Origin: Hyaloraphidium curvatum SAG 235-1
Lineage: Eukaryota; Fungi; Monoblepharomycota
Direction of reading: 5' to 3'
Assembly: GCA_025558095.1 (NCBI GenBank)
Contig: JAIVFI010000030.1
Span: 434,001 to 498,000, forward strand
Length of the DNA: 64,000 nt
This document shows positions 1 through 64,000 of the stretch, piece after piece. Both the position numbers and the translations under genes were made by a program. The notes beneath the pieces are model-generated. The model searched no databases. It was given only the letters and a program-made list of their open reading frames with translations, and was not told where the DNA came from. Every line of letters starts with the position of its first letter. Position 1 is the first letter of the stretch.

Positions 1-1775
1 GCCGCCTGCTCTTCCAGCTCCCGGATCCGGGCCTGGTAGTTCCGGATCTGCTCCGCCGAAAACGAGACCGCGTCCGATTTGGCCCCCGGCCCCGCCGAAT
101 CCTTCTTCGCCAGCTCCGTTTCCAGCTCGGCCACGCGCGCCTTGTACCCGTCCGCGACCTCTTCCCACCGCTTGCCCTCCGCCATCCCGTCGGGGGCCTT
201 GCCCGACCCCGGCTTCATCTCGCCCAGCTCGATCTCGTAGCTCTCGCAGCGCGCCTTGTACAGGTCGATCTCCCGCGCCGCGAGTGCCTTGCCGCGCTCC
301 GCCCGCGCGGCACGCGATTCGAGCCTCGCAACGGCGGCCTCGAGCTCGCCGACCCTGTCCAGCGCCTTGCCGAGCTTGGCCGAGGCGTCGGCGAAATCGA
401 CCTCAAGCGCGGCATGCTTGGCCGCCAGCTCCCCCGCACGCTCGCGCTCGATAGCAAGGTCAAGCTGCGTCCTGTAGGCGCGCTTCGCCACAGCCGCGGG
501 AGTGGTGCTCCCCGCCGGCGTCCCGGGCTCTCCAGAAGGAAGGAAGGAAGCCCACTGGGTCCGTTCTGCCCTGGCGAGGGCGAGCTCGCGCTCGAGCTCC
601 TCGTTCCGCCGCTTCACGTCGGCGGTGCGGTCGAGGTCCTGCTGGAGGGCATCGCGTTCGGACTTGAGGATCTCGACGTTCTCGAGGCGGGCTTTGACGG
701 CGGCGTTCTCGACAGTCAGCTCCGAGACCTTGGTCTTGAGCGTGGCGATGTACGCCTGCTGCTCTGTTGTTGTCAAGCGAGTCAGGAGAGCCAAAGACGG
801 AGGCAGAACGTGTGGTCCAACCAGTGAGTTGCCGGGCGATGATGTCGGCATCCTCCGCCCTCGACGTCCGCATCCTCTCGTCCCTAAGCTCCTTCTCCAG
901 CCTCGCGATCCTATCGTGCAGCTCCGCCCCTTCCTGCGTCCTCGATTGTGCGAGCTCCCCGCTCCGTGCCGCCTGCTGCCCCAGCCCCGCGAGCTGCGCC
1001 TCCAGCCTGGCCTTGGTGGCGGACCACTCGGACTCCTTGCGGCGCGAATCGGCGGTCTGCGCCGAGAGCTTGGACTGCGCGTCCGACAGGCGGTCCTGTA
1101 GGGTGGTATTGTCCTGGCGGAGCTTGGAAACAGTTGCGTCGGTCGACTTTCGGAGGGCCTCGTGCGCGGTTCTGAGCTCTGCGAGCTGGGAGGTAAGCGC
1201 CTGGTTCGCGTTGTGGAGAAAGTCCCTGTCCTCGGTCAGTTTCTGCGGCAGGCAACGACTGTCAGCGGCCGCCGTGAGCAGGGCGGTAGAGCTCCCACCG
1301 CCACCCTGTCCTCTGCCTTCTGCAGCTCTGCCCGGTAGTGCTCTCCGTCCCTCGTCAGCCCTCCCAGCTCCGCCGCCAACCGCGCCTTGAGCTCCAGCGA
1401 CTCCCGCCGCGACTCGCGCAGGCGCCTCTCCAGCTCCTGCACCGCCTTGGTCTGCTCGGGCGCCGAGAGCGCCGGAGCGCCGAAGTCCAGGTCGATCAAG
1501 GGGGCGTCCCGGGGCCCGGCGCGGGACGAGGAGGCCACGGCGCGGGAGGTACTAATGCCCAAGCCGACGGCGAGATCATTCTCGTCGTTGCCCGGGCCCG
1601 CGAGAACGGATAACGTGGCAAGGGGCCTCGGAGCGGCCGCCGAAGGCGTGGAAACCGCAAAGGTTGGCGGCAGCTGCGGGATCGAGCGGTCCGTCGGCAT
1701 GCGCGCTCCACGCTGCGCGGTAGACGGCGCGGAGGAGAGGAAAGGGTTCGGTCCCGTGCCGCGCGGGGTCGTCAT
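1..1775 (-). CDS. Long coiled-coil protein; multi-exon, runs off the window start
   Basis: ATG at 1775 (MTTPRG...). Heptad-rich E/L/K/R/A segments (ELERRLRESRRESLELKARL) continue in alternating frames, separated by short GT-AG introns near 1250-1290 and 760-825. No diagnostic domain seen. Confidence 0.6.
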
Positions 1776-2009
1776 GTCGGTCCGCTGGCTGCCGGGCGGT
1801 GGCGGGCGCCAAGAACGCGTTCACGCCGCCATTCTGGGCCGGTTCCGCACGTGGCCAAAAGCAACAAGACGAAAGGCGCCGAAACTGGAGGGAACGGAGG
1901 TAAAACGCGTCAGTCTCCTGCCTTCGAACGGCTGCCAACCGCCTCGCTCTGCAGCGAGCCCAAGCCCACAGCCGGCCCGAATCCCGCGCTTCCCAACAAA
2001 GTGCCCCCC

Positions 2010-2255
2010 CCGCCGTATGCTCAACAGCGGAGTGTCCCCGCGCTTTAAAGCCCGGTGCCCCAGTGCGCGGGGCGCGGGTTGTAAGACGCGGGTGCCGCTC
2101 TCGGAAGGACTTAAAGGCCGGCCGGCGAGTCCCGAGGGCGCCGGTGGCTAGTTATATCTTTCCTGGTCGTCCCAAACAGGGGATATGTGGGGAATAGGTA
2201 CCTTTGGGGCTGCGGTGTCCGCGAAGGCGGCGGCCTTCGTGGTCGACTTTTTTCA
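2010..2255 (+). ncRNA. Candidate structured non-coding RNA (unassigned)
   Basis: Hairpins at 2050-2079, 2116-2149 and 2154-2186 separated by A/T linkers. Long-range pairings tccccgcg/tgtgggga and caaagtgcc/ggtacctttg. G-U pairs favour the + strand. T6 runs follow at ~2248 and ~2274. Confidence 0.3.
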
Positions 2256-3336
2256 AAGGCAAAACTGATCTACTTTTTTGAGACCGCGCGCGCGTCTCGC
2301 GCGCCCTCGAAGACGACTCCCACAGACGCGTCCTCCCCTCCGTTCCATATCATTTTGCGAGTCTGGTCTTTGACGATGTCCGAGCGCCGGAAGCTGCATC
2401 AGAACCACGCCGCCGAGCTCTTTGCCACTCTTGTGGACGACGAAGAGGGGGCGGTGGACCTGTTCGAGCAGAACCTGAAAGCTTCCGATGTGGTTGAGCC
2501 GCATGCATTTCACGTGAAGGTCTACGACCAGTTTCCAACGTCCTGGTGACCACTGTCCACGCCGGCTTTTGGGGTAACGCGAGGCTCACGATGCTGGCCA
2601 TGTGCACGCGGGGCCCCCGCAGGGCTCACATATGACAATGGACACGATGCAGGACCTCGAGCCGGACCTGCACTCTTCGCTGCCGCTGAACATCGACCGT
2701 GGGTCTGTCGGGTTCCGCAGTCCGCGTGCAACTACCGTGTGGACCAGTGCTGCTGTATCGAATGTCCTTTCGCCTCCTGAAGGGCAAACGCCGGGCGCTC
2801 AAGAAGGAGCTTACCTCGACTTTGACGCAGGGCTGCCTATCCTCGGTCTACACCCTGAGGGTCAGGATCATGGACACAATAGGTAAATGTTCCACGTGCT
2901 GTGTTTCAAGAAGATTGCCTACAATGAATCGTTCCACTGGAGTCAGATCCCATCCTACGTCCGGGCTCGCTCTCCCCAAGCGGCTATGCACGTTTGCGCA
3001 GTGGGCTTTCCACCATGTCCCAAGGCTTCTTCGCGTGTGCCGTCGTTCGTTTGATTGGACACCACGTCGCCTCGGCGCGTTCGCAGGAAGTTCCGAACGA
3101 TGTCGCTTCCGGGCCGAACGGTCCCGTGGCTTTCTACCATCGCGCCGACCCATCAAATGGCACGATCGCGATCGCTGAGCATATTTGCTCGCCCGGTGCG
3201 GTGTCCGTCCGGCGCCGCGCCTCATCCTGAGCCTCGCCCCGACCTCACCGTCAACCCATCCCAATTTCCTGAAACATCCGGTCCGTCGCGCTGCCGGCCT
3301 CGATGCCTGCGGATCTCCGGGTCCCTTTCATACGAA

Positions 3337-4818
3337 TCAACCGACGGGGCAGAAGCTCTGCACTGTCGCCCTCGCCCCGGCTCCCCTCAGGATCCCAAAC
3401 AGCCCCACCGCGACCGTCACGATCGTCACGGCCGCGCCCCGCACGAAACCGAACGTCACGGGCACGCCGAACGCCGTCGCGAATTCCCGAGGTCCGGGCG
3501 CCGCGAACGCGTCCAGGACCGCGAGGTGCGATTGCGCCGCCGGCGGGGTCGGGAGGTTCCCCCGTGCGATTGAGAGGCGGATGTCCTGGGCTGCCCTTGC
3601 GTAGAGGCGGGCGTGGGCAGCGACGTGGGCGTTGCAGGATGCCCATGTCGTGGACATGTAGAGCGCGTCGACGGCGCGCCAGAGGAGAACGGCGAGGATC
3701 CAGGCGGGGGCGCAGCCGGCGCCGACGAGGGAGACAAAGAAGACGAAAACGTCGCAGAGAAAGACCACGGCGACGAGCTGGTTGTAGGCGAGGCTGGCGG
3801 CCACGCGGCTGCGCCACTTGGGCCCGAGCAGCTGGTGCAGGGCGACGTAGTCGGCCACTGCCGGCAGTGCCGTCGTACCCTCGCTGCCGAGCAAGGAAGA
3901 CGGCGGCACGCAGGCATCGATGACGCCGACGAGCGACAGCCTGATGGCCCTGACTTCGAGCCTGCCGTCGAGCCCGACGAGCGCCACGTCCGTCACCTGG
4001 TCCTCCAAGTACATCGAAAAGAGAATCACAGTCTGAGAAATTGCGACGTAGGCCATCAGGACCGCCCGCCAGGCCACCGTCCAGGTCTCGGTGGCTAGGA
4101 ACACGGCCGGCGTCCAGTAGATGAAGACGAAGTAGGTGAGGTTTCCAGCGAGCATCTGCACGACGTACCGCGTGCCACGCAGTGCTGCAGACGCGCGGGC
4201 GGCGTTGCCCCCGCACCCTGGCAGCGGACACGGGCACAGCGGGTCGCCGTCCTCGTGCCGCAGCAGCGCCGGCGGGTTGACCGCGGCACGATCGCACAGC
4301 TCCAGCCAGCGCACGAGACCGGCAAACACGCTGCCGTCCTCTGTCGGCGGGTTTTTCCACGCGGGGACGCCCTGCAGCATCAAGCCAACGTTGTACGCGG
4401 AGGTATTGAAGAGCATCACCGCGAGACCAACGGCCAGGCCGCGGACGTCAAAGAAGCCCGAGGCCAGCGCGGGCCAGTACGACGTGATGATGAGCGCGGC
4501 GGTGGGGGCGAAATACAGGAGCGTGCGGGTGACGGGCATCCGGTTGAGCCTCGGCAGCGCGGAACCGGCGGCCAGCAACCGGAGAACGCGGGACGGCAGC
4601 GCAGCCTTGACCCGCGGCAGTGTCAGAGGGTCCGCGGCGCGCGCAGAAGCGGCGGGGTCGGATTCGCAGGGGACGCGGCCGGCGAGCTCGGGCGAGAGCG
4701 GCGGCAGCAGCGCGTACGGCGCGGGTACGAGAACGAGGAGCGCAGCGTCGTCGAGAAAGGAAGGGACGGCTTCCGTGCCTCCGGACCCCGCGTCCGTCGC
4801 CATTTTCGCCAGCTCCAT
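3337..4818 (-). CDS. 7-TM membrane protein, putative 7TMIC (OR/GR-like) family, paralogue 1
   Basis: Intronless 493-aa ORF with ~7 hydrophobic segments. Family motifs LLRHEDGDPLCPCPLPGCGG, WASCN and FATAFGVPVTFGFVRGAAVTIVTVAVGLFGILR, plus a terminal QSFCP. Confidence 0.75.
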   Translation of the reverse strand: MELAKMATDAGSGGTEAVPSFLDDAALLVLVPAPYALLPPLSPELAGRVPCESDPAASARAADPLTLPRVKAALPSRVLRLLAAGSALPRLNRMPVTRTLLYFAPTAALIITSYWPALASGFFDVRGLAVGLAVMLFNTSAYNVGLMLQGVPAWKNPPTEDGSVFAGLVRWLELCDRAAVNPPALLRHEDGDPLCPCPLPGCGGNAARASAALRGTRYVVQMLAGNLTYFVFIYWTPAVFLATETWTVAWRAVLMAYVAISQTVILFSMYLEDQVTDVALVGLDGRLEVRAIRLSLVGVIDACVPPSSLLGSEGTTALPAVADYVALHQLLGPKWRSRVAASLAYNQLVAVVFLCDVFVFFVSLVGAGCAPAWILAVLLWRAVDALYMSTTWASCNAHVAAHARLYARAAQDIRLSIARGNLPTPPAAQSHLAVLDAFAAPGPREFATAFGVPVTFGFVRGAAVTIVTVAVGLFGILRGAGARATVQSFCPVG

Positions 4819-5410
4819 TCAGGGTGTGGAGCCGCGGAAGGAGAGACCGTCCAGCAGCCGCGCCGCCGCAGCGAATCGTCCAAACGGCAAAGTCCTGACG
4901 ATGAAAGAGCGCGGCTTCAAGCGGCCCGATGGTTGGCCCGACGCGGCTCTTCGCGCGCTTCGTCCGTCTGCTCGAAGCCGTTCGGCCGCCGGCAAACAAT
5001 CAGCACTACTAGACATCCATTTGGAAAGAAGACATCCATTGGTCCGTGCGCGCGCGCGCCTGCGGCTTCCCACCCTAACCAATCCCGAATCCCCAGCACC
5101 CAAAACGTTGAGATGGACGCCATGGAAGCGGATCCGTCGCCTCTTGGCCTGCAAAGGTTTCGTCGGGTGCTGCACGAAGGCCGGAAGTGAGCGTGATCCC
5201 CTGGTGACAGCATGCGCATCTCCTACGGGGCTCAATTTCGAGATCCCCACCACCCAATCTGCTGTTCAGAAAGATGGAAAGCAGTCGCCCGGGTGTTTTG
5301 GCCTGGAAATGGTTCGTAGGGTGCTGTAACTGACAAGCGGCAGGTGAACCGGGTGTCACCGGGAGCGCCGCCTCAAATCAACGGTCCCGAATCCCCGTGC
5401 CGGTGCGGAC

Positions 5411-6145
5411 ATGTTGGGCTCCGTGGGGCCTCCTGCTGGGGCGCAGTCGAAAGCAGCGCGCCAGAAAAGGAAGCTGGACGGGCGGAAGGCTCACATTTCG
5501 GGGCTTAACCGCAAGTTTGTGGAGGAGAAGAGGGATGCTAGCCTCGCGGACACCGTCGCCACCTGGCGGTCTGAGCTTCACCACGACGGCTGTACCGTGG
5601 TGGACCTGGGTTTATCCTGGCGCCAAAGGGAGAAACTCAGCCCAACAGCGCTGGGCAGGGCTGCGCGCAGGGTGGCGAAGCTCGCGGGCGACCTGTTCCA
5701 GACGTCCCTGCGCGCCAAAGACGGCTCGCTCGCAACCGATTCGGGAGATGGCCGCCGGCTGTATGGTCCCTTGGTCACGTGCGAGACTAAGGATGCTGAG
5801 TTGGAGGTCAGGGGCTCCGCCGCTGCCCGCCGCCGTGGATCACCACGTGGACGAGCATGGCAAAAAGTGGAAGCCCTCGCTCCCGGATTACATTTCGAGC
5901 TTCCGTAAAGCGGCTCCCTACCTCAAGCAGCTCGCCATGGTGGCGGACGTTGCCACAGAGCTCTGTGGCCGTGCCTTCCCGGATCTCGTTCCTGCAGACC
6001 GCTCGGTTCTCGTTTCGCTCCCGCATTAATGCGACAATCAGGAGCCTCACCTCGACGGGGATACGTCCAAATCAGCTGAGGACAAGTACCGTGTTTGCCT
6101 GAAGGACTTTGAACTGCACGGCGCAGCATGCACGGAATCCTAGCT
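5411..6145 (+). pseudogene. Degenerate 2OG-Fe(II)/PhyH-like dioxygenase fragment
   Basis: LHHDGCTVVDL N-terminal motif and SVLVSLPH*CDNQEPHLDGD (S-L-P-x-C-x-x-Q-x-x-H-x-D). Frameshift or intron near 5810-5860, in-frame TAA at 6027-6029, and no distal His. Confidence 0.35.
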
Positions 6146-7047
6146 AAGCGGAAGGAACTAATCGTTGATATGTAGATTGACCTGGCACCGAGGCGGCGTG
6201 CCTGCTTTCTGGTCCCTCCTTCCTCACATGATGGAGCACATGTCCTGCCCCCTGTTCGCTTTCATGTGCATGGCGCACAGAGGCAACGGTCCCCTGACCA
6301 TCTCCCCGTCGCAGCGCTGCCCGTTGGGCCACCGCGCGTGGCACTTGTGGCAGCAGTTGCGCCGGTAGCACACGTGGTGCGCGTCGCGGTTGCACTTGGG
6401 GCCGGAACGGGTGCCAACGGGGAAATCACACTTGTTGGTCATGGGAGAGTGGGCTGCCGGGTCGCGGTGTCGCACCCGATTCCGCGTCGGGGACGGGGCG
6501 CCACCAGTGGCAGTCGTCAGTGCCGCGGTCGGAGCCTTTGCGTAAGGGGGGCTCACGGGTCGCGCGCTTTCGTGATTCGCCTGAGGCCGCTGTTCTGCGT
6601 TTCGTGTCTCGTAGCTGAGCAGCACCGAACTTTCGAATGGTTCCTTGGAAGGTGGAGTTGAGTCAAACGCGTTTGGCTTCGACTGGCTGAGCGAACTGTG
6701 GCCGCACCGGATGTCGAGCCTACGGACCACAAAGCGGATGTGAAACATTGCTAAAGAAGGTCGGAAGCCGCACGGAGAAGCAGGGAGACCCCGGACCGGT
6801 GGCCTGGTTGCAAGCCCGTACAATGCTGCGACGGCTCAGCTGCCTGGCACGTACACTTGCCTCTTCAAGCAAATCCGGCACATCCGAACACCGGACGGGG
6901 CAGACAGCACGATCACTTCCGCCCTGATATGCTACCGACATCCGCGACCACAGCAACACCCGCACGGACGGACCCCGCACAACCCCACGGACGCGTCCCG
7001 ATAAGAATCAAGCTCGACCCTTCTTCTTTCAACTGTACACTCCCGCC

Positions 7048-8141
7048 TCACGCCCTCTGCTCCCGCTCCCGGCCTTGCCGCGGCCCGCGGTCGTCCCGGC
7101 GCTGGAACTGCTGCTGCGGCGCGGCCTCCTCGACCTTGACGCCGGGGATGGAGCCCATGCCCATGGAGTTGAGGAGGGCCTGTGAATGGGATGGGGGTTA
7201 GTGTCCGTTGTGAAAAGGGGGAAAGGGTGGAAGGGCAACAAGGGGAACCAGCCGTGACGGAACGCACGTCCCGAGGCCGACGCCCGGTCCTCTCGGCACC
7301 GAAGGCCGAGGCGAGGCAACCAGAAGCGCCGACCGCGCAGCGGCACCCTGGCCAGTCCCAAAGGTCCCCGCGTCGGGTGGATCCCCGCCCCTGCACCCTG
7401 GCCCTCCACTCCGGTACCTCGCTCCTCGACGCTACCTACCTGGGTGTCCTTGTCGATCCCGATGACCTCCATCGCCAGCGCCGACACCTCGGGGACGTAG
7501 TTGTCCTTCCTCTCCCTCTCCTCCTCCTGCAGCTTGAACGAGATGCCGCGCACGGGCCCGCGCTGGATGCGCTTCATCAGGTGCGTGGTGAAGCCGGCGA
7601 TCTGGTTGCGCAGGCGCTTCGAGGGGATGATGGCCACCTCCGAGGCGATCCGCTTGTTGGTCTGGAAGTCGAGGGTGAGGCGGGGGTAGTATCTGGAAGG
7701 TGGGGTGCCGCGGAGGTAGGAGCGGGCGGGGCAGGCGGTCAGCGCGGTCCGGCCGCGCCACGGAAGGGGCAACCCACTTCTCAATGAGAACCCTCGACGC
7801 CTTCTTGATGGTCTTTGTGCGGACGCGACCCTGTTGGGAGGCCGCCGTTCAGCATCCAGTTCGTCGTCCGGTCCCTCTGCAGCCCCGTCCCCGTCCCGTC
7901 CCTCCATCGTCCAGTACCCCGGTCCTCCCGCACGGCATCGCCAGTCCTCCCATGATGAACGGTGCCCGCAAGGCGGCGGCCGGGCCGGGTGCAGCTGGCC
8001 GCAGACCAGGCCGGCCCGCACTCCTCCTCCCGATAACCCCCGCCCCTCCCGGCCCGCCCCGCACCCTCCCGGCCCCGCAGTGCCTTCCCTGCACTCTGCC
8101 CTCTTTCACCCGCGGGCCCTCCCGGCCGCGGAACGCACCAT
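7048..8141 (-). CDS. RPS17: 40S ribosomal protein S17 (eS17), 4 exons
   Basis: ATG-only exon 8139-8141 followed by a gtgcgt donor; exons 7778-7830, 7440-7692 and 7048-7179. Spliced product [33 protein letters not shown]...[25 protein letters not shown]. Confidence 0.97.
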
Positions 8142-8456
8142 TTTGGCGGCAGCGCTCGGTGGAGTTGGCGGTGTCGGACGGCGCAAACAATCGTAACCCC
8201 GCTCTAACCCACCCCCGCCGCCCAGCTGTCACCCGCGCCGCCAATCTCCGCGGCCCCACGCGAGCAGGGAGGCCGGCCGGCGGGAAGCGGCGCTGCACAC
8301 GCAATCAGCGGACTCGGCGCTCTCCCCGGGAGCCGTCTGCAGTCGTCTGCTCCCGGTGGTACCCCGTATCACTCGGTCCTGACTACCAGTCAGCGCGAGT
8401 CGGCCCTCCGGCAGCCGCCCATCCCCGGACCGCACCTCCCCTCCCTCCGACCCACG

Positions 8457-9633
8457 ATGATCTGCCAACTCGGCCCGCTCACCTCCAACTTCCTCCTCAC
8501 CTGGTCCCTCGTCTCGGCCATCGGCCTAGTCCTCCTGGTGGCCTTCGCCTCGCTGCTCTTCAAACAGTACTACTGGCGTCCCACCTACGACACATGGAGG
8601 GTCAAGACGAACCCCAAGTACCCGCCCGCCGAGATGGTCAGGAAGGAGGTGGTGCAGATGGTCAAGGGGCTCGCGTGCTCGACGTTCTGCCCCTCCTTGG
8701 CGCTGTACCTGCGGTCGCACGGCTACGGGCTGGGGTACTGCGGGGCACAATACGGGTGGCCAAGGCTGGCGCTTGAGTTCCTGGCCATCTGGGTCACCGT
8801 GGACCTCTACGAAATGCTCTACCACCGGGTGGGTCGTCGGACGCCGCCGCGGGACACTTTCCGGGCGGCTCAACCAGCGCGTGCTTGACCCACAGCTTGG
8901 GCACAAGACCAAGAAGGGCTGGGAAGTCCACAAAATGCACCACATCTTCCACAACCCCACCGTGTTCGCCGTCATCGCCGACGAGTACCTCGACCAGGTG
9001 CCTTGCCCGCCTTCCTTTCCCCCTCGCGCGCGCTGACACCTTCACTTCACTTCCCGCCCCTTCCCTTTCCCCCTCCACGCGCGCCGACTCGGTCCGTTCC
9101 CGCCGGGCAGTTCGTCCGCGCCCTCCCCCTCGTCCTCATCCCGCTCCTCGTCCCCGTCAACATCGACCTGCTCTTCATGGAGTTCACGTGCTTCTTCTAC
9201 GTCTACGGGCTGAACCTGCACCTGGGGCACGAGGTGGTGTTCGACCCGCATTCGAAGATCATCAACACCGGTGCGTTCCAAGGACGTTCCCGCGTCCTCC
9301 ATTCGTTGCTGACGAGCAAGTTATATAGGGTTTCACCACTGGCTACATCATGCCATTTCTACCTACGGAGACCGCACTTACCATACCGGCTTCTTCTTCC
9401 AGATCTGGGACAGGATGCTGGGTTCGGTCTACACCGGGGAATGCCTGTGCGCCGGCTGCTCCGAGGAGCGCGGCGAACGGACGCGGGAGCACTGGGAGAA
9501 GGTCGAGAAGCCGGACTATTCCAAGCTTTTGGATATGGGGTTCTGGGTGGAGGGGGTGAAGGCGGAGTGGAGGGGGGACGGGCTGGCGGCGGCGGTGGGG
9601 AAGGCGTCGGAGGTTGGCAAGGCGGACGAGTGA
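8457..9633 (+). CDS. Sterol desaturase / fatty-acid hydroxylase superfamily protein (ERG3/ERG25-like), multi-exon
   Basis: After splicing short introns, His boxes YHRLGH, HKMHH, LHLG and HWLHH appear with transmembrane segments. C-terminal YTGFFFQIWD. Stop at 9633. Confidence 0.85.
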
Positions 9634-9899
9634 TCCGGCTGCAGGGGGCTCGTTTGAGGTGGGAGGGGGTATGGTATGCACGGATGGTTGGCGGGCGGGG
9701 GACGAGGAGGAGTCGGTGAAGGTGTACCGGTCGAACGGACCCGGATCGCCGCTTTCGTCCACAACTGATGGTGCCCACGCCGCTCTCGATCGATTCCATA
9801 GTCGACCACGCTTCGCGAGGGATCGATCGTGCGAGGCAACAAGCGAGTTGTCGTTCACGAGCATGGCTGATCCGATCGAAGTTTGACTGACTGACTTTC

Positions 9900-9909
9900 C
9901 GAGGACAAC
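9900..9909 (+). repeat. Left copy of candidate target-site duplication CGAGGACAAC
   Basis: Identical 10-mer at 16874-16883; the match extends to 15/17 nt. Confidence 0.55.
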
Positions 9910-9931
9910 GACCTCGCCTTTGAGCCCAAGA

Positions 9932-12070
9932 ATGGACCCCCCTGACACAGGGCAGGGGCCCAATGATGCGGCCGCTCCCGTGGTCCTGCCTGATGGCAAG
10001 GTCTCCCCTGCGCTCGCCGCGGCCTCCTCGGAGGCGCTTGCGAATCCCGTCCACTCTTCCCACGCTCCCGGCGTCGCTGCCTCTCCTCGCCTCCCTGGCG
10101 CGGCAGAGGAGCCCGCGCCGGCCCCCGCTGGTGCTACGGCTCAGCTGACAGGTTCTAAGGAGGACGCTGCTGAATCGACCACTGAAATCCGCCCCGCGTC
10201 CGCCAACGGCGGCGCCCGGGAGGAGCCGGCTCCGCAGAATCGTCTCCCGAAAGCAACCGCCCCCGCCACGCGCCTGGGGTCTCGCTCTTTCGCCGCAGCA
10301 ACGTCGCGCACCTCGCCCGACCGCCCGATTGTTCGTGTCACGGACGGCGCGATGGCGGAGCATCTGGCTTCTGCCATGCCTTTCTCGGCGCCCACCAACT
10401 ACGCCAAGCTCATCGATCGGGTGCAACCGCACGCCAACGGTCGGGGCTACACGCCGGCCTTCATTGGGCCTGTCCCCCACTGCCTCATCGACCTCAACGG
10501 TGTGCCAAAGGACCGACGGCGCGTCGTCGCCGAAGCCGTGGCGAAGGCGACCTTCCCCACCACCGTCTTCACGACCGAGACGCGAGGCTACAACCCGCGT
10601 TACTCGCGACTGGACCTCTTCTGTGTTGTTGGTGCTGTCGACGGGGCAGACGCTATCAACGCCTTGGTGGAGCAGGGGGTGCTGGAGGTCAAGTTCCCAA
10701 ACGGCCCGACGCGTCGGCTGCGCATCCACCCTGTCTTCAAGGACACGCACGCCGAGCTCAAGATCGGGCCCATGATCGTCCCTGGTTCGGTGCACGAGTG
10801 CCCGGACTGGTGGGCCCGCCTCTACGCGACTTTCCAGAACCACTATGGGGCCCCTTGCCAAGTCATTGAAGCGGCTCCCATCTCGGGCACCGACAGCAAC
10901 GCCTTCTGGCGGGTCACTTTCGACGTCTCGCAGTGCGGGGTTGATGCCTTCTTTGACCGCGCAGCACGCATTGGCCCACCCTCGTACTGCTTCCTTGACT
11001 CGTGGGGGACACTCCTCCAGCACAAGCTCCTTCGCCCAGCTGTCCGCTATGACAGTAGCAACGGACAGTGCGGCCACTGCAAGCGCACGGGCGGCCACGT
11101 CGGTGACGATGCCACGTGCACCAACTGTGCTTACTGCCCAGACGGTCTCAACCGCATGAATCCCGGCGCCTTTGCCAGCCCGCAAGCACGCCGTGCGCAC
11201 GAGGCGGACTGCATTCACAACCCGGCCAACGTACGGCTCTCTCCCCCAACGGTGGAGCCCGCCACGACCCCGCGGCTGCCCCCCCTGAGGGAAGAGGTCG
11301 TTCCTCCGCATCTGGCTTCCCCCACCGCCCCTGCGGCCAACGAGTGGCTTACAGCTGGGCCGTCCGGCAAGCGCGCAGGCTCTGCGCCCCCAGCTCTTGC
11401 CCAGCCAGTGGCCAAGGCGTCCCACAACAGGTTTTCGGCACTCGGTGGTGGTGGTGCCGGTGCTTCGGTCGATTGGGGGGAGTCTGACGCCGCCGAAAAG
11501 ATGGATTTCCATGGTCTTCCCATTTTGGAGCCGGCTGACAAGGATGGGGACGAGGACATGGGTGGTGCCGACCAGCTGGCCGCTGAGAACGCCATCAGCA
11601 GTGCTGCACAGCAGGTTGCAGCCAATACCGCGCTGGAGGATCTGGAGCTTGCTGCTCCCGCAATGGAGGGCATGGAATCTGCGATGGAGGAGGATGCCAC
11701 CGGCTCTGAGGCCTCGGGTGGAAACGACGCCGCCTCCGAAGCCTCTGCTGAGGGCGATGGTTCGAACTCGGAGGCACCAAGCGAAGACATGCACACGGCC
11801 GATGAGGCCGCTGGGGCATCCGCGGTTGGTGATCCTACGATGGCCCCAGGCCCCAAGCACGCAGGCAAGGGCCGTCCCGTGGAGGATGTGGCAGGGACAA
11901 ACCCGGACAAGGTTGCCAAGCCGTATCAGCAAATCGACGTCAAATCCGCCAAAGCGGAACGGAAGGCCAAGGCGGCCGTTCGCAAGCTCGGCTCCCCCCA
12001 GGCCAAGGCCGCCTCCACGTCAACCGGATCCCTGCTGCCGGCTCCTGGCTCACCGTCCTTGAATGCCTAA
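9932..12070 (+). CDS. Retrotransposon ORF1 (gag-like nucleic-acid-binding protein)
   Basis: ATG at 9932. A central globular region, then CGHCKRTGGHVGDDATC (CCHC knuckle-like) and CAYC...HEADC, then an acidic low-complexity tail and a basic end. Confidence 0.75.
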   Translation: MDPPDTGQGPNDAAAPVVLPDGKVSPALAAASSEALANPVHSSHAPGVAASPRLPGAAEEPAPAPAGATAQLTGSKEDAAESTTEIRPASANGGAREEPAPQNRLPKATAPATRLGSRSFAAATSRTSPDRPIVRVTDGAMAEHLASAMPFSAPTNYAKLIDRVQPHANGRGYTPAFIGPVPHCLIDLNGVPKDRRRVVAEAVAKATFPTTVFTTETRGYNPRYSRLDLFCVVGAVDGADAINALVEQGVLEVKFPNGPTRRLRIHPVFKDTHAELKIGPMIVPGSVHECPDWWARLYATFQNHYGAPCQVIEAAPISGTDSNAFWRVTFDVSQCGVDAFFDRAARIGPPSYCFLDSWGTLLQHKLLRPAVRYDSSNGQCGHCKRTGGHVGDDATCTNCAYCPDGLNRMNPGAFASPQARRAHEADCIHNPANVRLSPPTVEPATTPRLPPLREEVVPPHLASPTAPAANEWLTAGPSGKRAGSAPPALAQPVAKASHNRFSALGGGGAGASVDWGESDAAEKMDFHGLPILEPADKDGDEDMGGADQLAAENAISSAAQQVAANTALEDLELAAPAMEGMESAMEEDATGSEASGGNDAASEASAEGDGSNSEAPSEDMHTADEAAGASAVGDPTMAPGPKHAGKGRPVEDVAGTNPDKVAKPYQQIDVKSAKAERKAKAAVRKLGSPQAKAASTSTGSLLPAPGSPSLNA

Positions 12071-12914
12071 AACACCACCAAGCAAGTGGCAACGCCGAGT
12101 AGTGGGCTGCTCTTCTCGGCGCCGAGCTCGTCCGGATACCTCCCGGGCGCGGTCAGCCCCTCCATCTTTTGCTGTTTTGCAGTCTTCACCGGTACGCCAA
12201 CTACCACTATCTACAACGTCTCACCGAGTTCCGAGGCCGTTCGCGGCAGCAGGGGAGACTTCCGACATTGACCCCGCGTCCCCCGGGGCCCCTCGGCCAA
12301 ATGCCGTGCCTAGCTTGGCCGAGGGTCACACTCTGCCCACGCCGCCCCGCGGCTCCTCCCGCTTGCCGGCACCAGCGGGGGGGAAAGGGGCGGCATGCTC
12401 GGAAGTATCTCCCTCCTCGTCATCGCAGATCTTGATCGCTGATGCCCCGGCTTCGGCCGCTTCCATGCTCTCGGCGCACCCAGGCCATCCTCCGTGGGAA
12501 ACCCCAGCTGCAACCGCCGTGCCGAGCTTGCAGCTGCCGCCTGCGCCGCCCCGCACAACCCCCGGCACGCCGCCGGCACCAACGGCCGGGGGGGGGCAGA
12601 GCTCCTCAGAAGTATCCACTCCGACGCGCACCTTGCCTCCTTGGTATGCTCACACGGAGCCCGGTTCGCCGGCGCACCTCAAATGGCCAGGTTCCGAGCT
12701 CCTCGATGACGGCGGCCGTGATGCTATCGGTGACGCGTGGTCGGCGCTTGCGGCCTGGCACAGGGCGGGGGGCGACCTGACCGAGTCACAGGAGGTTTGG
12801 ATGCGGACACATGCGCTCGACGATTGGGAGATCTCGTCGGACAAGGCACCGTCCGCGGTAGCTGATCCTGGCGGCGGGACACCGGCATCGCCGCCGCCAC
12901 CGTATTCGCCATGA
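12063..12914 (+). CDS. Retrotransposon middle ORF (283 aa, unknown function)
   Basis: Its ATG overlaps the end of ORF1 (ATGCCTAA) and its stop overlaps the RT ORF start (ATGA). Pro/Ala-rich N-terminal part with a Trp-rich C-terminal segment. Confidence 0.5.
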   Translation: MPKTPPSKWQRRVVGCSSRRRARPDTSRARSAPPSFAVLQSSPVRQLPLSTTSHRVPRPFAAAGETSDIDPASPGAPRPNAVPSLAEGHTLPTPPRGSSRLPAPAGGKGAACSEVSPSSSSQILIADAPASAASMLSAHPGHPPWETPAATAVPSLQLPPAPPRTTPGTPPAPTAGGGQSSSEVSTPTRTLPPWYAHTEPGSPAHLKWPGSELLDDGGRDAIGDAWSALAAWHRAGGDLTESQEVWMRTHALDDWEISSDKAPSAVADPGGGTPASPPPPYSP

Positions 12915-15900
12915 GCCGCACGCCGCTCCTGCCTTACAGCTGCCACCGCTGCGCGGCAGCTTTCGCCAACATCGGAGCTCTATCTCATCATCACCAATCT
13001 TGCATCGACGGCGATGTGCCGATGGCGGAGGCGCCTGCTGAACCCGGCCTCCATGCGTGCCCGGTTGATGGTTGCCGCTTCCAGCCAACTCCAAACAAAA
13101 ACAAACGGGACGGTCATCTTCGGGTCACACGGAGCCCGGAGCACTGGTTGGCGATGCAGCGCCTGTCTGCCGATGCGTTGCGCGCCATGGGGCTAGCGCG
13201 GTGCGGGGGTTGCCGGCGTCCCTACGCCGCAAACGCCTCTGGTGCCGGTGTTTCTGGACAGCACACCTCGTGCAACCCGGACGCAGCTAACCCGCCACTC
13301 GGCGTCTCTTTAGCTTCGCTTCCACCCGATCTCGTCGAGTTCCTCGACCGCGTGCGTGCCGAGCGGGCGGCTGCCACGGGACGCGCGGAGGGACCGGCGT
13401 CACCAGCGGCATCGTCGGCATCTCCCCGTGCTTCGCCACCCGCGCCCGCGCTGATGGCGGCCCTTGCGGCCGCCCGGGTTGCGGCCGACGCCCCGCAGGA
13501 CGGCCAGGCGCAACGGGCGGCGCTGGCGGCGGCGGCGGCGGCGGCGCGTGCCGCCCCGGACGGCGGTGATCCCCCAGGCGGCGACGGCGCGCCGGGCGGC
13601 AACGCCGCGGCTGGCGGGCACGGCAACGGCGGTGATCCGGGCGACCCGGGCGACGGTGGTCCACCCGGGGGTCCCGGGCCTGATCCGCCGCCGGGCGGGG
13701 GCGCGGGGGCGCCGCCGCCGGAGCCGCTGAAGCACCGCTACCGGACCACCACCTGGAGCACGCTCGCCTTCCGGGCCAGCGAGTCTTTCCAACGGGCCTA
13801 CGAGGACCCGGCGGCACCGGAAACCGACCTGCACCGCACTCTCACCGCCTACCTTGCATTTGGCGGCTACGTCATGTCGGGGGACTACATGTACGAGCAG
13901 AACTACTTCGCCGCCCGTCAGGTCAACCGGGGCGCGCGGCGGGACGGGCTGCGGCCGCTCAACTACCAGCTCTTCAAGTCCATCGTGCTTGCCGCCTTGA
14001 AGGGCGCTCCTGGTGCTGCGTCCGCGGCCCTCTCGGGGGAGGCCGTTCCGGCTGGCTTCACGCCCACGCTTCAGGCGGAACTGGAGGAGCTGTACCCGGG
14101 GCCGCGGGAGGGAGAGCCGCTGTGTCGGCTGTCTCTGCCCCCCAACGCGCCCGCGCCCTGCCCTGCCTACACGGACGCGGCTTTCCTGGAGGACATCTGG
14201 GCCCGGTTGCGCCGGAAGAAGGACGGCGTGGGGGCCGGCATGTCGGGTTTCAGCATGGCCAAACTTTTCATCGTGCACAACTGCGAGAACGACGCGACGC
14301 GGCGGAAGCTCCGCCCGCTGGCGGCCATGGTGCACGGCGTGTGCACTGGCCGACTCGACACCCCCATGCTCCGGCCGCTCCTCACGGATCAAACCCTCGT
14401 CCCTCTGCTCAAGCCGGAGGGGGGGCTCCGGCCGATTGGCATTATGGAGGGCATCACGCGGCTCGCGGGCTCGTACCTGGCCGTGCGGCACAAGGCTCTT
14501 CTGAGGAAGCTCCAACAGCAGGAGGACCTGGGTCACGGGGTGGACGGGGGCGCGGAGGCGACCGCCCACGCGGTGAACGCGTGGCTGGCGGCCTTCCCCG
14601 ACCACGTCGTCATGAAGGTCGACTCTAGGAACGCCTTCAATACGCTGCGCCGCCTCTTCGCGCGCGAGGTGGTCCGCCAGGTGCCTCAGCTTATCCCGTA
14701 CTACAACCTCGTTTACTCGCGCCCTTCCCACGCCTACTTCCGCGACCGGCGCTCGGCGGAGCTCCTTTTCCGGATCACCATGTACGAGGGCAACATCCAG
14801 GGCGACCCGCTGTCGTCTGCCATCTTCTCCTGCGCCATGAGCCGCATGCTGCGGCCCATCCGCTCTGGGCACCCCGACTGCCTCATCCTTGGGTACCTCG
14901 ACGACCTCACCGTGGTCGGGCCGCTGGACTCGGTCATGGCCGTCCTGGGAGAGGTGCGTGACGGCCTTTCTTCCCTCGGCATGACCCACCGCCCGGACAA
15001 GAGCTACCTGCTTTCGCTCTCGACGAACCCGGCCGTGCTGGAGCGGGTGCGCGCGGCCGGTGCGGCCCACAACATCCGCGTCGCTGGCTTCCCGCCTCAC
15101 GAGGCCGACCCCGAGGTGCATGCCACGGCGTCGGCCCCGGGCTCGCCTGACTTCGCTCGCTCGTGCGGCCTCAAGGTGGTAGGTGCCCCGGTCGGCACCC
15201 CTGCCTACGTGGAGTCGTTCCTCGCTGCCAAGATCGACTCCATTGCCGCTCTTCTCGATGACATCGAGCGCGCCGCGCTCGGCTACGCCATGCCGGCCGA
15301 CATCCCCTCCCTCCAGGGCCTGTACTCCCTCCTCCGTCTCTGTGTGACCCAGCTCTTCTCGTTTTGGCTCCGCATTCTCCCCCCCTCGGTTACCCAACCC
15401 TTTGCTCGACGTCTTGACAACGCGCTTTTCACCACCTTTTTGCGCTTGCTGGGAGATCGGGCCGAGGATCTGGATCCGCTGTCGGTGGAGGGTCGGACTG
15501 TGCGGGAGCAGGTATTCTTGGGTCTGCACTACTCGGGGATGGGGCTTCTGTCATCGGAGAAGGTGGCCTCGGCGGCTTACCTGTCTTCACTCAACCTCAC
15601 GGCGGGCCCCTTGGACGCCATGCTTGGTCTTCGAACCTCGGCCCGGGGTGTGGGCGTGGAGCACGTGCGGGAACTGGTTCCCGTCATCGAGGCCCTCCGC
15701 CCCGCCTTTGAGCGTGTCGAGGATGACACGGCCGCAGCGTACGCCGAGGCTGCGCGTGCTGGGCAACCGGTGGGCGCCGCGCCCGCCCGCCGTACGCTCC
15801 CTGCGGACGCCAGTTTCTTCGCTCAGCCGGTCTGGCACGGCCTGCAGAGCGACCTTACGCGTCTCGAGGACCAGCGCCGCCTCGCGGCTCTGATTGCCTT

Positions 15901-16822
15901 GCAACCCGACACTTCCGCTGGTCTGGAGCGCCGCAAGCGGCTCGTCCAGGCGCAGGACGGCCTGTCGGCTTTCCTGACTGCCTCTCCCGCGCTGCTTGCC
16001 AACCACATTCGCAACAACTTTTTCCGCTTACTTGTACGCTTCCGGCTTTGCCTCCCGCTCCTGCACGAGGCCGACTACCCTGGTCTTTCCTTGCCCTGCC
16101 GGCGGGGCTGCAAGCGATCGGCCATGTCGCTGACGGGGGAGCACGCGTTCTCGGGCTGCTATGGCCGGGATCTCTTCAGTCCTGGTCACGACGACATTTG
16201 CGCGGCCATCCGCGCGGCGCTTCGCTCCATCCCGCTCCTCCGCGTGCACCCCATGCCGCCAAACCTCCTTGCGCATGGCTACGAGACTGTCACCCCGCCC
16301 ACGCCTGCGGATGCTGGCCGCCTTGGCGACATTCTCATCACGCACCGCGAAACCCGGAAACGGTGGTTGCTCGAGATCAAGACCCTCACCTCTATGGCCC
16401 ATTTGCACACGGGCCTGGTCTTCTCGGTCCCGGGCCACGCAGTCGAACGGCGGGTCGAGGCCGCCAGGAAGGACTACTCCCGTTTCGTCTTCAACGCCAA
16501 CTTCTACCCTCTGATCGTGCTTGCTTTTGATTCGTACAGCGCTGTCTCTGCCACTTTCTCGCGCTTCTCCTCGGAGATGGGGCGCATCCAGTATCCCGGG
16601 ATCGTCGGCCGCGATGGGCAGCCCGTGGACCTCGATGGCCTTTACTCTCGTTTTGTGCGGCGCTTCCGCGAACGGATCGCGGTGGCCTGGGCTCTTGGCG
16701 TCGCGGCCCAACTCCAACACTGGCTTCAGCTGTGCACCGAAGCCGCCGCTGTCAACGCTCCGGCCCCCGCGCCGGTCGCTTTTGGTTTGAATGTAGATGA
16801 GGAGCTGATTCTTGGGGCGTAG
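12911..16822 (+). CDS. Retrotransposon polyprotein: N-terminal zinc fingers, reverse transcriptase, CCHC and restriction-like endonuclease
   Basis: Zinc fingers YSCHRC..F....L..H and HACPVDGC. RT motifs LKPEGGLRPIGI, KVDSRNAFN, QGDPLS, YLDD and GLKVVGAPVG. RLE motifs CRRGC..HAFSGC, HDDI, RLGDILI, LEIKT and RKDY. Confidence 0.95.
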   Translation: MSRTPLLPYSCHRCAAAFANIGALSHHHQSCIDGDVPMAEAPAEPGLHACPVDGCRFQPTPNKNKRDGHLRVTRSPEHWLAMQRLSADALRAMGLARCGGCRRPYAANASGAGVSGQHTSCNPDAANPPLGVSLASLPPDLVEFLDRVRAERAAATGRAEGPASPAASSASPRASPPAPALMAALAAARVAADAPQDGQAQRAALAAAAAAARAAPDGGDPPGGDGAPGGNAAAGGHGNGGDPGDPGDGGPPGGPGPDPPPGGGAGAPPPEPLKHRYRTTTWSTLAFRASESFQRAYEDPAAPETDLHRTLTAYLAFGGYVMSGDYMYEQNYFAARQVNRGARRDGLRPLNYQLFKSIVLAALKGAPGAASAALSGEAVPAGFTPTLQAELEELYPGPREGEPLCRLSLPPNAPAPCPAYTDAAFLEDIWARLRRKKDGVGAGMSGFSMAKLFIVHNCENDATRRKLRPLAAMVHGVCTGRLDTPMLRPLLTDQTLVPLLKPEGGLRPIGIMEGITRLAGSYLAVRHKALLRKLQQQEDLGHGVDGGAEATAHAVNAWLAAFPDHVVMKVDSRNAFNTLRRLFAREVVRQVPQLIPYYNLVYSRPSHAYFRDRRSAELLFRITMYEGNIQGDPLSSAIFSCAMSRMLRPIRSGHPDCLILGYLDDLTVVGPLDSVMAVLGEVRDGLSSLGMTHRPDKSYLLSLSTNPAVLERVRAAGAAHNIRVAGFPPHEADPEVHATASAPGSPDFARSCGLKVVGAPVGTPAYVESFLAAKIDSIAALLDDIERAALGYAMPADIPSLQGLYSLLRLCVTQLFSFWLRILPPSVTQPFARRLDNALFTTFLRLLGDRAEDLDPLSVEGRTVREQVFLGLHYSGMGLLSSEKVASAAYLSSLNLTAGPLDAMLGLRTSARGVGVEHVRELVPVIEALRPAFERVEDDTAAAYAEAARAGQPVGAAPARRTLPADASFFAQPVWHGLQSDLTRLEDQRRLAALIALQPDTSAGLERRKRLVQAQDGLSAFLTASPALLANHIRNNFFRLLVRFRLCLPLLHEADYPGLSLPCRRGCKRSAMSLTGEHAFSGCYGRDLFSPGHDDICAAIRAALRSIPLLRVHPMPPNLLAHGYETVTPPTPADAGRLGDILITHRETRKRWLLEIKTLTSMAHLHTGLVFSVPGHAVERRVEAARKDYSRFVFNANFYPLIVLAFDSYSAVSATFSRFSSEMGRIQYPGIVGRDGQPVDLDGLYSRFVRRFRERIAVAWALGVAAQLQHWLQLCTEAAAVNAPAPAPVAFGLNVDEELILGA

Positions 16823-16873
16823 GGGGATTTCTAAGTGTACGGTGGGATTGCTAGCTCCTCATTACACACAAGA

Positions 16874-16883
16874 CGAGGACAAC
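16874..16883 (+). repeat. Right copy of candidate target-site duplication CGAGGACAAC
   Basis: Identical to 9900-9909 and lies 51 nt after the RT ORF stop. Confidence 0.55.
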
Positions 16884-17061
16884 CACCGCGAGGCCTCCGG
16901 GCTTATCGCGCCTATCGTGCTGTGCAGTGGTTGCCCGACGGCGAGGATCCGGGAAACAGCGTCTGCTCCGGGGCGCAGCGGGGCCCCGGCGACGACTTGC
17001 TCGGCGCCACTTGCCGCCGGCCGGCGAGCGCCAGAGGGATCGTTGCGAGCTGAGGACGACG

Positions 17062-19075
17062 ATGGGGGAGACTACCGTGTTCATGAAGTTTTACCAGGAG
17101 ATTTGGGGCGCGGGAGGCCTGGCAGGCAAGCGCTTGAAGGCCCCCCCGGACTTGCCCGAAGAGTTTAGGGGCGTCCTGGACCCCGAGGTCTTCTGCGCCA
17201 GATTCTCAGCTGCCTCCGAACGAGTCCATGAATGTTACAGATACGTGCCGGGAGGCTTCGCAGCTTTCACTGCTCTTAGCATTACGGTGATCGCGACCCC
17301 AGTTTACGCTGCAGCCTTGTCCGCAGCTGCGGCGAAAGTGAAGCCCTCGTTGGCGGCCCTGGCGCACCAGTGGTCTGAGGAGGATGCGGCCATCAAGATA
17401 CGTTGGGAAGCAAACGTATTTGGCGCATACCCACCTACGATAGGGGCTACGCTGGACCCTGAGGCAAGCCGGTGCGCGGTCGCCGAAGCGCGCGAGCGGC
17501 AGGAGGCCGCCGAGGCCTGGCGCGCGGCAGGACAGGCCCGTCAGTGGCAGATGATGGAAGAACAACGACTCCGGGAGGAGGAAAGGGCCCGCTGGGCTGA
17601 GCAGGAGATGGCCCGCGTCGCCGAGCAGGAGCGCCAGCGCCAGATATGGGAGGATCAAGAGAGGCGTATTGCGGAGCAGCGGGCCGCGGAACAGCGCTTG
17701 GCCGAACAGCGTGCGGCCGAGCGGCGTGCCGCCGAACAGCGTGCCGCCGAACAGCGGATGGCCGAACAGCAGATGGCCGAGCAGCGGATGGCCGAGCAGC
17801 GGATGGCCGAACAGCGGATGGCCGAGCAGCGAGCCGCAGAACGTCGGGCGGCGGAAGCGCTCCAGGTGGCGGAAGAACAGAGGCGGCTTGCGGAGCAGGA
17901 GCGGCGCCGCGCCGAGGAACGCGAGGTGGAGCTGCGGATGATGGAGATGCGGATCAAGGAGTTGGAGCAAGGGAGGCAGAAGGATCGGTCGCAGGGTTCT
18001 GCTCGCACAGCGATCGGAACGGGTACCTCGAATCCGTTTCGCACGGGCGAAAGCGACCGTACAGCAGTGCCGGATGCTCCGCAGCGGATTGCAGCCGTGC
18101 GATCCAAGCTCCTCGTGGAACCCAACCAAGTTTCTTACACCAAGCAGAGCGTCTTGGGACAAGGCTCTTTTGGCACCGTATATCGGGGCATGCTTCGAGG
18201 ATCCACCAAGGTGGCGATCAAGACGATCAAGGGGGACGTGACGCCGCGCCTGGTAAAGATGTTCGAGGACGAGATTGCGACCTGGGAAGGGCTCAACCAG
18301 CGCAACGGTATGCACCGTCGGCGATGGCCTCCTCTTCACGCGCTGACGGCATCGACACAGTGCTGCCCCTCCTCGCCTACTGCAGCCAGCCCCCCATGAT
18401 GATCTCGGAGCTGGCCTCGGACGGAAACATGCGCGACTATCTCGAGGACAACGACTGGGACCAGAAGGCCGGCGTCAAATGCCTGCGCGGGGTCGCGGAC
18501 GGCATGGCGTACCTGCACTCGTTCAGCGTCCTCCATGGGGACCTGAAGTGCGCCAACATTATGATCGGTGGGCTTGCTGCCCAACCCGCGTCGCCCATTC
18601 TGACTGACAACCGCTCATGCAGACCACGGTATCCCCAAGATCGCCGACTTCGGCCTCGCCCGGATCCGCAGCGCGCTGACCACCAGCAAGACGCGGCGGG
18701 AAGACGAGGGAGGCCGCGCCGCGGGCGGCACCCCCGTCTTCATGGCCCCAGAGCTGTGGACGGGCAGCCGGCTCCGCCCGCCCGCGGACGTCTACGCGTT
18801 CGCGATGGTGTGCTACGAAGTCACGAGCGAGGGATACTACCCGTTCATGGGCCTCTCGGAAGCCATGGTGAGAAGGGCTGTCGGGCATCCGGTCCGCACG
18901 CGTTGACCAGCTTGTCGTGCAGCTCATGGAGGCCGTGGGCAGGGGCAGCAGGCCCGAGAGGCCTGACGACGTGGAGGAGTGGCTGTGGATCCTGATGCAG
19001 AGGGCGTGGGCGCAGGATCCCAAGGCCAGGCCGACGTTCGTGGAGATCGGCGGCGAGATGGATTGGAACATGTGA
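17062..19075 (+). CDS. TKL-type protein kinase with an N-terminal Erf4/Golgin-A7-like membrane domain and a repeat coiled-coil stalk; 4 exons
   Basis: LGQGSFGTVYRG, VAIK, HGDLKCAN, DFG, GTPVFMAPE and DVYAF, joined by introns ~18308-18360, 18568-18622 and 18868-18923. The N-terminal domain call (LPEEFRGVLDPEVF, TM, L..W) is tentative. Confidence 0.88.
17671..17856 (+). repeat. 15-bp coding tandem repeat (AEQRA/AEQRM, ~12 copies)
   Basis: GCCGA(A/G)CAGCGG(ATG/GCC)-type units, visible directly. Confidence 0.9.
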
Positions 19076-19152
19076 ATTCGTTCGATGGGTCTAATGTAGT
19101 TTCATGAAACGCGATGCAAGGCGCTCGCATGCGATGGTCTGCCGCCGTAGCG

Positions 19153-20846
19153 TCATCCGGGGCAGATGGACTGCAGGGTGACGAACATGCTTCCCCGGAA
19201 GACGGTGAACAGTCCGACCCCCACCGTGAACACCGTGATCACTTGCGGACGAATCAGTGAGCCTGCTCTCCCTCCGCGCGCGGGGGAACCCACCAAACGT
19301 CCGCACGACCCCGAAATCCACCGGGAACCCCCCGAACCTCACCCTGCTCTTCTCGATCTCGGCCGCGCACGCGTCCAGCAGGCCGTCGTGCGCGTCCAGC
19401 TCCTCCAGCAGCCCTTGGCGGCCCTGTGGGTCCGTCCAGCCCGATGGATCGGCGCGGGCCAGCTCGACGCGGAGCCCGCGGAGGCGGCGTCGCGCGGCGG
19501 AGTAGAGGACCGAGACGTCGGTGATCTGCCCGTTGGAGACGGCGAAGATGGCCAGATCGGCGACGAGGAGGGCGAGGACGTTGCCGACGACGGCGAGCTG
19601 CCAGGCGCAGATGCAGGAGCCGGCGGCCTGCATGGGCGGGGAGCGAGGGTCAGCCAGCGCGGTTTCGGGGAACGATAGTGGGACGCACGTAGTTGATGAT
19701 CCCGACGACGAACGTCCAGCTGGTCATGGCAAAGTAGGTCATGGCCAGGAACAGGTTGCTGCTCACCCTCTGCTTGAACAGGTGCGCCAGGTGCGCGTGG
19801 AGCTCCGCGTACAGATCCGGATCCGGCGCCTCCCCCTGCCCCCGCGCGAGCGTGCGCTTGGTCCTCGCCGCGGTCTCGAGGTGCGCCACGAGGGAGGTCA
19901 TGGCGATGCGGGTGGCGCGGCGGTACATGCGCAGGGAGAGGCCGAAGGAGGCCGAGGTGGGGCAGTGCCGCACGCGGGTGAGGAGGAGCTCCGTGGTGAT
20001 GTACAGCACCGAGGTGATGGCCCAGAGGGTGCCGATGAGGGCGGACCAGGGGCGGGTCCAGAAGGCGCCGCCGAGGGTGACGACTAGCGAGTACTGCGAG
20101 AAGAAGTTGAGGGCGGCAAAGACGGCGGTCTGGAAGAGGCAGTCCACGAAGGGCAGGATCTGGATCCCGCGGACCAGCCCGCCGCCGCACGACGCGCGCG
20201 GGCAGGGGCACGTGGCGTCGCCGTCGTCGTGCGCGAGCAGCCGCCCGCCGGGAGCTTCGGAGCACAGCTCGACCCACCGCACGAACGGCGCCGCGGCGAC
20301 GGTGTCCAGGTCGCCGTTGGGGTCCATGCGGCGGATGGTGCCGTTGACGAGGAAGATGAGGATGGCAGACAGGACGGTGAAGGCGTTGGCGACGGTGCCG
20401 GCGGCGAGTTGCCTCGCGGGATAGACCCCGCCCGCCTCGGCGTTGACGTAAATCGTGAGGAAGACCATGACGGCGGATAGGCAGTACGGGGGCAGCGACG
20501 CCAGCAGCGGCCTCGCCAGGAGAGGCAGGAACAGGGAGCGGAAGCGGGACCACCAGTAGAACACGGGCGCCCTGGCGCGGAAGGCGGCGTCCATGCTCGC
20601 GGGCGTCAGCGGGCGCTCGGCGCGGCGGGCGGCGGCGGGGTCGGGGATCGGCCGGCGCAGCTTCAGCTCGTCCGTCACGATGTGCTCGGCGGGGAACATG
20701 GCGAGCCATTCGGCCTCCGAAAAGGCCGACGCTGGTTGCGAGGTGAGGGTGCCGCCGTCGCTGGTGGTCGTTGCGCCGGCGGTCTCGCCATCGTCGTCGG
20801 CCTTGGCGTCCAACTCCCACGCGGCGACGTCGAGCGCGATGGCCAT
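19153..20846 (-). CDS. 7-TM membrane protein, putative 7TMIC family, paralogue 2; 3 exons
   Basis: ATG 20846; introns 19628-19688 and ~19242-19293. Motifs LLAHDDGDATCPCPRASCGG, FAVSN and RVRFGGFPVDFGVVRTFVITVFTVGVGLFTVFR, plus a terminal QSICPG. Confidence 0.75.
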
Positions 20847-21262
20847 GTCTGGGCCGCGGGCGACTGGAATGTTCGGGGACTTCCCGCGTTCCCAGTCGCG
20901 CGTCGTGTCAGCCAGGTGGCCCTGCGGTCGGACAAGCCCCGAAGCGGGACGTTCGCCATGCAGGAATTTGACGATGATAGGATGATGACTAGCAGCTCGT
21001 TGTTTCGCATGGAAGCTTGCGCCTGATGCCGGATGGGCGTGGTGACAGGACGGAGGCAGGTGCTCCCACAATCGTCACTATCGCCCATCGAAAGAGGCCC
21101 GCTTCCAAGAGCACGAATCGTGCTGGGCTATCTGCAGATATTCTGATTGGTTTCGGAGCCTACCGGGCGGGATGCGGGATGCGGAGGTGCGATGGATGCA
21201 CTGAGTGATCACTCGCGACGGGACCACCACTGCTCCTCCATTGCCCCCCTCCGTGGGCCACG

Positions 21263-23396
21263 ATGCTGGACCGCCTGCCGCCCGAAATCGCGCTGCACGT
21301 TCTTTCCTTCCTGCCCACGCCGGACGTGTACTTTTGCCGGCTGCTGTGCCGCGCGGCGCACGCGATGGCGTCGCCGCTGTTCCGCGAGCGGATGGCGGCG
21401 CTGGCGGCCGAGCTCGACTCGGCCGCATTTGCCGGCGTGCTGCTCGCTGTCCGCGACTCGGCGGCCCGCGGCGGCGGCGACTGCCTCGGCCCCGAGGCCG
21501 CCGGGCGCTTCCTGGCCGACGCGTGCGGCACCCGCGCCGACGGCCTCTTCTTCGCCGAGGTCTCGCGGCGGGCCGCGCCGCACGCCGCCGCCCGCGGGGC
21601 GCTTCTCCGCGGCGCCGGCGTGCGCCCCGCTGTGCTGAGAGCGTTCGTCGACGCCGGCGGGCTGCTGCTCGGCTGGCCGCGCCGCGAGGACGCCTGCGAC
21701 TTCCTGCTCGCCACCGGCCTGCCGAAACCCGTGCTGTGCGACGTCGTCATGAAGCTGCAGTCGGCGTCGTTCGAGGACAAGTGGACCACCGTGCCGCTGC
21801 TCCAGGGGTGGTGGACGCAGGCCCACGTGCCCGAGGAGCCGGTCCCAGAGCCGTCGTTCCGCGCCGGGCTTGCCTACTTCTTCGAGACCGCAGGCGTTGT
21901 CAACTGCGGCGCCGTCGGAGAGATCACCTACCGCTGGGCCAACGGCTCGCTGCCCGCCGTGGTCAACATGTGCCCGTGGTCGTGGCACCACCGCGGCCTC
22001 ATCGTAGGCTCCTTCGCCGTCACCGCAAGCGACATGGGCGAGGGCGAGGTGTGCGACACGATCGCATTCTTCCTCCGGCGCTACTTTGGCGAGTCGCAGG
22101 CGGGCATGGCCGTGGGGCCGGAGGACCGCCGTGCCTTCTTGCAGGGCTGCTGCGCCTCCCTCGCCAACGAGGGCTACGAAAACACCTTTGTCCAGTGCAT
22201 TTTCTTTTCCGACGATCTATGGCCTGCGGACATGGCCCAGCAGGCGTCCGACTACCTCGGCCAGGAGGAAGCGACGCCCGAGCTGCTGGGCGCGGCCCTG
22301 AAGGACGCCCGGGGGATCGACCAGCAGCGCATCGTCGCCTTCTTCGCGCAGCACCCGCTTTCTTCGCAGGACTACGCCGACGCCGTCGCGATGCCGGACG
22401 TCACGACGGCGGACCCGGCACGCTGCGCCGCGGTGCTGGCCGCCGCCGGGCTCGACCTCCGCGGGCTGGCGCGCGTCGCCGCCTCCGGGTTCAAGTCGAT
22501 CGAGGGCGACGGGAACTGGTTCCCGGCCGACCTCTCGGCCTCGGACATGGGCGAGATCGTCGCCTGGATTGCCGTGGACCAGGGCGACGCGCGCGCCGAC
22601 TACGCCGCCCTCATGGCCCGCGCCGCGCACCACCTCCTCACCTCCAAGCTCGCCTCCATCGAATCCCGCTCCCGAGGCGCCGTACCCCCACTCTCCATCG
22701 ACTCCCGCCGCGCAGAGGACCTGGCAGCCCTGTGCGCCTTCTCGTCCTCGTTCCTCCGCGCGCAGGAGGGCCGCCTCCCCTCGCGCGACCTGCGCTTCGC
22801 CCACCTCGGCGCCGTCCTCTCCTCCGCGCCCGTCCTGTCGGGCGGAACCGCGCGCTCCGTCGTCGCGGGCATCTCGCGCTCCTTCCACCTGTTCGGCGAC
22901 GTGCGCTCGCTCCTCGTCGGGTTCGCAGTCGGCGGTGGCCCCCTGCCCGCGTTGGGGCTGCTGACCGCCCCCGCGTGGACCTGGGCCTTCGAAAGCGCCG
23001 GCTTCCCGCCCTGCATGGCGCTCGAACCGCACCCGACCATCCGCAGGGCCGACATGTCGGCGGCGATGAAGCCGTTCGAGCGGCAGGCTTTGCTGGCGTC
23101 GCTGTGGGACCGCCTCCCCCTCGTGTGCCCCGGCACCGACGCCGTCCTGTGCGGCGTCGACGCGCGCGCGCGGCAGCGCACGGGGGAGGAGATGGAGTCG
23201 ATCGCGGGCGGCGTGGCGATGGCCGCGGGGGTGGGCAGGGCGCAGGCGCTGGCGGCGCTGGCGGTGAGTCCTTGTTTCCGCGGGGCGGGATGTCGATGGG
23301 CTGACACGTCGGGGGCAGGCGAACGACGGGGATTTCGGGGACGCGGTGCAGGCGCTGGCGATGGGGCCGAGGGACGCGATGGAGTGGGAGTGCTAG
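21263..23396 (+). CDS. F-box protein with a helical body and a C-terminal UBA-like domain; 2 exons
   Basis: F-box MLDRLPPEIALHVLSFLPTPDVYFCRLLCR. Intron 23264-23318 (gtgagt...ctgac...cag) gives the end GVGRAQALAALAANDGDFGDAVQAL...EC*. The 1018-aa ORF in the track reads through this intron. Confidence 0.8.
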
Positions 23397-23642
23397 GCGG
23401 GTGCGGGAAGGGGGTGTTTGGACGCGCGGGGGAGAATGCAATAGGAACAGTCTGCGAGAGCTTAGATGGGGAGGAAATAGGCCGGTGCCTGTTGCAGCGT
23501 TGGATGGCAATTAATCGTCGTGGAACAAAGGCTCCGCATCGGTCGTCGTCGTTCTCGACGGGCTTGCCGTGCGTGACTCATCTCCCGTGGACGTGGAGAC
23601 GCCTCCGCCCCTCGACTACCCGAGTTCCGCTCCCCGACAAGT

Positions 23643-24315
23643 CTAGTCGAGATCAGGTTCCACCGCGAATGGATCCGCCTGATCGCCGGGTCCGGGAGCG
23701 GGTTTGGCCTTGTTGTTCTCGCGGCTCAGGGAGACGATCTTGTGCTCGGCCCAGTGCACTCGCTGGCAGGCCGCGGAGCAGTAATTGGCGGCCTTGCAGC
23801 GGGAGCATCTCTGCAGCCGCTTCTCCTCGGTCGTGCAGCGGCCGCAGCCGTAGCATCGTAGTAGAGGCCCTTCCAGTCGGTCGCCTCCGAGGCTTCACCG
23901 TCCGACTCCTTGGCGCTGCGGCGGACCATCCGCTGGGCCGCAGCGTGACACGCCGATCCCGGCAAAGAGCACACAGGCCAGTAGCGGAAGATGGCGACGG
24001 CGTCCACGTCCTTGTCGCGCGCGACGCTGTCCAGCGTTTCTTTTGTCGGTGTCGACGATGGCGGCGGCAAGCACGACCCAGAGCGCCTGGGAGAAACCGC
24101 ATTCGACGCACTGGAACGGCTTCGAGAACAGCAGGCTTTTGGCGGAGGAGTTGGTGTGGCGTCGATGAACGCCGCCGAGGACCGGAGCTCCTGGTTCCGC
24201 AGCGTCATGTCCTCGGGCACGGTGCGCTCCTCCCAGAGTCCGCCGGTCCCGGCGTCGAGTATCATGATGCGGCAGCGCACCCGGAGGGCGTCGGGAAGTG
24301 GCAGTACATCTCGCC
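23643..24315 (-). pseudogene. MYND zinc-finger protein pseudogene
   Basis: RCYGCGRC..RLQRCSRCKAANYCSAACQRVHWAEHKIVS (last Cys lost). Upstream CVECG and PVC motifs sit in other frames (frameshifts). No clear start. Confidence 0.7.
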
Positions 24316-24319
24316 CTAG

Positions 24320-25290
24320 GGAAGGTACGCCGGCAACGTCGTCCGCAAGGAGGACGGCGCCAACTTTGTCGTCTTTCTTGGCCTGCTCCGAAACAAGCTC
24401 ACCGCAGCGGGCTTGTCCGCCGTGAGGCTGACGGCCGCTGTTACAGCGGCCCCGGAAAAGATGTCTGCGCTCCCTGTCGAGGCAATGACCCCGCTGATCG
24501 ACGAGTGGCGGCTCATGACGTACGATTTCGCCTCTTCGGTGCGTTTCCCGTTCGCGGCGCTGCAATTGTTCCACTGATCTTCGCCGCCTTTTGCGCCTCT
24601 GGCGACTCCGCAGGCCTGGGGCCCCTGCAAGGCCACGCACCAGACCAACCTGTTCCCGGCGTCCCACACCCCATACTCCGTCGCGGGCGCCGTCGACGCC
24701 TACGTCGCCCGCGGCGTGCCCCCCGGCAAGATCCTCATCGGCGCCGCGCTCTGCTCCCGCGGGTTCGCCAACACCGCCGGCCTCGGCCAGCCCAGCTCGG
24801 GCGTAACCTCCCGGCACTCGTGGGAGCCCGGCGTGACGGACTACAAGGCGCTCCCCGTCGCGGGCGCGGCGGAGCATTTCGACGAGCAGTGCGGGGCGGG
24901 TTACTGCTACGACCCCGGGGCCCGGGAGCTCTTCTCGTACGACACTCCGCGGAGCGCGGCGTTTGCGGCAGGAAGACCCCACGCTCTCGGCCCCGGACCG
25001 GCGTGGCTTTCCAATCCCGCCCCTGGTCCTCCACCCCCTGCTGCAGCCCACCCAACCGCGATCGCTCCCCAACCGCCTGCGCCCGCCCCAGCACCGGTCC
25101 CGGCAACCCCGATCCCGGCGCCGGCGCCCGCCGGGCCCCAGATCCCCGTCGGACTTCCGCCGGGCTCCGCGCTGGCGTGGTCTTGAGCGGGCGTCGCGTA
25201 CGCCGCCGGTGCGAAGGTGTCGTGCGGCGGCGCGGTCTACGAGCGCCTCAATACGCACAGGTCGTAGGAGGATTGAACACCGGGCGCCGC
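24320..25290 (+). pseudogene. GH18 chitinase pseudogene with a CBM5/12-like chitin-binding domain
   Basis: DGANFVVFLGLLR, LMTYDF, GVPPGKILIG, WEPGVTDYK and SYDTP, then a Pro linker, then W.*AGVAYAAGAKVSCGGAVYE with stops. The DxDxE-bearing N-terminal half is absent. Confidence 0.8.
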
Positions 25291-25632
25291 GGTGTCGCTG
25301 TGGAGGGCCGCAGGGTGACATGAAGCCCGTTGCTCGTACGAAGACCTTTTGTCATCCATCTTCTTGATTCGGATGTCGCATTAGGGTCAACGGCTTCGCA
25401 GCCACTTGTGCACGACGGGTCGCGCGTCCCAGGGCCGCGAACATGATCCGAGTCCCCATCTTGCAGACCGCTTCATGGCTACCGCGCCGGCTACGTGCCC
25501 GATCGCACCAAACGAGATACCGGGGGCACACATTCGAAGGGTGGCTGAAGTGGGAGGCAACCATTGTTCAGCCATGTTCCCGATAGAAGCTTCCTCGATT
25601 CCAGGATCGCGACGTGCGGCACACATCGCAAG

Positions 25633-26649
25633 ATGCCTCCACCAGAGCTCCTGACCGTGCGCGGGTGGTACGTCGACAGCTCCAGGTGGTCGCACTACAC
25701 GCCGGCGGCCGGCGACGTGGTCGTGGCGACGCACGGCAAGGTGGCGCCCGCCGCACGCGCGTCCACCTCCCCCATCCTGATCCCCGCGCAGTGTGGCACC
25801 ACGTGGACGCAGCGCATTGTCGATCTACTGCTGGCCGGCGACCCCGCGCCGCGCAGCATCCACGGCGGCGCGCCGTGGCTGGATTTGCGGATCCGTCCCC
25901 TGCACGGGGTGCTGGCCGCGATCGCCGCCCAGCCGGGACGCAAGCACATCAAGTCGCACCTCTCGGCCGACGCGCTGCCGATCCACGACGGTGTGCTGTA
26001 CATCAACTGCCAGCGCGACGGCCGCGACGCGGCAATGTCGGCGCACAACCACATTAAGTCCTACAAGCCTGCCATGCTGGAGAACATCGACGCCGCAGGC
26101 CTGTCGGACCCGCTCATAAGGGCGCCGTACCCACGGGAGGCGCAGGATCCGGCAGAATTTTTTTCGGGGTGGGTCGAGGACATGGACGCGGTCCCGGAAG
26201 TCAAGGAGCCTGGCATCGCAGTGGTGAAGGGCACCCCTTCGTACCTGCACATCGCCAGGACGTGGTGGGAGCTCCGGGACAGGCCTAACGTGCTCCTTCT
26301 CCACTACAATGACCTCAAGGCGGACCTCGACGGGGAGATGCGGCGGATCGGCCGTTTCCTGGGCGTCGCAATCGACGAGGACGTCTGGCCGTCGCTCGTG
26401 GAGGCGGCCCGCTTCGAGTCCATGAAGAGGGACGCCGAGCTGCTGTCGCCCGGAGCGGACGCCGTCTTCGAAGGCGGCGCGGCCACGTTCTTCCACAAGG
26501 GTACCAACGGCCGCTGGAAGGGGGTCGTCCGCGAGAGCGACCTGGCCGAGTACGACAGGAAGCTCGCGACGCTGGATCCGGTGCTGAGGGAGTGGCTGAC
26601 CAAGGGCCGCCTCGCCTCCGGTGTTTCCGTGGGGAAGGACGGGCCGTGA
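25633..26649 (+). CDS. PAPS-dependent sulfotransferase (Sulfotransfer_1), bacterial-like
   Basis: Removing the 51-nt in-frame intron 25741-25791 restores ATHGKCGTTW (5'-PSB loop). Also KSHL, RDGRDAAMS (3'-PB), LHYNDLKADL and FFHKGTNGRW. Confidence 0.9.
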   Translation: MPPPELLTVRGWYVDSSRWSHYTPAAGDVVVATHGKVAPAARASTSPILIPAQCGTTWTQRIVDLLLAGDPAPRSIHGGAPWLDLRIRPLHGVLAAIAAQPGRKHIKSHLSADALPIHDGVLYINCQRDGRDAAMSAHNHIKSYKPAMLENIDAAGLSDPLIRAPYPREAQDPAEFFSGWVEDMDAVPEVKEPGIAVVKGTPSYLHIARTWWELRDRPNVLLLHYNDLKADLDGEMRRIGRFLGVAIDEDVWPSLVEAARFESMKRDAELLSPGADAVFEGGAATFFHKGTNGRWKGVVRESDLAEYDRKLATLDPVLREWLTKGRLASGVSVGKDGP

Positions 26650-27071
26650 GCGACTGGATTCGGGGCAGTTTGAACTTTGCTTACTGTAGCAGTGCATTAC
26701 CCTGATCTTTGTGAATCAACCTGTACAGGAATGTCTGGATTGCGGGAATGAGAAACGGTGGCTCTGTTAGTACGCCGAGAGATGCAGCTAATTCGTGGTA
26801 CGATGGGTCGGATTCTGTCACGGAGCGCCGCCGCCGCCGAGAGACCGAGACCGGGTCTGCCAAGGCGACGGTACGTGGAGAGTTTGCGGTCCTCTCATCG
26901 GGCTTGCCCGGGGTCTGCGCCTGCTTAATGGCGCGGCGAGGACGTCCGCCTTCGTCACCGGGGACCGCAGCTCGTGCTCCGAAAATGCGCGTGACTTTTC
27001 GGAACGGCGCGGATCTTCTTGGACAAAGGCGAAAGCTCACCCTTCAAAAGGCTAATGTTAGATCCTGTCCT

Positions 27072-27258
27072 AGGCACCTAATGACCAAACATCACCCAAT
27101 TTACCACCGCTCTTCGGCGCCTTTCCTATCCGCTGCGCGATCTCGTTGCCCGGGGCCTGCGCCTGCTTAATGGCGCGGCCTCGTTCACCTTTAGGGTACG
27201 CTGTTCCAGCGTACGTGGACGAGCGGCTACTGCACGATCTCGTCCCTGTCGGCCACGG
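27072..27258 (-). pseudogene. Remnant of the 3' end of the 29382-31346 F-box gene, with an internal insertion
   Basis: ggcacctaatgaccaaacatcacc...ctcttcggcgcct...gatct.gtccctgtcggccacgg matches 29354-29443. Confidence 0.7.
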
Positions 27259-27362
27259 GTGTCGCCGCCGCGATGAACTTAGTACAATTATTCGTCTCAT
27301 TAAGGAACGCGCAAGAGCCGTAGTCTTGGGGACGCGATATCTGCCCACACACATGCTCACGC

Positions 27363-28901
27363 TCAGGCACCGCGCGGCGGACACACGAGATCCCCGGCCA
27401 ACACCACCCCCAGGTTCCTGAGCACGCTCCAAAGCCCGATCCCCAGCGTCACCGCCGTCACCAGCAGCGTGCGCACGGTGCCGAAGGTTACCACAAACCC
27501 TAGGAACCTAGCGCGGTATCGGTCCGCGTCGGTGAACCCTGCCAGCACGTCCACGTCGGCCTCGATTGCGGCAAGGAGCGCCGGGTCCGCGGGTTCTGCA
27601 GCCGGGGCGGAGGTCAGCTCGCGCCGGAGGGAGGCGAGTTCGGATGCGGCGTCGAGGTACAGAGCGCGGATGTCGGAGACGAGGTCGTTGGAGGCGGCGA
27701 CGTGCACGAGGTCGGTCAGCAGGTGGGCGACGAGGATGTACCCGAGGTAGCCCAGGTAGAGCGCGGGGAGGCATCCACCGACGGCCATGCTGACCAGGGC
27801 GAAAATGACGGCGGTGGATACAGGTATGATCATGGGGGAAGTCGTGCTGTACCCCCGGATGCGGTTGCGCCAGGTGCGCGACAGCAGGCTGTGCAAGTCC
27901 ATGTAACCCGCGCGCTCCCGCCGCGCGGAGCCGGGCCAGGCGGCAATCTTAGCGTCCGCAGCCTCGCGGTACCGCTGCACCATCGGGGTGAGGGCGAGCT
28001 TCATGGCGCGACGGGTCACGCGGCGTGAGAGCTGCAAGAGGGGGAGGTTCGTCGAGAAGCGCCCAAAGGCCAGCGGGACACCGAGTGCAAGAGCCAGGAG
28101 CATGTACAGCGCTATGAGGAAGGCCGACCAGGGGGTGGCCCAGATCCGGGGCGACATGGGGGGGAAGATGGCCAAGGCCGCGATGGTCAGTACGAGGTAA
28201 AGCAGAAAAATGACGAGCTTGTACGAGGCCTCCCCAAAGCGTGCGACGCCGGCCAACCACGGAAGACGGCCTGCACACGACACCGCGGGGCACGGGCAGA
28301 GGTCGTCCTTGGGGTCGTGCTTCAGCAGCGCGACCTCCTCGCCATTGGCACCGGCGCCGCCACGGGACACAAGCTGCAACCAGCGTGCCATCCCCGCGGC
28401 GCCGTGCGTCGAGACGTCGCCTGCGGCTGACTGCCGATCCTGCGTACTGCCGCCCGCGACGGCAAAGCTGCTCCGGTAGGCCGCGAACAGCGCCAGGCCA
28501 AGCGTTCCGGCGAACACGAGGAGTAGGTATCCAACGAGTCCCACGACCAGCTGCGCCGTGCCGTAGTATCCGTCCTCGAAGACGCAGAACGCGGGCACGG
28601 GGATAACGTTTGCCATGAACTGCACCGTGAACCGCACGAGCGGCCTTCGCGTCGGCTGCAGGGCGGCCTGGAGCCGCACGGCCGCGGCCATCGCGGGTGC
28701 CTTCGGTTCCAGCGCCGCGATAAGCACGCGCAAATCGAGCGGGGACTCTCTCCGGGCGTCCGCCGCAGGGTCCGGAGCCGCGCCGAGGCCGAGCTCGGTC
28801 GCGCCGCCGAAGACCCCGGGCGGCGCGGGGAGGACCGCGAGCCATTCCGCGCCTTGGAGGAAGAACGGCCGCGGCGCCACGTCGGTCTTGTCCTCCTCCA
28901 T
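27363..28901 (-). CDS. 7-TM membrane protein, putative 7TMIC family, paralogue 3
   Basis: ATG 28901; seven hydrophobic segments. Motifs LLKHDPKDDLCPCPAVSCAG, VAASN and RARFLGFVVTFGTVRTLLVTAVTLGIGLWSVLR, plus a terminal DLVCP. Confidence 0.78.
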   Translation of the reverse strand: MEEDKTDVAPRPFFLQGAEWLAVLPAPPGVFGGATELGLGAAPDPAADARRESPLDLRVLIAALEPKAPAMAAAVRLQAALQPTRRPLVRFTVQFMANVIPVPAFCVFEDGYYGTAQLVVGLVGYLLLVFAGTLGLALFAAYRSSFAVAGGSTQDRQSAAGDVSTHGAAGMARWLQLVSRGGAGANGEEVALLKHDPKDDLCPCPAVSCAGRLPWLAGVARFGEASYKLVIFLLYLVLTIAALAIFPPMSPRIWATPWSAFLIALYMLLALALGVPLAFGRFSTNLPLLQLSRRVTRRAMKLALTPMVQRYREAADAKIAAWPGSARRERAGYMDLHSLLSRTWRNRIRGYSTTSPMIIPVSTAVIFALVSMAVGGCLPALYLGYLGYILVAHLLTDLVHVAASNDLVSDIRALYLDAASELASLRRELTSAPAAEPADPALLAAIEADVDVLAGFTDADRYRARFLGFVVTFGTVRTLLVTAVTLGIGLWSVLRNLGVVLAGDLVCPPRGA

Positions 28902-29381
28902 GGTCGCCCTGCGCGACGGAAGTGGGGGGCAAACCGATCGTCCAACGCGATCGCGTCTGCGACCCCCACGCATGTAGCACCCATCACGTTTTTGGCAGCG
29001 AACGCAAAGAGCGTCGGGAACAGCTCAGAGGAACACATTGCGGTCCGTGGGGTGCCGAGAAAACCGGTAGTTTGAGCGCGGCTTGTTTTCGACCGGAGGC
29101 GCCGCCGACAGGTTTGGCGGAGCGTAGACTGAGGAACGACGTCAGAGCGCAGCCAATCCCATTGACGCCTGCGTACTTAGTCAATGCCCTTGCTGGGAAA
29201 GGGCAGGGGATGGAAGTTGCTGTGGCTTGGAGCGAAGCGGCCACAAGCTGGCCGCAAGCGCACACACCGTACGGCTGCCCCGGCGTTGTGGTCTTTTCGC
29301 GCTAAGAAGCTCAATCTCTCTAAGAACGGACTCACAGACGGACTCACAGACGAGGCACCTAATGACCAAACATCACCGAAT

Positions 29382-31346
29382 CTACCACCTGCTCTTCGGC
29401 GCCTCCCCCGTCTGTTGTGCGATCTTGTCCCTGTCGGCCACGGAGCACAGCAGAGTCACATTGGGCGCATCGAGCAGCTCTATCTTGTCCCAGAGCCCTG
29501 CGAGGAGCGTCCGCCTGTGCGCCGGACCCATCCGCGCTGCCATGTCAGCGCCCATGATGTCGGGATGGTCCAACAGAGCCGCAGAGACGGGTTCGGAAGT
29601 CGGGGCAGCCCAAGTCCAGGAGATGGCGTCCGGGAGGGCGGAGATGGGGAGGATTTTGCTGCCCAGGGCGTGGCCAAAGACGAAGGAACGGACGTCGCCA
29701 TAAAGTTCGAAGCTGGCTGCAATTGCGGAGACAACCCTGCACACCGTGCGCAGCGAGAAGGTCTCGCGGTACGAGGCAAGCACACCAAGGAGGGCGAAGC
29801 AGGTATTGCGGTGGTACAGCGGCACCAGTGTGCGCAGGAAGGAGGACGCGAGGGCTGCAAGAGCCCCCGCCCGCTCCACGTACGTCTTGATCATGCGCTG
29901 AGGGTTCTTTTCGAACCGTCCCTCGAGCTCCGAAAGCTTCCACGTGACGAGGTGGTTCACGGCGTTGCCGAAGCGCTCGCGGAAGACGCTGTCAGAGCAG
30001 CTGGGGAGCTGATCATGCGCGACCCAAGCAAGCATTTCCCCGATCTCCGACGCGGAAAAACTGGATTCCGTTCCGTATCGCTTCTTTGGGAACCAATCCA
30101 TCGAAACTGCGGGGGTCCCGAGGAGGGCGACAAAGTTCGCGAGATCGCGGACGTCAAAGTCTACGCCGCCGATGAGCGCAGCGAAGCGCTCCTTTTGCTC
30201 TGCAATGCCATAGTCACTTATGGCCGTCAAGTAGTCGCGGCATGGAAGCGGATGGGCACGGAAAAAGCGGGCGACCCTAGAGATGTCGACAACCCGGTCA
30301 TTGAGCATCACGTTGACGAGAAGATCCTTGGTGGCCGCGTCTCGTGCTAGAAAATCGAGAGCCTGGAGACCCGCGGTCGTCGGCCAAAGCTCATCTACGA
30401 AAAAGAGATCTGCTGGGTCGTCGAGATCTTCGTCAAGAAGCCCGCGCCGCAACCCGGAAAAGAACGATTTGCGATCCGTCTCGGCGACTGCCTGTCCGGC
30501 CGGCGTTTCGACAAAGAACCGGCGGAGGAAGGTCGCGATCGTCTCGTCTGGATCTTCGTCTGCCGTATCGTTGGCCGCATTGGCATATTCCGCAACGATT
30601 CGGCCTCGGTCCGACCACTTCCAGGGGCAAAGATTCACCACCGCCGGAAGAGAGCCGTTCTCCCACTGGTAAACCAGGGACCCGATCGCCTCCGCGTAAA
30701 GGTGAGGATCATCCAAGTTTTCGAAGAAGAACCTCAATCCTTCGCGCACTTCCGGCCCCGGCTCCGGGTCCTCAGGCACCCAGTTTGGCGTCCACCAACC
30801 CTGGAGCAGAGCAATCGCGTTCCATTTCTCCGCAAAAGACGGCGAATCGAGGTCCAAAAGAACGCGACACAAGTCCGAGCGCGGTAGGCCCGTGGCGAGA
30901 AGGAACATGACCGAATCCTCCGAGCGGCCCCACACCCGGGAAAGCAACCTCTCCGAGTCCACGATGGCGCGAAGCACGCCCGGCCGCACGCGGGCCCCAA
31001 AGAACAGCAATCCGCGCTCCTCGGGAGTGGGTGCAACGCGGCGAGCAACCTCGACGCAGAAGAGGGAATCCGCCTTGGCCCCGCAGAGCACCAGGAGCCG
31101 CCCCACCGCGTCCGGTTCAAGGCAGAGGCGCCCGAGACGCGCCTGCCCGGTGCTTCGGATACGACGTATCACGTCTGCAAACTTGACTGATTCGTAGTTC
31201 TCGAACAGAGGGCGAAGGCGAGCCGCGAAGTCTGGCGACGCCAACGCCCTCAGCTGCCGGCAAAGGTACCGGCAGAAGTATAGGTCCTCGGCAGACAGGT
31301 GCGAGACCACATGGAGCAGCACTTCCGGAAGCAGACGGTCCAGCAT
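29382..31346 (-). CDS. F-box protein, paralogue of 21263-23396
   Basis: MLDRLLPEVLLHVVSHLSAEDLYFCRYLCR. Shared blocks FLLATGLP, LLQGWW, W.NGSLPAVVN.CPW and SAS..GE. Ends before the full UBA-like tail. Confidence 0.85.
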   Translation of the reverse strand: MLDRLLPEVLLHVVSHLSAEDLYFCRYLCRQLRALASPDFAARLRPLFENYESVKFADVIRRIRSTGQARLGRLCLEPDAVGRLLVLCGAKADSLFCVEVARRVAPTPEERGLLFFGARVRPGVLRAIVDSERLLSRVWGRSEDSVMFLLATGLPRSDLCRVLLDLDSPSFAEKWNAIALLQGWWTPNWVPEDPEPGPEVREGLRFFFENLDDPHLYAEAIGSLVYQWENGSLPAVVNLCPWKWSDRGRIVAEYANAANDTADEDPDETIATFLRRFFVETPAGQAVAETDRKSFFSGLRRGLLDEDLDDPADLFFVDELWPTTAGLQALDFLARDAATKDLLVNVMLNDRVVDISRVARFFRAHPLPCRDYLTAISDYGIAEQKERFAALIGGVDFDVRDLANFVALLGTPAVSMDWFPKKRYGTESSFSASEIGEMLAWVAHDQLPSCSDSVFRERFGNAVNHLVTWKLSELEGRFEKNPQRMIKTYVERAGALAALASSFLRTLVPLYHRNTCFALLGVLASYRETFSLRTVCRVVSAIAASFELYGDVRSFVFGHALGSKILPISALPDAISWTWAAPTSEPVSAALLDHPDIMGADMAARMGPAHRRTLLAGLWDKIELLDAPNVTLLCSVADRDKIAQQTGEAPKSRW

Positions 31347-31469
31347 TGCGGTTGCTTGGTGGAGGGACGTCGGCACGCGAGTGCGGTGTGAGGGTCTCTG
31401 ACGCGGGCTTCGTCGTCATCCGCGACGGTTCCTCCATTTCATGAATGCGACTGCACGATGTACATCAGC

Positions 31470-32663
31470 CTAGCTCGTCGCCTTCGCCGATCTTCTCCGC
31501 CTGACAAACACCAACCTGTCCGCCCACCGCGGATAGTCGATGTCGACGATGGCATTCGGCCAGTACCCGATCCAGTCGCCTCGCGCCTTCACTTTGAGGC
31601 TCAAATCCCCATAAGAAGTCCGAAGAGCCCCTTTCTCGTCCACAAACACGGGATGATGCGTCTGGAGATCGTACAGACGGGCCCAAAGCGGGGGCGCAAA
31701 CGCCACCGGAGCGAGCTTCACGTCCATCGCTCCGTCGCGTCCGATCTCCGACTCGAGCCGCATGCCGAGGATAGCCACGCTCTTGAACCAGGCCACTGCC
31801 GACTCGATGGCCGAAATAAGGTCCTCGTCCGGGTCGGGTATGCTCAGAAGCAGTTTCAAGAGGCCGGCGCTGTCCCGCGCCGAAAGCGCTGCTGGCTCTC
31901 CGTCCACGGGCGCCGGGAGCATGGTTGAGGCCTCGTACGCGCCGCACCACGCGGTCAGGTTGCCCTTCCCACTGATCTGGGAGGCTCGAATGGCAGCAAG
32001 AGCCTTTCGGAACGCCTCCGTCGCCAGTGACCTGACCTCCACGTCCACGAAGCGGTAAGGCGACTCGCCTAGTCCAACGGAGCGCAGAAAGTGCGCCGCC
32101 CGAGCACCTCCGTCTCCTCTCCAGCTGATTGTCCCCTCATTGCCCCGATCCGGCGGGTAGGTCGCCGGCCAGCCTCCCGACGCGTCCTGGGCCCGAACGA
32201 GCACCTGGACGCCGCGGTGGAAAGCATCGCGGAGAACGCCCTCCGCAACTGGCTGCGCGGCAATCACACGGGCGAAAAACTGGAGGACGGCCACCGTCGA
32301 ACCCTCCGCTATGCTCGCAGGCAGATTGGCGACGCGTGCGCGAACGTGCTCCGACGCGGTCGACGCATGGCCGGAAAAGTCGACGCCAGCAGGCCATCCT
32401 CCGCCCTCCCTCTCGTAGGAGACGACGCTCTTCGCGAGATCGAGCGCGTGTGGGCTCGAAAACCAATCCCACGGCCTCTGGGGCACCATTTCCCAGGCCG
32501 TTGGCGGCGGTGGGGGCGGCAACGGCGGCGGGCCGTCGCGGAGGGTCCGTATCCCGACGACCAGGATAATGAGAAGGAAAACAAGGACATATGTCCGGCG
32601 TATGCCGCAGCAGCAGGCCCCCATGGTCGGGGCATCCGTTGCTCGTGAAGTCGGAACCGCCAA
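31470..32663 (-). CDS. PL10 (PelA-type) pectate-lyase homologue with an N-terminal membrane anchor; catalytic motifs diverged
   Basis: GGGWP, AQDASGGWPATYP, LTAWC, AIESAVAWF and PLWARLYDL..HPVF match the PL10 fold. TM segment YVLVFLLIILVVGI and a poly-Pro stem. Confidence 0.75.
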   Translation of the reverse strand: MAVPTSRATDAPTMGACCCGIRRTYVLVFLLIILVVGIRTLRDGPPPLPPPPPPTAWEMVPQRPWDWFSSPHALDLAKSVVSYEREGGGWPAGVDFSGHASTASEHVRARVANLPASIAEGSTVAVLQFFARVIAAQPVAEGVLRDAFHRGVQVLVRAQDASGGWPATYPPDRGNEGTISWRGDGGARAAHFLRSVGLGESPYRFVDVEVRSLATEAFRKALAAIRASQISGKGNLTAWCGAYEASTMLPAPVDGEPAALSARDSAGLLKLLLSIPDPDEDLISAIESAVAWFKSVAILGMRLESEIGRDGAMDVKLAPVAFAPPLWARLYDLQTHHPVFVDEKGALRTSYGDLSLKVKARGDWIGYWPNAIVDIDYPRWADRLVFVRRRRSAKATS

Positions 32664-32817
32664 CGATCACCTCTTCCTCTTCCATCGATGGCCGCCCTCG
32701 GGGTCTCTCCTTCGTGGAGAACGAATCATACACGTCTCACATCTCTCTCTAGTTCGATCTAGCCTCTTCCGTCGCACACTCCGTCGGCGAACCTTTGAAG
32801 GCAATGAAGCGACGCCT

Positions 32818-33672
32818 TCACCTCGCCATACTCTGTCGCCACAGAGCATAGTGCTCGGCGTAGAATATCAACCCGTGGCGAATGGAATGTCCGCAAACAG
32901 CAAGCATGGTGGCGGTGTGGATCGCGAATGATTGCCAGCAAAGGTACGCTACCCCGAGCGCCGCGGCCGTGTAGATGCCTTGAACAACCACAAAGGTTAC
33001 CTTGGTACCCCATCGATCAGCATCGAGCTGCTCCCCTTTGGCGAGCAAGTTTAGTCTTCGCGCAAGGGTAACAACGGGCGATCCTTCGCGGTGCGCGATG
33101 GCCATGAAGCGCAGGCTGGTCTCCTGGTCCTTGTCTTGCCTGAGAACGCTGGCAAAGACCACCTCCGTCACGAGCAGATACAAGACTTGCCAAAGCAAGT
33201 ACAGTCCCGCGGGCCTGACCAGCAAATCCCAAGGTCCCACTGTGGCGGCGGGTCCGCTCCCCGGTTCGATCCATCTTAGCACGTAATACACTAGCGGAGC
33301 GGCCGTATGCAAGTAGATGCTGACAAGTCCATCCAAATGGTGCGGCAGGAGCGGCATCGTCCAAGGCACATGGGCCATCAGCACCGGGCCCGTCAGCATG
33401 GCGAAGATGGCCGGATCCGGCCCGCTAGTCCTCGTTCTCGCCCAACATTCCAGGAAGGCGAACACGGAGGCGAAGTAGCAAAAGTCAAATAGGTAGAATC
33501 CCCATTTGACGCGGATAAAGTGCGGGATCCGCAAGAGCAGGAGGATCGGGGCTGTTCGAACGAAAAAGACGGGAGCCAGCGCCGGCGACTGGAGCACGGC
33601 ACGGCATGGCGCGGCAATGAAAAAAACGCCCAAGACGAAGCGCACGACGTCGCCCGAGCTCGGCGACTTCAT
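32818..33672 (-). CDS. DUF2838 / glycerophosphocholine acyltransferase (Gpc1-like) membrane protein
   Basis: ATG 33672. Motifs WGFYLFDFCYF, GPVL...W..L..HHLD.LVS.YLH..P, YLLWQVLY and ETSLRF. Confidence 0.7.
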   Translation of the reverse strand: MKSPSSGDVVRFVLGVFFIAAPCRAVLQSPALAPVFFVRTAPILLLLRIPHFIRVKWGFYLFDFCYFASVFAFLECWARTRTSGPDPAIFAMLTGPVLMAHVPWTMPLLPHHLDGLVSIYLHTAAPLVYYVLRWIEPGSGPAATVGPWDLLVRPAGLYLLWQVLYLLVTEVVFASVLRQDKDQETSLRFMAIAHREGSPVVTLARRLNLLAKGEQLDADRWGTKVTFVVVQGIYTAAALGVAYLCWQSFAIHTATMLAVCGHSIRHGLIFYAEHYALWRQSMAR

Positions 33673-33818
33673 GTCTTCCGTGGGAGATTGGGAGCGCGTG
33701 GCCGGCACGCGAAGCCGGCCGCACCGCCGCCCGCTTGCAACCGCGATCAGCGAATACGAGCTCGAAATCCGGATCCCAAAGTCCTTCAGTGGAATCGACC
33801 TAAGCAGCTCTTTTGGCC

Positions 33819-35769
33819 TCATTCTCTAACCTCGCCATGTTCAGAATCGCCCCGCAGCTGCCTCAGGACCCCGTCGACGCTCTTCTGTGCCACCGCCTCC
33901 GCGATCGACACTAACCTCGTCCCCCTTGATGCCCCTCCGGCCACGCTACCCGCACCAAGCTGCGCTGCCGACACGGCGAACGCCGTGCACGCTGCACGAG
34001 AGGGCAGCACGGGCCATATCCGGGCCGTCCAGATCGAGTCCCCCTCCGCCATCCCGTCGTGTCCGGAGAGCCGCGCGACGTCCTGCGCCGCGACCCTGCC
34101 TGAGAAGAGCAACACCTTCTCCTGCGAGAGCTTGAGGTCGTCCGAGCAGCCGATCGCGAAACCAACGTGACCGTCCGCGAGAGGGACGGAGAAGAGGTAC
34201 GATCCGGCCGGGACGTCCCACTCCCCGGCGGCAAACTCGAGATTCGCCAGGATCGATCCCTTGCCGACCCTCAGCTTTGCGCCCTTGCCGATCCGTGATC
34301 TTTCGACGACGCACGGCGCCTCTGCCTGCGCGTCTGCGCCGTCGTCGACGACAACGTCCATGCAGACGGCACCCTTGACCTCGCCGCGGCCACCCGCTCG
34401 GCACACGAACCCGGCATCCACCGCCACCTCGCCCCCGCAGAGGTGGGTCAGGTACTCCCCCGCCGTCCCGAGGTGGTGGAACCCGCTCTCCTCCAGCGCC
34501 AGCGCGCGCAGCGGGGTGCCCTCCAGCCGTGCCCACAGCACGCGGCGGGCCTCGCGAACGGCCTCGAAACCCGCCGGGTCCACGAGGTTGGCGCCGGAAT
34601 CGAGGTGCGCGTGGTGCGGGTGGGTTCCGAGGGGGGAGAGCACGTCGCCGTAGGCTTCGAGCTCCGCGCGCAGAGGCTGCAGCTCCTTGAGTGCGTGAAG
34701 GAGGGCGTCGTAGGTGCCGTGGTGCGCGAAGTAGCACGAGTCCGTGAGGACGTGGTCCTCCCCGCCGAAGGAAAAGTTGGCTCCGTGCTCGAGCATGAGC
34801 GGGACGCGCGGTTTGTGAATGAAGGTTTTGACGTCAGAAGGGCCGCTACACGGGAACGGGGTATGCGGGAGGACAAAGACGCCGTGGGAGATGCCGATCT
34901 TAAGTGGCGAGGGATGTGCGAGTGCGGTGAAGCCAGGCAGGGTGAAATCAAAGTCTGACCGAGAGTCAGTCGGCAACTTCGGAGTGCTACGAATACCCAC
35001 AGGTCTCGGTAAACGATTCGATCGTGTCGGCCGAGGCCAGAAAGAACTGGAAGCTTGATCAGCTTTAGCATCTGCAGGCTGCGAGAACGACCCACGCCCG
35101 GTTCCATCTTTCGCGGAAAGTCGACGTAGAGCACCAGTTTCAGCTCAAACACCGTCATGGCCCTCCCGAGCGCGTTCTCTGTGCCAAACTTCATGAAGGG
35201 AGTGACAAGGAAAGACGCAGAAAGACCCACCGATGGGAACCGCGGCAAAGATCTTGCCGCATGCACTGACGTGCGGCAGCCTCTTGCTGTAGCCTCCCGC
35301 GTGAAGTAGAAGGATCTGCACTAAAGAAACATGAGCTCCGGCATTTAAACCATATGCCGCAAGCGCCCACTTGTCCGCAAATGGGCGCCGTAGGCCTTGC
35401 TGAGGGCGTCGAGGACGACGAGCGTCGAACCGCCGCTGCCGATCTTTGGCCCCGGTGGGTCCATCAAGACGTGGTATCTTTGGCCGACGAGGAAGCAAAG
35501 ACATCTTAGACCATCATCCGCGGTTCTGATTGGAGCTTCCGGCCCCACTTTGTTCCCAGAGTCGGCAAGAGTCCGTCCCCAGTGAGCCGGTCCAGGATCC
35601 CCTCGTAGACGGCCTTTTGCTGCTCATCCCCCGCCGTCAGGACCACGGCATCCCAAAATGGAAGTGTCGGTCGACCATCCCCGTCACCCGGATCCGCCAA
35701 AATCCGGCTGAAGAGCTCGCTCCGTCGTCGTTGGGCCCGGGCGAAATCGGGACGTGTCCGGGGGCCCAT
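33819..35769 (-). CDS. FPGT: Fucose-1-phosphate guanylyltransferase (fucose salvage), multi-exon
   Basis: WDAVVLTAGDEQQK, DPPGPKIGSGGSTL, LLLHAGGYSKRLP, GKIF, HGVFV, FIHKP and FHHLGTAGEYL. No GHMP kinase domain. Confidence 0.85.
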
Positions 35770-36018
35770 TCGCCGGAATGGAAGCCGGACCGCCCGCGGC
35801 CGCCGTCCACGGAAAAAAAGTCGCGAAAATCAATAGATCGATTGCGGCTCAGACCAGCTCGCCGGTGTTGAGCCGGGAGGTCTTGTTTGGGTGTTGGGCC
35901 GCGGCCTAGAGCGCGGCCGCCGGCGTTGCACCACCTGCTCCGGTCCCCGCTCGACGTGCCGCGGTCCGCACGGCGCGCTCTTCCCGCCCTCTGCGCACTT
36001 GTCCCGTGCGCCGCCACG

Positions 36019-37202
36019 ATGGCCGAGCCGACGTTCGCCGAGGGCGACTTCGTCTTCGCGATTTCCGACGGGTATCCGGTGGGTCCGCTCCCCCGCGGCG
36101 CCCGCGCCCGTCTGACCGCGAAACCGCTGTTTGCCACGCGTATCGCGCCGTGGGAACGTGTTGCTGCCGGATTCTGTGGCCCGTTGGACCCCGCCCCTGC
36201 GCATCGGACCGGCGGCGCCATCCCAACAGAACTGGCCGGGAGTTATCCGGGGTTCCCGCAAGTCCAAGACGGGCACACAGTACAGGGTGCGCTACTTTGA
36301 TGAGAAGGAGGCCGAGTGAGTCGCGGGCGGGTCCCATCGGGTCAATTTCCAGGTCTGACGGGGACCGCCGAAGCTCGGACTGGCTCGGCACGGATGAGGT
36401 GTTTGCCTTCGACGAGAACGTCGAGAGTATGGGGCATCCTAAATTCGACGGCTACGACGATCCGGCCACGGAGCTGAAGCGGCGGTTCCACATCGGGCTG
36501 GACAAGGTCAACGAGCTGAAGAGCAAGAAGTCTGAGGAGCCCGCCGGCCGCCGCGGCCGTCCCTCGGAGGTCGCGTCGCCGGCGGTCAACCACAACCCCG
36601 CCAAGCGGAAACCCGCCGGTGACGGAACCCCGGCCGCCGCGAGCCCGAAGCGGCAGAAGAACGCGGCGGCGGCCGGCAGCGGCGCTGCCACCCCGTGGGA
36701 TCCCCTTAGCACGGATCGATGCCGTGTTCTGACTTCCTTTCCTTCGAAAGTGCAAGCCCCAAGAAGCTGGGCCGCCCGAAGAAGGTGCAGCCGGCACCCG
36801 AGGCGGCTGCCGCGCCGGAGGCCGCTCCGGAGCCGGAAGAGCCCGCTCCGGAAGCCGCCCACGTGGAAATCAAGGAGGTCGAAGTGGTGCTCGAAGAGCC
36901 CGCGGTGCCTGCATCGCCCAAGAAGGTCGGCAGGCCGCCCAAGGAGAAGAAGGAGCCCGCCTCGCCGTGGGTCGACTCTGTTTCGCCTCCTGCCTGATTC
37001 CCGCTCACTTTTTGCCGTCGATAGTAAGCCTAAGCCCGTCGGCCGCCCCAAGAAGGCCGCAAACGGCGCCGAACACGCCCTCCCCGCCGCCGTGGAGGAG
37101 GTCGTCCACGCTGCCGCCGCTGGCCTCGAAGCCGGGGAGGATAAGTACAGGAAAGCCATCGAGCACGCCATCGCGATCCTGCAAGCTGCGTTGGACTCCT
37201 AG
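36019..37202 (+). CDS. PWWP-domain chromatin protein with AT-hook-like motifs, multi-exon
   Basis: Spliced FAEGDFVFAISDGYP/NWPGVI...YRVRYF. GRP motifs RRGRPS, KLGRPKK, VGRPPK and VGRPKK. Confidence 0.75.
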
Positions 37203-37688
37203 GTGCGTCTTTTCGCTGTAGGAGGACTTGTCGCTCTGCTGACGTCCGGTTCAGGAATCTCGTTTGTCGTTCTAGTCGCGGCCGGCCTGGCCCGGCGTTT
37301 GCTTGTCATTGCCAAAGGTAAAGAGATATGTACATACCTACTATGGAGGCTTTCTTCCCTTTTTCTCGCCATCTGGTGGTTCGATCGCGGTCGTTGTCCG
37401 GTTGCGGAGCTGTCGAGATGGCCGTGTGCCGCCGAGGAAGGTTCCCAGGCAGGAGTGACTAACGGAACTAGTAATAGCAGGACTTGGATGTTTTGCGGTG
37501 GAAACGACTCTGCTTGCGATGATGTCCGAGGTCTCGTCGTCCGGGGAGACAGCCGTCTGATCGTCAGGGACCCACTCGCGTCGAGACCAAAGTCGAGACC
37601 ACACTCCTATTGCCTCGTTACTCGGAGCCGCGGCGCTCCGGGCCCGAGCCGCGGCCGCGAACCCGTTCTGAACGTTGCGGCCGTCACG

Positions 37689-40600
37689 ATGGCCGACGAT
37701 CCGGGCGACGATGGCGGGGATTTTCTGCCAGGAGATGTGCTGCCGCTGCCTCCTCCACCGGGCGGCGTGGCGAGCTCAGTTCAGGAATCTACACCTGTTG
37801 GACCGAAGCCGGCGAACTTTCTCTTGTCGTACTACGACGACTTGAAGCTGGACATGAACGAGCTGGAGCCCGTGAAGCTCGGCGAGGGCAAATTCGCGGT
37901 CGCGTACAGGGCCAAGCTCCGCGGGGCCATTCCGGTCGCTGTCAAGAGACTGAAGGACACACGTTCAAAGGAGAAGCTGCGAGAGGAATTGACGAAGGAA
38001 GTCGAGACATGGCAGCAATTGTCCGATGACAATGGTGAGGCTTGCAGGCAACGTGCCATACCGTCCTCTTGACCACTATCCGGCACCAGTTCTAAGGTTC
38101 CGTGGCTACTGCATGGAGCCTCTTGCTCTGGTTTCTGATTTTGCCGACGGAGGAGACCTGCACGGGGTGCTGGAGAAAGTACGGCTCGCGAACGCGTTTC
38201 CCTGGGCTGGCCGGCGCGAGTGCCTGCTCCAAGTGGCTCGTGGAATGCTCTATCTTCATTCTATGGACGTCTTGCACTGCGATTTGAAGCCTGCCAACAT
38301 CTTGATTCGTCTTGGGGTATACAAGATTGCAGACTTCGGGCTTTCCAGTCTCCGCAATCTCGCGGGGGCATCGACCGCTGGCTCCCCTGCCTACATGCCT
38401 CCGGAATCGTTGCGGAGGCCGCCAGCCAAGCGGGATAAGCCGGCCGATGTGTACAGCTTCGGCGTGATTGCGTACGAGATGTCTTGCGGGGCGCGCCCAA
38501 ACGTGGTACGTGGCATTGGCACTATATTGCGTCTTTATAGTTTATGAGATTCCCGCTAGGACGTAGTTCGTGGTCTTTCCAGTGGTGTTCCATTCACCCG
38601 CCCTTACGAGATCGCGGGGGACGATCGGATGTGGCGCCTGATGTCAAGCTGCGCCAAGATTGACCCTTTCGAGCGCCCGTCGTTCGAAGGCGTCGTCGAC
38701 TACATCTCCCTCGGGGACGGCGCGGATCTCTCGGCTTCGAGCTCTGCAGCATCGGCTGCAGCTGTGGGAGTCTCAAGCGCTCCGAGCTACTCGTATTCCG
38801 CGGCGGCTCTCGCTCCAAACGAAGCATCTGCCAGCTCTGCTCATTCAGCTCTTGCACCGGAGAACGCCGGCGGTGCGGACGGAGTTCCGGTGGATCGCAT
38901 TGTGCTCCAAGTCGCCAACGGCGGATATGGACAGGGCGACAACCCGAAAAACTTGCCGATGGCGTCCGAGAGCGTCGACCTCTTGCGAACGGTGCTTGTT
39001 TCGTTCTATGGGTTCTCGGGATCCCCGCTTTATGACCGAGATTCCACTGCTATCCGGACTGCTGCTCGACCTGCCTGTGCCAGCTTGCGAGGAGCACAAG
39101 GAACGTCGATCATTCATCTCGTTGGACATGGCGGTGATCGTCGGGGTCGCTTCGTGTTCGAGGGAGTTTCCCCGGGCGCGACGGACGAGGGCCAGCCTGC
39201 TGAGGACAGCACAGTGGACCTGGAACGCGACATCATGTCCCAGATCCCGGAGGACCATCAGGGTCTCGTTGTTGTGCTCCTGGATTGTTGCCGCGGATCC
39301 ATGGGCACGGAGGACCGACCGTTTGACGTGGACAGAAACAACGTGGTTCTTGGCCTCGCTGCTCGGCGTGATGCAAAGGCGTACGGGTGCTTGTACACCT
39401 TCGTCCTCGCCGAAGAGCTTTGGAAGCGGTTCGATAACCAGTCAGGGAACCTCACGTGGCGGGACGTACTCTACGACGTCGAGCAGCGCATCATTGCCGG
39501 GACGGCGGTTGTAGCCTCGCACCCTCAGGGAACAAATCCACCGGCCACCGCTTTGGTTCAGCAGCCGCGCCATTCAACACTAGGTACTGGGGAAGTCAAG
39601 TGGCACAAGTTTCCGCTGGTAGAGTCCTCGATGTGCTGCCTTCCTGTTCTGTGCTAACTGTTCGTTTCTTGGCAGAGGCCCCGCGCAAAGACCACGAATG
39701 CCAAGGAGTACATTCAGCGGAAAGTGCTTGGCAACGAGTTTCGGAACCGCGCGAAGGATCTTGAGAATATGGATGCCCTTCAGCAGAGCTATCCACTGGC
39801 ATCTTACATGGAGGACTTGTTCAGTGGGAATTATATGCTGGAGATGACTTTCGGCGATGGCAGAGCGTGGGAAAGCAGGCGCTCAGCGTGGACAGCAGCG
39901 GATCTAGTGCTGGAGTTGTGCAAGACCAGCGCGAGCTATCGGGATTCTTCGGTAATCAATGCTCGGCTCCGTTGTCTTTCGGGGGCAGCAATCAAGTATG
40001 GCTTAGGGCGCCTTTGGCTAAAAGAGCCGCACGAATTGGTGTACGGCTTTGTCCGTGAAGCCGTGGTCACAAACTACCGGATCCTGCACGAGGCGCAGTT
40101 TGATCTTGACGTGGCAAGGCCTGAGGTGGAGCGGAAACCGGACATGACGGAGCTCACGTTCGCTGTCATTTGCGGCCGACACAAGCTGGTGAGGGCTCTT
40201 CTACAGGGTCCATGGGAGCTCCATGAGGCCGACAAGGAAGGCAACACGCCTTTCCACCATGCTTGCCGGAGCGGTGACATGAGCATGGTTCAGCTCTTTT
40301 TGGATCGCTTTGGCACTTTTGACCACACGGTTCGTAATGTGGACGGAAAGCAGGCTTCCGATTTGGTGCCATCGCCTGCGGAGATGGGTTCAATCAAGGC
40401 GGCGTTGCAGTTTGCCGAGACAGAACGCGGAATGAAGATAGCTCCTGCGTCGGCTTTCGTTGTTGCCTCGAACAACTTAAAGGGCACGGGAGCATTTGGA
40501 GCAACTCAAGAAGGAACATTCAACGGGCATCCTGCAGCCATTAGGACGTCTCCATCGAAGTTTGGAGATGACTTACTTTTCCATAACCAAATCACTATCC

Positions 40601-41366
40601 GAAACGTCATTGGAGAGCATGAGAACGGTGGGTGCTTGGCTCGGCACTATTTCGTGGATGTCCACTCACCGTCCAAAAGTTATGCCGATTCTTGGCTTCT
40701 GCGAGGACCCGCCGATGATCGCTTATCCTATTGGATCCAATGATCTTCATTGCTATTTTTGGTATCAGCGAAATCATCCGGGTTACTGGAAAGCAGCTTG
40801 CCGCCTCCTCAGGGACGTTGCCGCTGGGGTGGCACATTGCCATGCCCATTCTGTGGTGCATGGAGATCTCAAGCCATCGAATGTGATTGTCTTCGAGGAC
40901 GCCGGTGACTTTCCCGTGGCGCGAGTAGCGGACTTCAGTGGTTCAATACTCCGTTACGGTCATGCAAGGTCTGGAGCTGACTTCAAAGGGATCGGCACAA
41001 TACCTTTCCAGCCCCCAGAGATGCTTGCAGCCGGTGGAAACATCAACCAACGAGCCAAGGAGTCCGACGACGTGTACGCTTTCGCCATGGTATGCTTCGA
41101 GGCCGCCACCAGGGGCTACGAGCCATTCTACGGGCAACGTCAGGACGAGGTGGGTCCAATTGCGCATCTGTGAACGGCACGTGCTCACGCCCAAGGGGCA
41201 GATCATGCGCAGGGTCGTCGCCGGGGAGCGGCCCGAGATACCGCCCGACACGCCGCCGTTGCTCGCGACGCTGATGAAGGAATGCTGGCACCAGGATCCC
41301 GAGCAAAGGCCGAGCTTCGAGGTGATCGTGCACAGGATGAAGGAGATTGTGTCGGAGGTGTCGTGA
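37689..41366 (+). CDS. Kinase / caspase-like (peptidase C14) / ankyrin / pseudokinase fusion, 6 exons, ~1135 aa
   Basis: Introns 38035-38089, 38506-38559, 39619-39675, 40628-40679 and 41150-41201 give one continuous frame. Kinase 1: VAVK, HCDLKPAN, DFG. Caspase-like: HLVGHG and LLDCCRG. Ankyrin: GNTPFHHAC. Kinase 2: AAIR, HGDLKPSN, DFS. Confidence 0.82.
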
Positions 41367-41499
41367 GCATTTCATTGGATTGTCGAGCACGTCAAATGTC
41401 CCGGCGCGCGCGCCGACCGCCGCCCTACCCTCGCAGTCCTTCCTGCACCAGCCTCTCCTCCACCTCCCCCTCCCCCTCTCCGGCTCCTTCTTGCCCGCC

Positions 41500-42059
41500 A
41501 TCTAATACGCCGGATCCAGCGCGGCGTAGTGTCCGCCCCCTTCCAGCACCAGCAGCTGGTACCCGCCGGGTCCACGCGGCCTCCTCGCCCGACAGGAGCC
41601 GGAAGAGGTACCGCGCCTCCCGGGCGGAAACGATCCCGTCCTCGCCGCGTGCACGATCCGCACGTCCATCCCCAGCGGCGTGACCTCGTACCCTACTTCT
41701 TCCGTTCCGCGCCCCGTGGGCGACGAGCGGCCGCAGCCCGCCGGTCAAGCACGATCACGCGCGCGCCGCGGTGCTGCGCCGCGGTATGACGTCGAACGAT
41801 GGTGAAAGGCGCGAGCCGGGCGAGTCGTGGAACAGCACGGCGACGCGCGCCCCGTCGTCGGGCCCGTACGCCGCATAGGCCAAAAGTCGTCCGTAAGGCC
41901 AGCGCAAAGAGGTCGGCGTCTCATGTAATCGCGCCAGCGTGCCCGGCTGCAGCCCCGCCGCCGCGTCGGCGCCGCTCCCTCCCGGTTGCGCAGGTAGAGA
42001 TACAGGAGCACCGGCGGCACCACGACGACGGCCGCCGGGGTGGCTGCACGCGCGGCCAT
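41500..42059 (-). pseudogene. Alpha/beta-hydrolase remnant
   Basis: LRWPYGRLLAYAAYGPDDGARVAVLFHDSPGSRL matches the L.LPDGR.LAY.EYG...FHG.PGSR N-terminus; frames are broken. Confidence 0.6.
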
Positions 42060-42177
42060 CGATCCGGGATCCGCGGTCGTTCTTCGGATGCCGAGACAAT
42101 CGGAGATTCGGCGATGGACTGTTTAGATGTTTGCTGGGAGGCAGATCGCGATGAGTCCGATCTCGCCGGCGGACACG

Positions 42178-43173
42178 ATGCCGGCGCCGTCCGGCCTCCG
42201 CATCCTCGTAACGGGAGGCACCGAGGTGCGCCACCCATTTTGCTGCGTCCGGCGCCGTCCCGACGCGCTCCGGTCTCGCGACAGGGCATCGGCCTCGCGC
42301 TCGTCGAACGGTCGCCACGGCGGGAAACAGGGTCGTCATCGCCAACCGCAATGCGGAGCTGGGGGAGAAGGTGGTGGCGGAGCTCAAAGGGAAGTTGAAG
42401 CTCGGCGATGGGGCCGTGACGTTCACCAAGATGGTGGGTGGCATGCGATCCTTTGGAAAGCTCCGCCCAACCGGCTCCGCCGAACGGGAACAGGACCTCT
42501 GCGACCTAAAGTCTGTCAACGGCGCCCTTTCGACCGCCCTCGAGCGGCTGGGAGGCGTCGACACCGTCTTTGCCAACTCCGGATTCCCGTCCGAGGCCGG
42601 CTACCTCGAGGACGTGCTCGCCGGGCGCAACGACGCCTGGATCACCGGGATCACGGGGAACCTGGTCGGCACCATGGCGCTGGGCTCCGCCGCGGCCAAG
42701 CACTGGCTCGAGAACGACCTCGAGGGCACCTTGTCGTCACGGGACCGGTCGACACGATGCACCTCACCACGCAAGGCGCAAACAACCCGTGCATGTCCTA
42801 CATCGTCTCCAAGGCCGGGCTCGGGCAGTACGTGCTCAACATGCAGCAGCTCCTCGACGAGCGCGCGCAGGCGGCCAAGAAGGCCCAGAAGCTCCACTAC
42901 TCCGCGATCCTCCCGGGGCTCGTCTACACCCCGATCTGGAACAGACTCCTCGGGAGGGAACGCACCTTCGAGGAACTCGACCGCGATATCGGGCCATGGA
43001 CCAAGATCTACGGCGGCTGGACCCCGATGGACAAGCTCATCGACGCGTTCGTGGCCGTGCTCGGGCAGCCCGCGAAGCACGAGGGAAAGTGCTTCGTCGT
43101 GTGCGGCGAGGCCGGGGAGATGAGGGAGTACCCCAAGAACGGCGATTTGGAGCAGTATGTCTCGCGCTTGTGA
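42178..43173 (+). pseudogene. Short-chain dehydrogenase/reductase with two apparent 1-nt frameshifts
   Basis: VTGGTE/GIG, FANSG and YIVSK. Frame changes near 42310 and 42725 are not explained by introns, so pseudogene or sequencing error. Confidence 0.7.
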
Positions 43174-43580
43174 CGGTGCGGTTCGTTTGTTGCAGGTTGC
43201 GAGTCCTTCCCTGTGTGGCGGATTTACAGACTCAATCCATCCTGTTTGTGCCAATCGTCTCGTTCGTACCATCAGCATGAACCTTGCGAACACGTTGTCC
43301 TGACGGCCCAGGCCCTGACCGTGGCGGCATTGTGAGTCGCGCATCCGCCGCGGAGCATACGCTCGAGAGGTGTCCGCGGACACCGCTGGTACCTGCGGCT
43401 GTAGTCAATGTCTGTGTGCATAGGACGAATTGCTTGCAGACTCTGATGTCTGTTCTTCTGGAACATGTGGCAAATCAGGGCCCCGAGGAGGAATATTCCG
43501 GGGAAGGCTCCCCAGGCCCGTCTCCCAAACCTTTCCCCAGTCGTCGGCATCTGCATCGCTCTTGCCTCTAGCACGGGGCG

Positions 43581-44633
43581 ATGCAGTTGCTCCCCGTGTT
43601 CGCCTTCGCCATCGCCGCCATCGCGTGCGCCTCCGCCCCGGCCGCGGCGTCGGTCGTCTACACCGTCGAATACCTCGTCGGTCCCGACGGCGGTTCGTGT
43701 GGCCCTCTGATCAGTAAGCCCTCCCTCTGCCCGTGAAACCCGATCCACGACCCAACCGCCCCCTACATCCCAGACGCCAACACTCCCTGGTCCTCCGCCC
43801 TCCCTCCCGTCACCATAACCGTCAAGGTCAGCCCGGGGGACCCGTGCTTCAGCTTCTTTCCCACGCAGCAGCGGCTCGCGCCCTGCATGCCCACGGGCGG
43901 AGGGGGGCCGACCCCGGTGGGGAGGCAGTGGTGCGTGCCGGGGAACGAGATGCCGAGGTCGTCGAACGGGTACTACGGATGTGAGTATCCGTGCGCTGCA
44001 AATTGATACGAACTGATGTGGTTGCATCAGGGGTGGACACGGGTGCCATCCCGACGAGCTGGCTCAACGGTGAGTTTCTTCTTCGGGGCGATCCCGCTCG
44101 TCCGCTCATCGCTCCGCTTCCGACAGCCCCGTTCAACGAGTACATCCTACACTACCAGAACACTACCACCACCTGCCCCGTCCCTGCCGCCGCCGGCAAC
44201 AGGATCATCGTCTCGGAGATGTACTTCGTGGGCGTCACACTCTCCGACTCCGCCCCGGCCTTGCCTGACGGATCACCTGCACCTTTAGGGCGCCACGGCC
44301 TACCTCTCGAGCAACGCGGCCGGCACGGGCACGATCACCTGCCCCGCGCTCAACCGCAAGCAGTGCCCGACGACGGCGGGGACGTGGTCCATGAACGCCA
44401 ACGACTTCCGCGTGAAGACCAGGGGGGGGACGTGCGGCAAGCTGGGTGGGTTTTCGGCATGCCACGGCCTGATTGGATGCTCATTTGGGGTGTCTGCAGC
44501 TGATTCGGCGCTCAAGGCCAGCGTGCCGGCTGTGAAGAAGTCGACGACCAGGAAGCGCACGACCACGAAGAGGAAGACGTCGACCAAGAGGAAGGCGACC
44601 ACGAAAAAGAGGACGACGACGAAGAGGGCGTGA
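43581..44633 (+). CDS. Secreted Cys-containing protein with a basic K/R/T tail, multi-exon
   Basis: Signal peptide MQLLPVFAFAIAAIACASA; several short introns; C-terminus KKSTTRKRTTTKRKTSTKRKATTKKRTTTKRA*. Exon structure uncertain. Confidence 0.55.
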
Positions 44634-44804
44634 GGGTGCAGGAGGGGTTCGCGGAACCATAGGATCTAAAAGCGATGCTCGCTAGCTTTAGGCCGACGGT
44701 TGATGACCCGGGCCGGATGTGGCAAAGCTCGCGCCGTCTCGCAAAGGAAAAAGCACACGCATCGCTTCCAAATCGTTGTCTCCGCGGTCGTTACTCTCTC
44801 CGCG

Positions 44805-45790
44805 ATGAAGTCATTCACCGGCAAGCTCGCCGTGGTCACTGGCGGCGCGTCCGGGATGGGCCGTTCCCTCGTCCGCGCCCTGGCGCGCGACGGCTGCTCC
44901 GTGGCCTTCTGCGACGTCCGCGAGGGCGAGGACTCGGAGGAGACGCGCCGACTGGCCGAGGCGGATGCCGCCGCCGCGGGCCACCGCGTCAGAATCACTT
45001 CGCACGCGTGCGACGTGTCCAAGGAGGCCGACTGGATCCGGTTTCGGCGCGAGGTCGTCTCCCAGCACTCGGCGGACCGCGTTGAGCTCCTCTTCAACAA
45101 CGCCGGGATCGGCGGCGGGGCGTCGCTGGTCAACTCGCCGCGGGGCGAGTTCGAGCGCTGCTTCGACGTGTGCTACAACGGGGTCTACCTCGGGGTCATC
45201 ACCTTCCTCGCGCTACTCCGCGCGGCACCCGAGGCCCGTGTGGTCAACACCGCGTCGGCAGCGGCCTTCTTCCACATGGTCAGTTTGCTAGTATTCGAGA
45301 AACCGCGAGCTTGCGGCCAACCAGTCTCGACCGATTCTAACACCGGCTCCTTTAGGGATCGCCCGCGTACGCCGCGGCCAAGGCCGCCGTAAAGGGCCTC
45401 ACCGAAGCTCTGATCACTGATTTCCGCGTTAACTGCCCCAACGTCAAGGCGTCGGTGGTCATGCCCGGCCACATTGGCACCGGCATCTTCGCCAACACGG
45501 TCACGGTGCAGGGGAACAGGATCGGGAGGAAGGGGAGGGAGCTGGCAAAGATCTTCGAGGAGGGAGCGCCGGTCACGGCCGACGGCGCCGCGGAGATCAT
45601 CCTCAACGGCGTGCGGGCGGATAAGTGGAGGATCCTCGTCGGAGCGGACGCCGAGGAGCTCGATCGGATGGTCAGGGAGCGGCCCGAGGAGGTCTATGAG
45701 CCCGCGTTCCTGGAAGAGATGGGCCGGAGGGGCATCTTCACCTCGACCCCGAGGGTGCCGGCGCCCAAGGCAGGAGAGCCCAAGATGTAG
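44805..45790 (+). CDS. Classical SDR oxidoreductase, bacterial-like; 2 exons
   Basis: VTGGASGMG, FNNAGIGG, VNTAS; intron ~45279-45355; YAAAK, VVMPGHIGT and WRILVG.DA. Confidence 0.88.
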
Positions 45791-46125
45791 TGGATGACAA
45801 GAAAGAGCAGGCAACAGAGAGATGTAGAAGAGCGCAATTGCACCATAATGGCTTGCTCGATGGCAGGGAAGCGGCACTGCACCGGCCGGTTTAGCTGATG
45901 ACAGGGACCAGGGACAGGCCGCAGCAACAAACGCCGGACCCCTCCGTCCACCGCGGACTGCGCGCACAGCAGAGCCTCCGCATCCGGCCATCGCAATTCA
46001 TTCTTCCTCCGCCGCAAAGGCCTGGGGCGGCCCGCGCGCCTTTTGCTCCTCCCGCGCCGGGCGCGCGCGCTGACTGCCGGGACCCCGAGGAACCCCCGCG
46101 CCCGCCGCCGCGCGCATCGCGCAGA

Positions 46126-48403
46126 ATGCAGCTCGCCGAGGGCCGCGCGTTGCCGCTCGGCGCCCACTGCGTCCGCGGTGGGGTGAATTTTGCCGTGTGT
46201 GCGCCGAACGCGTGGAACGTCGAGCTCTGCGTTTTCGCGGACGGCGGGGAGACACGGTTCCCCATGAGCGGGCCGACCGACGGGGTGTGGCACGGGTTCC
46301 TGGAGGCTGCCGGACCGGGACTTGTCTACGGGTACAGGGCGCACGGGCCGTACGAGCCCTGGAGGGGACACCGGTTCAATCGGAATAAGCTGCTGCTGGA
46401 CCCGTACGCCAGGTGGGCACAGAGCGCTCCGATTGTCTGATCCAGCTGATTGCCTCGTCTCTCGTTCCTGCGTTGTCGTGTTCGACCGCCCCCCTTCCTC
46501 GACGGGCCCTCTGGTGACACCTGTCAACCTCTCTGTTATCCCTTTGATCAGGGACATTGTCGGCCGTTTCGAATGGCGCCCGGAGCAGTTTGGCTACATC
46601 AAGGACTTTCAAGGATGGACGCCGCACCCGACTTTCACCTTTGACGAGCGCGACAACGCCTCGTTTGCCCTAAAGTCCCGCGTCGCGCCGCCCACGGACC
46701 ACCTTGCCGTCCTTGAGCTCGACGACGGCCGACCCCGGGTGGACGACGCGGACATGGTAATCTACGAGGTTCACGTCAAAGGATTCACGAAGCAGATGCC
46801 CGGCATTCCGGCCGAGCTGCAAGGGACCTACGCCGGGCTGGCCCACCCGGCTTCGATCGCCTACCTGAAGGACCTGGGCGTCACCACCCTCTCTCTTCTG
46901 CCCGTGCACTACTCGCTCGACGAGAGTCACCTCGCGGAAAAGGGTCTCACCAACTACTGGGGCTACAACACCATCGGCTTCTTCTGCCCCAACCCGCGGC
47001 TCTCCGCGACGCCGGACGACTGCACCGCCGCGGCGGTTGAGTTCCGCGGCATGGTCCGCGCGCTGCACGCCGCGGGGCTCGAGGTGCTCCTGGACGTGGT
47101 CTACAACCACACCGCGGAGGGCGGATCGCTCGGCCCCACTGTCTGCTTCCGCGGGTTGGACCACGCGTCCTACTACCGTCTGGTTGTCAACGACCCGACC
47201 AACTGCGACGACTTTACCGGCTGCGGCAACACCCTAGCCGTGTGGCACCCCCGCGTCGCGCAGATGGTCCTGGACTCGCTGCGCTATTGGGTCTCGGAGA
47301 TGGGCGTCGACGGCTTCCGCTTCGACCTGGCCCCCGTTTTGGGGCGCAAACGCTCCTCGGCCTTCAGCACCCACGCCCCCTTCTTCAACGCGCTGCTGCA
47401 GGACCCCGTGCTGCAGAAGGTCCGGCTGGTCGCGGAGCCGTGGGACTGCGGGCACAACGGGTACCACCTGGGCGGCTTCCCGGGCCCGTTTTTGGCGTGG
47501 AACGACAAGTTCCGCGACGACGTCCGGGCATTCTGGCTGCACGGTGCCGAGGGGTGGAACCGGAACGCCGGGCACCCGGTGGTGACCAGGGGGATGATCG
47601 CGGGGAGGCTCACGGCGTCGGCCGACGCCTTCCACTCCCGCGGTCGTGGGCCGCTGGCCTCGGTCAACTTTGCCGTGGCGCACGACGGGTTCGCGCTCGC
47701 GGACGTGGTGTCATACTCGCAAAAGCACAACGAGGCCAACATGGAGGACAACAGGGACGGGAGGGACAGTGAGATTTGCGCCAACTTTGGGGAAGAGGGG
47801 CCGACGGAGGACGCCGAGATGAGGCGGAAGCGGGGGCTCGTCCAGCGCGCCATCCTGGCGACCCTGCTGCTGTCCCAAGGCACGCCGATGCTCTGCGCCG
47901 GCGACGAGGTCGGCAAGACGCAGGGGGGGAACAACAATGCCTACAACCAGGACTCGCCCATCTCGTGGATCGACCACGCCAACGCGGATCGGACGCTGTA
48001 CGCCTTTACCTCGCGCCTGCTGGCGCTCCGACGCCGCCATCCCCTCCTCCGGCACCCCAAGTGGTTTGCCGATGGCGCCGGCGTCGAGCCGGGCAGCGAC
48101 GTGCCCCGGCTAAAGTGGCTCCGCCCGGACGGGCAGCCACTGACCCACAACGACTGGCAGTCGCACCACGAGCGCGCCTTCGTGCTGCATTTTGCGGGCG
48201 CGGGGAGCCAGCCGCTCGCGGTGGCGTTCAACCCGCACGCGGAGGAGGAGGCGTTCGCGATCGACGGGCTGTGGAAGGTGGAGGTGGACAGCAGCGGCGA
48301 GGTGGCGGGGTGGCAGGGGACGGAGGACGTGACGGTGGATGGGGAGCTCGAGGTTCCGGCGCACTCGGTCGTCGTGCTGGCGAGGTTGGACGGGCCACCT
48401 TAG
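46126..48403 (+). CDS. glgX: GlgX-type glycogen debranching enzyme / isoamylase (GH13 with CBM48); 2 exons
   Basis: PLGA..GVNFAV, KLLLDPYAR; intron 46413-46551; IYEVHVKGFT, NYWGY, DVVYNHT, GFRFDLA, AEPWD, HDGF, SQGTPML and GNNNAY. Catalytic D/E/D intact. Confidence 0.95.
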
Positions 48404-48424
48404 GTGACATGACTATAATCTAGT

Positions 48425-49299
48425 AGACGTTCCAGACGCGCTGCTACTCTCTCCCGCTACCAGTATTGAAGTACCATCGTCCAACCTTTACTTTGACTTC
48501 AAAGCCGTCTTTGCGCACTTTACCCGCAGATGAGCAAATGACTTCGTCGTCGTCTTCGTCGTCGGAAGACCACAAGGTAGTTTCTTGCTCGAGTGCGGCA
48601 TTGTGCAGAGCTTGAGCAAGAGAGGAACAGGCATACGTTGGCGGCGAGAGAGAGAGAGAGAGAGGGGAGGAGCGAAGACAATCATCGGTTGAATCCTCAA
48701 TAACGTCTTTGCTCCGCTCGTATGCCTCAGAAGTAGAGTGAAGATAACGACCTGAAGCTTTCCTCAATGCACCATCGCGAACACAATCATCGGCTAGATC
48801 CTCAATAACGAATTTGCTCCGCTCGTATTCAGTCCTCATGCTCCGCTCGTATTCAGTCCTCAATGCAGCTGCGTGAAATGCATTTCCGCTATTCAGATGA
48901 TTGCTCAAGTGCTCGACTATTGCACCAAATGGCAATGAATGACGAAGAACGAGATCCACTTCAGTGCACCGCGCCATCAGGTCCCACGCAAAGTCGTCGT
49001 CTGCGATCTCGACCGGACGCACCAAAACCGACCCATTGGTAAGACCTGGCTCCCGGCTCTGGAGCGACGCAAACAGCATTAGCTCATGATGCTGATACGT
49101 CCATGAAGAGGACTGTGACGACATGCGCGGATCTGGTCGATATGCCCATGCCCAGGCTCTCGAAGATATTCACAGATTGATCTTCGCAGAGCAACATCGT
49201 CGCTAGATCGAGTGAAGCATTTGTTCGTTCTCTCGTCGATCTCAAGTACCGCAAGTCAAGCTGTTGTCCCGTCCCGGCCAAAATACGAACATGTGCAGC
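48425..49299 (-). other. Low-GC island with a degenerate ORF (48444-49124), internal repeats and a (GA)n tract
   Basis: About 47% GC in a sampled line, against visibly higher GC in the flanks. Repeated YERSK..VIED..DDC units, (GA)n near 48646-48664, and TCTAGT at both edges. Confidence 0.5.
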
Positions 49300-49457
49300 T
49301 CTAGTGGAACTTAAGGAGCGGGCAGTAGTTGCAGAACAAGCAGAGCCCTGTCAAGGCGGCTTGTTGTTGGACTGGCTGGCCCGGGGGAGTTGCCCACGGC
49401 AGGTGACTCGAGTCCCGCTCGCTCTCAACCTTCTCTCAACTACGACACGGTTGCGCG

Positions 49458-51923
49458 ATGGAAACCCGCCGCGGCCGCCGCATCGCCGCCCGGCCCGATG
49501 CACCCGTGTTTGTCGCGGCCACGCCGACGCTCGCGGGCCTCCCGCTCGAGACGCGCGCGGCGGTGCTCGGACTGCTCGTGGACCGCGGTGACCTCTGCGC
49601 GGCGTGGAAGGCCGCCTCCGCGTGCCGGTCGCTGATGCTCGCGTTCAAGGCGATGCCGCTGTGGGCGCGTTTGGCGGCGAAGCACGGCTGGAAGCCCCGC
49701 GGGAAGGCGGCACCGGACGACGCGCTGGCGGTCGGCAAGATCCGTGCGGCCAAGAAGCACCTCTGCCACACGTGCTTTGCGCTCGACGACGTCTGCTACT
49801 TCGTGCAAGTCGAGCTCGGCGTGTTCCGCCGCTTCTGCGAGTCGTGCGCCGCGGGCATCTGGAAGGCATTCCCGTTCGTTCGCGAGGCTTCGAAGGCCGC
49901 CCCGGCTGCCCCGACGATCATCCTGGCCGGCGTAGGGAACCTGTTTTCATACTCGGTGCAAGAGGAGTGGAAGATGTTCGGCGGCCGGGAAGGGCGTATC
50001 GCGAGGTACCGCGCCGAGGAACAGCGAATCCGGACGGCGGCGGAGAAGTACGCCCGCACGAAGCTGCGCGAGATCGCCAAGGAGCTCGGCATCGAGGCCC
50101 CATGGGACGAGGAGGCAGCGAGCAAGGTCACGGTGACCCACAGTTCCAACCACATCGACGTCGGGCGGCAGATCGTTTCGGTCCTCGCCACCGAGGCCGC
50201 TGTGCAGGAGCTCAAGCTCGGCGTGTTCCGTCCCAAGCTCAGGTTCCCCGAAGCGGCGTTCGAAGCGGAACGCCTGCGCGTCGGACACCTCGAAGCCCGC
50301 TGGCTCGAGCAGCAGAAGATCCGCAAAGCCGAACACGCGGCCCGAGACGCAGAGGCGTGGAACGCCCTCGTGGAAATCCTCGGACCGGCGCCGCAGCTCC
50401 CGGCATTCGCGCACCAGTTCGTCGTGGAGTGCCTGCGGAGGAAGGAAGGGCTCAAGCCGGAGCTCGTTAAGCGGGTGCTGTGCATCGAGAAGCTTCTAGA
50501 TGCTGCCGGGGTCACGGACGAGGTGCGGGCCGGTCTGCCTGGATTATGGGAGCGCGAGACCCGTGCCGTTTCTCTCTTCGTGGACATGCGCGTCTCTCCT
50601 GGCCCGGATCAATCCTTCTCGTGTCTTTCGGAGGGGGAACTCGGCTTCCTCCCGGATCCCGTCCGCTCCGCGATCGACGCCGCCATCATCTCGCGCCGCT
50701 TTCCCGCTGTGGAGGCCGAGCTGGGAGCTGTGCTGCAGGCTGCAGTGCGGAACGAGCCCGGGACCGCCCAGGTCCGCTCGTGGTTCTCTGCGGCCCCCTC
50801 GGCAGACGACGTGCTCGCGCTGCTTTCGGAACCCCTGCGCCGCGTATTCGCTTCAAACACCGCCGACGTCGACGAAGTTGCCGCGCGCGCAATCGACGTC
50901 CGCGGCCACGCCGAGGTGGTCGACGTCCTGGGGTCGCTGTCTCCCGCCGTGCTCGCCCATGCCTTGCTCCCGTGCGCCAAGGACTCCAACGAGTCGATGG
51001 ACAAGGCCTGCGCCGCGGTGCAGCACGCCCTGGGGCCGGAGTTCCCGCGCTTCGTCACCGACCAGGCCTTCGATTCGCTCCCTCCCTCCACTTTGGACGC
51101 CGTGGCAAGCGAGGCGGCCGGGCTGTGGATCGCTGGCCACGGGTGCGAGCTACCGGAAGCCGCCGCCGCGGGCAGCCCGGCCAGGGTCAAGGTGCTCCAA
51201 GCGATACATGCACGAGTCCGAAAGGAGCTCGAGGAAGCGCTGCGCGCGGCGGGGACAGCGACTGCCCAAGAAGAGCTCGCCGACGACGGGATCGACAAGA
51301 ACGCGCTCAAAGCCTTCGAAAGAAACCTGTCCCAGTTTCCTGCAAGGGAAGCAGGCGAGCTGAGGGAGATTTGGGAAGCTGCCTATGTCACGGCCGTGCT
51401 CGACCAGGCCAGAGAGGCGCTGCTGGCGGCCGGGAGGGCGCTGCCGTCGACGCAGCCCGCCTTCTTCGCGGTGGCGGACCCGGAGCTGGCGCGCAAGTTC
51501 CGCCTGGCCTTGGGCATGCCCGGGGCTGCGCGGGTCGCGGAGTGGCCTGTCGAAGGAGGGCCGGCGTGGCGCCGCCGTGTCGCGGAAGAAGCTGCCAGGC
51601 ACGATTCGCGGATCAACAACCTGGTGGCGTCCCTCCCGCTGGACCAGCTGCGCCAGGTCGGTTCGGTTCCCGCGGAGCTGCTCCCCCGCCTCGGACTGGC
51701 GGCGCCCAGCCTGGGAGCGGACCTCATGTGGCGGCAGACGGTTGCGCGCAGGTTCCTCCGCGAGAGGCGCGCCGGCACCGATCTGTCGGCGTTTGCCGAA
51801 GCCGTGGAGGAGCTCGCGATTGATGCTCCCGGCTCGGAGGGCTGCGCCAGGTGCGGGTTCTACAGGAGCAAGGGGGCGCCTACCGAGTTCGTGAGACGGA
51901 ACCATGTGTGCACGAGAGCGTGA
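49458..51923 (+). CDS. F-box-like protein with a CxxC...CxxC zinc motif, intronless, 821 aa
   Basis: LAGLPLETRAAVLGLL..ACRSL...PLWARL; CHTC and CESC; terminal CARC..H.C. Confidence 0.65.
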   Translation: METRRGRRIAARPDAPVFVAATPTLAGLPLETRAAVLGLLVDRGDLCAAWKAASACRSLMLAFKAMPLWARLAAKHGWKPRGKAAPDDALAVGKIRAAKKHLCHTCFALDDVCYFVQVELGVFRRFCESCAAGIWKAFPFVREASKAAPAAPTIILAGVGNLFSYSVQEEWKMFGGREGRIARYRAEEQRIRTAAEKYARTKLREIAKELGIEAPWDEEAASKVTVTHSSNHIDVGRQIVSVLATEAAVQELKLGVFRPKLRFPEAAFEAERLRVGHLEARWLEQQKIRKAEHAARDAEAWNALVEILGPAPQLPAFAHQFVVECLRRKEGLKPELVKRVLCIEKLLDAAGVTDEVRAGLPGLWERETRAVSLFVDMRVSPGPDQSFSCLSEGELGFLPDPVRSAIDAAIISRRFPAVEAELGAVLQAAVRNEPGTAQVRSWFSAAPSADDVLALLSEPLRRVFASNTADVDEVAARAIDVRGHAEVVDVLGSLSPAVLAHALLPCAKDSNESMDKACAAVQHALGPEFPRFVTDQAFDSLPPSTLDAVASEAAGLWIAGHGCELPEAAAAGSPARVKVLQAIHARVRKELEEALRAAGTATAQEELADDGIDKNALKAFERNLSQFPAREAGELREIWEAAYVTAVLDQAREALLAAGRALPSTQPAFFAVADPELARKFRLALGMPGAARVAEWPVEGGPAWRRRVAEEAARHDSRINNLVASLPLDQLRQVGSVPAELLPRLGLAAPSLGADLMWRQTVARRFLRERRAGTDLSAFAEAVEELAIDAPGSEGCARCGFYRSKGAPTEFVRRNHVCTRA

Positions 51924-52137
51924 TCGTGTGGGGTCGGCAAGGCGGCGTCGTGGGAACGGAGTTCCAGCACATGTGACTCTGAAGACGGATCGATGGGAAG
52001 CTGAACGAATTCGGCCGAAGGCAGTAGGATGTTCATCATTTGCGGACTTTGAAACTCCGTGACAGCCCGCGGTGGTGCAGCACGCCACTCTGCGCGTCCC
52101 GCATCCGCTCCCGCATCTCACTCCACGCCCCGCCGCG

Positions 52138-53295
52138 ATGCGCGTCACCTTCCTCGGCACGAGCAGCGGCACGCCAACGCGGCACCGCAACGTCTCCTCG
52201 ATTGCCGTCCACGACCTCGAGCGCTCGTCCGACGTCCTGCTGTTCGATTGCGGCGAGGGCACGCAGCACCGCTTCCTGGCGCCGGAATGCCCCGCAAACA
52301 CCTCCAAATTGTCGCACGTGTTCATTTCCCACCTACATGGAGATCACTGCTTCGGGCTGCCGGGGCTGCTGGCCTCGATGAGCATGGCCGGAGGCAGACC
52401 CGGCGGTGGGGAAGCACCGGCAGCGGAGGACGGGGTGCCGGAACCGGGCCGCACGGTGCGGATATTCGGACCGGTCGGTCTGAAATTCATGCTCAGGACA
52501 GCGTTGGGGCTCAGCGAGACTGGGTTGGGGTTCAATCTCGGGATTTCGGAGTTGGTCCCACGGGACACGACTTCCGAGGCAGTGGAGCAGTACCGGGCGT
52601 CCTTGCCCCCCCCATTGCCGTACGAGACAGGCGCGCAGGCAGATTGGATGGTGTTTTTCGACGAGGAAAGGGGCTGCTACCCGGCTTTCTGCCGCGTGGC
52701 CGGAAGCTACGTCGTCAGCGCCGCTCCTTTAGCCCACCGAATCGCTAGCTTCGGCTTCCTGATTGCCGAGGACCCCTTGCCGGGCAAGCTGGATGCCGCC
52801 AAGTGCGATGCCCTTGGCGTGCCCAGGGGCAAGCTGCTCTCGGAGCTCAAGTCCGGCCGCGACGTCGTGCTCCCTGACGGACGCGAGGTCCGGGCTGCGG
52901 AAGTGCTCGGCCCTTCGCAGCCCGGGCGCCGGATCGTCATCCTTGGTGACACGTGCGACAGCTCGCAGATGGCCGGGCTGGCCGCGGACTGCGACCTCAT
53001 GACCCACGAAGCCACGCTTGAGGACGGGATGGAGGCGCTCGCGGTCGAACGGGGCCACAGCACGCCGTCGATGGCCGCGAAGTTCGCGGCGTCGGTGGGC
53101 TGCCAGAGGCTGGTGCTCACGCACTTTTCGGCGCGGTACCTGCCGCCGTCCAAGGCAGGGGACGGGCAGCCGAGCACGGCGATCTTGCTGGACCAGGCGC
53201 GGGAGGCGGCCGATCGGGAGGGGGCGAGGGCGATGGTGGTCACGGCGGCGGAGGACTTTGCTTCGATCAAGGTTCCGAGGCGGCATCCTACGTAG
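52138..53295 (+). CDS. Ribonuclease Z, short form (ELAC1/tRNase ZS)
   Basis: MRVTFLGTSSGTP..RN, LFDCGEGTQ, SHLHGDH, exosite PGKLD..LGVP.G, GDT, HEAT, HST and LTHFSARY. Confidence 0.93.
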   Translation: MRVTFLGTSSGTPTRHRNVSSIAVHDLERSSDVLLFDCGEGTQHRFLAPECPANTSKLSHVFISHLHGDHCFGLPGLLASMSMAGGRPGGGEAPAAEDGVPEPGRTVRIFGPVGLKFMLRTALGLSETGLGFNLGISELVPRDTTSEAVEQYRASLPPPLPYETGAQADWMVFFDEERGCYPAFCRVAGSYVVSAAPLAHRIASFGFLIAEDPLPGKLDAAKCDALGVPRGKLLSELKSGRDVVLPDGREVRAAEVLGPSQPGRRIVILGDTCDSSQMAGLAADCDLMTHEATLEDGMEALAVERGHSTPSMAAKFAASVGCQRLVLTHFSARYLPPSKAGDGQPSTAILLDQAREAADREGARAMVVTAAEDFASIKVPRRHPT

Positions 53296-53476
53296 ATTGT
53301 CCCGTGTTGAAGTCGCACATATTCCACGCCAGTTTTGGGGGCGGCCGACGCGGGAGACATTACGCCATTCCTCGCACCTCACCCCTGCCACCTCGCTCGC
53401 TGGCCCACCGGGTCCCCTGCTCCTGGTTCTCGGAGCCGAAGCCGCACCAAGCGAAGCATCTCGCCACTGCGCCGCG

Positions 53477-54694
53477 ATGGCCCCCGTGCCCGAAGAGCGC
53501 CCGACCGATGCGGCGCCGTCCAAGGACTTTTCCGAGATTCCCATCCTGGACTACGAGCTGTCGCTCACCGACCGGCCAAAGTTTCTGGAACAGCTGCGAC
53601 ACGCGCTTCACGTCGTTGGGTTCATGTACCTGAAGAACGCGCCCGGCTTCTCGGCCGAGGACCAGGAGCGGCTGTTCCGGCTCGCCCATACCTTCTTCGA
53701 AGACGTGCCGCTCGAGACGCGGATGAAGTACCACGAGGACGAGCACTTCCACGGGTTCCTGCCGCCCAAGAACACGCAGCTCATCCAGTGGCTCCACTAC
53801 TCGTACGGTCACCCGCCGCACGACCGCAACGACGAGTCGGTGCCCTTCATCCGCCGAGTCATCGACGGGCACAACATCTGGCCCGACGAGCCCGAGGTCG
53901 CGGGGTTCCAGGAGGCGTACGAGCGGCACCTCGCCAACTGCGATGCCCTGAACCGGTTCCTGCAGCGCTCCGTGGCCGAGATGCTCGGCTTGCCGCAGGA
54001 CTCGTTCGACAAGTACTTCTGGGGGCCAAACGGGGAGCGCCTGGGCTTTGCTTCCGTGCGCCTGATCCACTACACGCCCTACGACGAGGCCGCCGAGGAG
54101 AGGCAGAAGCGCATGGTCCGCTCCGACGACGGCAAGCCGCTCTCCCTCCCCGCGCACCGCGACAGTACCGCTTCGTTCACACTGCTGATCAACGACGACG
54201 ACGGACTCGAGGTGCTGAACCACTCCGGCAGGTGGATTCGGGCGCCGCCGCTCGCGGGGCACGTTGTGGTCAACATCGGGATGCCAATGAGCATACTCAC
54301 GGACGGGTACCTGGTCGCCACGCTGCACAGGGTCGATTCGACGCTGGCAAAGGGGAAGCGGATGTCGATCCCGTGCTTCCTGTCCCCCGATCCGACAGCG
54401 ACGCTGGTGCCGCTGGGGAGCTTCGGGAGGAAGGAGCTAGGGGACGCGGTTGAGGCGTCGATTGCGCACCAGTCGAACCCGCTGAACCTGAAGAGCTGGA
54501 ACGCGCTGGACACGGGGAGGAGGATCCTTTACCAGGTTGGTTGCTCGCTCGGCTTCTTCGCCAAACGAAAACGCTCACAATGCTGATCGTCTCAGCGCCG
54601 AATCAACCATGCGAACACTTTCCTGAAGCACTGGCCCGAGCTGGCCAACGAAATCGATGCTGAGCTCGGGGACACGGTGCGGATCAGCGACTAG
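53477..54694 (+). CDS. 2OG-Fe(II) dioxygenase (IPNS/DIOX_N family); 2 exons
   Basis: IPILDY, VGFMYL, NIWP, AHRD, VVNIG, TLHRV and RMS; intron ~54536-54595. Confidence 0.9.
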
Positions 54695-54896
54695 CCTGTT
54701 AGGCGTGAGCGCGTTCGAAATGTGTTCAATGTTCAAAAGTGTGGTCCTCGTGTCATACACTACGCTGTTTTGCCTTACAGGAGGTCGTTGCTGGCATCGA
54801 GGTGTGTTGGAAGTCCAAGGGCCGGCGCCCCCCATTCTTGTCCTTGCCCCGCGTCTCCCAAACCCAAATCCCGCGATACGGTTCAAGTTGCCAATA

Positions 54897-56073
54897 ATGG
54901 AGCTCTCTACCCACACAGAGGCCGCAGAGCGCGGCGACGGCGTGTCGGAAAACCTACCCGTATCTTTCCTTTCCGGCGACGAGCTCCTCTGTCTCCTGCC
55001 CGCTCCCGTGGCCCTGTCGGCCGGAATCGGCGAGCCTGCGCCCGAGGATCCCGCAGAGGCAGCCCGAAGCGCGCGTCCGCTGACGGCGGCGGCCGTGCTG
55101 GAGGCCGTGGCGGCCGCTGGGGACCCGCTGTTGCAATGGTACACGCGCACATCGCTCGCGTTGGCGCCCTACGCGGCGCGGGGAAGACTCCGTATCGGCC
55201 TGAACCACTTTTCGAATATCCTCTTGATGATTCCTTTCCTCTGGATTGCCGGGATCCCTCACGGCTTTGGCCGGAAGCAGCTCGCCGCCACCACCGCAGT
55301 GCTCGTTTGGGAATGCCTCGTCTACTCCTTTCTCGCCACGAACATCGGTTGGTTCGTGGGACGTCGAGGCGCACAACGATCGGCTCCACAGACGGACAAG
55401 ACTCGGGCTGTACCGGGGGGGTTTTTGGTCGTCGCCACGCTCGACTCCTGGCCCGAGTCGGCTTTCTGGAGATACTTCCTTCTCCGCCAATCCGAGGATC
55501 CCATTCTCCCCCGTCAGTCCGATGACCCCGCGATGTTGCAGAGGAAGCTCACAGGGCAGCTTTTTCTCGAGCACGACGAGCGAGGCGGATCAGACTGCTG
55601 CTGCCCTCGCAAGTCGTGCGCGGGCTCCCTCGCGTCTCATGCTGGTGTTGTGCGCACGGTCAATCTTTGCGTCGTTCTGACTGCGCTCATGTTCATGTAC
55701 GTGGCAAGGTTCTTCACGGTCTTCGTCACCCTGGGAGGTCAAATGTGGACATCTGCATGGGCGGTTGCTGGCGTGATATTGATCCTGCTCTGCTTCAACA
55801 ACGAGCCGCCTTCCATGTTTGGTGGCAGTAATTTTACGGACAATCTTGCCGCAAGGGAGCTTGAACGGAGGCTCGAGTTTCGCGCTGTGCATCGGTCGTT
55901 GGAGGCGCTCGTTGCGCATTTTCGGAGCCTTGTACAAGGATCTTGCAAGGACGCTGTGGCCAGTTGCGAAACCTGGTATTCGTCTTTGGTGCCTTTGCTC
56001 GCTGTTTGCGATATGGACGGTGCTCCGGGCCATGGGCGTCGTGCTGACCATGGATTTGGTGTGCCCGGCATAG
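54897..56073 (+). pseudogene. 7-TM family paralogue 4, internally deleted
   Basis: N-terminal motifs and FLEHDERGGSDCCCPRKSCAG present. Near 56000 the sequence jumps out of frame to the family C-terminus (LFAIWTVLRAMGVVLTMDLVCPA*), so TM5-TM7a are missing. Confidence 0.75.
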
Positions 56074-56452
56074 TGAGGAAGGGTCGCATGGATCGCCGGG
56101 GTGCCTCCGGAACATGAGGAAGAAGTGCTGCACGGGGATTTAGGGGACGTTCTTCAGCGGCTAAAGTGGATTGCGCGGTGTCGATAAAGCATGGTTCAGG
56201 CCCTCGGGCCCTCTATTCCCGGATATCCTCCACGCCCCCCTCCCCAGGGCGGCAAATTGGGTTCCCGTGCTAATCGGCTCCTCAGCTAAGGAGATCTGTG
56301 CAAACTAGGCCCGGCGTAGCGGGCGCCCCCGTAGGGCGGCGAAAGAGTCCCCAAACGAAAAAGGCCGTGGTCGTCCAAATGGCAGTTGGCAGGTGGCAAG
56401 CGTCCGTGGTGTGTGTCCGGCAAACGCGCATCGTTCGGCACCGCGGGGGACG

Positions 56453-58285
56453 TCAGCAACCCCACGCGGCGACGATCTCCCGCATCAGCTCCGCCTCGGT
56501 GTTGGTGTACTCCACCCTCGACTTGCGGAACCCGTTGAACTCGCTTCCCGCGGCGGTGGTGTAGGCCCCCATGTCTTCGAAGTACAGCCAGTCCCCGACG
56601 CCGAGCTCGGGCAGCAGCCCGTTCTTGGTGATGCAGTCCATCGAGTCGCACGTGGGACCCCAGATGCTGCACGCGTGCTCGGGCGCGGCGGGGTCCTTGT
56701 CGTAGAGGAAGGCGCCCGCGCGGGAGAGCACCCGCGGGACGGGCTGCACGTGGTCGAAGTAGATGCAGTTGAAGGAGCCGTAGGTGCCGTCGTTGATGTA
56801 GTACATGAAGGCGCGGTCGGCGGTGCTGGAGGTGGAGCGGCCGCCGGGGCCGGGGAGGCGCTTGTCGGGGTCGCCGGCGACCGAGGCCGCGTCGCCGCCG
56901 AGGGTCGAGGCGGCGTCCGACTCGGAAGAGTCGGGGACGGCGCCGGCCAGCGCGGGGGTGGCCGGGCGCGCGGGGTCGGCGGCCTGGTGGACCACGCGGC
57001 GCGCGGTGATGTTGACGGCGAGGGTGTAGGCGGCCGAGACAAAGTAGCGGCCGGGCTCGGCGATGACGCGGACCGAGGGGGGGAAGAGCTCGTCGATGGC
57101 GGGGCCGAGGACGGCGGCGATCTGCTCAAAGGTGATGCCGGTGCTCTTGGAGCCGGGGAACCCGCCGCCAACTGCAAACAAAGGGGATTTAGCGGAGAAC
57201 ATGGCCAGCTGCTGCGGCAAGAGACGTACCATCGAGGAGCTCGAGGTCGTAGCCGACGGCCTTGGCCTCGTCAAACACGGCCCTCGCGGCGACCACCGCG
57301 TCCCTGAACGCCGTGGCATCGTAGCACCCCGAACCGACGTGGAAGCTGACGCCCACGACGTCCATCCCCATCTCCTTGGCGAGGGCCAGCAGCGCGGCCG
57401 CGGCCTCGGCGTCGGCGCCGAACTTGATCCCGAACCTGCACACGGACCTCGAGTCGTCCGTGAGGATGCGCAGCACCAGGCGGGCGCCGGGGTGGTGCCG
57501 CCGGATCTTGGCCAGCTCGTCGGCGTTGTCGAAGGTCATGAGGTCCACGCCGGCGGCGCGGGCGGCGCGCAGGTGCGAGGCGGGCTTGCACGGGTTGGCG
57601 TAGATGATGGACTGGGGGTTCACGCCGAACTTGAGGACCTGGTCGATTTCGCCCTTCGGATGCGTGGAGAGTTAGTTCGCATTTTAGGCAATGGGCCCAG
57701 AAGCCCGATTCCCACCTTGCTGGCGCAGTCGAAGCTGGCGCCGAGCTCGACGAGCGCCTTGACGATGGTGTCGTCGGGGTTGCACTTGACGGCGTAGTGC
57801 GGCACGACCCTGGGCAGCAGCTTGCGGAACTTGGCGTACTGGCGCACGACCTCGCCGATGTCGCCGGCAAAGAAGGCGTCCTCGTGCGCATCCTCGTCGT
57901 CGGCGCCGGCGTGGATCTCGTCCAGGCGGCGCTCGAGGACCTCGGCGATGCCGCACGTGCGGCGCACCAGCTCGGGCAGGAACGACTTGGCGGAGTTTGC
58001 CGACCCCAGCGACCCCTGCTCGGGGGCCATTCCGGCGGTGCCGACAACGGTGGAGAACGACTCGGCCCGCGAGTCGGCGGCGGCGGCGTCGAGGCGCCCG
58101 TCGGCGCCGCAGAGCGTGTCGACGGGCGAGCGCGGCCCGCTCAGCTTGGGCGCATCCTTCGTGGCCAGCCGGGGTGCGGCGGGGTCGGCCCCCGCCGGCA
58201 CCCCCTCGAAGATATTGGCGGCGACTTCAGCAGCGGCGGGCGCACCGGAGTGCGCAACGGGCGCGGCAAGGGGGGGAATAACCAT
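56453..58285 (-). CDS. SPE1: Ornithine decarboxylase, multi-exon
   Basis: PHYAVKCN (PLP Lys), FDCAS, IIYANPCK, FHVGSG, GGGFPG, AEPGRYF, WGPTCDSMD and GAYT; introns ~57655-57716 and ~57175-57229. Confidence 0.95.
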
Positions 58286-58907
58286 GCCCAGCGGGCGGGG
58301 CGCGGCGGCGGCGGAGAGCGGGGGGAGGCGGCGGCTGCTGGAGCGCTAACTTCGCGCTGCGCTGCGGTCGGAGGCCGCGGATCCGCTGGGGAAGGGCCGG
58401 GTGTCGGAGTTCTTGCGGTTGAAGAAAACTCGCGCGTGCGGCCCCGCAAGCCGCACAGCGGCTGGATCAGCAAAAGCGACTCGTTCGGACGCACCCCGGC
58501 CGGCCGCGCGCAGGGATGAAATGAAGCCGCAATTCGATCCCCGTTCTTCACAGGGCCTTCTGCGGCGCCCGGGGGGTCGCCGGCGGCCGGCAGGCCCGGC
58601 TTCGGGCAAATCGCGTTCCAAATACCGCAAATTCGTTAGAGACCGAATCGCATCTCCGATGGGCCGACGAAGCTGATTGCTCGCAAAGGCAGGCAGCAGC
58701 GCGGTACGATACGTTACAGCTCCGAAGGATTTGCCAGTCTCTGGACCAGTCCGATCGACGAAGGGAGACCCAATCCCCGAGAACGACCTATATCCCACGG
58801 CTACAGGACATCCAGCTACGCTTCTACGTCCTCATCAAGCGCCCTCTCCCTGATTGTTTCCCAAGAGACCCCGCACGAATCCCCGGCCCGGTCCGCCGCA
58901 TCGATCC

Positions 58908-59900
58908 TCAGTAACCTCCCTCTGCATGCCCAGTCAGCCGGCATGGACGCATCGTTACGACCTGCGGACCCACCGTGCCCGACCTTCTTGGGCCTCGCCG
59001 TCCGGGTCGGCCTCACCGGGATCTTCTTGAACTTGACGAGCTGCCACGGATAGGGTCAGCCGCCCTGCGCGCCGCGTCCGTCCGGATCCCCCACCTTGAC
59101 CGTCTGCGTGACGTACTTAATCTGGGTCACGTACACCGTGCTGTACACCGTGACGGTCGCCGGGGCCTGCGTGCTGGTGGGGAGCACCGCGGTGGTCTTG
59201 GTCGGCACGGCGTGCGTAGTGGGGGTAGCCGTCGTCGGCGTGGCCGTGGTCGTCGGGGCAGCGGTGCTCGTGGGCGATGCGGTGCTCGTAGGCGAAGCCG
59301 TGCTCGTCGGGGCGGCAGCAGCTACGTTGACCGTCCCGCGCATCCCTGCCAGTCCCATTACGACGATCGCGCACCGCCGCCTCATCCACCCACCGGCGGG
59401 GCAATGCCCTGGCACCATGCAGGCAAAGTCGAACGATCCCGCGGCGGTGAAGGTGTGGCTGAAGGTCGCGCCGGCGGAGCGCTTGCCGCTGTCGAACAGG
59501 GAGGGCGAGGCGGGGTTGCACGATCCCGGGCTGCGATCGCGGGGCGGGGGGGTCAACGGCGACCGAGGGGGGGATCGAAAGACGCACGAGACGTTGGTGA
59601 CGGTGTGGGAAAGAGCCAGGTCGGCGGGCCAGGTCCAGGTGACGGTGTCGCCGACGCTGATCGAGACGCTGGCGAGGGAGGTCATCCACGGCCGCGCTTC
59701 TTCATCGCAGGGGAGCGCACGTTGAAGGATTGTAGGCGAGCATGTTCCCTTGCGACGGCGACGCGATGTGAACGGGCTTTGGATGCCGAAAGCGGGCAGG
59801 GGAACGCACCGGCCCCGACGACAACGTTCACCGTCGCGGCTTCGGCGGCGGCCAGCGCGAGGAGCGCGATCGCCGCCACGGCGAGGAGACGGCGCTCCAT
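58908..59900 (-). CDS. Secreted cupredoxin (type-1 copper) protein with a Thr/Pro-rich tail, multi-exon
   Basis: Signal peptide; VGDTVTW..HTVT and FACMVPGHCPAG/MRG (H, C, H, M ligands); PTSTAS repeats. The 3' exons are tentative. Confidence 0.8.
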
Positions 59901-60348
59901 CTTGGCGTTGCTTTCGCGGAGCGCAAGCTTTCGGCCCGTGTGGTTGGATTAAACAGTGGACCAGGCGGAAGTGCGGAAGGCCGATGACTCGGTGCCGATG
60001 TGATGTGCGGCGGGACGGCAAAGAGCTGTGCGCATGCAGGACCCGGATCCCGTGCGACGCCACGTCGGGTTTTTAGGAAAATTCACCGATTTCGAGCTTC
60101 AATTGAGCCGGATGGCCAGTTTGATATTGGTGCCGCCGCGTCGGATTCGGGTCACTGCGGGGCAGTTCCGCGCCGCCTGTGCGGATCAAGAAGGGCCCGA
60201 GCGGAGGCGCCCAAAACTCGGCAAAGCAGACCATCAAGAAGAGAGAAGCAGATAGCACCGTTCCAAAGCATACATACGGCCATGCGCATACTGGCTGAGC
60301 CCCCTTTGACCACGATCTAGAGAGTAACAGCCACCACTTCCGTGCCCT

Positions 60349-62769
60349 TCAGACCCAGAGCACCGCCAGGCCCACCAGCAAACCCACCACAGCTCCCCAT
60401 CCCGTCCCCGCCCTCCCCGTCCCGGATAGGTTCCCTCCTCCGGCCCCTCCCCTGCACACGCACTCCCTGTAGTCGTCCAGATCCGGCACGCCGTTGCTGC
60501 ACGTCCCGCATCGCGGCATCCCCGCGAGCCGCTCCGAGTACCTCCTCGACGGCGGCGCGGGCTGCACCGCCGGCGGGGAGGGGCGGAACGCGGGCGCGAT
60601 TGGCACGGGGAAGGGCACCGGGCGGGCGTCCGAGGACGCGGGGAAGGAGTTGCTCCCCAGCACGGCGTCGGTGGTCGTCGAGGCGTCGACAGAGACTGCC
60701 GATCCCGCGAGCGGGGGGCCGGAGGAGGGGGCAAAGACGTTGTCCGACACTGTGGGGCCGGTGGAGGAGGCGACGGTGACGACGGGGAGGCTGTCCGAGA
60801 CCACGGCGTTGCGGACAAAGGCGAAGCCCGAGGTGGAGACGATCGAGGCCGCGGGGCGGGTGATGTTGCGGCTGCCGGGGAGCGGGAGGTCAGTTTGCTC
60901 AAGTGCGAGACCCGTGGGAACCCGTGCCGAAGACACCCACAAGACGTTGCCCGACACCTCGGCGTCCTCCACCCCCACCCTCCTGCCCGCCCCGTCCCAC
61001 TTTCCCCACACGTGCGCGTCCACCGCCCCCGCGTTCCACCCGTTCCCGTCGCACCCGACGAACTCGTTGCCGTACACCCCCAGCCTCTTCAGCCCCCTGC
61101 CCTCGCGCTCGAGGAAGTCGGCGCGGGCAAAGATGCACGCCATCGCGATCCGCTCCAGCCGCGAGTTGGAGAGGATCGTGTCGTCCGTGTGCAGCAGCAC
61201 GCCCCGGGCGCGGTTGCGCGAGCACGAGAGGCGGTCCAGGACTACCCGCGAGGCGACATAGCGGCGGTTCTGCAGCGCCGGGGCCGAGGGCAGCCAGCGC
61301 CCCGTGGAGGCGGAAAAGAAGGATGGTGGGATGGGGGAGGTGAAAGTGAGAACCATGGTGCCGCAGGCGTCGGCCTTGACGGCGGCCAGGCGGTCCGAGT
61401 GGATCGTCGTCAGGGTGGCGGGGTCGACGAACTCGACGGGGTCGCCGGCGACAAAGGCCGCGAAGAAGTTGCCGCGGAGGGTGAGCACCCTCGCGTCGCG
61501 CGGGTCCACGGACCACGGTAGGGAAGAATGGAAGGTGGCGGGGTACTCGAGCGGCGGCGGGGGAAACGGCGCCGCCGGGTCCGAGGTGTCGGTCGCCAGC
61601 ACGTCGTGCACGTTGGCACAATCGTCTCCCAGACTGTCCAGGGACACATTCTGCACCAGGATCCGGCCCGCAGTGCCACTGAGGAAGAAGCCGTCCGAGG
61701 CGGCGGTGATGTGCCTCGGAAAAACGGCGGCGCCGGGCGTTGAGGTCGACAAGGTGGGGACGGCGAGGCGGATGTTTGTGAAGCGCAGGCCCTGGCTGCC
61801 GTCGCCGGCGACGACGAGCTTGCCGGGCACGGCGCCGACTTCGATCGAGTCGAAGGTGCAGTTGTTGCAGCGGTTGACGACGAAGCCGTGCGCGTCGTAG
61901 GCGATGTGCCGCAGAAGCCAGCGCTGCCGCGGGGAGGCCTCGGGTACCCGCGATGTGGGACTGTCAAAATCAAAGCGCAGAGTGGTGGCGTCCAGGTAGG
62001 TGATTCGTGGGGCGTTGGGTTGGGGGACGTAGACCTCCGTCCCGTTCTTGACCCCGAAAGTGCCCGTCGCGGGGTCTACGAGATGAATCGAGCGAATTCC
62101 CCGGAGTTGGCCAACATCAACCCTTCCCCCGTTGATGGCCGCCGGCCAATCGACGAACCGCACAGTCCAGCTGGTTGTCGTTGCGTTCACGACCTCGACG
62201 AGCGACGACATGGGCCAGCGGTCGAAATCCCAGTCCATCGTGAAGCGGCCGACGAACGCCCGGTCGACGTGGTCGATGGCAAACAGGGCGCGGCGATAGA
62301 TGAGCGTCCGCCTCTCCGGTTCGTAGAGCGGGTCCGGCGAACAGGTCCAATCGCCCCATCCCGAGAGGATGGATGTCCAGTTGGGCCTGGTGAAGAGCAG
62401 CCGCGAATCGGCGCCATCGAACACAAAGTCCGTCAGGTTGGCAACCAGGAGAGCCGAATACATCGTGCCGCCGCCGAATTTGTAGGTCGGGCCGCCGCCC
62501 GTGCCGCGGTTGCGGAAGGTCACGTAGCAGGGCCGCCCTGGGTCGCACGCCCGCACGCCGTCCATGAAGGCGTCCGTGTTGTCGTCGGCTGCGGGCGACA
62601 CGCCGAAGTCCTCAAGGAACACGAGCGTGGCGTTGTCCGTGCGGGGCAGGGCGACGTCGACCGAGAACCAGGGCGAGGTCGCCCCGCGGGCTACTCTCTG
62701 CCCCGCCGCCGTCCCGGACGCCGCCACGAGCAGCGCCGCTGCGGCGAGCGCTACTTGGAGAGCCCGCAT
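60349..62769 (-). CDS. Secreted, membrane/GPI-anchored right-handed beta-helix protein, GH110 (alpha-galactosidase)-like
   Basis: Signal peptide MRALQVALAAAALLVAA; FGV...DNT, RHIAYDAHG, ASDGF, GDDCANVH and NRARGVLL; hydrophobic C-terminus. Confidence 0.7.
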   Translation of the reverse strand: MRALQVALAAAALLVAASGTAAGQRVARGATSPWFSVDVALPRTDNATLVFLEDFGVSPAADDNTDAFMDGVRACDPGRPCYVTFRNRGTGGGPTYKFGGGTMYSALLVANLTDFVFDGADSRLLFTRPNWTSILSGWGDWTCSPDPLYEPERRTLIYRRALFAIDHVDRAFVGRFTMDWDFDRWPMSSLVEVVNATTTSWTVRFVDWPAAINGGRVDVGQLRGIRSIHLVDPATGTFGVKNGTEVYVPQPNAPRITYLDATTLRFDFDSPTSRVPEASPRQRWLLRHIAYDAHGFVVNRCNNCTFDSIEVGAVPGKLVVAGDGSQGLRFTNIRLAVPTLSTSTPGAAVFPRHITAASDGFFLSGTAGRILVQNVSLDSLGDDCANVHDVLATDTSDPAAPFPPPPLEYPATFHSSLPWSVDPRDARVLTLRGNFFAAFVAGDPVEFVDPATLTTIHSDRLAAVKADACGTMVLTFTSPIPPSFFSASTGRWLPSAPALQNRRYVASRVVLDRLSCSRNRARGVLLHTDDTILSNSRLERIAMACIFARADFLEREGRGLKRLGVYGNEFVGCDGNGWNAGAVDAHVWGKWDGAGRRVGVEDAEVSGNVLWVSSARVPTGLALEQTDLPLPGSRNITRPAASIVSTSGFAFVRNAVVSDSLPVVTVASSTGPTVSDNVFAPSSGPPLAGSAVSVDASTTTDAVLGSNSFPASSDARPVPFPVPIAPAFRPSPPAVQPAPPSRRYSERLAGMPRCGTCSNGVPDLDDYRECVCRGGAGGGNLSGTGRAGTGWGAVVGLLVGLAVLWV

Positions 62770-63240
62770 CGTGGGTGCCGGCCCCGAATGAATCCCGATG
62801 CGGTCCGAAAAGAAGGGTGCCGTTGCGCGGCGGCGGGGCGCAGCAATGAGTGCGGGCCGATCCCCCTGACCCAAAACAGCGAGCCGCGTCCCATTCTCCT
62901 CCATCAGGAGCGGACAAACTTGCTTGGTGACTGGATACTACTGTTGCGATAGGCTGATTTTCCGTGGGACCGTGAGGCTGGATTTTCGAAGATGGCAGCG
63001 GCGTAGGACGGACCGTCAAGCTTGCACCTCGGTACTCAGAGGACTCAGACGGGCCAAAAGATAATCGTGCCGGGTGAACTGAAGGTAGAATCAGTATTTC
63101 GCATTGTGCGTTTGGCTCCGGCCACGCGTCAGAATCGTGGGCCAAGCTTCGACGCGGCTCATCCGTCTCCCACGTCAAGCACAGACGCCCCGTCCACCAC
63201 TTCCCACCTCTCCATCGCTCACCGCGGACCGTTCGAAACC

Positions 63241-64000
63241 ATGTCTTCCGCCCCGAAGCTCCCGAAGCGCAAGTTCGGAAACTCTGGCGAAGATGTGTCT
63301 GTCATCGGTGGGACGCGTCGAATGCGTCGGCACTTCATCGGCGCCAACACGAAGCTCCTCTATGCCACCACAGGGCTTGGCTGCATGGGCATGAGCCAGG
63401 CGTTTGGTACGGCACGCGTTCCGGGCGCCCTCGTTCCCGGTTGACGCGTTTGCTTGGCCCTCCTCGCCTCACGCCTCTCAAGGAACCGAGGTCAGCGACG
63501 AGGTCGGCGCCGAGCTCATTGCCCACGCACTCGATCTGGGCTCTTCCTTTCTTGATACCGCAAACGTTTATGGTGCCGGCGCAAACGAGATCCTCGTCGG
63601 CAAGGCCATCGCCAAGCTGGGCCGGGACAAGTTCTTCCTGGCCACCAAGTTTGGCATCCAGCGCGACCCCGTGACCAAGGCCATGTCGGTGTGCGGAAAG
63701 CCCGAATACGTCAAGGAGTGCTGCGAAGCCAGCCTGAAGAGGCTCGGCGTGGACACCATCGACCTCTACTACCTGCACCGCGTGGACCCGAACACGCCGA
63801 TCGAGGAGACCGTCAAGGCCATGGCCGAGCTCGTCAAGGAGGGCAAAGTGCGGTACCTCGGGCTCAGCGAGGCCGCGGCCAGCACCATCAGGAGGGCGCA
63901 CGCCGTGCACCCGATCACGGCGGTGCAGTCCGAGTACTCCATGTTCTGCCTGGACCCCGAGAACAACGGCGTGCTGGACACCTGCAAGGAGCTCGGGGTC
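63241..64000 (+). CDS. Aldo-keto reductase (AKR13-like), multi-exon, truncated by the window end
   Basis: [52 protein letters not shown] and VQSEYS. Confidence 0.93.

What the first reader, a model, noticed from the sequence alone, without database searches (positions are those of the whole stretch)
3337..56073. Expanded 7-TM family with insect odorant/gustatory-receptor-like (7TMIC) topology: four copies in 64 kb
Seen: paralogues at 3337-4818, 19153-20846, 27363-28901 and 54897-56073. They share a long N-terminus without a signal peptide (LPAP...DPA..AR...PL), TM pairs linked by short loops, and long loops after TM2, TM4 and TM6. They have A-x-x-N at the end of TM6 and a C-terminal F-x-G-F-x-V-x-F-G-x-V-R...T...GL(W/F)..(L/F)R segment. 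Known: insect OR/GR channels, plant DUF3537 and protist/chytrid GRLs have an N-in 7-TM fold with long intracellular loops and a split TM7a/7b preceded by a beta-hairpin-like G-F/G-x-F motif. Inference: a lineage-specific chemoreceptor-like ion-channel repertoire. The copies are highly diverged and dispersed, implying a large genome-wide family.
Basis: partly seen in the sequence, partly recalled or inferred. Interest (0 to 1): 0.82.

Follow-up and report, generated by a model that had tools for sequence, protein, structure and literature searches.

The report
Huge insect-smell-receptor-like family in fungus
The non-swimming freshwater fungus Hyaloraphidium curvatum has roughly 450-600 genes, four of them in this window (three intact, one broken), for membrane proteins predicted to be shaped like insect smell and taste receptor channels, a repertoire far larger than the 1-12 genes reported for other non-animals in the papers read.

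The parts
3337..4818 (-). Copy 1: intact intronless 7TMIC-fold gene, 493 aa (the database model P0031 covers only residues 94-493)
   Evidence: TM3-to-C-terminus model and fold search
19689..20846 (-). Copy 2 exon 1 (N-terminus to TM5, 386 codons)
   Evidence: identical to residues 1-386 of database protein P0043
19628..19688 (-). Copy 2 intron 1 (GT-AG, 61 nt, phase 0)
   Evidence: spliced out in an RNA contig of run X1
19294..19627 (-). Copy 2 exon 2 (EL3, TM6, IL3, TM7a)
19242..19293 (-). Copy 2 intron 2 (52 nt, phase 1, AAG acceptor)
   Evidence: spliced out in an RNA contig of run X1
19153..19241 (-). Copy 2 exon 3 (TM7b, C-terminal Cys, stop)
27363..28901 (-). Copy 3: intact intronless gene, 512 aa, the modelled reference (the database model P0035 starts at residue 171)
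28275..28319 (-). IL1 motif H-x6-C-x-C-x4-C of copy 3 (H195, C202, C204, C209), each 99% conserved; candidate cytoplasmic Zn site
   Evidence: 124/126 full-length members carry the relaxed motif; metal binding is inferred
27771..27773 (-). C377 in extracellular loop 3 of copy 3 (99% conserved), candidate disulfide partner of C507
   Evidence: short strands 377-379 and 500-502 in the model; bond inferred
27381..27383 (-). C507 in the extracellular C-terminal tail of copy 3 (97% conserved)
27414..27485 (-). TM7b of copy 3 (residues 473-496), the most conserved helix, with an R-x4-T-x2-T-x3-G-x2-S-x2-R stripe; candidate pore lining
54897..55988 (+). Copy 4, 5' part (N-terminus to IL2); broken gene, TM5 to mid-TM7b missing
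56002..56073 (+). Copy 4, out-of-frame remnant of the second half of TM7b and the C-terminal Cys
   Evidence: HMM 473-495, E 5e-6; 62-70% identical to tails of family members
27072..27146 (.). Downstream copy of a 76-bp, 86% identical direct repeat flanking copy 3
29353..29428 (.). Upstream copy of the same direct repeat (likely trace of a tandem duplication)

Best explanation
These are members of a Hyaloraphidium-lineage radiation (about 450-600 genes) of 7TMIC-fold membrane proteins. Most likely they work as insect ORs/GRs do: subunits assemble through the cytoplasmic anchor (TM4-6 extensions and TM7a), the conserved Thr/Thr/Gly/Ser face of TM7b lines a shared central ion pore, and each paralogue has a different small-molecule pocket between TM1-TM6 whose occupancy gates the pore. 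The family would be a chemical-sensing repertoire that triggers ion signalling. Shown: genes, copy number, splicing of one copy, purifying selection, conservation pattern. Predicted: topology and fold. Inferred: oligomer, pore, ligand pocket, Zn site in IL1, EL3-to-tail disulfide. Variability peaks in the middle and inner half of the membrane under a conserved outer rim, so ligands may enter from the bilayer or cytosol rather than from outside.
Confidence: 0.55

Rival explanations
1. 7TMIC-fold proteins used as non-self or danger receptors: a diversified repertoire that detects microbial, parasite or algal molecules and opens a Ca2+ channel leading to defence or cell death. Same biochemistry as the best explanation, different purpose.
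For: Hundreds of dispersed, birth-and-death copies with broken members and tandem remnants in a non-motile cell resemble immune-receptor expansions (my knowledge).
Against: The exposed outer rim is the conserved part and the variable sites are buried, which fits small ligands better than proteins or glycans; no recent burst of near-identical copies (median best non-self identity 40%).
Confidence: 0.15
2. The fold has been repurposed for solute uptake or sensing of intracellular/lipid ligands: the variable polar cavity through the TM1-6 bundle is a substrate path, making the family a set of permeases or transceptors rather than ligand-gated channels.
For: Hypervariable polar positions run from mid-membrane to the cytoplasmic side (entropy 1.75 in the outer quarter against 2.3 in the inner half); an osmotrophic plankton cell would benefit from many uptake systems (inference).
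Against: No transporter fold ranks near the ORs over the full length; TM7b keeps a conserved polar stripe separate from the variable cavity; no 7TMIC is known to transport in the papers read.
Confidence: 0.15
3. Structural convergence: an unrelated 7-TM family that only resembles 7TMICs through long helical bundles.
Against: Matches run collinearly over TM0-TM7b (300-350 residues), every OR/GR type in the PDB ranks at or near the top, TM above 0.5 to DUF3537, and split TM7, anchor and loop pattern agree.
Confidence: 0.1
4. A neutral or selfish amplification (passenger of a mobile element) with no need for many functional variants.
For: Mostly intronless and dispersed; some broken copies; 6 of 52 loci have flanking direct repeats.
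Against: No shared flanking element among 52 loci; dN/dS about 0.3; invariant residues across copies only 30-40% identical; spliced transcript; two repeats are clearly remnants of the gene's own 3' end.
Confidence: 0.05

Closest known systems
Insect odorant and gustatory receptors (Orco 6C70, MhOR5 7LIC, AgamOR28, ApisOR5, Gr43a, Gr64a, BmGr9)
   Same: N-in 7-TM topology, amphipathic helix before TM1, long TM4-6 anchor helices, split TM7, conserved TM7b and anchor with variable TM1-6, very large birth-and-death repertoire.
   Different: 5-12% identity; 65-residue conserved N-terminal extension; 77-residue IL1 with His/Cys motif; invariant Cys pair in EL3 and tail; no (T/S)Yhhhhh(Q/K/E)(F/L/M) motif; variability centred deeper in the membrane; mostly intronless; no co-receptor identified.
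Plant DUF3537 (PF12056), Class-A 7TMICs
   Same: Predicted fold, TM 0.54/0.62 over 366 residues; TM7 animal motif also unrecognisable there (PMC7746228).
   Different: No Pfam hit in 50 members; plants have 4-12 genes (PMC7746228), this fungus hundreds.
Chytrid and protist GRLs (Spizellomyces SpunGRL1/SpalGRL1, Thecamonas, Vitrella)
   Different: One gene per Spizellomyces species and six in the two protists (PMC7746228); none appears among the hits identified by name here; orthology not tested.
PHTF-like Class-B 7TMICs (PF12129)
   Same: Class B is defined structurally by a long IL1, which this family also has; similar Z against Orco (11.8-12.9 for PHTF).
   Different: No PHTF Pfam match (the latter without a positive control); no PHTF-labelled cluster among the Atlas shape hits. 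Class A or B is unresolved.

Membership tests
7TMIC superfamily (Benton and Himmel criteria) | Seven predicted TM segments | tested here: met
   Alignment-averaged hydropathy shows seven peaks and the model seven membrane helices; single-sequence counts vary 4-8; DeepTMHMM not available
7TMIC superfamily (Benton and Himmel criteria) | Intracellular N-terminus, extracellular C-terminus | tested here: met
   Positive-inside rule: N-terminal segment and long loops 1.1-1.3 K/R per 10 aa, EL2 0.40, EL3 0.06, tail 0.34 (EL1 0.94 is the exception); no signal peptide. Computational only
7TMIC superfamily (Benton and Himmel criteria) | Intracellular loops longer than extracellular | tested here: met
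   IL 72-77 aa, EL 8-10 aa
7TMIC superfamily (Benton and Himmel criteria) | TM4, TM5, TM6 extend into a cytoplasmic anchor | tested here: met
   Helices 257-317, 327-375, 380-431 in the model
7TMIC superfamily (Benton and Himmel criteria) | TM7 split into TM7a and TM7b | tested here: met
   Helix 440-462, short hairpin around G468, helix 473-496
7TMIC superfamily (Benton and Himmel criteria) | TM-score above 0.5 to known members | tested here: inconclusive
   0.54/0.62 to a DUF3537 model but Foldseek-alignment TM only 0.24-0.42 to OR/GR structures
7TMIC superfamily (Benton and Himmel criteria) | N-terminal re-entrant TM0 helix | tested here: inconclusive
   Helix 69-81 precedes TM1 and alignments to ORs start there; coordinates not available to check membrane re-entry
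7TMIC superfamily (Benton and Himmel criteria) | Family-wide sequence profile link (PSI-BLAST network) | tested here: inconclusive
   No Pfam or PDB profile hit; only the best 150 of 475 library hits were visible; no HHsearch against 7TMIC profiles possible
7TMIC superfamily (Benton and Himmel criteria) | OR-like tetramer with TM7b-lined pore; ion-channel activity | not testable with these tools
   No multimer prediction or assay; only the conserved polar TM7b stripe
Animal GR/GRL (narrow sense) | TM7 motif (T/S)Yhhhhh(Q/K/E)(F/L/M) | tested here: not met
   0 of 150 members; not filed as animal GRL
DUF3537 (PF12056) | Pfam profile match | tested here: not met
   genome-wide search empty without positive control
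PHTF / Class-B 7TMIC | Long IL1 and PHTF1-2_N profile | tested here: inconclusive
   IL1 is 77 aa; PF12129 not matched
GPCR / rhodopsin-like 7TM | N-out topology and GPCR fold | tested here: not met
   N-in charge pattern; no GPCR among the top 50 of either wide search

The most novel reading that the evidence does not exclude
A fungus independently evolved an insect-scale repertoire (about 500) of ligand-gated 7TMIC ion channels, of a new structural subtype with a zinc-bound cytoplasmic module and a disulfide-capped outer face, whose diversified pockets are loaded from the membrane or cytosol; it gives a non-motile single cell combinatorial chemical sensing without neurons.
Probability: 0.4. 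Interest if true: 0.9.

Novelty: new variant of a known kind. Interest (0 to 1): 0.76.

Why it matters
The function of 7TMICs outside insects is an open question, and the non-animal cases in the papers read are small families (1 gene per chytrid, 6 in two protists, 4-12 in plants). About 500 diverged, conserved paralogues in a 32-Mb genome is a second, independent radiation of this fold on the scale of insect odorant receptors, in a cultured organism with no flagellum and an unknown lifestyle. Most genes are intronless and about 1.5 kb, so they are easy to express. They allow a direct test of whether ligand-gated channel activity is ancestral to the superfamily, and they point to unknown chemical ecology. 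All database entries checked are 'hypothetical protein', and the models of copies 1 and 3 are truncated.

Tried and rejected
Pfam (5 pieces and 50 members) and PDB sequence profile: nothing significant. ESM Atlas by features: best 0.84, below the reliable range. Word-based protein search: recovered only 4-5 family members, so too insensitive to argue absence. PHTF and DUF3537 genome searches were empty but had no positive control. Mobile-element carriage: no shared flanking sequence or upstream motif, rejected. Intron rescue of copy 4: no suitable donor site and 146 profile positions are missing, rejected. Foldseek on the TM3-to-end fragment was uninformative. Supplement of the 2023 preprint held only a resource table, so its hit list could not be checked for Hyaloraphidium. 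Copy 2 was searched exon by exon by reference; I left out any search with a joined model of my own (database protein P0043 happens to match it).

Full report
Source. The window is G000:C30:434001-498000 of a 31.9-Mb, 55-contig assembly, about 65% GC, with spliceosomal introns. Nineteen of twenty family proteins looked up are GenBank 'hypothetical protein' entries of Hyaloraphidium curvatum, and pieces of copies 1, 2 and 3 are 100% identical to proteins from the same search. H. curvatum is a non-flagellated, early-diverging fungus of unclear lifestyle allied to Monoblepharidomycetes (PMC6899921, PMC8371127).

Observation. Copy 1 (4818-3337, minus) and copy 3 (28901-27363, minus) are intronless ORFs of 493 and 512 aa. 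Copy 2 (20846-19153, minus) has two introns that I read from the sequence; a contig of run X1 skips exactly these 61 and 52 bases, so this copy is transcribed and spliced. Copy 4 (54897-56073, plus) matches family HMM positions 13-326 and then, in another frame, 473-495: TM5 to mid-TM7b is deleted and the frame is shifted. It is a broken copy unless the assembly is wrong, which I did not check with reads. The four are 28-35% identical, far above shuffled scores, and they are the only family members in the window.

Family size. Each of four genome searches returned 86-125 matches from 390-740 first-look candidates, of which only the best were scored. A profile of 50 members found 475 proteins at E up to 0.001 (415 up to 1e-10) among 1.84 billion 50%-identity representatives; only the best 150 were visible, and 19 of 20 sampled were from this species. 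The exact pattern H-D-x-x-D-x-x-C-P-C occurs 119 times with 0 in the control and is present in 17-31% of known members, which gives 390-700. D-x-x-C-x-C-x4-C occurs 402 times with 51 in the control and is present in 57-76% of members, which gives 460-610. About 450-600 loci, broken copies included, is my estimate. Copies lie on nearly all contigs; 13 of 60 loci have another copy within 1.3 kb. Six of 52 loci are flanked by direct repeats against 0 of 39 control positions, and two of these repeats are the gene's own 3' end, which points to tandem duplication and loss. No common flanking element was found. The radiation is old: median best non-self identity 40%, long terminal branches, dS 0.7-1.3 for the closest pairs with dN/dS 0.24-0.40 (rough Nei-Gojobori values near saturation). 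One relative from another organism (54% GC metagenome contigs, 50-54% protein identity, no DNA match in this genome) nests inside the family, so the expansion predates that split.

Conservation pattern. In 150 non-redundant members TM7b is the most conserved helix (0.61), then the IL1 core, N-terminal extension, TM7a and anchor helices (0.35-0.47), while TM1-6 are the least conserved (0.28-0.35). Every helix has a significant polar face. In TM1-6 this face coincides with the most variable positions (3-65 degrees apart); in TM7b it is the conserved face (175 degrees), formed by T482, T485, G489 and S/G/T492. Lipid-facing positions would be variable but hydrophobic, so variable-and-polar positions most likely point into the bundle. 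This is the pattern of a fixed pore with diversified pockets, as described for ORs (10.1101/2023.08.30.555482). One difference: variability is lowest in the outer quarter of the helices (entropy 1.75) and highest in the inner half (2.3), and the outer rim carries conserved F113, W254, W258 and C377. The pocket may be deeper or open to lipid or cytosol; I had no coordinates to check this.

Features not described for 7TMICs in the papers read. IL1 has H195, C202, C204 and C209 at 99% conservation, with R173 and D199 at 94-95%: four ligands on the cytoplasmic side suggest a Zn site. From my own knowledge, C-x-C-x4-C-x-G resembles the post-SET zinc motif; this is a resemblance, not a test. C377 (EL3, 99%) and C507 (tail, 97%) are both outside in the N-in topology and the model has short strands at 377-379 and 500-502, which fits a disulfide and supports the topology. 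The animal TM7 motif is absent in all 150.

Mechanism. Most likely (0.55): oligomeric ligand-gated ion channels with paralogue-specific pockets, used for chemical sensing. Rivals: the same channels used as non-self or danger receptors (0.15), transporters or transceptors (0.15), convergent fold (0.10), neutral amplification (0.05). I put 7TMIC-fold membership at about 0.88. No function was tested.

Comparison and novelty. The superfamily is known, including single genes in Spizellomyces chytrids, six each in Thecamonas and Vitrella and 4-12 in plants (PMC7746228). Neither that paper nor the 2023 tree-of-life screen mentions Hyaloraphidium in its text, and searches for '7TMIC' and for Hyaloraphidium with receptor and expansion found no description. 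I could not inspect the screen's data tables, so a listing there, or larger expansions in other protists, is not excluded. Class A or B is open: the best named shape match is DUF3537 (Class A) while the long IL1 is a Class B trait. Verdict: a new variant of a known kind, interest 0.76. Other readers and two follow-up agents of this scan reported the same family on other DNA of this genome; I saw those notes after my own fold and count results and treat them as agreement, not as evidence.

Noticed in passing
window 27072-27146 and 29353-29428; also 26904-26937 / 27146-27179: Copy 3 lies between 76-bp direct repeats (86%); about 100 bp downstream of it also match (91%) the upstream flank of family locus L026, which itself has an inverted copy downstream: possibly a small dispersed repeat.
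   Followed up: partly
L005 (G000:C43:319780-324267): A family gene is sandwiched between two polyubiquitin-like arrays in inverted orientation, one ending about 130 bp upstream of the ATG (recognised from the ubiquitin C-terminal coding sequence).
   Followed up: no
L061:1-1220 and L062:237-1208: Family member in metagenome contigs (ENA ERZ28593542, JGI 3300043314 and 3300050339), 54% GC, with a frameshift and in one assembly a premature stop, next to a SNF2-like gene whose best match here is 60% identical: an unsequenced Hyaloraphidium-like organism.
   Followed up: partly
database models P0031 and P0035 (window 3337-4818 and 27363-28901): The public protein models of copies 1 and 3 are N-terminally truncated (start at residues 94 and 171), as many short family entries appear to be; topology predictors would miss them.
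   Followed up: yes
G000:C1:1447054, C2:357778, C2:415788, C7:695826: A near-identical 33-bp match to the Cys pattern with an in-frame stop recurs on several contigs: a repeated element unrelated to this family, slightly inflating the count.
   Followed up: no
window 17653-17871: Array of 15-bp coding repeats (about 14 units) in the gene next to copy 2.
   Followed up: no
G000:C30:60676-61653 and C48:16225-17202; C10:808383-809069 and 813128-813814: Pairs of family matches with identical scores: very recent duplications or duplicated assembly segments.
   Followed up: no

Follow-up and report, generated by a model that had tools for sequence, protein, structure and literature searches.

A spliced and expressed Hyaloraphidium curvatum gene joining a TKL-type kinase to a predicted caspase-fold domain, ankyrin repeats and a probable pseudokinase

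Introduction

Can a single fungal gene join a protein kinase, a caspase-fold protease, ankyrin repeats and a second, degenerate kinase in one polypeptide, and what would such a protein do? To our knowledge, metacaspases are the only such proteases of fungi, and most known cases in which kinase signalling is coupled to caspase-type proteolysis come from animals. The question is raised by a stretch of 64,000 nucleotides from Hyaloraphidium curvatum SAG 235-1 (GCA_025558095.1 JAIVFI010000030.1:434001-498000; hereafter, the window), an early-diverging fungus of the Monoblepharomycota. A sequence-only reading of the window had placed a gene of this kind at 37689-41366 and had proposed that its product is a candidate cell-death or immune switch.

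Gene structure and expression

The plus strand of the window at 37689-41366 can be read as one frame of 1135 codons and a stop, divided as follows.

37689-41366, plus strand: complete coding sequence, 1135 codons in six exons, stop at 41364-41366; five splice joints seen in transcript contigs
37689-38034, 38090-38505, 38560-39618, 39676-40627, 40680-41149 and 41202-41366, plus strand: the exons of the fusion gene, by sequence reading
38035-38089, plus strand: intron 1, 55 nt, GT..AG, phase 1; contig joint 38033/38089 (cut +1)
38506-38559, plus strand: intron 2, 54 nt, GT..AG, phase 0; contig joint 38504/38559 (cut +1)
39619-39675, plus strand: intron 3, 57 nt, GT..AG; contig joint 39617/39675 (cut +1)
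40628-40679, plus strand: intron 4, 52 nt, GT..AG, phase 1; contig joint 40626/40679
41150-41201, plus strand: intron 5, 52 nt, GT..AG, phase 0; contig joint 41147/41200 (cut +2)

All five predicted introns are exactly removed in transcript contigs of one public run (X1). A 4443-nt contig reaches from 38271 to beyond 41500 with introns 2 to 5 spliced out, and intron 1 is spliced out of a second contig (37600-38297). The in-frame TAA at 39655-39657 lies inside intron 3, within a CTAAC branch-point box, and is absent from the spliced contig, where the reading frame passes from the caspase exon directly into the exon that encodes a domain here called X and the ankyrin repeats. A retained intron 3 would yield a kinase-C14 product ending at 39657, and contigs can prove neither the full length of every mRNA nor the absence of such retention. 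The fusion gene is a single expressed gene of H. curvatum. The sequence-only reading had claimed one gene with five GT-AG introns, and these are the very intervals that the contigs skip, including the junctions at 38506-38559 and 39619-39675 that it had proposed for checking; the motif positions that it gave were all found again by direct reading. It had also remarked that the ORF track hides the gene, and the same holds for the public annotation, an 858-aa "hypothetical protein" that starts at 38629, corresponds to exons 3 to 6 and omits kinase 1. Because the annotation shortens the protein, architecture surveys would miss it.

The same picture could in principle arise from a pair of neighbouring genes, the first for kinase and caspase and the second for ankyrin repeats and kinase, or from a mis-assembly or other artefact. 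Such a division would be suggested by the in-frame stop at 39655-39657 if intron 3 were kept and by the public start at 38629 without kinase 1; furthermore, the 4443-nt contig extends approximately 1.4 kb beyond 41500 into the next ORF, and a contig spanning two genes would not demonstrate a single transcript. However, that one contig, with introns 2 to 5 spliced, is in frame from kinase 1 to the stop, and the second contig splices intron 1. The frame is kept at every joint, kinase subdomains are completed across exons, the caspase-fold domain, X, the ankyrin repeats and kinase 2 are already joined in the public protein, and the continuity of kinase, C14 and X is seen in paralogues as well. 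Based on the spliced transcript contigs, the two-gene model was rejected, and we regard it, or an artefact, as extremely improbable.

The amino-terminal kinase

Domain searches were run exon by exon or with database proteins, such as P0001, the public 858-aa product. No signal or membrane domain was detectable by Pfam in the 1135-residue protein. Its first part contains the following features.

37875-38694, plus strand: kinase 1, a TKL-group non-RD Ser/Thr kinase split by introns 1 and 2 (Pfam PF00069/PF07714)
37881-37898 (GEGKFA), 37944-37946 (Lys of VAVK), 38281-38283 (Asp of HCD) and 38332-38340 (DFG), plus strand: kinase 1 motifs, from the sequence
38695-38892, plus strand: Ser/Ala-rich low-complexity linker from kinase 1 to the protease domain, from the translation

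The catalytic motif set of kinase 1 is complete (GEGKFA, VAVK, the Glu in KEVETW, HCDLKPAN, DFG and PPE), and exon 2 alone scores 100 bits against PF00069; direct reading and Pfam both confirm the intact kinase that had been predicted. HCD replaces HRD, which makes the enzyme a non-RD kinase, and HCD is conserved in the paralogues. The motifs, together with the best matches, place it among the TKL-group eukaryotic protein kinases. Its best solved relatives are CTR1, CERK1, RIPK3/4 and TAK1, several of which are likewise non-RD, and their scores are tied at 63-65 bits, so that no TKL family is preferred. A RIPK- or necrosome-like module is not indicated, as Pfam shows no death-fold domain and the RIPK3/4 scores tie with those of CTR1, CERK1 and TAK1. 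In contrast to innate-immune and stress TKL kinases, the H. curvatum protein has no RHIM, death domain or 4-helix-bundle executioner domain according to Pfam. Judged by their sequences, kinase 1 and kinase 2 are both generic TKL kinases without specific RIPK or MLKL affinity.

The caspase-fold domain

The linker is followed by the putative protease.

38893-39618, plus strand: C14 caspase-fold domain, single chain (AF2, Foldseek, VIA and family profile)
39127-39129 (His of GHG) and 39289-39291 (second Cys of LLDCCRG), plus strand: C14 catalytic residues, from the sequence

The AlphaFold (AF2) model of this domain has a pLDDT of 89.3 and a pTM of 0.89. MALT1 was the top Foldseek match (E 1.4e-10, probability 1.00), and a VIA fold search gave Z scores of 22.2 for caspase-7 and 21.6 for MALT1 with approximately 205 of 249 residues aligned; over these residues, the model deviates from active caspases by an rmsd of approximately 3 A. 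Among PDB entries, MALT1 was the only solved structure that the family profile matched by sequence (E 3.9e-4). Profile-profile comparison (hhalign) with bacterial C14 reached 96.9% (E 2e-10, 186 columns), and the language-model neighbours of the domain are all bacterial Peptidase_C14 clusters. The C14 domain is nearest to MALT1 among solved structures and nearest to bacterial C14 among all sequences. G85-H86-G87 and D138-C139-C140-R141 show no variation among the eight family sequences, whose overall identity falls to 38%, and both motifs align with those of MALT1 and bacterial C14. The whole-domain alpha/beta fold and the His and Cys expected of a clan CD caspase-hemoglobinase fold are both present in the predicted model and the alignments. 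At the level of this model the caspase fold is confirmed, and the complete domain with His and Cys described earlier is borne out by AF2, Foldseek, VIA and the invariant dyad.

The HMMER check recommended in the sequence-only reading succeeded for the kinase and ankyrin models and gave a borderline score for the protease. Against Pfam Peptidase_C14 (PF00656) the window copy reaches 20.2 bits (E 5e-4), just below the gathering cut-off of 21.4; four relatives exceed the cut-off (21.9, 25.0, 30.6 and 29.0 bits), and P0006 and P0133 score 19.1 and 20.4 bits. A PF00656 scan of the genome did not pick up the kinase-C14-X family.

Arg specificity in MALT1 is attributed to an acidic S1 pocket formed by Asp365, Asp462 and Glu500 (PMC4357240). 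Sequence alignments alone indicate that only the equivalent of Asp462 (D138) is kept in the family and that Glu500 aligns to an invariant Gly (G172). The Asp365 position falls on Ala31, Ser34 or a non-conserved Asp36, as the alignments disagree at alpha-1, and there is no conserved acid at this position, the 'ND' position of bacterial C14. Since the pocket retains a single acid out of three, the domain probably does not share the P1 preference of MALT1 and metacaspases for Arg/Lys. With two of the three acids lost from the sequence, the protease could instead be weak or inactive.

MALT1 and the fungal domain share a single uncleaved chain with the caspase/hemoglobinase fold, the His-Cys dyad and an LLDxCR motif around the Cys (20% identity and an rmsd of 2.8 A over 204 residues at the VIA Z of 21.6). 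In contrast to MALT1, the H. curvatum protease is flanked by a kinase, X, ankyrin repeats and a pseudokinase, and a CARD-CC/BCL10-type partner is not in evidence. Assignment as a true paracaspase (C14B) was rejected, since death and Ig domains are missing (Pfam E up to 1) and the S1 triad is, in the sequence alignments, reduced to Asp462.

Type I metacaspases (Yca1/Mca1) are likewise of clan CD fold and use a His-Cys pair for catalysis. H. curvatum itself has a canonical member (L012, contig 10; 102 bits to PF00656) with a Pro-rich prodomain, a CxND motif (CIND) and DACHSG, whereas the fusion protein reads LLDCCRG. Pairwise similarity between the two is 24.6 bits and is confined to the region around the His. 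Type I metacaspase was therefore rejected as a class, given LLDCCRG in place of D(S/C/A)CHSG, and the comparison with the genome's own enzyme agrees with the proposed DxCR signature of the paracaspase and bacterial type. The nearest sequence relatives outside the family are bacterial C14 proteins and orthocaspases, for example of Acidobacteriota (phmmer E 8.4e-4 in a library of 1.84 billion), with an alignment identity of only 19-25%. The conserved 'ND' and 'SD' Asp residues of the bacterial S1 pocket are missing from the family, which has its own conserved acidic insert after the Cys, no counterpart of a bacterial loop of approximately 16 residues, and an extra segment of approximately 25 residues near the C-terminus. 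Multi-domain fusions are common among bacterial C14 proteins.

The carboxy-terminal part

The remainder of the protein contains a family-specific domain, ankyrin repeats and the second kinase.

39676-40113, plus strand: domain X, conserved in five paralogues and L010/L011 (AF2 pLDDT 70)
40135-40314, plus strand: two ankyrin repeats (Pfam, above gathering scores)
40483-41336, plus strand: kinase 2, a TKL-derived probable pseudokinase split by introns 4 and 5
40543-40545 (Arg of AAIR), 40865-40867 (Asp of HGD) and 40931-40939 (DFS), plus strand: kinase 2 motifs, from the sequence

Domain X is restricted to the kinase-C14-X family and is predicted to comprise a helical stretch and then a strand-strand-helix-strand-helix-strand core of approximately 95 residues. 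It has no Pfam match and no Ig-like or other fold match; the model, with its pLDDT of 70, matched none of 48,161 PDB representatives (Z at most 4.6), and comparison with the ESM Atlas gave a TM of at most 0.41, with a faint deaminase-like topology and no deaminase motifs. The ankyrin repeats that had been noted score above cut-off with four Pfam models (Ank_3 and Ank_4, 35.6 bits each; Ank and Ank_2, 31.2 bits each).

Pfam recognizes kinase 2 on exon 5 (51 bits) and exon 6 (37 bits), and PF07714 scores 113 bits on residues 600-849 of P0001. Roco4, Src and RIPK4 are its best solved relatives. The degeneration that had been reported can be read directly: the beta-3 Lys (AAIR), the alpha-C Glu (now Gln) and the DFG Gly (DFS) are lost, and HGD, the Asn and the DFG Asp are kept. 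Its nearest ANK-kinase paralogues, L015 and L016, keep the Lys (AAIK or AVAVK), the alpha-C Glu and DFG, and the C-terminal kinase of the distant relative L010 is even more degenerate (HGLLGPAD and NFG). From these substitutions kinase 2 is a probable pseudokinase; Arg at the beta-3 position is in itself no proof of inactivity. In JAKs and some plant tandem-kinase resistance proteins an active kinase is paired with a degenerate one, and the H. curvatum protein likewise pairs an active-looking with a degenerate kinase. The two are approximately 30% identical, belong to separate branches of the TKL expansion in this genome, and are separated by approximately 700 residues of protease, X and ankyrin repeats.

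Family and origin

The kinase-C14-X core occurs in five paralogues in the H. curvatum genome and in three environmental relatives. The family is rare, with 8 matches among 1.84 billion representative proteins. Beyond these paralogues and relatives, that library gave only one match, a marginal one to a bacterial C14 protein. Two paralogues form a tandem pair on contig 13, with another copy approximately 52 kb away on that contig. The C-terminal ends differ among family members, and the genome contains at least 96 loci of an ANK-TKL kinase expansion, the closest free-standing copies of which are catalytically intact by motif. The conserved unit is kinase-C14-X, and the ANK-pseudokinase part is a lineage-specific addition from the large ANK-TKL kinase family; the gene looks like a fusion of the two modules.

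Possible functions

Caspase-fold proteases and TKL kinases (RIPK, IRAK, TAK1) are both activated by induced proximity. We favor, with a probability of about 0.6, a two-enzyme signalling protein whose kinase and protease are activated by proximity and whose tail is regulatory. Because both enzyme classes respond to induced proximity, bringing two copies together could cause trans-autophosphorylation of the kinase and activation of the protease at once, a step modelled on animal proteins to which this one is only distantly related. Regulation or partner binding would fall to the ANK-pseudokinase tail and probably to X; this part might be autoinhibitory or might bring the protein to a ligand or partner. 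As output, targets or the fusion protein might undergo phosphorylation and limited proteolysis.

Another reading takes the C14 domain for a scaffold or dimerisation module without proteolytic activity, comparable to the scaffold function of MALT1 or to pseudo-orthocaspases, in what would in essence be a regulated kinase. The family lacks two of the three S1 acids found in MALT1 and orthocaspases, and the sub-threshold Pfam score, the family's own insert after the catalytic Cys and the missing bacterial loop point the same way. On the other hand, the His, the Cys, the Asp two residues before it and the following Arg are invariant in 8/8 sequences despite the low identity, and the model aligns with active caspases over most of its length. 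The dyad is intact here, whereas known pseudo-orthocaspases replace theirs (PMC6426788). A mere scaffold therefore seems rather improbable.

The sequence-only reading had instead proposed a self-contained cell-death or immune switch, with the ankyrin/pseudokinase end as sensor and kinase and protease as effector, by analogy with RIPK/caspase/MLKL and plant kinase-pseudokinase receptors. In such an innate-immune or regulated-cell-death switch, the tail would sense a pathogen or non-self cue in the manner of an integrated decoy, and the two enzymes would execute death. Non-RD kinases are a class enriched among innate-immune kinases, and the HCD of kinase 1 fits this scheme. It also accords with the MALT1 affinity of the caspase fold, with a family that is small and diversifies quickly (five paralogues, a tandem pair and varied C-terminal ends), with pseudokinase tails in two distant members, and with an ANK-FHA-C14 protein encoded in the same genome. 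However, no death-fold, NACHT/NB-ARC, NLR, TIR, HeLo, RHIM-type or gasdermin element was found by Pfam at E up to 1, and the kinases lack specific RIPK or MLKL affinity. Of ten large-ORF neighbours, five have ordinary domains (F-box, pectate lyase, fucose pyrophosphorylase, amylase and DUF2838) and five have no Pfam match; death-pathway partner genes (gasdermin, HeLo, NLR or protease substrates) were not found among them. The gene is present in one transcript assembly, for which growth conditions are not given. The sensor/effector switch is plausible, and we consider it unlikely. A bolder version, in which the whole family is a fungal all-in-one death or defence device with a non-basic, possibly caspase-like P1 preference, in which the non-RD kinase switches on the protease and a decoy-like ankyrin/pseudokinase tail holds the gate, is decidedly speculative. 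If it were true, early fungi would have independently invented the kinase-protease-pseudokinase logic of animal death signalling.

Significance and novelty

The proximity-activated two-enzyme protein that we favor belongs to a tiny, undescribed and expressed family of an early-diverging fungus, in which a non-RD TKL kinase is fused with a caspase-fold protease of MALT1-like or bacterial type; the window copy adds ankyrin repeats and a probable pseudokinase. Should the protease prove active despite its altered S1 pocket, clan CD enzymes would have a wider range of specificity and regulation than is known now, and the protein would offer a tractable single-polypeptide model of kinase-controlled proteolysis. 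The immediate impact is moderate, because the work is based on sequences and models, the organism has no genetics, and kinase and C14 fusions are also found in bacteria. The architecture had been described as unrecognised from fungi. This stands insofar as no fungal kinase-C14 fusion is described in the full-text literature searched, which is not proof of absence; the combination of kinase and C14 exists independently in bacteria and hence is not unique to H. curvatum. The bacterial protein P0153, for example, reads C14-HEAT-kinase-kinase: its order is reversed, with C14 first, and its kinases are not TKL-type relatives of those in the H. curvatum family.

Gene model and transcript support

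The window (65% G+C, eukaryotic) carries a six-exon gene with a frame of 1135 codons. Its exons were read from the sequence, and Pfam domains were assigned exon by exon.

Exons and Pfam domains of the window gene
37689-38034, +: exon 1, protein kinase (kinase 1)
38090-38505, +: exon 2, protein kinase (kinase 1)
38560-39618, +: exon 3, weak Peptidase_C14 (20.2 bits, cut-off 21.4)
39676-40627, +: exon 4, ankyrin repeats and, at its end, the second kinase (kinase 2)
40680-41149, +: exon 5, kinase 2
41202-41366, +: exon 6, kinase 2

The five introns are 52-57 nt long with GT..AG borders, and several contain CTAAC-like or CTCAC-like branch boxes. Transcript evidence was drawn from the contigs of X1, a transcript assembly and the sole public run containing the window DNA (share 0.88). 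Exactly the five predicted intron intervals are absent from these contigs, which confirms the single frame proposed in the sequence-only reading. Specifically, a 4443-nt contig spanning 38271 to beyond 41500 has introns 2 to 5 spliced out, and a second contig (37600-38297) has intron 1 spliced out. The main test named in that reading was a transcript ending at 39657; the stop at 39655-39657 lies within intron 3 and is spliced out. A minor isoform retaining intron 3 may also exist and would be compatible with the contig data. The 4443-nt contig extends approximately 1.4 kb past 41500 (to ~42930) into the next forward-strand ORF (42127-43173), which has no Pfam match. This extension points to transcripts that overlap or read through, or else to adjacent genes joined during assembly.

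The public record of the gene product is KAI9010243.1, an 858-aa "hypothetical protein". Its start is Met 38629 inside exon 3, so the deposited model lacks the whole of kinase 1; the transcript-supported start is 37689. Contrary to this model, exon 2 is spliced to exon 3 in the transcript contig. Because kinase 1 is omitted, database architecture surveys would overlook the kinase-caspase fusion.

The caspase-like domain

Searches for the window gene used its individual exons or proteins from databases as queries. The Pfam C14 cut-off was passed by four family members. Eight family members and 48 bacterial C14 domains were aligned as input to AlphaFold, which returned a confident model of the C14 domain (pLDDT 89.3, pTM 0.89). 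In the Foldseek ranking, MALT1 (E 1.4e-10) comes ahead of CED-3 and then caspases 8, 9, 7, and 3. VIA-align gave a Z of 22.2 for caspase-7 and 21.6 for MALT1, the latter over 204 residues at 20% identity with an rmsd of 2.8 A. The complete caspase-fold domain described from the sequence alone is therefore borne out by the predicted structure, and its dyad is invariant, as GHG and LLDCCR do not vary across the family. Run against every PDB sequence, a profile of the eight eukaryotic family sequences matched MALT1 alone, over positions 7-202 with E 3.9e-4; the same profile matched a bacterial C14 profile with 96.9% probability. The language-model neighbours of the domain were bacterial Peptidase_C14 clusters. 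In contrast to bacterial C14 domains, the family has a conserved acidic insert directly after the Cys, where the caspase inter-subunit linker sits, and an extra segment near the C-terminus, and it lacks a bacterial loop of about 16 residues. Based on these fold, profile, and motif comparisons, the window domain is a genuine, divergent C14 member of the paracaspase or orthocaspase type.

Two narrower identities were considered and rejected. The canonical metacaspase of H. curvatum (contig 10) has a Pro-rich prodomain and the motifs CIND...SGHG...DACHSG. The window domain reads LLDCCR rather than DACHSG and shares no more than 24.6 bits with this copy, so it is not a metacaspase. PMC4357240 describes the P1 Arg of MALT1 as held by Asp365, Asp462, and Glu500. 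By alignment, only the Asp462 equivalent is retained in the window domain, which is therefore not a bona fide paracaspase either; Glu500 lies opposite an invariant Gly of the family, and the alpha-1 or 'ND' position has no conserved acid in the family.

Kinase domains

The motifs given in the sequence-only reading were all found where it had placed them. Kinase 1 contains GEGKFA, VAVK, the alpha-C Glu, HCDLKPAN, and DFG; the HCDLKPAN motif makes it a non-RD kinase. Its top scores, tied between CTR1, CERK1, RIPK3/4, and TAK1, place it in the TKL group, and from sequence it is an active-looking non-RD TKL kinase. Kinase 2 best matches Roco4, Src, and RIPK4. With AAIR, Gln for the alpha-C Glu, HGDLKPSN, and DFS, it is a degenerate kinase. 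No death-fold, NLR, TIR, HeLo, or gasdermin elements were detected in the window protein by Pfam.

Shared core and differing tails of the family

The caspase piece was searched by phmmer exhaustively against 1.84 billion representatives, which yielded eight proteins in total, the four best being NCBI proteins of the fungus Hyaloraphidium curvatum (Monoblepharomycota, class Hyaloraphidiomycetes). In the H. curvatum genome the C14 domain occurs at five loci (58-73% identity), two of them in tandem on contig 13 and one ~52 kb upstream of the window gene on that gene's own contig. By tblastn with separate exons, kinase 1, C14, and domain X (the first ~136 residues of exon 4) are common to all five. 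Domain X was not found elsewhere in this genome; its model is only moderate (pLDDT 70), and structure searches returned no match to any known fold. The window gene ends in ankyrin repeats and the degenerate kinase, the paralogue P0003 in another kinase that resembles kinase 1 and has its own Met, and the paralogues P0002 and P0004 in low-complexity tails. The ANK-pseudokinase extension is thus particular to the window gene. Three environmental relatives have the same kinase-C14-X core (C14 identity 44-52%), followed in L011 by an acidic tail and in L010 by a strongly degenerate kinase (HGLLGPAD, NFG). The family is a conserved core with variable tails.

Two further stretches lie beside paralogues. 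Right after P0003 (contig 30, 416500-426499, - strand, ~2800-3900 of the stretch), a second family N-terminus comprises a Met, an acidic/Pro-rich leader, and kinase 1, with no C14 domain. This copy resembles a shortened tandem duplicate, which the annotation combines with P0003 in a single 1001-aa protein. Downstream of P0002 (contig 13, 567500-577499, - strand, ~700-3400 of the stretch), a Pro-rich ORF contains repeats of GGHKLFGGLG, a motif of the P0002 tail, and closes with a kinase-2-type kinase that looks active (VAVK, HGDLKGHN, DFG). This ORF could be a gene in its own right or an extension of P0002 that the annotation lacks.

The literature searched contained no account of a fungal protein that joins a kinase to C14. 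A whole-protein search with P0004 recovered one unrelated protein combining both domains, P0153, a bacterial protein of 1111 aa from JGI metagenome 3300047160 with Tad/TadE genes as neighbours. It contains Peptidase_C14 (53 bits), then HEAT repeats and two protein kinase domains. Like the window protein it joins kinase to caspase fold, but the domain order is reversed; it is an independent fusion, and such fusions have thus arisen elsewhere. A second non-canonical caspase-like gene of H. curvatum (contig 4, 293000-296500; L013:1893-3416, - strand) encodes ankyrin repeats, an FHA domain, and the p20 part of Peptidase_C14 (35.5 bits) with SGHG and ILDGC.

Origin of the tail and possible role

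The kinase-2 core occurs at no fewer than 96 loci (E below 1e-8) in the 32-Mb genome; by fungal standards this is a large expansion of TKL-like kinases. Clusters lie on contig 14 near 726-729 kb, contig 23 near 602-608 kb, and contig 1 near 352-354 kb. Closest to kinase 2 are free-standing ANK-kinase genes on contigs 24 and 26, which have 33-54% identity to exon 4 residues 158-317, exon 5, and exon 6, and retain the beta-3 Lys, alpha-C Glu, and DFG. Given the common core and these intact relatives, the window gene looks like a kinase-C14-X core fused to an ANK-TKL kinase that subsequently lost three catalytic-motif residues.

In the favoured reading, dimerisation would activate both kinase and protease, as an induced-proximity switch. 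Domain X and the ANK-pseudokinase tail would then regulate or target the protein, and the P1 preference is probably for residues other than Arg or Lys. The immune or cell-death role put forward from the sequence alone is compatible with a non-RD kinase 1, with paralogue diversification, and with a decoy-like tail; as a specific claim we consider it unlikely.

Genomic neighbourhood

Among the window's large-ORF neighbours, one half encode ordinary domains (F-box protein, pectate lyase, DUF2838, fucose pyrophosphorylase, amylase), and the remaining half lack any Pfam match. Pfam detected no death-pathway domains among these neighbours. The upstream ORF 36006-37202 (+), also with no Pfam match, is rich in Lys, Pro, and Ala and contains several GRPKK-type motifs that resemble AT-hooks. 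In both the window (29382-31376, -; ~6 kb upstream) and L011 (15-2024, -), the opposite strand upstream encodes an F-box protein, which in L011 carries ankyrin repeats and directly adjoins the relative; this is possibly a coincidence.
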